A stretch of DNA of 64,000 bases, from contig CM075989.1 in assembly GCA_038087875.1 (NCBI GenBank), positions 24,058,001-24,122,000 on the forward strand, written 5' to 3'. The stretch's first letter is position 1. The number at the start of each line of letters is the position of its first letter. The notes beneath the pieces are model-generated. The model was not told the origin of the DNA. It saw only the letters and a list, made by a program, of their open reading frames with translations, and ran no database searches. Shown piece after piece: positions 1-64,000 of the stretch. Both the position numbers and the translations under genes were made by a program. This DNA comes from Malacoraja senta (Eukaryota).

Positions 1-362
1 TAGACATTGCGGGCCGAATGGCCTGTCCCAATGCTGTTCTATGTTCTATGTTTGCTTTGATAATCGGTATGGACTCTGTGATCCGTGGGTCTGTTTCAAT
101 GCTGTGACTCTATGTTAAAATGTGTGCAAAATTGCATTACTTCAAGTTAAGCAGCATTTGATTTGGGGCTACATTGTTAACTCAGTGCAGAGTAGATATG
201 CGTATAGCTGCTATATTACTCTTTGTTACAACAATGACCAATGTTCTAAAGTCTAAAGACCTTCATTACATTCGGGATTCTCCACTGCTGTACCAGTGTG
301 CTTTTTATTGCCTTTTATAAAGCAAAACAGAACATATTCTGTGTTGAAAATGTCAGATAACT

Positions 363-513
363 CTTGCACTAAACGTTATTCCCTTTATCCTGTATCTGTA
401 CACTGTGGACGGCTCGATTGTAATCCTGTGTAGTCTTTCCGCTGACTGGATAGCACGCAACAAATAAGCTTTTCACTGTACCTCGGTACACGTGATAATA
501 AACTAAACTAACT
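363..513 (+). mobile_element. Rex1/Babar-type LINE 3' UTR fragment
   Basis: Matches the 3' UTR seen attached to the Rex1-like coding end at 38920-39258; ends in tgataataaa(ctaaa)n tail. Confidence 0.7.
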
Positions 514-1126
514 CATAACCCGAACTGATGCAAAGAAAACATAAGAAAAGAAAATAACACATCAGTCCAGACCTTTAGAATGAAAGAGTTTGGATTCTCA
601 AAAGTGCTCAAAGTAAGTTCTGAATCATGAATTATGGATTTTGTTTGGAAGAATGCAATAAAAATAAGTTGCGATGGTTGGCTAAACATCACACATTCCA
701 GTTCTTCAAAATAAACCAGACTGCAACAATAAATGTTGGAAATGTTCTCAGGAAATTAAGCACCAGGCACCATGTGTGAGCAGAGAATTACGAATTGGTG
801 GGGGAGAGTGTTGTAAAGGAAAACTGAGCGTACAAAATCCCTGACAAATCCTCCTTTATCCTTTCAATGAGGTGCATCGGATTTGTCAATATCTCATGGA
901 GCACTTGGCGTACTGAGCTAAATTATTTATTTTCCTACGTTCTGTCAAATAAGTGGTCTTCAATTAAACGTTATCCTTTGAATGCTTGTCAAATATACAT
1001 GAAAACTCCAACCCCTTCCACCTCCCAGTTCAACTAAGCTGTTCATAATTTACCAGAAGGCATATGTCCGGCATATATCTCTCTACATCACTGTCTATAT
1101 CTCTTGTTTCCCTTACCCCTGACTAG

Positions 1127-1256
1127 CCTGATGAAGGGTCTCAATCCCAAAACACCCATTCCTTCTCTCCAGAGAGATGCAGCCTGTCCTGCTGAGTTAC
1201 TCCAGCATTTTGTGTCTATCTTCGGTTTAAACCAGCATCTGCTGTTCCTTCTTACA
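1127..1256 (+). mobile_element. Penelope-like pLTR terminal fragment, degenerate hammerhead
   Basis: cctgatgaagggtctc...ctgagttactccagcattttgtgtctatcttcgg...cagcatctgc matches the 3' end of the PLE at 17168-17296. Confidence 0.75.
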
Positions 1257-1281
1257 TATTTCAGGCAAGTTTAGTTTATTG

Positions 1282-1655
1282 GATGAGGGGATATCTCATT
1301 GACATTTACCAAATAGTGAAAGGCCTGGATAGAGTGGATGTGGCAAGGATGTTTCCACTAGTGGGAGAGGACAGGACCAGAGGCCACACTCAAAATCGAA
1401 GAATGAAGCTGTAGAAAGGAGGTGAGGAGTCAGAGGGTGGTGAATCTGTGGAATTCTTTGCCACAGATGATGGTGGAGGCCATGATATTGGGTATTTGTA
1501 AAGCGGAGATTGACATCTTCTTGATTAGTACGGGTGTCAAAGGTTACAGGAAGACGGCAGGAGAATGGGGTTGTGTGGGATAGATGGATCAGCCATGATT
1601 GAATGGCGTAGTAGATGGGCCAAATGGCCTAATTCTGCTCCTCTGACTTATGACG
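1282..1655 (+). mobile_element. CR1/HER1-type LINE 3' fragment (degraded)
   Basis: Same motifs as other CR1 ends: gtggtgaatctgtggaattc, gatcagccatgattgaatggc, ggcctaattctgctcct. Confidence 0.8.
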
Positions 1656-2099
1656 ATACCTGCATGGTTTCGTAATGAATGGCAACGGAAGCAGGTAAAA
1701 CCGATAAGAAAGAACAATTACTAACATTGGAGTGGGAGAAGAAGCTGGTTTGGATGTTTGTAGGAATGAATGTATGTACCTACCTCATGGTTTAGTGATG
1801 TTACGTCTCTGCACGTTGAGTTCGTTTAGGCTGAACATTAGTTTGCAGGAGGAGTACATTTCCATTCACCACCAGGGCTAGGCACCTGCAGAACTCTTGA
1901 TCACATGAAGATTGAGAATACACTTAAACCTAATTCATCCAAACTTGGTTGCCTGAGCTGAACAGAACCAGCTGGGTCAAACCAAAATTGTTCACATTAC
2001 CACAAGTGTGGTCTAACCAAGGTTTCCTACAGATTTAAAGACTTAGCACAATGTTTCTATATTTCAAATCCAGTTCTTGTAGAAATGAATGGTGGTGCA

Positions 2100-2530
2100 T
2101 AGTTTCAGTTTAGTTTATTGTCACGTGTACCGAGGTACAGTGAAAAGCTTTTGTTGCGTGCTAACCAGTCAGCGGAAAGACAATACATGATTACAATCAA
2201 GCCATTTTCAGTGTACAGATACAGGATAAGGGAATAACATTTAGTGCAAGGTAAAGCCAGTAAAGTCCGATCAAAGATATTCTGAGGGTCACCAAAGAGG
2301 TAGATAGTAGTTCAGCACTGCTCTCTGGTTGTGGTAGGATGATTCAGTTGCCTGAAGAAACTATCCCTGAATCTGAGGGTGTGAGTTTTCACACTTTTAT
2401 ACCTTTTGCCCGAGGGAGAGGGGAGAAGAGGGAGTGGCCAGGGTGCAACTCGTCCTTGATGATGCTGCTGGCCTTGACGAGGCAGCGTGAGGTTGTAGAT
2501 GGAGTCAATGGAAGGGAGGTTGGTTTGTGC
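2100..2530 (-). mobile_element. Rex1/Babar-type LINE 3' fragment
   Basis: Minus strand encodes TNLPSIDSIY...PSGKRYKSVKTHTLRFRDSFF.RQLN (Rex1 ORF C-terminus), followed by 3' UTR and tgacaataaa(ctaaa)n tail. Confidence 0.8.
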
Positions 2531-3414
2531 TGCGTCCGCAATATTTTTTTTTCTCTTTATGGTCTTAACAATTTGTGCAAAATTCAATGTGTTGGACGTG
2601 TGGAGGGAAAGGATAGGTGACATTGTGGATCGGGATCTTTCTTCCAACTTTGCATTGCTCCATTTAGTGATTTGTACTTCCACATCCACACCTGTCTCTA
2701 TGTCATTGATATTCCTGTTTATCAAGTATTATGTCACCACCTTAATTTTCTGACTAAAATACAGTGCATTACAATTATCTATGTTGAAATTCATTATTCA
2801 ATTATTTGTCCATTTGTGTCTCATTGCTACTGGATGGGGCATCATTGATAGTTCAGTTCAGTTTAGTTTATTGTCACGTACAGTGAAAAGCTTTTGTTCT
2901 GTGCTAACCAGTCAGCGGAAAGACAACACATGATTACAATCGAGTTGCCCACAGTGTATAGATACATAATAAGGAAATAACGTTTAGTGCAAGGTAGACC
3001 AAGATTTGTACCTTTGGCGTAGGGGATGATGGGCCAACTCTTAAAACAGCTGCAATCCTTCTGATGAAGACACTTCCATTGTGGAATTAGACAGGAAGAT
3101 CAGGATTTAGACCCAATGATGATGAAAGACCTTTAACATATTTCCTAGTGTACCTTGGTTAGGAACTAGAAGTGCTTCCATGCACGCTTGGTCCTTCTTG
3201 GAGGTGGCAGTCGCCCATTTCAGGATTGCTATTGGAATAGCCAAGTATTTGCACAACTTCCCGGCCAGAGGCAGCAAATCCATTCCCATTCGTTCCCGAC
3301 TTTGGAGGCCGGTATCTCGGTCCCCTGGTGGAATAGGCGGACCATCCCGGTACCATTGGACTCCTCTCGGAGACCGTGACCACTGTTGGTCCGGCAAAAT
3401 GATACTTCCCAGTT

Positions 3415-3678
3415 AGAATCATAGAGTCATCGAGTGATACAGTGTGGAAACAGGCCCTTCGGCCCAACTTGCCCACACCGGCCAACATGTCCCATCTACA
3501 CTAGTCCCACCTGCCTGCGCTTGGTCCATATCCCTCCAAACCTGTTGTATCCATGTACCTGTCTAACTGTTTCTTAAGCGTTGGGATAGTCCCTGCCTCA
3601 ACTACCTCCTCTGGCAGCTCGTTCCATACATACACCCACCACCCTTTGTGTGGAAAAGTTACCCCTCAGATTCCTATT
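3415..3678 (-). mobile_element. CR1-type LINE 3' fragment (ctctatga-tailed subfamily)
   Basis: Minus strand WNELPEEVVEAGT-like coding remnant plus gggccgaagggcctgtttccacactgtatc tail. Confidence 0.75.
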
Positions 3679-4279
3679 AGTTGTCAAGATTTAGTTGCAT
3701 TTAGTAAACTGGCATGTCCCCATTATTTATTCCCATAATATACCAGCACTATGTATTGCTGCCAGCCAAACAGATATATTCCAGCAGTGGGGATTTCACC
3801 AGTTTCCACTCCGGTTTATTTTCAGTCACAATACCCTTTCCATTACACATTTCGAGTACATTTTTGGTCTTCACACCCACTCCCCTCTGGCTCACATTTT
3901 ATTCCAGCCACTGCAATTTTCCTCTCTCATCGTAACAGATAAGGGATTTCCCAGCTTTGCTTCTGATTTATATCCAACTCTTTGTCATGCTGTCTTTATT
4001 GCAGCTCCTCCTGGCAGTGAATGTGCACCGGGGTCAGTATTTCCAGCTCTCAACTTCCCTACTAATTGCTCTCTCTGTTACTCATAGATATTTCTCACTG
4101 ACACGGGGAAACTGGAAGAGGAGAAACTCTTAATTATTCCACTCTGCTGTATTTTTACGGTGCCCCCCTATTGTTTGAAAGGAAATTTAATAACTAACCT
4201 GCCACACGATGATAGAGGGGACTGCCCTGTTCATGATTTAACCGCGTCAATCGTCATATCTTTTGAAGATGGACACAAA

Positions 4280-5483
4280 TGGCGGCACGGTGGCGGGACG
4301 TTAGAACTACCGCCGTACAGCGCCAGAGACCCGGGTTTGATCCTGACCACGGGTGCTGTCTGTACGGAGTTTGGACATTCTCCGTGTGGCTCCACCTCAT
4401 TGAAATGTACAGAATAGTGAAAGTCCTGGATAGAGTGGATGTGGAGAGGATATTTCCATTAGCGGACTAGAGGTCAGAGCCTCAGAATTAAAGGACGTTC
4501 TTATAGGAAGGAGACGAGGAGCAATGTGTTTAGTCAGAGGGTGGTGAATCTGTGGAATTCTTTGCCACAGATGGCCGTGGAGGCCTGCCATAGAGGGAGT
4601 ACAGAGAAGGTTCACCAGACTGATTCCTGGGATGGCAGGACTTTCATATGAAGAAAGACTGGATAGACTCGGCTTGTACTCGCTAGAATTTAGAAGATTG
4701 AGGGGGGATTTTATAGAAACTTACAAAATTCTTAAGGGGTTGGACAGGCTAGATGCAGGAAGATTGTTCCCGATGTTGGGGAAGTCCAGAACAAGGGGTC
4801 ACAGTTTGAGGATAAGGGGGAAATCTTTTAAGACCGAGATGAGGAAAAAAAATATCACACAGAGAGTGGTGAATCTGTGGAACTCTCTGCCACAGAAAGT
4901 AGTTGAGGCCAGTTCATTGGCTATATTTAAGAGGGAGTTAGATGTGGCCCTTGTGGCTAAAGGGATCAGGGGGTATGGAGAGAAGGCAGGTACAGGATAC
5001 TGAGTTCGATGATCAGCCATGATCATATTGAATGGCGGTACAGGCTCGAAGGGCCGAATGGCCTACTTCTACACCTATTTTCTATGTTTCTATGTTTCTG
5101 TCAGTGGATATTTTTAAAGCAGAGATAGATAGAGTCTTGATTAGTATGGGGGTCAGAGGTTATGTGGAGAAGGCAGGAGAATGGGGTTAGGATGGAGAGA
5201 TAGATCAGTCATGATTGAATGGCGGAGTAGACATGATGGGCCGAATGGTTTAATTCTACTCCTATCCCTTAAGAACATGACTTTATGATTTGTGTGTCTT
5301 TTCACTGAGATCTTCGGTTTCCTCCCACATTCCAAAGACGTACAGGTTAATTAGCGGCATAAATGTAAAAAAAAGGTCCCTCGTGTGAGTAGGTCGTGTT
5401 AATGTGCGGGGATCGCTGGTCGGTGCGGACTCGGTGGGCCGAAGGGCCTGTTTCCGCGCTGTATCTCTAAATTAAACTAAACT
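4280..5483 (+). mobile_element. Triple nest: V-SINE (4280-4392, 5294-5483) split by an older CR1 (4395-4585, 5100-5290), itself split by a young CR1
   Basis: SINE head (tRNA-like A/B boxes) and tail are separated; the outer CR1 reads through as gaggcc|...|gtcagtggatattt. Confidence 0.8.
4586..5099 (+). mobile_element. Young CR1/HER1-type LINE 3' end
   Basis: Open ORF2 C-terminus GLSYEERLDRLGLYSLEFRRLRGDFIETYKILKG...WNSLPQKVVEA, then (tttctatg)n tail. Confidence 0.92.
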
Positions 5484-5668
5484 AATTTGCTGGAGTAACA
5501 GCGGGTCAGGCAGCTTCTCTGGAGAAAAGGAATAGGTGATGTTTCAGATCGAGACCCTTCCTCAGACTTACTCCAGCATTTTGTGTCTGTCTTTGGTGTA
5601 AACCTGCATCTGCAGTTGCTTTCTACTCTTTTTGAAGATGTCCGCGTATCAGTGGTAATCAATATTGT

Positions 5669-5938
5669 AGTTTAGTTTAGTTTAGAGATGCAATGCAGAA
5701 ACAGGCCCTTCAGCCCACTGAGTCCGTGCCGACCAGCAATTATAGCAAGCCAATTAACCTACATACCTGTATGTCCTTGGAGTGTGGTAGGAAACCAAAG
5801 ATCTCTGAGAAAACCCACGCAGGTCATGGGGTGAACGTGCAAACTCCGTATAGGCAGCACCTGGAGTCGGGATCGAACCCGGGTCTTTGGCGCTGCAAGC
5901 ATTGTAAGGCAGCAACTCTACCGCTGTGCCACCATGGC
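5669..5938 (-). mobile_element. HE1-type V-SINE
   Basis: Minus strand tRNA-like head (ggcacagcggtagag...gggttcgatccc), V-domain (ggtttcctaccacactccaag), CR1-like tail with (ctaaa)n. Confidence 0.85.
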
Positions 5939-6169
5939 CGAGACAATAAACCGAAACACTTCTGAGGACCACAAATTAAATGTATAAGTAGGTAGTGTTA
6001 TTTTTTGATAACAAAGAACTGCAGATGTTGGTTAATACACAAAAGATTCAAAGTACTGGAGTAACTGAATGGGTCAGGCAGCATCTCCAGAGGTCCTGAG
6101 TTACTCCAGTACTTTGGGTTCTTTAGTGCTGTTTTAGTCCTGTTCACAAGAACACCAACACCAAGTATT

Positions 6170-6545
6170 ATAGACAATAGACAATAGACAATAGGTGCAG
6201 GAGTAGGCCATTCGGCCGTTTGAGCCAGCACTGCCATTCAATGTGATCATGGCTAATTATTCACTATGAGTACCCCGTCCTGCCTTCTCCCCATATCCCC
6301 TGACTCCACTATCTTTAAGAGCTCTATCTAGCTCTCTCTTGAAAGCATCCGGCCTCCACCGCCCTCCGAGGCAGAGAATTCCACACACTCACAACTCTCT
6401 GTGTGAAAAAGTGTTTCCTCATCTCTGTTCTAAATGGTTTACCCCTTATTCTTAAACTGTGGCCCCTGGTTCTGGACTCCCCCAACATCGGGAACATGTT
6501 TCCTGCCTCTAGCGTGTCTAATCCCTTAATAATCTTATATGTTTC
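6170..6545 (-). mobile_element. CR1-type LINE 3' end ((tattgtc)n-tailed subfamily)
   Basis: ETYKIIKGLDTLEAGNMFPMLGESRTRGHSLRIRG on the minus strand; 7-bp tail repeat. Confidence 0.9.
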
Positions 6546-6614
6546 AAACTCTGTTAACAACTCAGTTTTGGTTACCAAACAACAAGCTACCATTGTTAAT
6601 GCTTGGAAGTGAAG

Positions 6615-6759
6615 CCTGTATGGTCGTGAGTCGTCGCCCAAAGAGTCGTATCTTTTTCTGGTTGCCGCTGGATTTTCAACAAAATGTTCGGTGACCTGCT
6701 GCGACTGTGACGGGTGCCGGCAAGTCGCCGAAAAAATCCCGTAAGTGGGACAGTCCCTT
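6615..6759. mobile_element. Harbinger-like MITE right-end fragment
   Basis: Ends in aagtgggacagtccct-taa, resembling the TIR of the element at 60454-60588; gtcgcc-rich interior resembles 42215-42400. Confidence 0.5.
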
Positions 6760-7317
6760 AAGGATATGTAAGCCATGGGAACTAAGAAAAACCATCAGAC
6801 TAAGGAACAGGATGTTGACCTCTGTCAGCGGAGTGTTTAAGAGGGTAGGTACAGGCTGAAGGACAGGGAGTGCAGCTTTTACAGCAGGAATGGAATGATG
6901 TGTGCGAGATGGAATCAGTGATTGCAAGACTTAAGGCCACTCTCAGGAGCAGTTAGCTTGTGATGTGGGCATGCAACAGGGAGCAACAAAGGGCATTATC
7001 ACACATCTTAAAAGCTAGGGGAAGAAAAACATCACTTGCCGGTGATAAAACAATATCAGGATCTGAAGCCTCTCAAGATAAGATCTCTTTTATTTTCAGT
7101 GTTAGCATATCACATGAATTAGCTCATGGGAAGAGGCCTTCTGAAGGGCTGTGGGCTGGTATCTGGAATATGTGTTCAAGTCAGTTAGATCTCGGAGCAA
7201 AATACTTTGTGGAAGAAAGTAAAGTCCAGAAATTAAACTCTGGTCAGTTTCTGCAGGAAAATTATTTGATAGTTTTCCAAGAATTTTTGCAATTGTTTGA
7301 ATAAAATGATGTTGGTT

Positions 7318-7510
7318 TTGAAGATAGACACAAAATGCTGGAGTGACTCAGTGGGACAGGCAGCATCTCTGGAGAGAAGGAATGGGTGACGTTTCGGGTC
7401 GAGACCCCTTCTTCAGACTGAGAGTCAGGGCAGAGGGAGACATGGAGATGGAGATATGGGAGGGTAAGGTGTGAGAGCGAGACATCAAAGGGGATGAAGT
7501 TCAAGGAGAA
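7318..7510 (-). mobile_element. PLE pLTR fragment with hammerhead motif
   Basis: gacgtttcgggtcgagaccccttcttcag is the reverse complement of the hammerhead core; purine-rich 3' UTR follows. Confidence 0.8.
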
Positions 7511-7828
7511 TGTGAGCTGGTATTTTTGCTGGTGAATCAAGACAGGTAGGTTTTCCTGCACATCCTTATCTGTGTGAGATAGTATCGGCAATTTAACAGG
7601 GAAAGATTATCTGAGGAAATCAAGGATTCATGGTGACGGTTTTAGACGTATTGTGACATTCTGAGAATAGTTTGATTTTAAATATTGATATTTGCAACTC
7701 TTTGAAGGCAGAGCTTTGAAGTGAAGCAATATTTCATGTGAATATAAATATTATTTAGATATATAGGTCTGATTAGATTGTTTGTGAGTTAACAACGCTG
7801 ACTCATTTCATGAAGTCGGATAAAACCA

Positions 7829-8185
7829 TGAATAGTGAAAGGATGTGTGGCTGTGGAGAGGATGTTTCCACTAGTGTAAGAGTCTAGGACCGGAGTGCAC
7901 AGCCTCAGAATAAAAGGACGTACTTCTAGAATGGAGATGAGGAGGAATTTCTTTAGTCAAAGGGTGGTGAATCTGTGGAGTTCATTGCCACAGAATCTGT
8001 GGCGGCCAAGACAGTGGATGTTTTTAAAGAGGAGATTGATTCATTAGTACGGGTGTCAGGGGTTATGTGGCAAAGGCAGGAGAATTGGGTTGAGAGGCAA
8101 AGTTAGATCAGCCATGATTGAATGGCGGAGTAGAGTTGATGGGCCGAATGGCCTAATCCTGCTCCTAGAACTAATGAACTTATGA
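7829..8185 (+). mobile_element. CR1-type LINE 3' fragment
   Basis: Shares ORF2-end and 3' UTR motifs with 1282-1655. Confidence 0.8.
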
Positions 8186-8539
8186 CACAGAACCTCATGA
8201 GTTATTGATCTGTGATGGATGATGACAGTACAGACAAAAGCACCATCCTCCAACTTAGAAATGCATGATGGAACAGTACAGCATGGGAACAGGCCCTTCA
8301 GCCCACTAAGTCGGTGCAGAACATGTTGCCACATTAAACTAATCCCCTCTGCAGATATTTGCAGGCACTTATTCTTTTTTTCCTTGAACAGTTTTACTTT
8401 ATCCCACCTTTTGCACAAAGGTTGGTTCGTATATTGAACAAGCTGCCCATAGTTGTGGTCCATGGATGGGATAGGTATGGACTAGTGCAGTCAAAAGACC
8501 CAAAGGATCTATTTCCACACTGTGTGACTATGACTCGAA

Positions 8540-9600
8540 GGGTGGCACGGTGGCGCAGCGCTAGAGTTGCTGCCTCACAGCGCCAGAGACCCGTGTTAAA
8601 TCCTGACTATGGGTGCTGCCTGTATGGAGTTTGTACTTTCTCCCTGTGACCTGCGTGGGTTTTCTCTGGGTACTCCGGGTTTTCTCCCACACTCCAAAGA
8701 TGTACAGTTTTGTATAGGAACATAGAAACATAGAAACATAGAAAATAGGTGCAGGAGTAGGCCATTCGGCCCTTCGAGCCTGCACCGCCATTCAATAAGA
8801 TCATGGCTGATCATCCAACTCAGTATCCTGTACCTGCCTTCTCTCCATACCCCCTGATCCCTTTAGCCACAAGGGCCACATCTAACTCCCTCTTAAATAT
8901 AGCCAATGAACTGGCCTCAACTACCTTCTGTGGCAGAGAGTTCCAGAGATTCGCCACTCTCTGTGTGAAAAATGTTTTTCTCATCTCGGTCCTAAAGGAT
9001 TTCCCCTTAATCCTTAAGCTGTGACCCCTTGTCCTGGACTTCCCCAACATCGGGAACAATCTTCCTGCATCTAGCCTGTCCATCCCCTTAAGAATTTTGT
9101 AAGTTTCTATAAGATCCCCCCTCAATCTTCTAAATTCTAGCAAGTACAAGCCGAGTCTATCCAGTCTTTCTTCATATGAAAGTCCTGACATCCCAGGAAT
9201 CAATCTGGTGAACCTTCTCTGTACTCCCTCTATGGCAAGAATGTCTTCAACAAGACATTCGACAAGAACGAAGTGCAGATGCTGGTTTACACTGAAGATA
9301 GACAAAAAATGCTGGAGTAATTCAATGGGACAGGCAGCATCTCTGCAAAAAAAGGTATGGTGATGTTTCAGTCTGAAGAAGGGTCACCATTCCTTCTCTC
9401 CAGAGATGTTGCCTATCCCACTGGGGAATTACTCCAGCATTTTGTGTCTATGTACAAGTTTGTAGGTTAATTGGCTTTGGTAAAAATGGTAGATTATCCC
9501 TAGTGTGTAGGATGGTGCTAGTATACGGGGCGAGCACAGGTCGGAGCGGACTTGGTGGGCCCAGAGGCCTGTTTCCGCCCTGTATCTCTGAAGTCTAAAA
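8540..9600 (+). mobile_element. V-SINE (8540-8716, 9450-9600) interrupted by a young CR1 and a PLE fold-back (9267-9449)
   Basis: SINE resumes at atgtacaagtttgtagg, duplicating atgtacagttttgta to the left of the inserts. Confidence 0.8.
8719..9248 (-). mobile_element. Young CR1/HER1-type LINE 3' end
   Basis: ORF 8820-9305 contains AIEGVQRRFTRLIPGMSGLSYEERLDRLGLY...; (tttctatg)n tail. Confidence 0.92.
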
Positions 9601-10084
9601 TAATGTTTCTTTACGCTATCACTTCTGATGTTTTTTTGCTAAAGTGATTATTAGAAGTTGATCGTCTCAGACCTCTCCGTGAAGCCGGTTGCTTGGTGCA
9701 ACGTAAGTTCATAAGTGATAGGCGCAGAATTAGGCCAGGATGCAAACCTATCCATCACACAAACCAGCCTCTCTCTCCCATCAGTTTCACGCTGCCTGAG
9801 GAAAGATGCCAAGAAAATCAAGAACCATTTTGCTGCAGTCAGGTGGGTGATTGGTAGTGGTATTTGTTTATGATTGTCATTCATACTGAGACACAGTGAA
9901 AACCATTGTTTTGCATGCTAGACTAGACTGAAAGTTCACGTGATAGGAGCAAATTAGGCCATTCGTCCCATCAAGTCTACTCCGCCATTCAATCATGGCG
10001 GATCTATCTCTCCCTCCTAACACCATTCTCCTGCCTTCTCCCCATAACCTCTGACACCCCTGGCCGCAAGAATATATCTTCTGT

Positions 10085-10616
10085 ACACAAAAATGCTGGA
10101 GAAACTCAGCGGGTGCAGCAGCATCTATGGAGCGAAGGAAATAGGTAACGTTTCGGGCCGAAACCCTTCTTCAGACTGATAGGGGGTGGGGAGAAGAAAG
10201 GAAAAAAGGACAAAGGCGGAGGAGGAGCCCGAGGGCTGGGGGAGGGGAGGAGACAACCAGATGGCTGATGAAGGGGAGGGGACAGCAAGGGCTAGCAGAA
10301 TTGGGAGAATTCAATTCTCCCAATTTCTCCCAATTCTCCCAATTTCACGCAATTCTCCCAATTCTGCTAGCCCTTGCTGTCCCCTCCCCTTTCATCAGCC
10401 ATCTGGTTGTCTCCTCCCCTCCCCCAGCCCTCGGGCTCCTCCTCCGCCTTTGTCCTTTTTTCCTTTCTTCTCCCCACCCCCTATCAGTCTGAAGAAGGGT
10501 TTCGGCCCGAAACGTTACCTATTTCCTTCGCTCCATAGATGCTGCTGCACCCGCTGAGTTTCTCCAGCATTTTTGTGTACCTTCGATTTTCCAGCATCTG
10601 CAGTTCCTTCTTTAAC
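10085..10616. mobile_element. PLE-derived ~530-bp fold-back (inverted pLTR pair) with two intact hammerhead motifs
   Basis: Arms ~10083-10310 and ~10351-10580 are reverse complements; 14-bp TSD aatatatcttctgt at 10071-10084 and 10617-10630; sequence nearly identical to 17030-17296. Confidence 0.92.
10489..10516 (+). ncRNA. Minimal type-I hammerhead ribozyme motif (mirror copy at 10147-10174, minus strand)
   Basis: CTGAAGA-A-GGGT(TTCG)GCCC-GAAACGTT: core boxes, tetraloop-capped stem II, palindromic minimal stem III. Confidence 0.75.
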
Positions 10617-11424
10617 AATATATCTTCTGTGTCTGGCATAATACAGTTTAAGATTTACAATATCTCAAATCCTCATTTCCTTGTATCTCATTGGTCTTCA
10701 GTTTAAATCAAACAGCATTTGTTGATGTTGATGTTTCCTTTTTTGGTGCTTTTAATTTAAGAGCTGTTCCAATATACTGCGGCAGGAATAACTGGGGGAA
10801 ATATCTGATAGAAAATGGGCTTAGGTTATAAATGTACTGCTGGATTTTAAAATTAAACTAAACTAAACTAAATGAGCTTGAAAGCACAGCCCATTAATCA
10901 GGCAGTGTGGCAAAATCTTACAGTTTATATCAACTCTTTATGGCACAAATATATGGAACAATTATTCAAGTAAGATGCAGGTTTAAGGCAAGACGATAAA
11001 TTATGTTCAGATGTGAAAGACTCTTTGGTCACTTTGATCCCATCCTTCCAAGTTACAAAACTGATGTTTTCCGGATATATCAGCCAGCTATTTTCCCAAA
11101 CGTCTGGTCTGAACCACCCTAATTGGCTCCACATATCACCCTTTGTACCAGAAGAGATTTCTTGTCCACATAGTTATTTGTTTATGGGCGATGTGGCCAA
11201 TACTAACATTGCCCATCCCTCGATCTCTAAGGGAATTCAAAGGCGACCTCGTGGAGCACAAGCAGTGTCAAGGGAGGCCAGCCAGAACTGAGATAAAGAA
11301 GACAAATATGTTCCCAGACATCAATTAGGGTCTGTGTATATGGAGGTCAGGCTATGCCAGTGCTGGGTCTCAGGTTATAAGACAGCTGTTTCAAGAAAGG
11401 TGACAAGCCCTATACACAGAAAAA

Positions 11425-11960
11425 TAGATAGAAACATAGAAAATAGGTGCAGGAGTAGGCCATTCGGCCCTTCGAGCCAGCAGCGCCATTCAATATGATA
11501 ATAGACAATAGACAATAGGTGTAGGAGTAGGCCATTCGGCCCTTCGAGCCAGCAGCACCATTCAATATGATAATAGACAATAGACAATAGGTGTAGGAGT
11601 AGGCCATTTGGCCCTTCGAGCCAGCAGCGCCATTCAATGTGATCATGGCTGATCATCCCCAATCAGTACCCCGTTCCTGCCTTCTCCCCATATCCCCTGA
11701 CTCCGCTATCTTTAAGAGCCCTATCTAGCTCTCTCTTGAAAACATCCAGTGAATTGGCCTCCACTGCCCTGAGGCAGAGAATTCCACAGATTCACAACTA
11801 TCTGGATGGGTGAAAACTTTTTCCTCATCTCAGTCCTAAATGGCCTACCCCTTATTCTTAAACTGTGACCCCTGGTTCTGGACTCCCCCAACATCGGGAA
11901 CATTTTTCCTGCATTTAGCCTATCCAATCCCTTAAGAATGTTACATGTTTCTATAAGATA
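11425..11960 (-). mobile_element. CR1-type LINE 3' end with triplicated 72-bp terminus
   Basis: LIETCNILKGLDRLNAGKMFPMLGESRTRGHSLRIRG; terminal unit repeats at ~11445, 11517 and 11589. Confidence 0.88.
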
Positions 11961-11962
11961 TT

Positions 11963-12072
11963 CAGTAAATGGATCGATTGTAATCATGTATTGTCTTTCT
12001 GCTGACTGGTTAGCACGCAACAAAAGCTTTTCACTGTACCTCGGTACACGTGACAATAAACTAAACTGAACT
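11963..12072 (+). mobile_element. Rex1-type LINE 3' tail
   Basis: gctgactggttagcacgcaacaaaagcttttcactgtacctcggtacacgtgacaataaactaaac. Confidence 0.75.
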
Positions 12073-12700
12073 AATATTAAAAACCTGGCAACAACACAGA
12101 ATAAAGAGGAGCAGAAACACAGCTTTAGGCTTTCTATGTGTAGAAAGAAACTGCAGATGCTGGTTTACACTGAAGATAGACACAAAGTGCTGGAGTAACT
12201 CAGCGGGACAGGCAGCATCTCTGAAGAGAAGGAATGGGTGAAGTTTTGGGTCGAGACCCTTATTCAGATTGAAGTGTTTTGCTAAAGGTTCCAGCATCTG
12301 CAGTTCCTTTTGTGTGTTCAGTTATAAAAGGGCTGACACAAAGAAATGCAGATGCTGATTTACAAACTGGTTTTGGAGTGAGGGTGGGGGGGGATACAAA
12401 TGTGGGGGAGTTTGATAAGGCAGAGGGGTGGACAAAGGCTAGATATGAAATGTAGACAAATGGCTGTCAGACAAGGAGGGAAGTGGAGGGAAATGTCAAG
12501 CAAGAGGGGGGGATATGATGGAAGGGGATGTGGGTGGGATAGTAGGTAAAAGGGCCGATTGGCCTCCTCCTGCCCCTATTTTCAATGTTTCTGTTTCTCA
12601 AGCTGGGATTGTGATGCAGGGACTTTGATGGGGTCTTTGCGACCCTCTACACTCTGGCATGAATGTCCTGCTTGTTAAACAAGACAGGTACATGGATAGG

Positions 12701-12795
12701 TCTGAAGAAGGGTCTCGACCCGAAACGTCACCCATTCCTTCTCTCCAGAAATGCTGCCTGTCCCGCTGAGTTGCTCCAGCACTTTGTGTCTGCAG
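12701..12795 (+). mobile_element. 95-bp PLE micro-insert starting at an intact hammerhead motif (12702-12729)
   Basis: CTGAAGAAGGGTCTCGACCCGAAACGTC; flanking direct repeat atggatagg at 12692-12700 and 12796-12804. Confidence 0.8.
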
Positions 12796-13633
12796 ATGGA
12801 TAGGACAGGTTTGGAGGGAGTCCACACAGACTAGTGATCACCCATTCATACCAGTTCTATCCTACACACTAGGGACCATTTATAGAGGCCAATTAAACTA
12901 CAAACCTGTACGTCTTTGGGATGTCTTCTAGATTCGTGATTAGTGCGGCTGTCGGAGGTTATGGGGAGAAGGCAGGAGAATGGGGTTGGGAAGGAGAGAT
13001 AGATCAGCCATGATTGAATGGCGGAGTAGACTTGATGGGCTGAATGGCCCAATTCTACGCCTATCCCTTATGGCCTTATGACCTTATGTTGTGGGAGGAA
13101 ACCTGAGCACCTGGAGAAAGCACACGTGGTCACTGGGAGAATGTGCAAACTCCTTACAGACAGCACCCGTAGTCAGTATCGAACCCGGGTCTCTGGCGCT
13201 GTGAGGCAGCAACTCTACCGCTGCGCCACCGTGCCGCTATGTTGCAATTTTCAGCAGGTCCCGATCAAAGACTTCATACATATGTATTAATTTAGGAGTG
13301 CAGTCACTGCTGTTACATGGACAAACCATTAGAGGGGGGTTGATCAACAGAGCACAGATCCAACGGCAAAGTTGGGAAAGTTAAATCATCGACCACAATG
13401 TTCCCATTTGTCACCAGCTGAGCACAATGGTTTATATTCTCACATTTGCCCCATTCCCTGGGAGTGTGAAACCGCACACCCCAACTTCATATCTTTATTA
13501 AAGTTTCTTTCTTGTAAGATCGGAGAGAGGTAACAGTAATTGTTATGAAATAAAAGTGGAATTTAAAAAAAAGCAAATATTCAATCATAAGCTTTGACAT
13601 TTTTAATCAATGCTCAGAGAGGAACCACAGGGT

Positions 13634-13734
13634 CAGTCTGAATGAAGAAGGGTCTCGACCCGAAACGTCACCCATTCCTTCTCTTCCAGAGATGCTGCCT
13701 GTTCCGCTGAGTTACTCCAGCATTTTCTGTCTAT
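13634..13734 (+). mobile_element. PLE micro-insert with hammerhead-like motif
   Basis: Flanking direct repeat cacagggt at 13626-13633 and 13735-13742. Confidence 0.75.
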
Positions 13735-14077
13735 CACAGGGTTAATAACTTTACTTCCCCTCTGTTATCACTGGAACCTGCTATATTCTTCACGAAATCT
13801 TATTGTTTTAGTGGGTCAAAGGATTAACATTTGTTTATGGTTTGTGGCTGCCCACATATTTGGCTTCTGATTACACATTCCTTTATCAAGATCTCAATAG
13901 AATTAGTCTCTGAATTTTTTGAATAAAGGCTTTTATGTGGGAGTGCACATAAGATTGTAATCAGACCCTGTTGTAATATATGGTTAAAGAGTTCTCTGCA
14001 GAGCCGTCCCAAATTGGCTTGCTATAAATTCTCCATGGCTTAACATTTTAAAAAGCTTTTAACTGTAGCAACTAAAA

Positions 14078-14370
14078 GGGGCGGTGCAGCGGTAGGATTG
14101 CTATCTTTCTTCACCTGAGACCCGTGTCCAAACCTGACTACGGGTGCTGTCTGTACGGAGTTTGTACGTTCTCCCCGTGACTGCGTGGGTTTTCTCCAGA
14201 TGCTCCAGTTTCCTCCCACACTCCAATGACGTGCAATTTTGTAGGTTAATTGTCTTTGGAAAAAATTGTAAGTTGTCCCTAGTGTGTGTAGGATAGTGTT
14301 AGTGTGAATGGGTGATCACTGGATTCCCCAAGCATCTGTTTCCGCGCTGTATCTACAAAGAGTAAAGTTA
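14078..14370 (+). mobile_element. HE1-type V-SINE
   Basis: tRNA-like head, V-domain (ttctccccgtgactgcgtgggttttctcc...tttcctcccacactcc), LINE-like tail. Confidence 0.85.
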
Positions 14371-14473
14371 TTTAGATGTAATTTGTCTCTGTTTTAAAGT
14401 TCTCCTCTTTATGTATTCAGATGTTTTCATGTCCTTGTTGATCCATATCTTTGCGACTTCATACAGTTAAAAC

Positions 14474-15396
14474 TAGGGTTGCCAACTGTCCCGTATTAGC
14501 CGGGACATCCTGTATTTTGAGCTAAATTGGTTTGTACCGTACGGGACCGCTCTTGTCCCGTATTTGACTGCTACTACTCGGGTCGAGGGGACTGTCGGGT
14601 CGGAGCGCTGCGTCCGGCCCCGCCTCACCCGTCCCGACGTAGTGCAGCCTATGGAGTGCAGCAGCAGCCTCGCCCGTGGCCCCGTCGGTCGGCAGCCCGG
14701 CCAGCTGTCCGACCTTCGGGCCTACGCTTACCGCCGACACCACCACCACCCCTCCTTCTCATGGCAGATCACTGGTTCATGAGTTGGAATGGGTGCCGCA
14801 CTTTGGCCTGGGCCAAAACTCCTCAGCTGGCCCGCCGGCTGGGCTTTGTGTGCTGTCTCGCTAGAATTTAGAAGATTGAGGGGGGAATTTATAGAAACTT
14901 ACAAAATTCTTAAGGGGTTGGACAGGCTAGATGCAGGAAGATTGTTCCCGATGTTGGGGAAGTCCAGGACAAGGGGGCACAGTTTAAGGATTAAGGGGAA
15001 ATCCTTTAGGACCGAGATGAGAAAAACATTTTTACACAGAGAGTGGTGAATCTCTGGAACTCTCTGCCACAGAAGGTAGTTGAGGCCAGTTCATTGGCTA
15101 TATTTAAGAGGGAGTTAGATGTGGCCCTTGTGGCTAAAGGGATCAGGGGATATGGAGAGAAGGCAGGTACAGGATACTGAGTTGGATGATCAGCCATGAT
15201 CATATTGAATGGCGGTGCAGGCTCGAAGGGCCGAATGGCCTACTCCTGTACCTATTTTCTATGTTTCTATGTTTCTATGTCCAGCACCCGGGGCAACCCA
15301 GCCACGGCCGAGTCGGTCAACGAATTGCCATCGGGAATTTGTCCCGTATTTTAACCTTTTGTCCCTTATTTGGGAGTGAGAAAGTTGGCAACCCTA
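14474..15396. mobile_element. hAT (Blackjack-like) MITE with a nested CR1
   Basis: 14-bp TIRs TAGGGTTGCCAACT / AGTTGGCAACCCTA; degenerate 8-bp TSD gttaaaac / gttgaagc; subterminal tgtccc repeats; GC-rich interior. Confidence 0.85.
14857..15279 (+). mobile_element. Young CR1/HER1-type LINE 3' end nested in the MITE
   Basis: SLEFRRLRGEFIETYKILKGLDRLDAGRLFPMLG; (tttctatg)n tail. Confidence 0.9.
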
Positions 15397-15761
15397 GTTG
15401 AAGCTCACTGTTCAAACCGTTTATCATCATCTCACACCCCTCACACAACACACACTTTAATTGACACAGCAGTAGAAATCGATCCACATCCAGCAGAATG
15501 ATATTGCATATTAAGAGATTTAACTCTGAGCAGTTTGAAATAATAGTGATCTACTAACATATTGCTGTTTCAATAACTTCATTACACTGATATCTATTTT
15601 ATCCACAAGTTGTCAACAAGCCAAACAGTTCTGGATGGTACACAAAAATGCTGGAGAAACTCAGCGGGTGCAGCAGCATCTATGGAGCGAAGGAAATAGG
15701 TAACGTTTCGGGCCGAAACCCTTCTTCAGACTGATAGGGGGTGGGGAGAAGAAAGGAAAAA

Positions 15762-17048
15762 AGGACAAGCAATCTATACCCGGCCACTGACACCCTCCTC
15801 CGCCTAGCGGAGCTGGTACTTACACTTAATAACTTTTCATTTGACTCCTCCCATTTCCTCCAAATACAAGGCGTAGCTATGGGCACACGCATGGGCCCCA
15901 GCTACGCCTGCCTCTTTGTCGGGTACGTAGAACAATCCCTGTTCAATGCGTACCAGGGCCCCATCCCCGACCTCTACCTCCGCTACATCGATGATTGTTT
16001 TGGTGCCACATCCTGCACCCACACACAACTGACTGACTTCATCCGCTTCACCACCAACTTCCATCCGGCACTCAAATACACCTGGACCATTTCCGACACT
16101 TCCCTACCATTCCTTGACCTCACTATCTCCATCGCAGGTGATAGACTCCTTACCGACATCCACTACAAACCTACCGACTCCCATGGCTATCTGGACTACA
16201 CTTCTTCCCACCCTGCTTCCTGTAAGGACTCCATCCCCCACTCCCAATTCCTCCGTCTACGCCGCATCTGCTCCCAGGATGAGGCGTTCCACACCAGGGC
16301 ATCTGAAATGTCCTCATTCTTCAGGGAACGGGGGTTCCCCTCCTCCACCATAGATGAGGCTCGCACCAGGGTCTCTGCCATACCCCGCAACACTGCTCTC
16401 TCTCCCCATCCCCCCACTCACAACAAAGGCAGAGTCCCCCTAGTCCTCACCTTTCACCCCACCAGCCGTCACATACAACAAGTGATCCTCCGTCAGTTCC
16501 GCCACCTCCAACGTGACCCCACCACTCGCCACATCTTCCCATCTCCCCCTATGTCTGCCTTCCGCAAAGACCGCTCCCTCCGTAACTCCCTTGTCAATTC
16601 TTCCCTTCCCTCCCATACCACCCCCTCCCCTGGTACTTTCCCTTGCAACCGCAAGAGATGCAACACTTGTCCCTTCACTTCCCCCCTCCGCTCCATTCCA
16701 GGACCCAAGCAGTCGTTCCAGGTGCGACAGAGGTTCACCTGCATCTCCTCCAACCTCATCTATTGCATTCGCTGCTCTAGATGCCAGCTGATCTACATCG
16801 GTGAGACCAAGCGGAGGCTTGGCGATCGTTTCGCCGAACACCTCCGGTCGGTCCGCAATAACCAACCTGAACTCCCGGTGGCTCAGCACTTCAACTCCCC
16901 CTCCCATTCCGTATCTGACCTCTCTGTCCTGGGTCTCCTCCATGGCCACAGCGAGCAACACCGTAAATTGGAGGAAATGCACCTCATATTCCGCTTGGGC
17001 AGTCTACATCCTGGTGGCCTGAACGTTGAATTCTCCCAATTCTGCTAG
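15762..17048 (+). CDS. PLE reverse transcriptase (C-terminal part) + Cys linker + GIY-YIG endonuclease, N-terminally truncated
   Basis: QGVAMGTRMGPSYACLF, YLRYIDDCF, PFLDLTI, CNRKRCNTC linker, NLIYCIRCSRCQLIYIGETKRRLGDRFAEH, terminal GLN; no stops or frameshifts. The track's GTG start lies in the inverted pLTR and is not a real start. Confidence 0.93.
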   Translation, partial: RTSNLYPATDTLLRLAELVLTLNNFSFDSSHFLQIQGVAMGTRMGPSYACLFVGYVEQSLFNAYQGPIPDLYLRYIDDCFGATSCTHTQLTDFIRFTTNFHPALKYTWTISDTSLPFLDLTISIAGDRLLTDIHYKPTDSHGYLDYTSSHPASCKDSIPHSQFLRLRRICSQDEAFHTRASEMSSFFRERGFPSSTIDEARTRVSAIPRNTALSPHPPTHNKGRVPLVLTFHPTSRHIQQVILRQFRHLQRDPTTRHIFPSPPMSAFRKDRSLRNSLVNSSLPSHTTPSPGTFPCNRKRCNTCPFTSPLRSIPGPKQSFQVRQRFTCISSNLIYCIRCSRCQLIYIGETKRRLGDRFAEHLRSVRNNQPELPVAQHFNSPSHSVSDLSVLGLLHGHSEQHRKLEEMHLIFRLGSLHPGGLNVEFSQFC

Positions 17049-17167
17049 CCCTGGCTGTCCCCTCCCCTTCATCAGCCATCTGGTTGTCTCCGCCCCTCCC
17101 CCAACCCTCGGGCTCCTCCTTTTCCTCCTTTTCCTTTTTTCCTTTCTTCTCCCCACCCCCTATCAGT

Positions 17168-17195
17168 CTGAAGAAGGGTTTCGGCCCGAAACGTT
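17168..17195 (+). ncRNA. Minimal hammerhead ribozyme motif in the PLE 3' pLTR (mirror copy at 15702-15729, minus strand)
   Basis: CTGAAGAAGGGTTTCGGCCCGAAACGTT, ~120 nt after the ORF stop. Confidence 0.78.
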
Positions 17196-17334
17196 ACCTA
17201 TTTCCTTCGCTCCATAGATGCTGCTGCACCCGCTGAGTTTCTCCAGCATTTTTGTGTACCTTCGATTTTCCAGCATCTGCAGTTCCTTCTTTAACAAAAC
17301 AGTTCTGGATCCTGTTTCAGTGCAGCCATTAAAC

Positions 17335-17798
17335 CAGGGGTGGGCAACCTTCTTCTGCATAGGGGCCGGGACGCATGTCTGTGAGCGGATGGCGGGCCAC
17401 ATCTACCACGTGTACACATGGATCCCACCCCCATCCCACCCCGGATGGCAGGCATCAAATCACGTGTCCACAGAAGGTAGACAAAAATGCTGGAGAAACT
17501 CAGCGGGTGAGGCAGCCTCGTGCAATCCTTGCATGTCTCACCCGCTGAGTTTCTCCAGCTTTTTTTGTCTACCTTCGATTTTTCCAGCATCTGCAGTTCT
17601 TTCTTAAACGTGTTCACAGAAGGTGTGTGTCCGTGCCGGCGGCTTTGCGCAGGATGCGGTGCAGCCAGAGCTCGGCCGCGCTCGGGGCGGGCGCTCGGCG
17701 GGCCGGATGATTACGGGGGAAAAAAATCAGCCTGCGGGCCGGATGATTTTGGGTTACGGGCCGCATTTGGCCCAGGGGCCGTAGGTTGCCGACCCCTG
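17335..17798. mobile_element. hAT (Charlie-like) MITE
   Basis: TIRs CAGGGGTGGGCAACCT / AGGTTGCCGACCCCTG; perfect 8-bp TSD cattaaac at 17327-17334 and 17799-17806; gggcc(g) subterminal motifs. Confidence 0.92.
17479..17607 (+). mobile_element. Small PLE-derived hairpin insert nested in the hAT MITE
   Basis: Inverted pLTR arms plus tail; 17-bp TSD acgtgt(c/t)cacagaaggt at 17462-17478 and 17608-17624. Confidence 0.85.
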
Positions 17799-18954
17799 CA
17801 TTAAACCATGTCCTCTTAGGTGTTAAAAAACAGCATTTTATTTATTATATTGATGCTGTTGAATTAAAGTATCAGGTTTTTATTATCCTTATTAGATTTA
17901 TTTTTATTTTATCATAAAGATCTCAGTTTAAGTATCTTTCAAGTGTATTTCCATGTAAATGTATGTGTAATGCAATGTAATGATGCAAGAACAGGTTAAA
18001 ATAACAACTGCAATGTGACTAACAGAACACAATTAAAATGTGTTTGGTAATGCAAAAATACTGGTGGTGCTCTTAAAAATGCCAATAATCACAGGCTCAT
18101 GTGTTAAATATCAAGTATGTATTTTTTTTGTAGCTTTGATTCACAAAATATCAAAACTTAAAGCCTTTTGCACACTTCCCAATAGTTTAATAAGTTAAAT
18201 AATAATTCGCACCTACAGTGAATGGTTCCTGGTTCGGCAGCACAGGATTTAAAAATTTGGACAAAACATACAATGGGATTGTGAGGGAAGGCGTTTTACA
18301 CAGTGAATGGTCATAATCTGGATTTCATTGCAGATGGGAGTGGAACAAAAATCACGCTGTGCCTTCATAGGGGAATTGGAGAAGCACTTGAGAAAGAATA
18401 ATTGCTGGGGCTATGGGGAGAACGCCAGGAACTGAGTGGGTTGTCTTACTTGGAGATAGCATGGACTAGATGGGCCAAATGGCAGTGTTCTGTTCGGTGG
18501 CAATGACCCGACTCCTCAGAGGGTTGTAAATGCAAGTATCGCTACGTCCATTAGCACAGCTTTAAATTGACTAAAATTAGCCTTTTTTCTGTGTCGAGGC
18601 TCAGGATATACACGTTGGCTCCGCTCCGATGTCCACATACGGGAAATAAATCATGCCGGGGAGCCTTGCAGAAACATGAAATGAATGAGCTGCGGGATCG
18701 TTGCCAGAACCCCATGTGCATAATAAATTTAGTATTTTTTAAGGAAAAGTGAGAGTTGAAAAATTAACATGAGTGGAAATGGCAAGAATGCGATGGTAGT
18801 GCATCTCCCAACGTCAGACTCACAACCACTCAGAGGCCCAAAGTATAGTCTTGCATTTACTGGAATCCCACTGTGGCCTAAATGGAAATGTATTCACCCG
18901 CTATAGTTGTGTGAAATATTCACGGGATGCAAGTAGCATTGGTTCCAGTGTCAG

Positions 18955-19107
18955 CATTTAGTGCAAGATAAAGGTGAGTATAGTCCAATTACAGATAGTC
19001 CAAGGTGTCTCCAATGAAGTAGATGGGTGGTCAGGACCACTCTCTAGTTGGTGATAGGATGGTTCTGTTGCTGATAACAGCTGGGAAGAAACTGCCCCTG
19101 AATCTGC
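18955..19107 (-). mobile_element. Rex1-type LINE fragment
   Basis: ctgataacagctgggaagaaactgcccctgaatct matches the Rex1 ORF end / 3' UTR. Confidence 0.65.
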
Positions 19108-19944
19108 ACCTGTATGGCAGTGTTTGTGAGTTACGTGTGCTGCCTTCTTGCACATTGTTCCCAAGCCTTGCTGATGTCGTTTTGGCTGAGGCTGCCATTT
19201 GCTGTCCTCAATATTGTTCTTTGATGAAGTTCCCCTCTGAATGTCCAATGGGTTAAAACTCTTTACACCCACTTCATGGTTCAGCATCTCCTCATGGGCT
19301 GTGCATAGATTTCAGACTTTCTTTCCAATCCGCTTTTTAGTAGCCAACTCTTTGGAAAAACTGTCAATGAGTTTAAGAATTTGCACCCCTTAATGTTTAT
19401 TTGCTAACCTTTATAAAGTGCCAAGGCACAGCACATATGATTCTCCATTGGCAAGCTCCAAATGGAAAGTCTCATTCTGGCAAGGAACCCATGCTGAATA
19501 TTAAATGACCAACCCGAGAGGATTCAACAAAGTTGGCCATTTCAAACTCAAGCAAGTACTAGTGGTGTATCAGAATCTTGCCTCAACGCCAGCACAGAAA
19601 CATTTCTCCTATTGTCTGAAAATTGGCCCAGAAAACCATTGGGATGTAATTCTGTCAGTAATGCCAGCCAATGTGGTCTTCCATGGTCCATGCTGGACTT
19701 TGTGAGGTTATCGGCATCTCAAAGCACTGGAGATGGATCACCAAAGCTTCAACGACCTTGGCAGCATCAACTGCCCTACAGGTTATCATTGTCTCCCAGG
19801 CTTACAGCTCCACTAATAGTCATAGAGTGATATAGCACGAAACAGGCTCATCACCCAACTTGCCCACACTGACCAACATGCCTCATCTACACTAGTACCA
19901 CCTGCCTGCGTTCGGCCCAGATACCTATAAACCTATTCTATCCT

Positions 19945-20255
19945 ATTTAGTTTAGAGCTTCAGCGTGGAAACAGGCCCTTCGGCCCACCAAGTCCATGCC
20001 AACCAGCACTCCCCACACATTAACAATATCCTACACACACTAGGGACAATTTACACGTACACCAAGCCAATTAAGCTGCATACCTGTACGTCTTTGGAGT
20101 GTGGGAGGAAATCGAAGATCTCGGAGAAAAACCACGCGGTCATGGGGAGAACGTACAAACTCTGTATAGGCAGCACCCGTCGTCAGATCGAACCCGGGTC
20201 ACTGGTGCTGCAAGCGCTGTAAGGCAGCAACTCTACCGCTGCTCCTCCATGGCCG
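19945..20255 (-). mobile_element. HE1-type V-SINE
   Basis: Full head, V-domain and tail on the minus strand. Confidence 0.85.
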
Positions 20256-20485
20256 CCAACTATCTTACGTTATCATTGTCTCCCAGGCCTACAGCCTCAC
20301 CACAGAGTCATAGAGTGATACAGTGTGGAAACAGGCCCTTCAGCCCACACCGACCAATATGTCCCAGCAACACTAGTCCCACCTGCCTGCGATTGGCCCA
20401 TATCCGTATAAACATATCCTATCCATATACCTGCCAAAATATTTCTTAAACATTAGGATAGTAACTGTCTCCACTACCTCCTCTG

Positions 20486-20950
20486 GATAGGTGATGTTTT
20501 GGGTTGGACCCTTCATGATCAGATCCATCAGTCTGGTCACCTATCCATGTGTATGAAAGAACTGCAGATGCTGGTCAAAATCAAAGGTAGACACAAAATG
20601 CTGGAGTAACTCAGCGGGACAGGCAGCCTCCCTGGAGAGAAGGAATAGGTGACGTTTCGGGTCGAGACCTTTCTTCAGACTGATGTCAGGGGAGGGGGTG
20701 GCCATGTTCTCCAGAGATGCTGCTTGACCCGCTGAGTTACTCCAGCACTCTGTGAAACGTCACCTATCCATGTTCTCCAGAGATGCTGCTTGACCTGCTG
20801 AGTTACTCCAGCACTCTGTGAAACGTCACCTATCCATGTTCTCCACAGATGCTGCCTGACCCGCTGAGTTACTCCAGCACTCTGTGAAACGTCACCTATC
20901 CATGTTCTCCTGCTTGACTCGCTGAGTTACTCCAGCGGTTTGTGTCTACA
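20486..20950. repeat. PLE-pLTR-derived 66-bp tandem array with a nested minus-strand pLTR fragment (~20551-20701)
   Basis: gaaacgtc recurs at 20754, 20820 and 20886 (66-bp period); nested piece flanked by ccatgt repeats. Confidence 0.85.
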
Positions 20951-21069
20951 GTATCTTCAGAATTTAACACACGTTCGGTTTAAAGTTATTTTTAGAAACT
21001 GTAAGTTGTCGTGTTATTACGGATGAGGCAGCTTTACAAAAGCTCGTGAATCTGCAGAGAAGTTTCACT

Positions 21070-21425
21070 TCAGTTTAGTTTATTGTCACGTGCACCGAGG
21101 TAGAGTGAAAAGATTTTTGTTGCGTGCTAACCAGCCAGCAGAAAGACATAACATGATTATAATCATGTCTGAAGAAGGGTCTTGACCCGAAACGTCACCC
21201 ATTCCTTTGCTCCGGAGATGCTGCCTGTCCCGCTGAGTTACTCCAGCTTTCTGTGTCTATCTTCGGTTTAAACCAGCATCTGCAGTTCCTTCCTACACAT
21301 TACAATCAAGCCATTTACAGTGTGTAGGTGCATGATAAGGGAATAATGTTTAGTGCAAGATAAAGCCAGCAAGGTCCAATCAAGGATAGTCCAACGGTCA
21401 TCAAAGAGGTAGATAGTAGTTGAGC
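21070..21425 (-). mobile_element. Rex1-type 3' UTR interrupted by a PLE micro-insert
   Basis: The Rex1 3' UTR is collinear on both sides of 21168-21298. Confidence 0.75.
21168..21298 (+). mobile_element. 131-bp PLE micro-insert beginning at a hammerhead motif (21169-21196)
   Basis: TCTGAAGAAGGGTCTTGACCCGAAACGTC...gcagttccttcctacac; TSD attataatcatg / attacaatcaag. Confidence 0.82.
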
Positions 21426-21474
21426 TGTCTGTTATTAGTTTTCAATTTGCATGGTTCATCCACTTCACTGTCTT

Positions 21475-21922
21475 AGAAACATAAGAAACATAGAAATAGG
21501 AATAGGCCATTCATCCCTTCGAGCCTGCACTGCTATTCAATATCATCTTTGCTGATCATCTAAAATCAGTACCCCGTTCCTGCTTTCTCCCCAATATTCC
21601 TTGATTCCGTTAGCCCTAGGAGCTGAATCTAACTCTCTATTGAAAACATCCAGTGAATTGGCCTCCACCGCCTTCTGTGGCAGAGAATGCCACAGATTCA
21701 TAACTCTCTGGGTGAAAAAGTTTTTCCTCATCTCAGTCCTAAATGGCCTACCCCTTATTCTTAAACTGTGACCCCTGGTTCTGGACTCCGCGAACATCGG
21801 GAACATTTTTCCTGCATCCAGCCAGTCCAATCCTTTAAGAATTTTATAAGTTTCTATAAGATACCCTCTCATCCTTCTAAATTCCAGTGAATACAAGCCG
21901 AGTCGACCCATTCTTTCATCAT
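21475..21922 (-). mobile_element. CR1-type LINE 3' end
   Basis: YDERMGRLGLYSLEFRRMRGYLIETYKILKG (ORF 21543-21941). Confidence 0.9.
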
Positions 21923-22404
21923 AGTTTAGATTAATAAACATTCGGAGGTGCGGTCAACCTCTGGAAGAAGCAGACAGCATGAAATGAAACTTCAATGTGA
22001 TTCTACTGATGTGCTATTTCCAAATCATAAAATACTCCTTTGAGCAATATAAAGACAGTATTTACTCCTCACATGTAATTTGTTTTAAAATCAGAAACAA
22101 ATGACATTCTGAAAAATGATGTGCTCTGTGTGTTCAATTTGAAACAGAGGATGTATTTACATTAATGCTCGCTCTGTCTTGCCCTGTATTTGACAGGTTT
22201 TAAATATTAAATTTCCTAAGAAGGTGAATTGTACAGCTGAACTACACCATGGAGCTTTTCAACAATATCCTGCTGGCTGCTTGAGAGTATCCTTTTACTG
22301 AGGTCGCTCACTCTCATGGTAGATGCTGTGTGATGGACCATCAATGATAATTTGTGCATTGGCGTTTTACCCTTGATGAAGCCTCTTACCAATGACTTCA
22401 CACC

Positions 22405-22902
22405 CGCGGCGCAGCGGGTAGAGCTGCTGCCTCACAGCGCCAGAGACCCGGGTTCCATCCTGACTACGGGTGCTGTCTGTACGGAGTTTGTAGGTTCTCC
22501 CCGTGACCTGCGTGGGTTTTCTCTGAGATTATTTGGGATAGTAGAATTAGGCCATTCGGCCCATCAAGTCTACTTTGCCATTCAATCATGGCTGATCTAT
22601 CTCTCCCTCCTAACCCCATTCTCCTGCCTTCTCCCCATAACCTCTGACTAATCAAGAATCTATCTATCTCTGCCTTAAAAATATCCACTGACTTGGCCTC
22701 CAAGATCTTCAGTTTCCTCCCACATTCTAAAGACGTACAGGTTTGTAGGTTAATTGGCTTGATATAAATGTCAAATTGTTGTGTGCGTGTGCGTGTGCGT
22801 GTGTGTGTGTGTGTTAGCGTTAATGTGCGGGGATCGCTGCTTGGTTGTGGACTCAGTGGGCCGAAGGGCCTGTTTCTGTGCTGTATCTCTAAAGTCTCTA
22901 AA
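22405..22902 (+). mobile_element. V-SINE interrupted by an antisense CR1 3' end (~22535-22702)
   Basis: SINE reads ...ttctctgagat|insert|agatcttcagtttcctcccac. Confidence 0.8.
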
Positions 22903-23624
22903 CAGCACTAGCTCATGTACGGATCTACGTCCAATTTGTGATGTGTGGGAAGGAACTGCAGATGCTGGTTTACACCAAAGATAGACCCAAAATGCCGGAG
23001 TAACTCAGCGGGTCAGGCAGCATCTCTGGAGAGAAGGAATGGGTGACTAGTCTGAAGGAGTGTCTCAACCCAAAACGTCACCTATTCCTTCTCTCCAGAG
23101 ATGTTGTCTGACTCGCCGAGTTGCTCCAGCATTTTGTGTCTATCTCCAATCTTTGCTATTCCACCAAAAATGAACTCTAACCCAGTTATTTTCATTTTAT
23201 TTTTAGGATACAGCGTGCAAACGGGCCGATCGGCCCATCGAATCCACGCCGACTAGCGATTACCATACGATTGATGGATCTTTCCTACACACTAGGGACA
23301 GTTTTTACAGGCACCAATTAACCTACAAACCTGTATATCTTTGGAATGTGGGAGGAAACCGGAGCATCCGGAGAAGAAGGGTCTGGACCCAAAACATCAC
23401 CTACTCCTTCTATCCAGAGATGCTGCCTGTCCTGCTGAGCTACTCCAGATGTTGTGTCAATCCATATGTTGTGACTTCCCCTGTTGTGCACAGGGGTAAA
23501 CCACGATCAGTATTGGCGTGGAAAAGCTGTACAGAAACAGTATATAATATTTACAGAGCCACTTAGGTCAGGAATATAGTAGCTTTGAATGTTATCGACC
23601 TCAATACATTTTTATGTTTATAAT

Positions 23625-23912
23625 GGCGGCAGTAGAGATGCTGCCTTACAGCTCCAGAGACCCAGGTTCAATCTTCACCAAGGGTGCTGTATGTACACAG
23701 TTTGTAAGTTCTCCCCGTGACCGCTTCGGATTTCTCTGGGTGCTCTGGTTTCCTCTCACAATCCAAAGATGTACAGGCCTGTAGGTTAAATTGCCTTGGT
23801 ATAATTGTAAATTGTCCCTCGTGTATGACAGTGTTAGTGTGCAGGGATTGCCCAGTCAGCACAAACCCAGTGGGTTGAAGGGCCTGGTTCTGCGCTGTAT
23901 CTCTAATCTAAA
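23625..23912 (+). mobile_element. HE1-type V-SINE
   Basis: Head, V-domain and tail motifs. Confidence 0.8.
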
Positions 23913-25052
23913 TAAGCCATAGGAGGACAATTTGCCCTTTTGGCCCATAGAGTCTACTCCACCATTCATTTATGGCTGATCTATCTTTCCCTCTCAACCC
24001 CATTCTCCTGCCTTCTCCCCATAATCTTAGAGACCCTTACTAATCAAGAATTTGTTAATTAATCTCCACCTTAAAAATACCCAATGACTTGGCCTCTGCA
24101 GCCATCTGTGGCAATGAATTCCACAGATTCACCACCCTCGGACTAAAGAAATTTGTGAGTTAGCTGATGATTTTACAAAACCTTAAACTGTCGCATGGCT
24201 GGCTGGCTGCGCATGGGATCTGTTGCATCCAATCTACTAATGACGTACTGCATGTTTATCTCTTAACGGCCTCTCATTAAATTAACAAGGCTTGGAATCC
24301 CAATTTAAAATACTCATAAAGCAGGCACACAATTTAGTCCTCATTTACAGGACAATTGGGAAAAGGAAAATAAATAGACTTTCCAGAACTAAGGTGAAAA
24401 AGTTGAAGGATGATTGGCCACATTTGCCATCAATATCGTAACATTTGTTTCTGCATAAGTGATGATTGTCTTCAGGTGAGTGGGGGATTCCATTATCTAA
24501 ATTATTTATTCAAGTAATTGGATTAAGGCTCAATTATTCAATTACTTGAATCTGAAATGATTTAAGTTTGTTCTCTGGTAAACATTGTTGTGTTGCTTGC
24601 TTGCAAAAAGGACATTTTGTTATCTGACTTCTCCCTCGTGTTCCTGCAAAGTCAATACTGTGATATCAGGTAACACTGCCGTGGCTATTTGGTGCCAGAA
24701 TTACAAGTGTGTTTTTAACTGTGTCAATAACTTCCAGTCGACTCTAGTGCGACAAAACAAACCTTTATTCTTTCAAATTGTCAATTATTTTAATAGATTG
24801 TAATTTTCTTGCTTTTTTATTTTACTTTGACTAAATTTATTTTCCTTTTCAAACCTCTTTATTTCTAATTTCCTATTTAATTCTTAATCTTTTAATGTCA
24901 TTGGTTAAGGAGACGTGCAATTGATTTCCATTTCCTGATATCTTTAGTTTTTTTTATTGAATCCATGAAATAACTGCACTTTGGCTTCCCACGGTTGATA
25001 TTCCAACATCTTAAATGATCACATTCCAAAGCTCCTCACTATTTAGTGTGAT

Positions 25053-25355
25053 GGGCAGCCCGGTGTTAGAGTTGTTGCACTATAGCACCAGAGACCCGGG
25101 TTCGATCTTATCTACAGGTGCTGTCTGTGCGGAGTTTGTACGATCTCCCTGTGACTGCGTGGGTTTTCTCCGGGTGCTCCGGTTTCCACCCACACTCCAA
25201 AGGTGTACAGGTTTGTCGGTTAAATTGGCTTTGGTAGAATTGTAATTTGTACCTAGTTTGTAGGATAGTGCTGGTGTACAGGGATCATTGGTTGGTGACC
25301 TCTGTGGGCTGAAGGGCCTGTTTCTGCACTGGATCTCAAAAAAAATAAGCTAAAC
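25053..25355 (+). mobile_element. HE1-type V-SINE
   Basis: ccagagacccgggttcgatc B-box, V-domain ctccgggtgctccggtttcc, tail. Confidence 0.85.
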
Positions 25356-26609
25356 TCATCCAATGACTTATTGTGCAAAAGATATTTTGAACTGGAGTGT
25401 AAGGGCAAATCTAAATCCTAACATGTCATTGGAATTACTGTCACAACAAATTCTAGCCTCTAATTGTTTTATATATAGAGCAGGTTAATGTTTTTATTAC
25501 AGAATTGGAAACATTTCGACAATTCTTATTTGAAGAAGGGTCCTGGCCTGAAATGCGACCTGTCCTTTCCCTTTGCAGATACTACCTGACCACCTGGGTT
25601 ACTCCAGCAATTTTTGTACAGGATTCCTACATCTGCAGTTCCTTGTTGTTCTCTCATGTTCGTATTGTCTGTGTTCCTACACTTTCCCCAGGAGCAAGGC
25701 AGTTAAAAATATAATTTACATTCATTGAAGACTATCATTCTTATCCACCGCGATAAGATTTTGCTAAATATCTGAATCTTCTCATGTGTGTCTTCCATGT
25801 TACATCAATGATATTAATTACAAAGATCACGTGGAGATAATGGTTGAAGCCATTATACATATAGCATAGAGGATGTAATGGGGAGAATAATTCTTGGAAT
25901 TGTAGTCCCAAGATAAGGAAGGCATTGATCCATTCAATAGACAATAGGTGCAGGAATAGACCATTCAGCCCCTTGAGCCAGCACTGCCATTCAATGTAAT
26001 CATGGTTGATTATCCACAATCAATACCCCGTTCCTGCCTTCTCCCCATATCCCTTGACCGCTATCTTTAAGAGCTCTGTCTAGCTCTCTCTTGAAAGCAT
26101 CCAGAGAACTAGCCTCCACAGCCCTCTGAGGCAGAGAATTCAATATGGTTGGAGTTAGTACTGTTTTATTCTTTCCTGCACCCTGGCAATTTTCTTTCAC
26201 CTTCAGGTATTTTTCTTATTCCTGTTCACTTCACGCTGAGCACAAATGACCAGGTTAATCTCGGTTTCTGAACATTTAACAAAAGCACAGGAGACAGAAA
26301 GGGTGGCAAAGAGGCTGGAGGTTGCAGGAATGTAATTACAGAGACTATGCTTGTTGTGTGTCATTTACCTACCGTTGGGCAGACAGGTTAATTGAGGAAT
26401 GATATGACCTTGAAGGAGTTGTAGATGAATCACCCCAACACCTTGCTCACTTTGCAATGGCGGAGCTGGCTGTTGCAACGATTGTTTTGTCAGCTGGTGT
26501 GGAATATGCTGAAGATCATCTAGCTTTATATCTGCAGAAAAGAGGTCAGCAGTGTTGTTTCATAGTGAAACCAATATACTGGGGAGGCTGTTCTTATCTC
26601 CAAATACCT

Positions 26610-27152
26610 AGTTTAGAGATACAGTATGGCAACAGGCTCTTCGGCCCATCCAGTCCGCACTAACCAGAGATCCCCGCACACAAGCACTATCCCACACTAG
26701 GGATCATTTACATTTTTTACCAAAGCCAATTAACCCACAAACCTGTGCATCTTCTGAGTGGGAGGAAACTGAAGGAAACGTAGACATAGAAACATAGAAA
26801 ATAGGTGCAGGAGGAGGCCATTCGGCCCTTCGAGCCAGCCCGCCATTCATTGTGATCATGGCTGATCGTCCCCTATCAATAACCCGTGCCTGCCTTCTCC
26901 CCATATCCCTTGACTCCACTAGCCCCTCGAGCTCTATCTAACTCTCTCTTAAATCCATCCAGTGACTTGGCCTCCACTGCCCTCTGTGGCAGGGAATTCC
27001 ATAAATTCACAACTCTCTGGGTGAAAAAGGACCTGGAGAAAACCCACTCGGTCACGGCGAGAACGTACAAACTGCTTAGACGGCACCTGTGGTCAGGATC
27101 GAATCCGTGTCTCTGGCGCTGTGAGGCAGCAACTCTACCGCTGTGCCACCAT
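26610..27152 (-). mobile_element. V-SINE interrupted by a CR1 3' end (~26781-27028)
   Basis: FFTQRVVNLWNSLPQRAVEAKSLDGFKRELD embedded between the SINE halves. Confidence 0.8.
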
Positions 27153-27741
27153 GCTGTCCTTGGTGTTTTCTGCATCCACACAGTCATTGAGACCTCAGGC
27201 ATGAGTAGTTTAATTTTGTTTAGTTTTTTGTCATGTGTACAGACGTGCAGTGGAAAAGTGCTAACCAGTCAGTGTAAAGACAATAGATGATTACAATTGA
27301 GCCATCCATAATGTATAGATGAATTAAAGCATTGCTGGAAATATTTAATGACACCTAGTGCTGGAGTAACTCCGTGGGTCAGGCAACATCTCTGGACGAC
27401 ATGGATAGGTGCTGTTTTGGGTTGGGACCCTTCTTCAGACTGAAGTGTTTTGCTTAAGATTCTAGCATCTGTAGTTCCTTGTGTGTTCATTTATTAAAGG
27501 GCTGACTCAAAGAACTGTAGCTACTGGTTTCCTGACATTGTAGTGGGGTTGGGGGGGGGGGGGAAAGAGAGATCTGGAAAGGAGCTGGATACAAATGAGG
27601 GGGAGTTTGATAAAGCAGAAGGTGGACAAAGGCTTGATATGAAATGCAGTCAAAAGGGTGTCAGATGAGGAGATAAGAGGGAAATGTCAAGCAAGGTGGT
27701 GGGGGGGGGGTATAATGGAAGGGGGGAAAGGGAAATATTTA

Positions 27742-28004
27742 AGAAAGAACTGCAGATGCTGGATAAAATCAAATGTAGATGCAATGCTGGAGTAACTCAG
27801 TGGGAGCGGCAGCAACTATGGGAGAAGCAATGGGTGACGATTCGGGTCGAGACCCTTCTTCAGACTGATGTCGGCAGGGGTGGCGGTGGCCCTCCCTCCC
27901 CCGACATCAGTCTGAAGAAGGGTCTCAACCCAAAACGTCACCCATTCCTTCTCTCCATAGATGCTGCCTCACCCACTGAGTTACTCCAGCATTGTGTGTC
28001 TACC
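27742..28004 (-). mobile_element. PLE-derived fold-back with two degenerate hammerhead motifs
   Basis: Inverted arms around ~27875-27900; 14-bp TSD aagggaaatattta at 27728-27741 and 28005-28018. Confidence 0.85.
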
Positions 28005-29086
28005 AAGGGAAATATTTAGTTGTTCAGTGGTGTTTATGAAGACAATGTTTTGGGTTGATCTTTTTTCATAACTATGAAAAAGTCAATTAAATTCCAGGGT
28101 GCAGAATAAGCTGGGAGAAGAGAACAGAAGAAGTGTGTGAGATAAGATGGAATATAGAAGAGAGAAGGCCAACCGTGAGTTAGCTTAGTGACGGATTATG
28201 GTGAAGTGGTCTGGAGGCAGTGTAAACAAGATAAGAATATAATTGGAAATTGTGAATGCTGGAAAGGTGATAAACTAAGGGTGCAATTAATGTTTATCTA
28301 AAATTGAGTCTGGAGGGCTGTACTGATTTTGATTGGAAAGTGGCATCTTGCATTCATAATAGATTTATCAACAGAAATGTCAGGAGCCTTGCAAAGGACT
28401 GTAAATATGCAACTTAAGAGTTATATTTGCATTGTAACTTCACAAATAGTTAATCAGAAGGAGCCATTAAATCTGTGTTGGTGGCATTTGGTGAATGTCA
28501 TCCAGGATGCATGGACCTGATTGGATTTGAACAGATTTTTGATAAATTTAACGCCTACTCACTAGGGCGGAAGAACTGTCCAATTTACACTTCAGAGATA
28601 CAGCGTGGAAATGGGTCCTTCAGCCCACCGAGTCTGTGCTGACCAGCAATCACCCCATACACTAGCACCATCCTACACACCAGAGCCAATTTACAATTAT
28701 ACCAAGCCAATTAACCTACAAACCTGTAGGGCTTTGGAGTGTGAGAGGAAACCGGAGCACCTGGAGAAAAGCCAATTAACAATGGAACTTCAAACTCCAT
28801 TCAGCGCTTGGTGTGTGTATATGTGTGTGTGTTCCTGCTTTGCCAAGAGCTCCTCACAGTTCAGTCCTACCCCTCTCCCATAACATTTCAAGTTTGTACT
28901 CCAATTTCATGCACAAGTTTTCTCGTTTCTGATTCTATCAGTCTTGGAGTTAAACAGCAGGAAAACAGACCATTTGGCCCAACTTGCCCATCATGCCAAT
29001 CACGTTGCCACGGGCTAGTTCCATTGGGCCCATATTCCACTTAACCTTTCCTATTTACATACTTGTCCAAGTGTCTATTAAACATG

Positions 29087-29353
29087 AGAGATGAGGAAAC
29101 ACTTTTTCACACATAGTTGTGAGTCTGTGGAATTCTCTGCCTCGGAGGGTGGTGGAGGCTGGTTCTCTGGATACTTTCAAGAGAGATAGATAGGGCTCTT
29201 AAAGATAGTGGAGTCAGGGGATATGGGGAGAAGGCAGGAACGGGGTACTGATTGTGGATGATCAGCCATGATCACATTGAATGGTGGTGGGACTAGTGTT
29301 GATGAGACGACACAAGTTGCCGAATGGCCTACTCCTGCCCCTATTGTCTATTG
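29087..29353 (+). mobile_element. CR1-type LINE 3' end
   Basis: gagatgaggaaacactttttcac...ctattgtctattg tail. Confidence 0.8.
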
Positions 29354-31079
29354 TTTTAGATGACGTGTGCCAAATTTAAATGCACCGCTATGAATACCTC
29401 TCGTCATCACTCCATTTTTAATTTTCCAATTATTTCAAGTCCATGCCTTGTGGTTATCTTTCCATTTGTCAGAATTAATCATTTCTCATCAAATCCAGTC
29501 ATAACAAATCCAAGTCTCACATTAATCTGTAACTTGAGGAGAACACTCCTCGTTTCTTGAGCGTCTCCAGATAATGAGATTCTCTCATCCACGATTATCA
29601 TCTTACTAAACCCCTCCTGAACTGTGCAGGATGCTCAAGGTGAGATGAAACTGGAGATGTGTAAAGATTAACACAAATTCCATGCTTTTGTGTTCAATAC
29701 CCCACTTTGAATATCCAAATACTATGTTCACTTTATCAGCTTATCAACTTGCCCGACCACCTTGCGATTTTGCAAATATGCACACTGGTCCCTCTGTTCT
29801 TACAACCCCTTCAACCTGGCAGCATTAACGGTTTATTCCTCAATAAATTAAGTTAGATATTGCGTTTGTGGCTAAAGGAATCATGGGATGTGGGGAGAAA
29901 GCAGGAACGGGGTACTGATTCTGGATGATCAGCCATGATCAAAGATTATCTTTGGCCATGATCATATCGAATGGCGGTGCTGGCTCGAAGGGCCGAATGG
30001 CCTACTCCTGCACCTTTTTTCTATGTTTCTAAAGCCGCAACAAACTATTGTTAACGGGGCTTTCACAATCTGTGTCATATCTGAACAGGATCAAGCAATA
30101 AACAGGAAGAACTAATGCGTTGGTTGTGTGTAGGATCTGGTTTGTGGTGTGTGCATTATCCAACCGTGTGAATGCATTTTTTGCGTGAATGCAATAAATT
30201 GTTTGTGTCTTTTTATTGGGAGTGGAGGAGGGGGGGGGGGGGGGGGGGAGAGACAAATGTGGTAACAGGTTGCTGTTCATTCCAAACTATTTCAGTAGGA
30301 CAATAGATTAATGACCTTAAAACAGTAAATGTTTTTATTTTAAGTCATGAATAAAACCCCCACTAGGCATCTCCCTCTGAAAAATAGACCGGTAACTGAT
30401 TTATGATGTAAGGACTACAGTTACTTTCCCCCTCGTTACCATGTTTTATTGGACCAGGTACATGGTTGAGAGGGATATGGGCCAAACACGAGCAGGTGGG
30501 ACTAGTGTTGATGAGACGGCACAAGTTGAACAACAGTTATTGATTTTTAGGTGGACAGAAATGCTGGAGAAACTCAGCGGGTCCTCGAGGCAGCATTTAT
30601 GGAGCGAAGGAAATAGGCAACGTTTCGGATTATTACCGTCTGAAAATTGGTTCCAACCAGTAACGTCACCTATCCATGTTCTCCAGAGATACTGTCTGAC
30701 CCGCTGAGTTACTCCAGCACCCTGTGTCTATCTTCGGTATAAACCCGCATCTGTAGTTCCTTCCTACAGTTTTATTAAAGTTATTTTTATAGTTTATATT
30801 TAGAGTTTAGAAAAGCGATTATTGTCACATTTACCGAGGTACAGTGACAAGTTGTTTTTCTACTTGCTAGCGGAAAGGCTACATGATGTAAGGACACCTT
30901 GAAACCTTGATTACACCCGAGCGTGAATACTTGTTTTTAGGTGAAGAAGGGTCTCGACCCCAAACATCGCCCATTCCTTCTCTCCAGAGACGCTCCCTGA
31001 GTTACTCCAGCACCTTGTGTCTATCTTCGTTGTAAACCCGTATCTGCAGTTCCTTCTTACACATGAATATAGTTTTCGT

Positions 31080-31950
31080 GCCTTAACTCGGCCACGGCCA
31101 CAGAGGAAGAATGACCCGCCTCGCTGCTGCCGGCTGCCTCTGAATCGGAATGCTTTTTCTTTCGCAGCTTGTATCGGGGCTATTCTTTTCCCCTGTACAT
31201 CGGGGCTGGCTGCAGGCAGAGGGGGCCGGCTCTGAGCCGTGTAACACCCTCCCACTGCCCAGCCTCTGCGAGTTCTGCGGCGCTGGCTCTCTCTCTCGCT
31301 CTCTCTCGCTCTGTGTGTGTGTGTGTGGGTGGGTGTGAGTGTGGGGGTGAGTGAGTGTGAAGGCGCTCCGGGGGCTCGCAGTCTGAGGGCTGTGTGCAGG
31401 AGCGGCAGCAGAGAGAGAGGCTCGCTGGAGTGAGCAGTGTGTAGTAGAAGTGACAGCGCCGGTGACTTCACTACCTTCAACACACACACACTATCTAGGC
31501 TGGAGGATTCTGATGCGGTGGCCAATTTGCGGCTTATTGTACGCGGCGAAGCTGCGTTAGTGGGGACAGGTCCTAACGGCATTGACGGGTAAGATCTCAA
31601 TCTGTCGTGTGTGTGTGTGTGTTGATTGCACTATTCAGAGACTGGTGTCCAGAGAATAAACAGCCAGTAGACCGGGCATGTATTGCTGGATCCGCTGGTC
31701 TTTAGACCTGTGCAGAGATTGTGTGTGAAGGCGGCTAAGCGGGCTGGTCTCAATGCACCGGGAGGTTGCGGCTGGTCTTCAGCGTTCTTGCTACATTGCG
31801 GGCGGTTCGCAGCCCACCCTTGGGCGCTCTCGGCTCGGTGTGAGCGAACACGGAGGGAGCGCCCCTTCCCGATTGTTCTACCAGGTTTTGACAACAAATG
31901 TGTTTTGTTTTCCGCCAACTTAATCACCTGTGTGGTCCGGGCACGGCTAA
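31080..31950 (+). promoter_or_regulatory. CpG-island-like promoter / first-exon region of a host gene
   Basis: Non-repetitive CpG-rich stretch in an otherwise CpG-poor window; (CT)n/(GT)n tracts; strong donor ACGG|GTAAGA at 31588/31589. Confidence 0.75.
31270..31588 (+). other. Probable non-coding exon 1 (5' boundary uncertain), containing uORF 31513-31560
   Basis: Ends at a consensus GTAAG donor; the 723-bp intron ends at tttaatatatttag (32311). Confidence 0.55.
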
Positions 31951-32337
31951 ATAAAGAAGAGGGGTCTCGACCCCGAAACGTCACCCACTCCTTCTCTCCA
32001 GAGATGCTGCCTGTCCCACTGAGTTACTCCAGCATTTTGTGTCTATCTTCGATTTGAACCAGCATCTGCAGTTCCTTAGTTGTTGCACAAAATACCAAGT
32101 TTGGCAGGTCCCACCCTGTCCGGAGTGGAGGAAGGAACTGCAGATGCTGGTTTAATCGAAGATAGACACAAAATGCTGGAGTAACTCAGCGGGACAGGCA
32201 GCATCTCTGAGAGAAGGAATGGGTGACGTTTCGGGTCGAGACCCTTCTCAATTCGGGGAAGGGGGACTGGTCGGCGTGTGAATGCTGAAATGTTTTATTT
32301 AATATATTTAGATTACTTGGAGCGTGGAGCTTTCACC

Positions 32338-32400
32338 ATGAAGCTGATCCTTCAGGTCTTCGTGTCTGCGCTTCTAACGTGTGTGTTTCCCCTGGTACAG
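32338..32400 (+). CDS. First coding exon (exon 32312-32400) encoding signal peptide MKLILQVFVSALLTCVFPLVQ of a secreted or membrane protein
   Basis: Kozak-like ttcaccATG; basic-hydrophobic-polar signal pattern; consensus CAG|GTAAGA phase-0 donor; AG acceptor 26 nt upstream of the ATG; directly downstream of the CpG island. Gene identity not established. Confidence 0.75.
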
Positions 32401-32744
32401 GTAAGACTTGTCAGTTGGAGGTGTGGTGAGAAGATGCATGTCGCTGTCACTGAAGGGTCTCGACCCGAAACGTCACCCATTGCTTCTCTCCGCAGATGCT
32501 GCCTGCCTGTCCCGCTGAGTTACTCCAGCTTCTTGTGTCTATCTCCGTGTGTTGCATTGTAACTGCTCTGTGTATTTGCATTACCCTTCTTCATCACACG
32601 AGCACGCTGCAAGTGATGCACATGCCTGATTGGGTGCAAGTGTGCCAGGGCAGATGTTCCACTGGCCAGCTGTTGTCATAAGGTCCTACGGAATAGGAGT
32701 AGAATTAGGCCATTCGGCCCATCAAGTCTACTCCGCCATTCAAC

Positions 32745-33279
32745 CATAGATACATAGATACATAGAAAATAGATGCAGGAGTGGGCCATTCGGCCCTTCG
32801 AGCCTGCACCGCCATTCAATATGATCATGGCTGATCATCCAACTCGGTATCCCGTACCTGCCTTCTCTCCATACCCCATGATCCCTTTAGCCACAAGGGC
32901 CACATCTAACTCCCTCTTAAATATAGCCAATGAACTGGCCTCAACTACCCTCTGTGGCAGAGAGTTCCAGAGATTCACCACTCTCTGTGTGAAAACGTTT
33001 TTCCTCATCTCGGTCTTAAAGGATTTCCCCCTTATCCTTAAGCTGTGACCCCTTGTCCTGGACTTCCCCAACATCGGGAACAATCTTCCTGCATCTAGCC
33101 TGTCCAACCCCATAAGAATTTTGTACGTTTCTATAAGATCCCCTCTCAATCTCCTAAATTCTAGCGAGTATAAGCCAAGTCTATCCAGTCTTTCTTCATA
33201 TGAAAGTCCTGACATCCCAGGAATCAGTCTGGTGAACCTTCTCTGCACTCCCTCTATGGCTATAATGTCCTTCCTCAGA
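32745..33279 (-). mobile_element. Young CR1/HER1-type LINE 3' end nested in an older CR1 tail (32678-33300)
   Basis: ORF 32835-33248; the outer element is collinear as ttcaacca|tggctgatctatctctcc. Confidence 0.9.
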
Positions 33280-33831
33280 TGGCTGATCTATCTCTCCATC
33301 CTAAAGTCTAGATCATCTAAAGCAAATCTGAGGAAACAAACGAGGCTTGTGGGTTGCCTGAGGGAAAACTTGGGACTGGAATAATCTTTCAATGTGTTGT
33401 ATCTTTTCCAGGATTGGGATAAATTAAGACATGTTTGATGGATTTACAAAGAGGGTGGTGGATGCCTGGGATGGTGGTGGATGCAGATACAGTAGGGGCA
33501 CCAGAGGCTTTTAGACAGACACGTGTGAATATGGATCACGAGCAGGCAGAGGAGATTAGTTCTAGCTGGCATCATGTTCAGTACAGACATTGTGGGCCAA
33601 AGGGCCTGTTTCTGTGCTGTATTGTTCTACGTTCAATATTTCTGTGATTTGGGAATACTCAATATAAATGGTATTTTCTGAAGAGTGAGCCAAAGTGCTG
33701 GAAGTCACTCAACGGGTCAGGCAGCATCTCTGGAGGAAAAGGGTGGGTGCTGTTTCGGGTTGGGACTCTTCTTCAAAGAAGCACTTTTGTGCCAATCATT
33801 TGGTATAAACCAGCATCTTTTTAATTGGGCA

Positions 33832-34085
33832 TAGTTTAGAGGTACAGTGTGGAAACTGGCCCACTGAGTCCGCACCGACCAGCGATCCCCACACACTAAC
33901 ACTATCCTACACACATTGTGGGAAACCAAGCCAATCTTTGGAATGTGGAATGAAACCAAAGATCTCAGAGTAAACCAATGCGGTCACAAGGAGAATGTAC
34001 AAACTCCATACAGACAGCACCCATAGTCAGGATCGAACCCGTGTCTCCGATGCTGTAAGGCAGCAACTCTACCGCTGTGCCGCCC
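33832..34085 (-). mobile_element. HE1-type V-SINE
   Basis: Head, V-domain and tail on the minus strand. Confidence 0.8.
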
Positions 34086-34565
34086 AGCTGCAGTTCTTTG
34101 TTTCTATTTTCTGAAGGGTGTTGAGTTTAAGGCACTTGATCGGTTTACTCTGCAATGCACAACTGCTGGTGTCAGTCAGGTGCCTTTGCAGGAACTGGAG
34201 TAGGTCACCTGGCCCCTTGTGTCTGTCCTGCCATTCACTCTGCTCCTGACTAATCTTTTGACCTAATTCTGATTAACTGCCTCTCCTTCATTTCCTTCAT
34301 GAATTTGCTTGAAGACCAATCCATCTCAGTTTTAAAATAAACAATTTACCTTTCATCGATTTGTCATTGGTGGAATAGAGTTTCAAACTTTACCAGCAGA
34401 AATATTTCCCACTTTCCTTTCTGTCGAGCTGGTCTTTAACCCTTTCCTCCCCAACGAAAAAATGTTTTCTCTCCAACTGTTCTACCTATTTCCTTCATGT
34501 CATGAAAAACCTTGTTCAAGACTTCCCTTGACCTTTTCAATGTGAGTGACTCCAGCATGGTTTGT

Positions 34566-34707
34566 TTTAGAAAGAACTGCAGATGCTGGAAAAATCGATG
34601 GAAGACAAAAATGCTGGAGAAACTCAGCGGTTGAGGTGAAGAAGGGTCTCCACCCGAAACGTTGTGTATTCCTTCGCTCCATAGATGCTGCCTCACTCAC
34701 TGAGTTC
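34566..34707 (-). mobile_element. PLE-derived fold-back micro-insert
   Basis: 16-bp TSD ctccagcatggtttgt at 34550-34565 and 34708-34723. Confidence 0.8.
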
Positions 34708-34754
34708 CTCCAGCATGGTTTGTATAGTTTCTTTGTAATTTAACATCTGGCATA

Positions 34755-35212
34755 AACACAGAAAATGGGTGCAGGAGTAGCACATTTGGCTCTTCGAGCC
34801 AGCAATATGATCATGGCTGTTCATCCAAAATCAGTAACCTGTTCCTGCTTTCTCCCCATATCCCTTGATTCCTTTAGCACTAAGAGCAATATCTAACTCT
34901 CTTGAAAACATTCAGTGAATTGGCCTCCACTGCCTTCAGTGGCAGCAAATTCCACAGATTCACAACTCTCTGGGTGAAAAAAAAAGTCCTCATCTCAGTC
35001 CTAAATGGCCGACCCCTTTTTCTTAAACTGTGAAACCCCTGGTCCCCCAACATCGAAAACATTTTTCCTGCATCTACCGTGCCCAATCCCTTAAGGATTG
35101 TATATATTTCTTTACGATCCCCTCTCATCCTTCTAAATTCCAGTGAATACAAGCCCAGTCGACACATTCTTCCATCATATGTCAGTCCCAACATCCCATA
35201 AATAACCTGGTA
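34755..35212 (-). mobile_element. CR1-type LINE 3' end
   Basis: GLTYDGRMCRLGLYSLEFRRMRGD (ORF 34880-35194). Confidence 0.88.
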
Positions 35213-35447
35213 TCATTTGTGCACATCTATGCTGCAACCCCTTAAAGGTTCACAACTGAAACCTAGCTTGTGTTTGTGCAGTGTAATCCAGTGGTCTTAG
35301 ATTCAATCATTCACTTACTAACCTCTTGTGATCTTTGTTTTGTACTGCGTGCAGCGTTTGGTTTGCAGATATATCATGGAAACAAGCCCTTCGACCCACT
35401 GAGTCTGTGCTGACCATAGACTCGGGATAATTTACATCATCTATCCA

Positions 35448-35712
35448 TGTTTAGTTTGGAGATCGTGTGGAAACAGGCCCTTCAGCCCACTGAGTCTGTG
35501 CTGACCATCGATCGCCTGTACATCAGTTCCATCCTACACACATGGCACAATTTACAGAAGCTAATTAACCTGCACGTCTTTGGGACATGGGAGGAAACCG
35601 GAGCACCCGGGGAAAACCCATACGGTCACAGGGAGAATGTACAAACTCTGTACAGACAGCCCTCAAACCCGGGTCGCTGACGCTGTAAGGCAGCAACTCG
35701 ATCACTGCCACC
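35448..35712 (-). mobile_element. HE1-type V-SINE
   Basis: V-domain ggaggaaaccggagcacccgg on the + strand is the reverse complement of the consensus. Confidence 0.8.
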
Positions 35713-36244
35713 CATAAGAAATGTTGTCCACCTTTCTGTCATTGGCAAACTTGGGTATGTGGTGTTCTTGTTGGATGTCATTCATAAAGCAAGTGAATGG
35801 TGGAGGATCAGCAGAGGCTCTTCCATGTCACTACTGGGCCCATTCCCCTCAATTATCATTATATTCTTTCTCCTGCCACTTGCAGCCTTTTGAAAACGGA
35901 CAAATTTGGTTTTGCTGACACCTCATGAATGCTCCCCCCTGGTTCTTACCCCCATTGTGTTACAGTAATGTTCTGCAGCTGCACGTTCTGAGATGTGAAG
36001 CAGATCACCTAGGCAGTGGAAAACAAAATCCCTGTCTGGGTCCCCTCTATCTGACAGCTCGCACGAGTTCCCAATGTCAATGGTCATCATTGGAAGCAAT
36101 TGGGAGGGGAGGCGGGGGGAGTGCATATAATTTCAAAACAATATTCATTAATAGAACTATGCTTAGAAATATCATCAATGAAAATTAGTTTTCTTTAAAT
36201 TATCTGTTCAAAGAAGGTCAGTGACCCCTTTAAATTTGAAGACC

Positions 36245-51061: not shown

Positions 51062-51468
51062 ACTGAAATTTAGGATGAGTGGGGATCGTATAGAAACGTA
51101 TAAGATTCGTAAGGGATTGGACAGGCTGGATGCAGGAAAAATGTTCCCCATGTTGGGGGAGTCTGGAACCAGGGGTCACAGTTTAAGAATAAGGGGTCGG
51201 CCATTTAGGACTGATATGAGGAAAAACGTTTTCACCCAGAGAGTTGTGAATCTGTGGAATTCTCTGCCACAGATGGCAGTGGAGGTCGATTCACTGGATG
51301 TTTTCAAGAAAGAGTTAGATATAGTTCTAAGAGCTAACGGAATCAAAGGATATGGGGAGAAAGCAGGAGCAGGGTACTAATGTTGGATGATCAGCCGTGA
51401 TCATATTGGATGGCGGTGCTAGCTTGAAGGGCCAAATGGTCTACTCCGCATATTTTCTATGTTTCTAT
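51062..51468 (+). mobile_element. CR1-type LINE 3' end
   Basis: IETYKIRKGLDRLDAGKMFPMLGESGTRGHSLRIRG; tttctatg tail. Confidence 0.9.
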
Positions 51469-52761
51469 GCTATTTAGTCAATGCCTACTATGTTCTGTTG
51501 TGCAGAAGCAAAGCAAGAATTTCATTGTCCTATCAGGGGCACATGACAATAAACTCACTTGAACTTGAACTATTTCCTTATCTGTGTTAATCTGTGGTAT
51601 ATTTTCTTTGAATACTTTGTTGTAATGTTTCTTTTTTAAAGGTGCTTACTTTGTAAAATCTCGAGCTCTGGCAGAATTGCAAGCTCTCAATAAGAAGGCA
51701 TTCCTTCATTATTCCTTCTCTCCGGGCCCTGTGTGGTTTTTACAGGATTCGTGCTGAACTGAGAATCTTATTCCATTTTATGTCGGTGATGACGAATTTA
51801 CCTGCAAGAATTTAGCCAGAATGTAAACACGCAAAATGCCACCAGTCCGATCTAACCCAAATTCTCCTTTTGTCTTACCAAGAATAATAGAAATTTGAAC
51901 AGGCCCAGAAAGGATCGTTTTGTTGCCAGCCTTTCAGTGTTGGCTGACATTCGGATGTGTTTCATTTCTTTGGCAAAAGTGACAGAATTGTAACTAACTT
52001 TCTCTCTCCCACTTCTAACTTTTTTTTTTATATGGACCATGAATTTGAAGCAGGTTCTGTGGTTCAGGTTTCCTTTGGTCATTGTAAATAACTATTCTGC
52101 ATCAGCACCTCCCCAAGACTAACATCTTGTAAACTAATACCACTTACTTTTGGCCGTGGAATATCGTTGCGTTTAGTCACTTCATCTGTCACGTCTCCCT
52201 CCCTCTAACAGACTCTCCCTTTCTGTTCCCTCTGCAAGCCCGGACGTGCAATGATCACGTCACTGGTCTCAATGGCATTCTTGTGTCCCATCTGAATACT
52301 TGAAAGGCAACAAGCAGTCCCTTTTTAGATTGTCTTCAACAAAACTTGTATTTATTGAATCTGAAAGACCGTGCTTCAACTGTGATTCCCACAGGGCTTC
52401 AATAGACTTGTACTCTGGCAACAACTTGCAGTCACGATAAAAACCTCCATGGTTTTTCAGTTCTGTTGGCGATTCCTCTGTGCTTCAGCTCCCAAGCTCT
52501 CTCTCTCCTACTTGATGCCACTCCATGCCTCTTGTTTTGGGCATGGTGTAACATGCTGAGACTTTGGTGATAAATGAAGTGTTTGTCTTTATGGCACTTA
52601 TAACGTGCTGAAAGATGATTAGTTTGACCGCACAAGCCTTCATCTGCATCTCTGTGTAGAATCAATGTCCCTCGAGCTGTTGGTTGGGTTATCCATTGGT
52701 TAAGTTTGTCTATTTTCCATCATCCACCAGCAGAAGCCTTGCTATTTAGCTTTAGAGTCAT

Positions 52762-53395
52762 AGTGGCAAAGTGGTAGAGTTGCTGCCTTACAGCACCAGA
52801 GACCCAGGTTTTATCTTGACTATGGATGCTGTCTGTACGGAGTTTGCACGTTCTCCCTGTGACTGTGTGGGTTTCCTCCGGCTGCTCCAGTTTGCTCCCA
52901 CATTCCAAAGACGTGCAGGTTTGTAGGTTTATTAGCTTTGGTAAATTGTCCCTCGTGTGTGTGGGATAGAATTAGTGTGCAGGTAATTGCTGGTTGGTGT
53001 GGAGTTGGTTGGCCGACAGGCCTGTTTGCATGCTCAATCACTAAACTAAACACAAACAGACCCTTTGGTCCAACTCATCCATGCCGATCCCAGATGCCCA
53101 ATTGAAACGAGTCCCATTTGACCCGTAACCCTGTAAACCTTTCTTGCCCCTGGACCTGTCCAAATGTCCTTTAAATGCTGTAATAGTACCTACCTCAACT
53201 ACTTCCTCTGGCACCTCGTACCGTATACTGACCACTCTGAGTGGAAATAGTTTCCCCTTGGGTTCCTATTACATCTTACCCCTCTCACCTTAAAGCTACG
53301 TCCTCTGTTCTCCACAACTATCCCTTGGTGATTTACACACCTCTACAAGATCACCCCTCGGCCTCCTGTGCTCCATGGAATAAAGTGCTGACCTG
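52762..53395. mobile_element. V-SINE (+, 52762-53050) tail-to-tail with a CR1 3' fragment (-, 53055-53395)
   Basis: SINE motifs; VPEEVVEVGTITAFKGHLDR on the minus strand. Confidence 0.8.
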
Positions 53396-54198
53396 CGCAT
53401 CAGTAGAAGTCCTACACATTATCCACTGTGTTACCGAGGGTCTCATCCCCTCTTCTCTTTCTCTGTATTATAAAACTTGTTTTATCTCTACCAATTCTGA
53501 AAGGTCACCAATCTGAAATAAACTGTCCTCCCTACAAGTGCTGCCTTGATCTGAAAATGTGGAGGAATTCTCTGATTCGGGTTGGTCTATTTATGAGGAC
53601 TTTGTAGAGGAGTTTTGTAGTTTTGTTGAAAAAAATTGTGAACTCTCCCATTTTATAAACTGTCTTCATTAACACTAAATTTATATTAGTTTGTGATTTC
53701 GTTCAACTATTGGTCTTGTCAAATATATCCAGGAGGCTAAATATTTTATCTCAAATGTTGCAACTGTTGCAATGTTGTTTAGACGATAGGTGCAAGAGTA
53801 GGCCGTTCGGCCCTTCGAGCCAGCACCGCCATTCACTGTGATCATGGCTGATCATCCACATTCAGTATCCCTGCCTTCTCCCCATATCCTCTGACTCCGC
53901 TATCATTAAGAGATCCATCTAGCTCTCTTGAAAGCATCCAGAGTGTTGGTCTCCACTGCCCTCTGAGGCAGAGAATAGGTTTATTATTGCCACATGTACA
54001 GAGGTACAGTGAATAGCTTTGTTTTGCACGCTATCCTATCGGATCAATCGCATGCCCATATCCTCCACAGATGCTGCCTGAACGGAGTTCCTGGTTTTTT
54101 TTTTGCTCCTGATCCCAACATCTGCCGTCTTTTGTGTCTCCAGAATGGTAATTAATTGAATAAAGGCGGCCGGAGACAAGAAGGGACTAACTGGGAAT

Positions 54199-54934
54199 GT
54201 AGGTGGCGCGTCCGACGTTGCAGTGGCCTCTGCAGTCCTTCTGTCTTTGTTTTGTCTCATTGAGTGTATAGTTTTGTTGTGGTTTTATATTGTTTTTAGC
54301 TGTGTATATGTGTGTGTGTGTGGGGGGGGGGGGGTAACCTTTGAATCTCTTCCCTGTACGGGTGACCCGACCTTTTCCCTGCCGGGTCTCCGTTGTCGTT
54401 GGGGCCTAGCACCGTGGAGCGGCCTCCAACCGGAACGACCTGGGGGCTCCAGTCGCGGTGCCTGCGTGGGGCTGGCCGGCTTCGGAGCGTGGAGAGCTGT
54501 GGTGGCGCGCTATTGCGCCCCGACTCCGGAACTCGGAGGCTCCAGCCGCAGGTCTGGTGGACAGTGACATTGGGAGCTCGCGGGTCCCTGGTGGGAGACC
54601 GCTTTTCGGAGCTCCCGCAACGGCAACTTCTCCCGCCCGAGTTGCAGGGTTGAAAATGACCTGGAGCGGGGCCATACATCGCCCGCGCGGCTTTAACGGC
54701 CGTGGGACTTGCCATCGCCCGCCGGGGGCTTTAACATCGGGAGAAGAATGGAAAACAGGGAAGAGACAAGACTTTGCCTTCCATCACAGTGAGGAGGAGA
54801 TTCACTGTGATGGATGTTTGTGTAAACTGTGTTGGCTGTGTGTCTTGGTTCTTTTCTTGTTGTATGACTGCAGAAACCAAATTTCGTTTGAACTTCTTTT
54901 GAGGTTCAAATGACAATAAATTGTATTGTATTGT
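54199..54934 (+). mobile_element. GC-rich non-coding retroposon with a Rex1-style tail (putative non-autonomous element)
   Basis: CpG-rich body; 13-bp hairpin at 54780-54814; terminal stem-loop, then tgacaataaa(ttgta)3 like the Rex1 tails in this window. Confidence 0.55.
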
Positions 54935-55052
54935 ACTTATCAAAAGCTTGCTCTAGATTATTCAGTTTCATAGCGACAGGACGGGAAAGTCTCTGAAACT
55001 GCATGGTCATAAAAACATACTCTTATGTTTAATGGAGAAAGCCTAGATCTGT

Positions 55053-55305
55053 AGGGCGGTGCGGAAGAATTGCTGCCTCACAGCGCCAGAGACCTGGGTT
55101 CAATACTGACTGTGGGTGCAGCCCGAACGGAGTTGTAAGTGACCGCGTGGGTTTTCTCCAGGTGCTCTGGTTTCCTCCCACACTCCAAAGATGTGCAGGT
55201 TTGTAGGATGATTGGCTTTGTTAAAAAATTTTAATTGTCCTTAGTATCTGGAGATAGCTGGTCAACATGGACTGTTCCCACACTATATTTCTAAACTAAA
55301 CTAAA
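55053..55305 (+). mobile_element. V-SINE
   Basis: Head, V-domain, (ctaaa)n tail. Confidence 0.8.
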
Positions 55306-57160
55306 CCTTTTCTATTTGGTATTGGTTTATGATCCGAAGGAATGGAAATGCAGGACTCAAACACCATTGTAGTTTCCTGGCAAAAATTCCTCGGGCGAAT
55401 TTACATGAAGCATTTAGTGCATATATATATATATATATATAAAACAAAAGTCAATAATAAGTAAGTGACATGTTAAGTAGCAACATTAACTATAAAAGTG
55501 GATATAAGTTGCAAAATAAAATTAGCCATAACTTTTCAAATGAAGTATTCTGCAAACACAGGTACCATTACGCAGACACACAATGCCCTTTATTCAACCT
55601 GACATCCCTCCATGAGTATTCCGTCTTCCAGTCATGTCAGTCAGCAGGAATTCCTATTGGGATTTTCTAATGGCAGAAGCAGTAATGCTGAAGATAATGT
55701 TCAGCAATTGACATAAACCAAGTCCCAACTGGGACAGGGAATTAAGAAGCAGTTCAGGGATATTTAGAAAACCCACTAGCATCAAATCTGCATCCTTTCT
55801 ACAGTTATTTGTAAGTTTACATCCAGCTGCAGGCAATGATGTTTCAGAATAGAGATACAAGGAATGGCGATGCTGGAACCGCAAGTACAACACTAGGTGC
55901 TGAAGTAACTCGAAGGGTTGGGGAGGGAATGAATGGGTGGTGTTTTGTGTCAGGACCCTTCTTCAGTGATTGTAGTTAGGGGGGGGGGGAAGAAAGCTAG
56001 ACAAGAGAGGGGGGGAGGGTGCATGGCAGATCTTAGCAAGTGGAACATATATAGAAAAAGTGCTGGAGTAACTCAGCGGGACAGGCAACGTCTCTGGAGA
56101 GAAGGGATGGTTGACGTTTCAGGGCGGAACCCTTCTTCAGATGAGGTGGATACAAGTGATGGGGACTTTGCCCCTTGGTTCACTCATCTGCGGATCAAAG
56201 GCGAGAGTTGAACTGAAGACAGATAAGGAGAGAAGAGGAATGAAATGTGAAGCCAGGGGGAGGAGTGTCGGGGGGAAAGGGGCAAGGAGGGGGTGGAGGG
56301 ACAGGTAGTTGAAGGAATGGGGGGGTGTTCAATTTTCCCCCTGTTGGGTCGGCAGCTACCCAAGTGGAACATGAAGGTGCTATTCCTCCACTTTGCATCT
56401 GGACTCGCTCACCCTGGATTTGGATTCATTGCCCCACTGACCTTCTGTGACGTGAAAATCCTTGGAAGGGCCAGATTTATCTTTCTTAAAAACTTTGTAA
56501 AACTGTCTGGGCAGTAGGTCAATGCAGAGGCAACATATTCCTCCCCTCGTTTAATAATTTGCATGTGATTTTCTGCTTGACTGGATTTATCGGTCCCTCA
56601 GAATTCCAGGTTCAGCCTGCAGTTTACTGTGACTCGTACACGCTGCAAACGGCCCTCATTATCTATGGATGTTCCGAACAGTCAGTTAAAGCTGACACTG
56701 TCACGATGTACTTAGTTAGTCTTGATCGCAGCTGGGGTTTGCACTCGAGTTCAGAGGGAATATATGCGAGGTGGTGTGAATCAATGGAGCAGCCAATTTC
56801 CTTGACATCTGGTCCCCCTGAAATAGAGGAACGCATCATCAATAACGTTCTAAGCTGGGAGATGCTGGGAGACGTTGGGAGGTAATCGGTCCATTTGTGG
56901 TGTCCGAGAGCAGAATTAAAATCGGCCAAGTGATGTCCCAATACAACAGACACTTCATCAGTCAATAGCAATGTCTTTAACATTGTAGAATATTCATGGG
57001 AGCATTCTCAAATAAAGTTAGGGCTGTGCATGAACTTATTCCATGGTATATCCAGCAGTATGAAACGATTCAGATGTAACCTTAAAAAGGTGATTCGTGA
57101 CATTTTGCATTGCATTTAGTTATGTCCCACCTCCAAAGTTGCTGAAACCTTCTTGGGGTG

Positions 57161-57236
57161 GGTGAGCAGTTATTTGAGTCTATCACGATTTGAACCCAGG
57201 TGAGCAGTTATTTGAGTCTATCACGATTTGAACCCA
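57161..57236. repeat. Perfect 38-bp tandem duplication
   Basis: ggtgagcagttatttgagtctatcacgatttgaaccca x2. Confidence 0.95.
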
Positions 57237-59198
57237 TGGAAATGGTCCGAGGTGAATTATTGCTGTAATGCAAGCTGCAGGTTTTTAAGTTGGAGTGTAC
57301 AATTATGTTTTTTTAACATTTAATGAGGAGAAAACAGAGTGGGGCACGTGACTGAATTTCCAGTATGTGCCATTCTGGGTAACACTCCTCTGGTTAGAGG
57401 AAGCCAAAAGACAATTTGTGCCTCTGGAGTAGAATTTTCAAAAGTTGAAAACTATTTCTGTTTCTTCCAGGAATATAACTGATTTCCACCAAGCTTTCCA
57501 AACTTGCTATAACCACCCTACTTAAAGCAAATCTCATGATGGGTTGTTGAGCCAAACATTACTCTCAAATGTTTCTCCAGATGTGCAGCTCTGGTAGTTC
57601 AGAGATCAGTTCCTTTCATGCTATGACCTATCCAAGAATGTAGGAAGGCACTGTCCCTTAAGTTGCACACATTTACCGCAGCTGTTCGTGTTCCACTTCA
57701 GTGACCTCAGCGATCTGAAGTCGATTGAATAAAAGTTGTTGTGAAGTAACTACCTCTCTTCAATGGTAATCATTGCTCTCTCCAGCCTCTTATTCTCCAA
57801 TCTTGGATTGTGGATCTTTCTCCTCTTCACCCGCCACAATCCCTCAGGATTGAGGGTAACATGCTTCTTTGGATTATCCTTATTCGACCTTGACTGGACG
57901 ACCTTGTTATTGCCTTTACCTGTATCTGTACACTGGATGGCTCGATTGTAATCATTTGTGGGTGGGTATATATAGTCTTTCTGCTGACTGGATAGCCTAG
58001 TGAGAACTCTATCAGCAAGGCCTGGGATCAATGTGCAACACACAACTCACACAGACTGCCATACTCTTCCAGCCTCTCGCCAACTAGTGCTCCTCTCCCG
58101 TCTACCTCATTGGAGACCTAATTGAACTTTATCTTGCACTAAACATTATACCCTGTCTCCTGTATCTACAGACAGTGGGTGGCTTTATTGTAATGTACAG
58201 TCTTTCAGCTGATTGGCTAGCACGCAACAACAAAGTCTTTCTCTGCACCTCTGTACACATGTTAATAAACTAAACTAAACTGCACTTTCTTTGGTGTGTT
58301 TCTGTGGTGACTGAACTGGAGACTTGCACACATGGGTTGGGAGGTGCTATTGAGATGGATGGTTTGTACTGTCTACACTTTCCACTGTTTTTAGGGCATC
58401 TATCTGCTCCTGAAGCATGTCCTCGTGGATCATTCCACCATCCCTCATGCTGTTTCTGACTGGGTATGGGCCAGAGCTTTCCACTTTACCTCGGTACATA
58501 ATAATAAACTGAACTAAATGGGGATGAGTATTAATGTTGCAAGTTCTTACTTGGAAACTCTGAACAATCCTTCAATCTTCTCCTCTGTTTGAAAGGTTGC
58601 AGATTTTTACAGAGTTCTCTTTCCAACTCCATTAATTCATAAAACTTATTTGTTCAGGAAATTGATCATAAATAAGACTGAACTTTGGGTCTGCAGAAGG
58701 GTCTTGACCTGAAATATCTCGACCTGAAAAGTCACCTATTCCTTTTCTCCAGAGATGCTGCCTGACCAGCTGAGTTACTCCAGCATTTTGTGTCTATCTA
58801 CAGTTCCTTGTTTCTATAAAGTGGTGAGAATGATTGAACTAAGATCTTATCTGCTAAAGTGGCCATCAAAATGTGAGTTTTTGTTTTCACCAATTTCATT
58901 TCATTTATTTCTACAAAAAGACGATTTGAATGAGTAATCGCAACTTTTCTTTGAAAATATTAATAGCAAATGCAAACCAACATGATGAAGTTGTAATGTT
59001 CCTGAGTTGTTGCCTTTTCACGGCAAGATCATGCAGTCAGCATTCATCGTACACACCCAGAAAACTTTAGTCGTATATAATCATGTTCTACCTTAAACTA
59101 AGGTCCTTTTTTGTTAATTTCAAGAGAATCTAGATGGTTAATTGTCATATGCACGGGCAAGGTGAACAATGAGAATCTTTCTTGCTGCATCAATGCAT

Positions 59199-59495
59199 GT
59201 TTAGAGATACAGCACGTAAACAGGCCCTTCAGCCCACTGAGTCCACGCCAACCAACGATCCCCGCACATTAACACTATCCTACACCCACTAGGGACAATT
59301 TTTACATTTACCAAGCCAATTAACCTTCAAACCTGTACATCTTTGGAGTGTGGGAGGGAACTGAAGATCTTGGAGAAAATTCACGGGGTGAACGTACAAA
59401 CTCCATACAGACAGCACCAGTAGTCAGTATTGAACCCGGGTCTCCCGCGCTGCATTCGCTGTAAAGGCAGCAACTCTACCGCTGCGGCACCGTGA
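59199..59495 (-). mobile_element. HE1-type V-SINE
   Basis: Near full length on the minus strand. Confidence 0.85.
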
Positions 59496-59849
59496 CCGTT
59501 AATGAACCGATACCACAAACAATCACACAATAATCAATAATACAATAATTGATCAATTAGACTAGGTGACTGGGCCATGGTCATGCAAACTGAAGTACAG
59601 GCATCTCGCGATGCTTGATTTGTGGATTTTTGAAATGCTCTGCTTGTTCCTTTAATGCCAAAGCTTGAATTAGCTACTGGTATTTTAGGAATAAAGTGCT
59701 CAGATTTACTGCCGGCAGCGTAGTCACGAATATATGTGTGTGATTTACTGGTTTTTGAATTAAGCACAGCCTTCGAAGCGCCTAACCCCCATGTACAAAG
59801 AGAGGTGCCTGTACTGTTTGTGGTGATGAAACCTAAACAAACAACATAG

Positions 59850-60615
59850 TTCAGTTAGTTTATTGACGTGTGTATCAAGGTACAGTGAAAAGCTTTGTCG
59901 CGTGATAACCAGTCAGTGGAAAGACAATACATGATTACAATCGAGCCATTTACAGTGTGTAGATACATGATAAGGGAATAATGTTTAGTGCAAGGTTAAG
60001 CCAGTAAAGTGCAACCAGTTTGGTGTGGTAGGGTTGTGGTTAGGAGTGTGGTTACGGTTGTGGTTAGGGTTGTGCCCCAAGAACCTGATGGTTGATGGAC
60101 AAAGCTGTTCTGGACGCTGGTGGTCACAGTTCTCGGGTTCCTGGGTCTTTGATGTTGCTTCCCTTGGATTGTCTTTGACGGTGGGGAGATCGATACCTGT
60201 GATGAGCTGGGGCAATGTCCACCACTTCCTGCAACCTTCATCTCTGTCACACACCTGGTGAGGTTCGATATAATATTCAGTGACATGCCCAATCTCCCCA
60301 AACCTCTGAGGAAGTAAAGGCATTGATCAGCTTTCCTGCTGCTGGGGCCAGAACACATCTTTGGAGAAACAGTCAACCAGGCACTCCCTCCACTTGCAAT
60401 CCCTTCAATTAAAACTCTGCTTTCCTCTCTTGAAGTCAACAATCAACTCCTAAGGGCCTGTCCCACTATGGCGACTCTTTAGGTGACTGCCAGGGACAAG
60501 TTTTAATGGAATTCACCTACGACACCTGGTGACAACCTACGACAATGAAATCGTAGCCACCCAAAAAATGGCCTAAGTGGGACAGGCCTAAATCCTGTTA
60601 ACATTGAGAACAAGA
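59850..60615 (-). mobile_element. Rex1-type LINE remnants (3' tail plus degraded RT C-terminus)
   Basis: Minus strand LNVNR..ELIVDF, QCLYFLRGLGRLGMS and TGIDLP remnants. Confidence 0.7.
60454..60588. mobile_element. PIF/Harbinger-like MITE
   Basis: 13-bp TIRs GGCCTGTCCCACT / AGTGGGACAGGCC flanked by TAA on both sides; interrupts the Rex1 remnant. Confidence 0.75.
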
Positions 60616-61562
60616 TTCAATCAGATTGATTATTGATCACCCTCCTGTGCTCTATTCGTCCAACAGCAGGGATAACAGGGATACAATTTAAAGATGGTGT
60701 TAGAGTTCTGACTGTCTATATAGTCATGGGAATTGTTGGAAGTTGAGGGGAGACTGATAAAAGTATATAAAATCATGGGGCATAGATCAGGTAAATGGTC
60801 AGAACCTTTTTCCCCAGGGTGGAGAGGTCCAGAGGGTAAAGCCATGAGTTGGGCGGGTGAGATGTGGGACATTTGTGTAGTGGTGAAGCAGGCTGAAGCC
60901 ACACGAGGAAGCAGGCAGATCTGACATTGTTATACAGCAAGTATACAGGCAATGGTTCAAAAGTTGATCGCTGGAGTAACTCAAAAGTTGTAAAGCTGGT
61001 TGTATTTTTGTTTTGAGGAGATATTTAATACACTCAAGTTCTCCAGTGTGAAGGCAATGAGGATGAAGCTACTTTGAGAATGAAACGGTCGGGTCCCAAA
61101 GGCAGTTTCTGGGTTTGGTTTACACACTTGACACCAGCATTTGGTTGGGGGGTGCATGAGGGAGTGATGTTATTTATGTGTTCTAGAAGGAATTTGACAA
61201 TACAATGCAAGAATCTGTTTAGCAAAATGAGAGCACATGGAATTGGAGATGACCTTGCATGCTTGGCAGGAGGTAGTAGATGGAGAATAGGGATGATGGT
61301 TTTGAACTTAAATTGGCATGATGTGGCAAGCATTGTCCCCTGTGACCTGGGTAGGGATTGCAGCTGCCATTACATTTGTAAATGGTTTGAATGAAGGAGT
61401 TGAATGTCATGTGTCCAACTTTTGCTGGCACTACTGTGTTTGAATGTAATGCTTGCAAGTTCCACAGGGATGTTGATGAAGTTAATAGAATGCAAGGCTG
61501 TGGTAGATGGTATTCAAAGTTCAAAACCAGTGTGAGCTTCCAATTTAATCTCCAATGAGAGA

Positions 61563-61852
61563 TTAGTTTAGTTTGGAGATGCACTGTGAAAAGGACCCTT
61601 TGGCCCATCGAGATCCATGCCGACCAGCAATTACCCCTACTCTAGTTCTAAGTTATCCCGCTTTCACATCCCGCACACTAGGGGCAATTTACAGAAGGCA
61701 ATTAGCCTACAAACCTGCATGTATTAGCATTGTGAGAGGAAACCAGAGCACCCGGAGAAAACCCACAAGGTCGCAGGGAGAACTACAAACTCCACACAGA
61801 TAGGATCAAAACGGTCTCTGGCACTGAGGCAGCAGCTCTACCACTGTGCCAC
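61563..61852 (-). mobile_element. V-SINE
   Basis: Head, V-domain and tail on the minus strand. Confidence 0.78.
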
Positions 61853-62091
61853 CAAGTTGTAAACAGCAAAAAGCTTGTTAATTTAGAGATAGAAGTACAA
61901 CAAATTACTTGTCACATGTGGACAGGTATAAAACTGCACAGTGAAGTTCCTTTATTGCTATATTGAAGTGAAACTGATATCTTGTTACTATTTCTGGAAA
62001 TAACAGAAGTGTGAAATCTGAAAAAGTGTTGTACTTTATCTTGTAAATGTTTGATTTTGTGTAAATGGCTTGATACCTACCAATATGTAGA

Positions 62092-62492
62092 TACATAAAT
62101 ACATAGACAATAGGTGCAGGAGGAGGCCATTCGGCCCTTCGAGCCAGCACCACCATTCAATGTGATTATGGCTGATCATCCATAATCAGTACCCCGTTCC
62201 TGCCTTCTCCCCATATCCCTTGATTCCGCTAGCCCTGAGCACTATCTAACTCTCTGTTTGAATGCATCCAGTGAATCGGCATCCACTGCCTTCTGAGGCA
62301 GAGAAGTCCACAAATTCACAACTCTCTGTGTGAAAAAGTTTTTCATCATCTCGGTTCTAAATGGCCTACCCCTTAGTCTTAAACAAAGCTGCCCCCTGGT
62401 TCTTGACTCCCCCAACATCGGGAACATGTTTCCTGTATCTAGCGTGTCCAATCCCTCAATAATTTTATATGTTTCTATAAGATCGCCTCTCA
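62092..62492 (-). mobile_element. CR1-type LINE 3' end
   Basis: RGDLIETYKIIEGLDTLDTGNMFPMLGESRTRG. Confidence 0.9.
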
Positions 62493-63164
62493 CATATTAC
62501 CCTGGTTTAAGTTTATCTTTGGCACCTGTACAGAGCTACAGGGAACAGCTTTGTTTTGCTTGCTATTCATTCAGTTAATACTCTACGTAGATTGGAAAGA
62601 TGTTGTCAAGCTGGAAAGGATACCAAGAAGATTTACGAGGATGTTGCCATGACTAGAGGTTTGAGTTATAGGGAGAGATTAAGCTGGGTATTCCTTGGAG
62701 CACAGGAGGATGAGGGGTGATCTTACAAAGGTGTATAACATCATGAGTAATAGATCGGGTAGACGCCTAGAGTCTCTTGTTGATACCTGGAAAGGACAGG
62801 TTTGGACCAAACGCAGGCACGTGGGACCAGTGTAGCTGGGACATGTTGACCAGTGTTGGGCCGAAGGGCCTGTTTCCACACTGTATCACTCTCTGACTCT
62901 ATACAATCAAACCAAACTTGGGTACAATAGGCAGAGCAAAGGGAAAGAGTGCTGAATATAGTTCTCAGCACTGAAGCGCAGAATTGAAGTGAAGCCATTG
63001 CTGGATCTTTACGCTTTGGTTAGAACATTACTGAGCTGAAGGCAATTCATTATGTGAATCACACCGCAATAAAGCAATTCCTGCAGTGAACTGAGTTGAG
63101 GTATGATTGTTTGAAGTTGCCAAATAAATACTTGGTTCTCTGACATTTCTTATGGGTGGTATAG

Positions 63165-63445
63165 AGGCACAGCAGTAGAGTTGCTGCCTTGCAGCACCAG
63201 AGACCCAGGTTCAATCCTGACTATGGGTGCTGTCTGTAAGGAGTTTGTACGTTCACCATGTGACCGCGTGGGTTTTCTCCGGGTGCTCCAGTTTCCTCTC
63301 ACATTCCCAAGACGTGCAGGTTTGTAGGTTAATTGGCTTCTGTTAATTGTCCCTAGTGTGTGGGATAGAACTAGTGTACGGGGTGATCGCTGGTCAGCGT
63401 GGACTTGGTTGGCCGAAGGACCTGTTTCCACGGCGTATCTCCAAT
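63165..63445 (+). mobile_element. HE1-type V-SINE
   Basis: Full head, V-domain and tail. Confidence 0.87.
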
Positions 63446-63615
63446 GTAATGTATTACCGTGACTATTAGATTGCATAATGGTGCTGCAAAGTGAGATAGC
63501 GACCAGATTATCAGAGATAACGACTGATTTTAAGCAATCTTGGTTGAGAAATAAAGAATTGTCTGTATATGGGGAAAACATAAAACCAGGAAAATACTGC
63601 AAGTATTCAGAAGGT

Positions 63616-63710
63616 CTGAAGAAGGGTCTCGGCCTGAAACGTTGCCAATTTCCTTCGCTCCATAGATGCTGCTGCACCCGCTGGGTTTCTCCAGCATTTT
63701 TGTCTACCAT
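63616..63710 (+). mobile_element. 95-bp PLE micro-insert starting exactly at the hammerhead core
   Basis: CTGAAGAAGGGTCTCGGCCTGAAACGTT...; 15-bp TSD aagtattcag(a/t)aggt at 63601-63615 and 63711-63725. Confidence 0.82.
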
Positions 63711-64000
63711 AAGTATTCAGTAGGTGGGTTAATATTCAAAGATGATGAGCTTTCATCAGAACTGGAAATGTTAGAAATTAATATGTGTTAACTTGTTCTT
63801 CAGGAAAAAAAGTTTTTTAATGCACATTTGGGAGAACTGATGGGGATAACAGCATTTCATTCAAAAGACAATACCAGCCATATGACACTATCTGTGGATG
63901 AAGGAACTGCAAGATGCTGGTTTACATCGAAGATAGACACAAAACGCTGCAGTTACTCAGCATCTCTAGACAATCTCTGGAGCATTTCTGGAGAAAAGGA

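Follow-up and report, generated by a model that had tools for sequence, protein, structure and literature searches.

Hammerhead-bearing short repeats of Malacoraja senta are TSD-flanked solo pLTR pieces of Neptune-type Penelope elements with a preferred start

In the current study, we characterized short repeats dispersed over a 64,000-nt window of the Malacoraja senta genome (GCA_038087875.1, contig CM075989.1, positions 24,058,001 to 24,122,000), the whole stretch of DNA analysed here. The 95/130-bp repeats are solo pseudo-LTR (pLTR) pieces, with target-site duplications (TSDs) at both ends, of successive Neptune-type Penelope subfamilies, one of them very young. As originally predicted, their 5′ ends are non-random and peak at the head of a hammerhead, at ~15 times the flanking rate. 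The companion claim of a ribozyme-defined boundary failed, since the predicted cut lies ~28 nt downstream of the start peak and no peak occurs there. Positions within the module are counted from the C of CTGA (the hammerhead box), and breakpoint figures refer to ~1.95 Mb of sampled sequence rather than to a whole-genome count.

Results

Recurrence of the module in the window had been noticed before, with a count of ~30 that proved too low. With module 12701-12795 as the blastn query, 52 pieces were recovered; nhmmer matched it 54 times in the window and 846 times over 1.264 Mb, with 0 matches on reversed sequence. Four copies had been described as stand-alone with their own TSDs, which holds for those at 12701, 13634 and 63616, and by eye only for that at 21168, where the script score was not reached:

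12701..12795, + strand, solo module without tail (about 0..+94), TSD 9/9
13634..13734, + strand, solo module without tail, start at about -3, TSD 8/8
21168..21298, + strand, solo module with tail (0..+130), TSD of ~10 bp with one mismatch, plus 2 nt, by eye
63616..63710, + strand, solo module without tail, TSD 14/15

The copy at 13634-13734 has a short duplication within its head (CTGAA-TGAAGAAG), and the G at 21167, just before copy 21168-21298, matches the parent base at -1. Nearby TSDs were found for 67 of 442 head-bearing non-inverted copies vs. 24 of 4361 flank-swapped controls, and are mostly 12-16 bp long in the young subfamily, which comprises more than 19,000 identical module copies. 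In 46 of the 67 TSD-verified copies, the left TSD ends within the head or no more than 6 nt upstream of it; in old copies, the ends of alignments are uncertain by a few nt.

The proposed PLE origin of the modules is confirmed by a parent element with RT and GIY-YIG domains and pLTR architecture, a young copy of which lies in the window:

15637..15769, - strand, inverted 5′ arm (-39..+93, without tail) of the 15.6-17.3 kb insertion
15738..17048, + strand, young PLE ORF, 5′-truncated (C-terminal part of RT, CX4CXXC linker, GIY-YIG)
17049..17162, + strand, 3′ UTR, pyrimidine-rich and different among subfamilies
17163..17169, + strand, TCAGTCT, initiator-like and also CAG acceptor-like, kept in all subfamilies
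17166..17197, + strand, minimal type I hammerhead, predicted cut between 17195 and 17196
17258..17263, + strand, first 3′ end class (+91..+96), without tail
17261..17296, + strand, optional tail of ~36 nt up to the second 3′ end class (+128..+132)

Of the 96 genomic matches that were scored, most are 100% identical to this ORF in protein, and the domain match of this window fragment had E=0.00043. At a separate sampled locus (L040), a single ORF of 1238 aa holds RT plus a GIY-YIG at the C terminus (RVT_1 E=6.6e-6, GIY-YIG E=0.0015, both under the Pfam cut-off). The translation shows a CX2-5CxxC linker, and its GIY-YIG contains two cysteines, a combination which the available text of one study gives as a Neptune criterion, common to Nematis too (PMC8557442). 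The ATG lies ~35 nt downstream of the tail, and a donor-like site occurs at the ORF start. Partial-tandem pLTR, inverted arm, optional tail and TSD are all present; judged by domains and architecture, the parent is an intact, recently spreading Neptune-type EN+ PLE.

Two fixed 3′ ends, at +93 and +130, give the 95/130-bp copy sizes, already known from PLEs as the "tail" signature. In 88 of 104 inverted pairs, an arm with tail is joined to an arm without; such pairs occur in the window, as do tandem arrays:

10085..10616, no strand assigned, head-to-head inverted pair of an arm with tail and an arm without, 14-bp TSD
17479..17607, no strand assigned, short inverted pair without hammerhead, 17-bp TSD with one mismatch
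20702..20950, + strand, 66-bp tandem array of module +21..+87, without CUGA box
27742..28004, no strand assigned, inverted pair, 14-bp TSD
36351..36710, + strand, head followed by a 66-bp tandem array

The minimal type I hammerhead claimed for the module is present, with core, stem II, palindromic stem III and NUH; it consists of a 2-bp core stem I, CUGAAGA, an extra A, a 4-bp stem II and GAAAC-GUU. Type I hammerheads cleave after GAAAC-GUH (here +28/+29), not at CUGA. A type I descriptor gave 115 matches vs. 0 on reversed sequence, and no hammerhead model matched in an Rfam scan. Stem II variants with pairing kept also stood up to scrutiny, two of the named forms, GGGT-TTCG-GCCC (98) and GGGT-CTCG-ACCC (97), being the commonest among 505 copies; the CTTG variant (18/505) is the change that CpG decay would produce. 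Stem II pairing is kept by one-sided changes only, with 0 two-sided covarying pairs in 11 distinct rows, among which there is too little divergence. The stem III self-duplex is at -5.5 kcal/mol, and the predicted minimum-energy fold of the head region differs from the hammerhead fold. C-3 and A-2 are ~90% conserved across subfamilies despite facing mismatches in stem I.

The 5′ ends of solo copies peak at the TCAGTCT motif (-2..0). Starts at -5..+8, the breadth of the peak, account for 180 of the 332 non-inverted copies at risk (rate ratio vs. flanks 14.9), and inverted copies add a shoulder to +13, where palindromes give microhomology. Ordinary random 5′ truncation is visible as a smooth background of ~0.003 per nt, and splicing could find both a CAG after a pyrimidine tract and the donor-like site at the ORF start. 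Nevertheless, we regard either process as very improbable: as a main source they are refuted by the 15-fold start peak and by the absence of a donor-side exon upstream of the head in 489 heads examined (0/489), and the left TSD lies near or in the head in those 46 of 67 copies. No donor-to-head joint was present among the joints listed for contig sets X1, X2, X5, and X19. Loose ends occur before L040:3766-3767 (-2/-1) in X2, X5, and X19, and are only a hint of a DNA boundary common to related genomes.

The peak is equally placed in tail (73/145) and no-tail (96/167) copies, which indicates that the start is set by position and not by the distance copied, and rules out abortive synthesis over a fixed distance. 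In the young subfamily, 55 of 85 copies start at -5..+8 vs. 2 of 22 pLTRs located 5′ of the ORF (Fisher p=2e-6); since the sequence is the same, this contrast argues against a plain sequence roadblock.

Starts at +28..+31 were at background (5 starts over 1479 nt of exposure, compared with 112 over 34,106 nt), and non-inverted copies showed no excess at the predicted cut (8/374). A hint of cut-site starts in young copies (7/107 at +28..+33, four being arms of two inverted pairs) was gone in the larger non-inverted set, and inverted copies reached the cut (18/210) at the same rate as the adjacent +14..+27. That the repeats are a retrozyme-like unit with a hammerhead-cut boundary, as first envisaged, is hence hardly credible, being contradicted already by breakpoint position. 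Core and stem II are kept, subfamily changes fit the fold, and those seven young copies begin at +28..+33; yet cleavage would strip CUGA..GUH from the copied RNA, whereas the copies retain it, and solos are monomeric and keep merely 1-2 bp of their own stem I. Retrozymes have at least two tandem hammerhead units processed at the cut. The copies cited above are monomers, the 66-bp arrays lack CUGA, a true multi-hammerhead tandem array was found only at a separate sampled locus (L242), and breakpoints do not peak at +28/+29.

An extra G precedes 30 of 70 starts at -1/-2, or 26 of 62 when head duplications are left out, where 26.5% would be expected (p=0.006); the other start classes gave 3/24, 2/14, and 6/33. 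Among TSD-verified single-base fillers at -1/-2, G was found in 4 of 5.

A distinct non-autonomous family, the other half of the earlier proposal, is unsupported. No main haplotype is solo-only, all main module haplotypes occurring also attached to parent 3′ sequence, and only haplotypes of 3-4 copies are confined to solos. The largest haplotype has 61 solo vs. 26 extended copies of equal divergence (4.70 vs. 4.77 differences), and both stem II types are found behind GIY-YIG ORF ends. Of SINE-like features, a defined 5′ end and TSDs are present; a master lineage with its own diagnostic changes was not found. It is nonetheless conceivable, if rather improbable, that solos are themselves transcribed and supply many new solos in trans. 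On paper, solos have every part required, with the start motif, a putative internal promoter and the two candidate RT start sites retained; relative to the intact parent, young solos carry more differences than young extended copies do (1.55 vs. 0.67), as in the youngest haplotype (0.69 vs. 0.10, for 13 vs. 51 copies), and all 8 young copies with +35C were solos. Against such a second round, the wider set includes 8 extended copies with +35C, the haplotype and divergence data above show no separate lineage, and shared 5′ transductions are absent: among 181 solos only 2 pairs share upstream sequence, one being a head duplication and the other probably a shared host repeat.

Discussion

On balance, we consider it somewhat more probable than not that solos arise when RT initiates within the module and runs off a candidate TCAGTC-initiated RNA at its capped 5′ end. 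The RNA would begin at the TCAGTC motif, capped and short-headed; +93 and +130 would, on the model of Anolis PAc, mark where RT initiates, with each of two nicked DNA strands using a different site; and the extra G would be a copied cap. We take TCAGTCT at 17163..17169 to resemble the Inr consensus. Inr matches are short and common, which weakens TCAGTC as start evidence. The D. virilis Penelope pLTR has an internal promoter with an Inr (PMC2377424), and PAc RT, in the available text, initiates internally at two sites with no need of hammerhead cleavage (PMC11167929). An extra G is, as far as the accessible account goes, a mark of full-length L1 junctions (PMC11702581). The excess of G here is modest (42% vs. 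27%), and untemplated addition or microhomology could be alternative sources. Full-length copies should start at the head if head-initiated RNA is the usual mRNA copied from the 3′ pLTR. Since only 2 of 22 do, the run-off model requires a second template pool, itself assumed: long and tandem copies would come from longer-than-unit RNA (read-through or circular) that has no terminus at the head. The ribozyme is a passenger and does not define the boundary.

Alternatively, the boundary might be defined by protein, with RT-EN binding a folded module (head and tail end paired) and releasing it after copying, or with the endonuclease resolving an intermediate once RT has copied through the module, and no RNA end would be needed. 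The full young module is predicted to fold head to tail end (z=-2.25), it would be explained why the stop is seen solely where RT has begun in that very module, and the near-palindrome TCAG-T-CTGA lies at some inversion centres. We consider this possible though distinctly less probable than run-off, as the extra G is not predicted, the stop is unchanged in place and rate in copies without tail, the other main subfamily seems to have a weaker head-tail helix, and the predicted folding of solo copies does not surpass that of shuffled sequences (z 0 to -0.9).

A more speculative extension of run-off, which as a whole we think unlikely, is that the genome records a PLE "strong-stop" step resembling the retroviral strand transfer that regenerates LTRs. 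Capped RNA from the head, with its 3′ pLTR trimmed by the hammerhead, would carry a terminal repeat of ~30 nt (-2..+28), and sites for RT initiation would lie near its 5′ end alone. RT running off the cap would lead either to integration (~2x10^5 mini-copies) or to a jump to the 3′ repeat, regenerating the pLTR, and mini-copies, with start motif and RT sites, could seed more like a Pol II SINE.

Neptune PLEs, in the available text of two studies (Craig 2021, PMC8557442; Arkhipova 2013, PMC3846280), share with the present parent the RT, CX4CXXC linker and C-terminal GIY-YIG, partial tandems, inverted 5′ arm, variable TSD, known solo pLTRs, and an optional 30-40-nt tail at one end. There, 5′ truncation is variable and solos lack TSDs and are ascribed to recombination or deletion, whereas here solos have TSDs, account for roughly half of the copies and have a single start in common. 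In Anolis Poseidon PAc, two RT start sites likewise bracket the tail, both DNA strands are extended and the RT substrate is an uncleaved hammerhead RNA, as far as the available text describes (Frangieh 2024, PMC11167929). The PAc ORF begins inside the hammerhead, unlike the ATG past the tail here, and a 5′ hotspot is not among the features reported in that text. Minimal PLE hammerheads are, in the accessible part of their description, also type I, with one additional base ahead of stem II, a stem III that is palindromic and a short stem I, and most of them are scattered single motifs, described as "probably related to truncated PLEs" (Cervera and de la Pena 2014, PMC4209133); stem II of 4 bp and core stem I of 2 bp distinguish the present copies, and breakpoint mapping is not among the results given there. 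Animal non-LTR retrozymes are similarly pLTR-derived, hammerhead-bearing and non-coding, and dispersed monomers are reported, but they are defined by at least two tandem hammerhead units processed to circles (PMC7229834; bioRxiv 10.64898/2026.07.22.740005), whereas the present monomers belong to parent subfamilies. D. virilis Penelope shares an Inr start inside the pLTR, with the promoter downstream of the start (Schostak 2008, PMC2377424); its start lies upstream of an intron ending at the hammerhead, while the start proposed here falls on the hammerhead itself and spliced copies were not found (0/489 heads).

In annotation, the present repeats are best recorded as solo pLTR pieces that belong to Neptune subfamilies, rather than as a new family of retrozymes. 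No obvious mechanism was seen for pLTR regeneration in PLEs (Schostak 2008, PMC2377424), and hammerhead cleavage is dispensable in vitro according to the available text (Frangieh 2024, PMC11167929). PLE pseudo-LTR formation and the role of the hammerhead are open questions on which these breakpoints bear: the young family gives them at base level, separating two putative template pools and naming a candidate transcription start.

Results

Positions in the module, a short hammerhead-headed piece of the pLTR of a Neptune-type Penelope element (PLE), are numbered from the C of CTGAAGA (+1; window position 17168, in the ORF-linked copy), the preceding T, G and A being 0, -1 and -2. An HMM built from 32 natural copies gave 54 module matches in the window (G000:C13:24058001-24122000) and 846 in a 1.264-Mb sample that combines the window and its surroundings (264 kb) with 20 blocks of 50 kb; reversed sequence gave none with the same HMM. 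The four copies named in the original prediction (12701-12795, 13634-13734, 21168-21298, and 63616-63710) lie where it placed them, with clear TSDs in three (9/9, 8/8, and 14/15) and a TSD visible by eye at 21168-21298. The youngest subfamily includes a 48-nt segment with 19,137 perfect matches across the genome, against 0 for the control. Given 113 non-inverted copies starting at the hammerhead head in 1.0 Mb outside C13, and a genome of 1.94 Gb, there would be roughly 2x10^5 such copies per genome if the sampled blocks are typical.

At 15738-17048 the window ORF preserves the 3' part of a young element; of 96 scored matches to that element's protein, most are 100% identical. Full parent copies have a partial-tandem pLTR 5' of a frame of 1,200-1,250 aa that encodes RT, a CX4CXXC linker and GIY-YIG, the RT and GIY-YIG Pfam matches both being under the curated cut-off. 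The ORF stop is followed by a pyrimidine-rich 3' UTR, TCAGT, the hammerhead, +93, the optional ~36-nt tail, +130 and, about 35 nt further, the next ATG. In older subfamilies with the GGGTCTCGACCC stem, the module likewise follows the end of a GIY-YIG ORF at a distance of 90-230 nt; the 3' UTR is specific to each subfamily and TCAGT-CTGAAGAAGGGT is common to all. In L040, a locus with a complete parent ORF, the N-terminal part ahead of the RT is long and proline-rich, with ~26-aa repeats (3932-5400). In both this locus and another, L041, the whole ~4-kb element is repeated in perfect tandem over multiple units, which are 99.4-99.9% identical.

The breakpoint analysis drew on 899 non-tandem copies in 1.95 Mb of sequence, part of which had been selected because it surrounds young or full-length copies; 857 of these copies were aligned, with 156 natural extended copies (module with parent 3' sequence) as references. 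Breakpoints proved non-random, as had been supposed: 180 of 332 copies at risk (drawn from 412 non-inverted copies of at least 88% identity) start at -5..+8, with the mode at -1/-2 and a start rate 14.9 times that of the flanks. The unselected 1.264 Mb alone gave 243/393, and the peak occupies the same position in copies with a tail (73/145) and without (96/167).

At the other end, of 107 young copies (inverted pairs contribute each of their arms, and a single duplicated locus is included), 62 terminate at +91..+96 and 29 at +128..+132. Non-inverted copies comprise 259 with a tail, 259 without and 50 others, and one tail arm is combined with one no-tail arm in 88 of 104 head-to-head pairs (p=3e-13; 14 pairs with an unclassed arm left out). 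These two 3' ends correspond to the PLE tail signature (PMC8557442) and account for the 95- and 130-bp copy sizes. For the Anolis PAc element, the signature is explained by internal initiation of RT at two sites, both DNA strands being extended (PMC11167929). The head (window 17166-17177) is predicted to pair with the tail end (17286-17296), masking the catalytic core. Read from sequence, GAUGCUG (17216-17222) could also pair with either CAGCAU copy (17243-17248 or 17273-17279), one of which lies 5' of each 3' end class; such alternative pairing is a possible switch between two RT start sites.

Type I hammerheads cut after GAAAC-GUH, which here predicts cleavage between +28 and +29. The ribozyme does not set the copy boundary, since RNA cleaved at that point would be left without the CUGA box that the copies retain. 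Starts showed no excess at +28..+31 (5 per 1479 nt of exposure) or +28..+34 (8/374), both at background level, and the ribozyme-defined boundary originally proposed is abandoned. Across 505 copies the hammerhead core is conserved, and subfamily changes (A/G at +17 and +29; C/T at +13, +14, +28, and +32) all fit the fold and are all one-sided; among 11 distinct rows, which diverge little, there are 0 two-sided pairs. The core of stem I consists of 2 pairs. Up to 2 further pairs depend on bases -4/-5, absent from most solos (module alone), and the fold is predicted to be less stable than its competitors. Dispersed minimal hammerhead motifs have already been attributed to truncated PLEs (PMC4209133).

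Labelled copies numbered 506 (321 solo, 185 extended). Every large haplotype holds both kinds, and in the largest (61 solo, 26 extended) divergence is equal, which argues against a distinct non-autonomous, retrozyme/SINE-like family; solo-only haplotypes are all of 3-4 copies. As a counterpoint, divergence is somewhat higher in young solos than in young extended copies, a difference that might stem from age, from the loss of long copies or from second rounds seeded by solos. Sequence 5' of 181 solos showed no sharing beyond 2 pairs. Window 12138-12500 and 27333-27690 are among three C13 copies within 40 kb that share the module and non-parent 5' sequence, including an inverted tail piece, through local duplication or as a passenger in another repeat.

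Downstream of an inverted tail arm, locus L242 (395-5501; G000:C2688:130794-135900) carries an array of at least 12 head-to-tail 408-bp units, each with a hammerhead. The units span -118..+291 of the young element and are 99% identical. This array is of bona fide non-LTR-retrozyme type and could have arisen by rolling-circle copying or local expansion. Tandem arrays of a 66-bp unit (module +21..+87), all with the same junction, occur at 17 loci in the 264 kb around the window (C13:23.96-24.22 Mb), among them window 20702-20950 and 36351-36710; none was found in 1.0 Mb elsewhere, which suggests local spread, e.g., gene conversion between neighbouring modules. The window also holds fragments of another LINE, which we take to be CR1-type:
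4548-5003, 3' fragment of ORF2
8820-9383, 3' fragment of ORF2
32835-33287, 3' fragment of ORF2
50898-51380, 3' fragment of ORF2

Discussion

Several features bear on how the fixed start arises. Where the same sequence lies 5' of an ORF, copies seldom stop in it: among 29 such pLTRs, which include two units from long tandems (the reference is one of these), 2 of the 22 that extend to +8 have their start at -5..+8, vs. 55/85 terminal young modules (p=2e-6). G precedes 30 of 70 starts at -1/-2 (26/62 once head duplications are set aside, against an expected 26.5%; p=0.006), with no G excess at other start positions, and TSD-verified one-base fillers at -1/-2 are G in 4/5. In full-length L1 insertions, an extra G marks cap copying (PMC11702581). 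A re-copied head piece directly 5' of the head occurs in 8/181 solos (control, 2.7), a pattern that re-priming by RT at an end would produce. TCAGTC matches the initiator consensus. The D. virilis Penelope pLTR has an Inr and internal promoter (PMC2377424), and an Inr-like TCACT is noted in a rotifer pLTR (PMC3846280). A donor-like AAG/GTATG overlaps the ORF's ATG (L040:3922-3934), and an acceptor-like pyrimidine tract and CAG lie ahead of the hammerhead (window 17140-17167). Judging from these motifs, splicing or back-splicing between them would yield a ~160-nt exon; the donor-like site was joined to the head in 0/489 DNA copies.

The main rival explanation is that the head is the edge of a protein-bound module, with release or endonuclease resolution there; the modelled folding of the whole young module, head to tail end (z=-2.25), is consistent with this. 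We infer instead two template pools. One would consist of RNAs beginning at the head; RT that initiates on them at +93 or +130 would be forced to stop after about 95 or 130 nt, and the products would integrate as solos or inverted solo pairs. The other, of longer-than-unit RNAs, would account for copies truncated smoothly, for those of full length and for tandems.

The structure of PLEs and their tails and hammerheads, as well as solo pLTRs and pLTR-derived retrozymes, have already been described in earlier work (bioRxiv 10.64898/2026.07.22.740005; PMC7229834; PMC6765202). In the literature covered, mostly title-level listings, nothing pointed to short PLE copies with a fixed 5' start at the head of the hammerhead; the present family may nevertheless be contained in Repbase/Dfam, Lunse 2017, subscription papers or the supplements to the 2014 paper or to the 2026 preprint, in which one chondrichthyan is covered. 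The feature is real and belongs to an element of known kind, not to a new, ribozyme-bounded family. What it adds to the biology of PLEs is a testable, previously unremarked breakpoint pattern.
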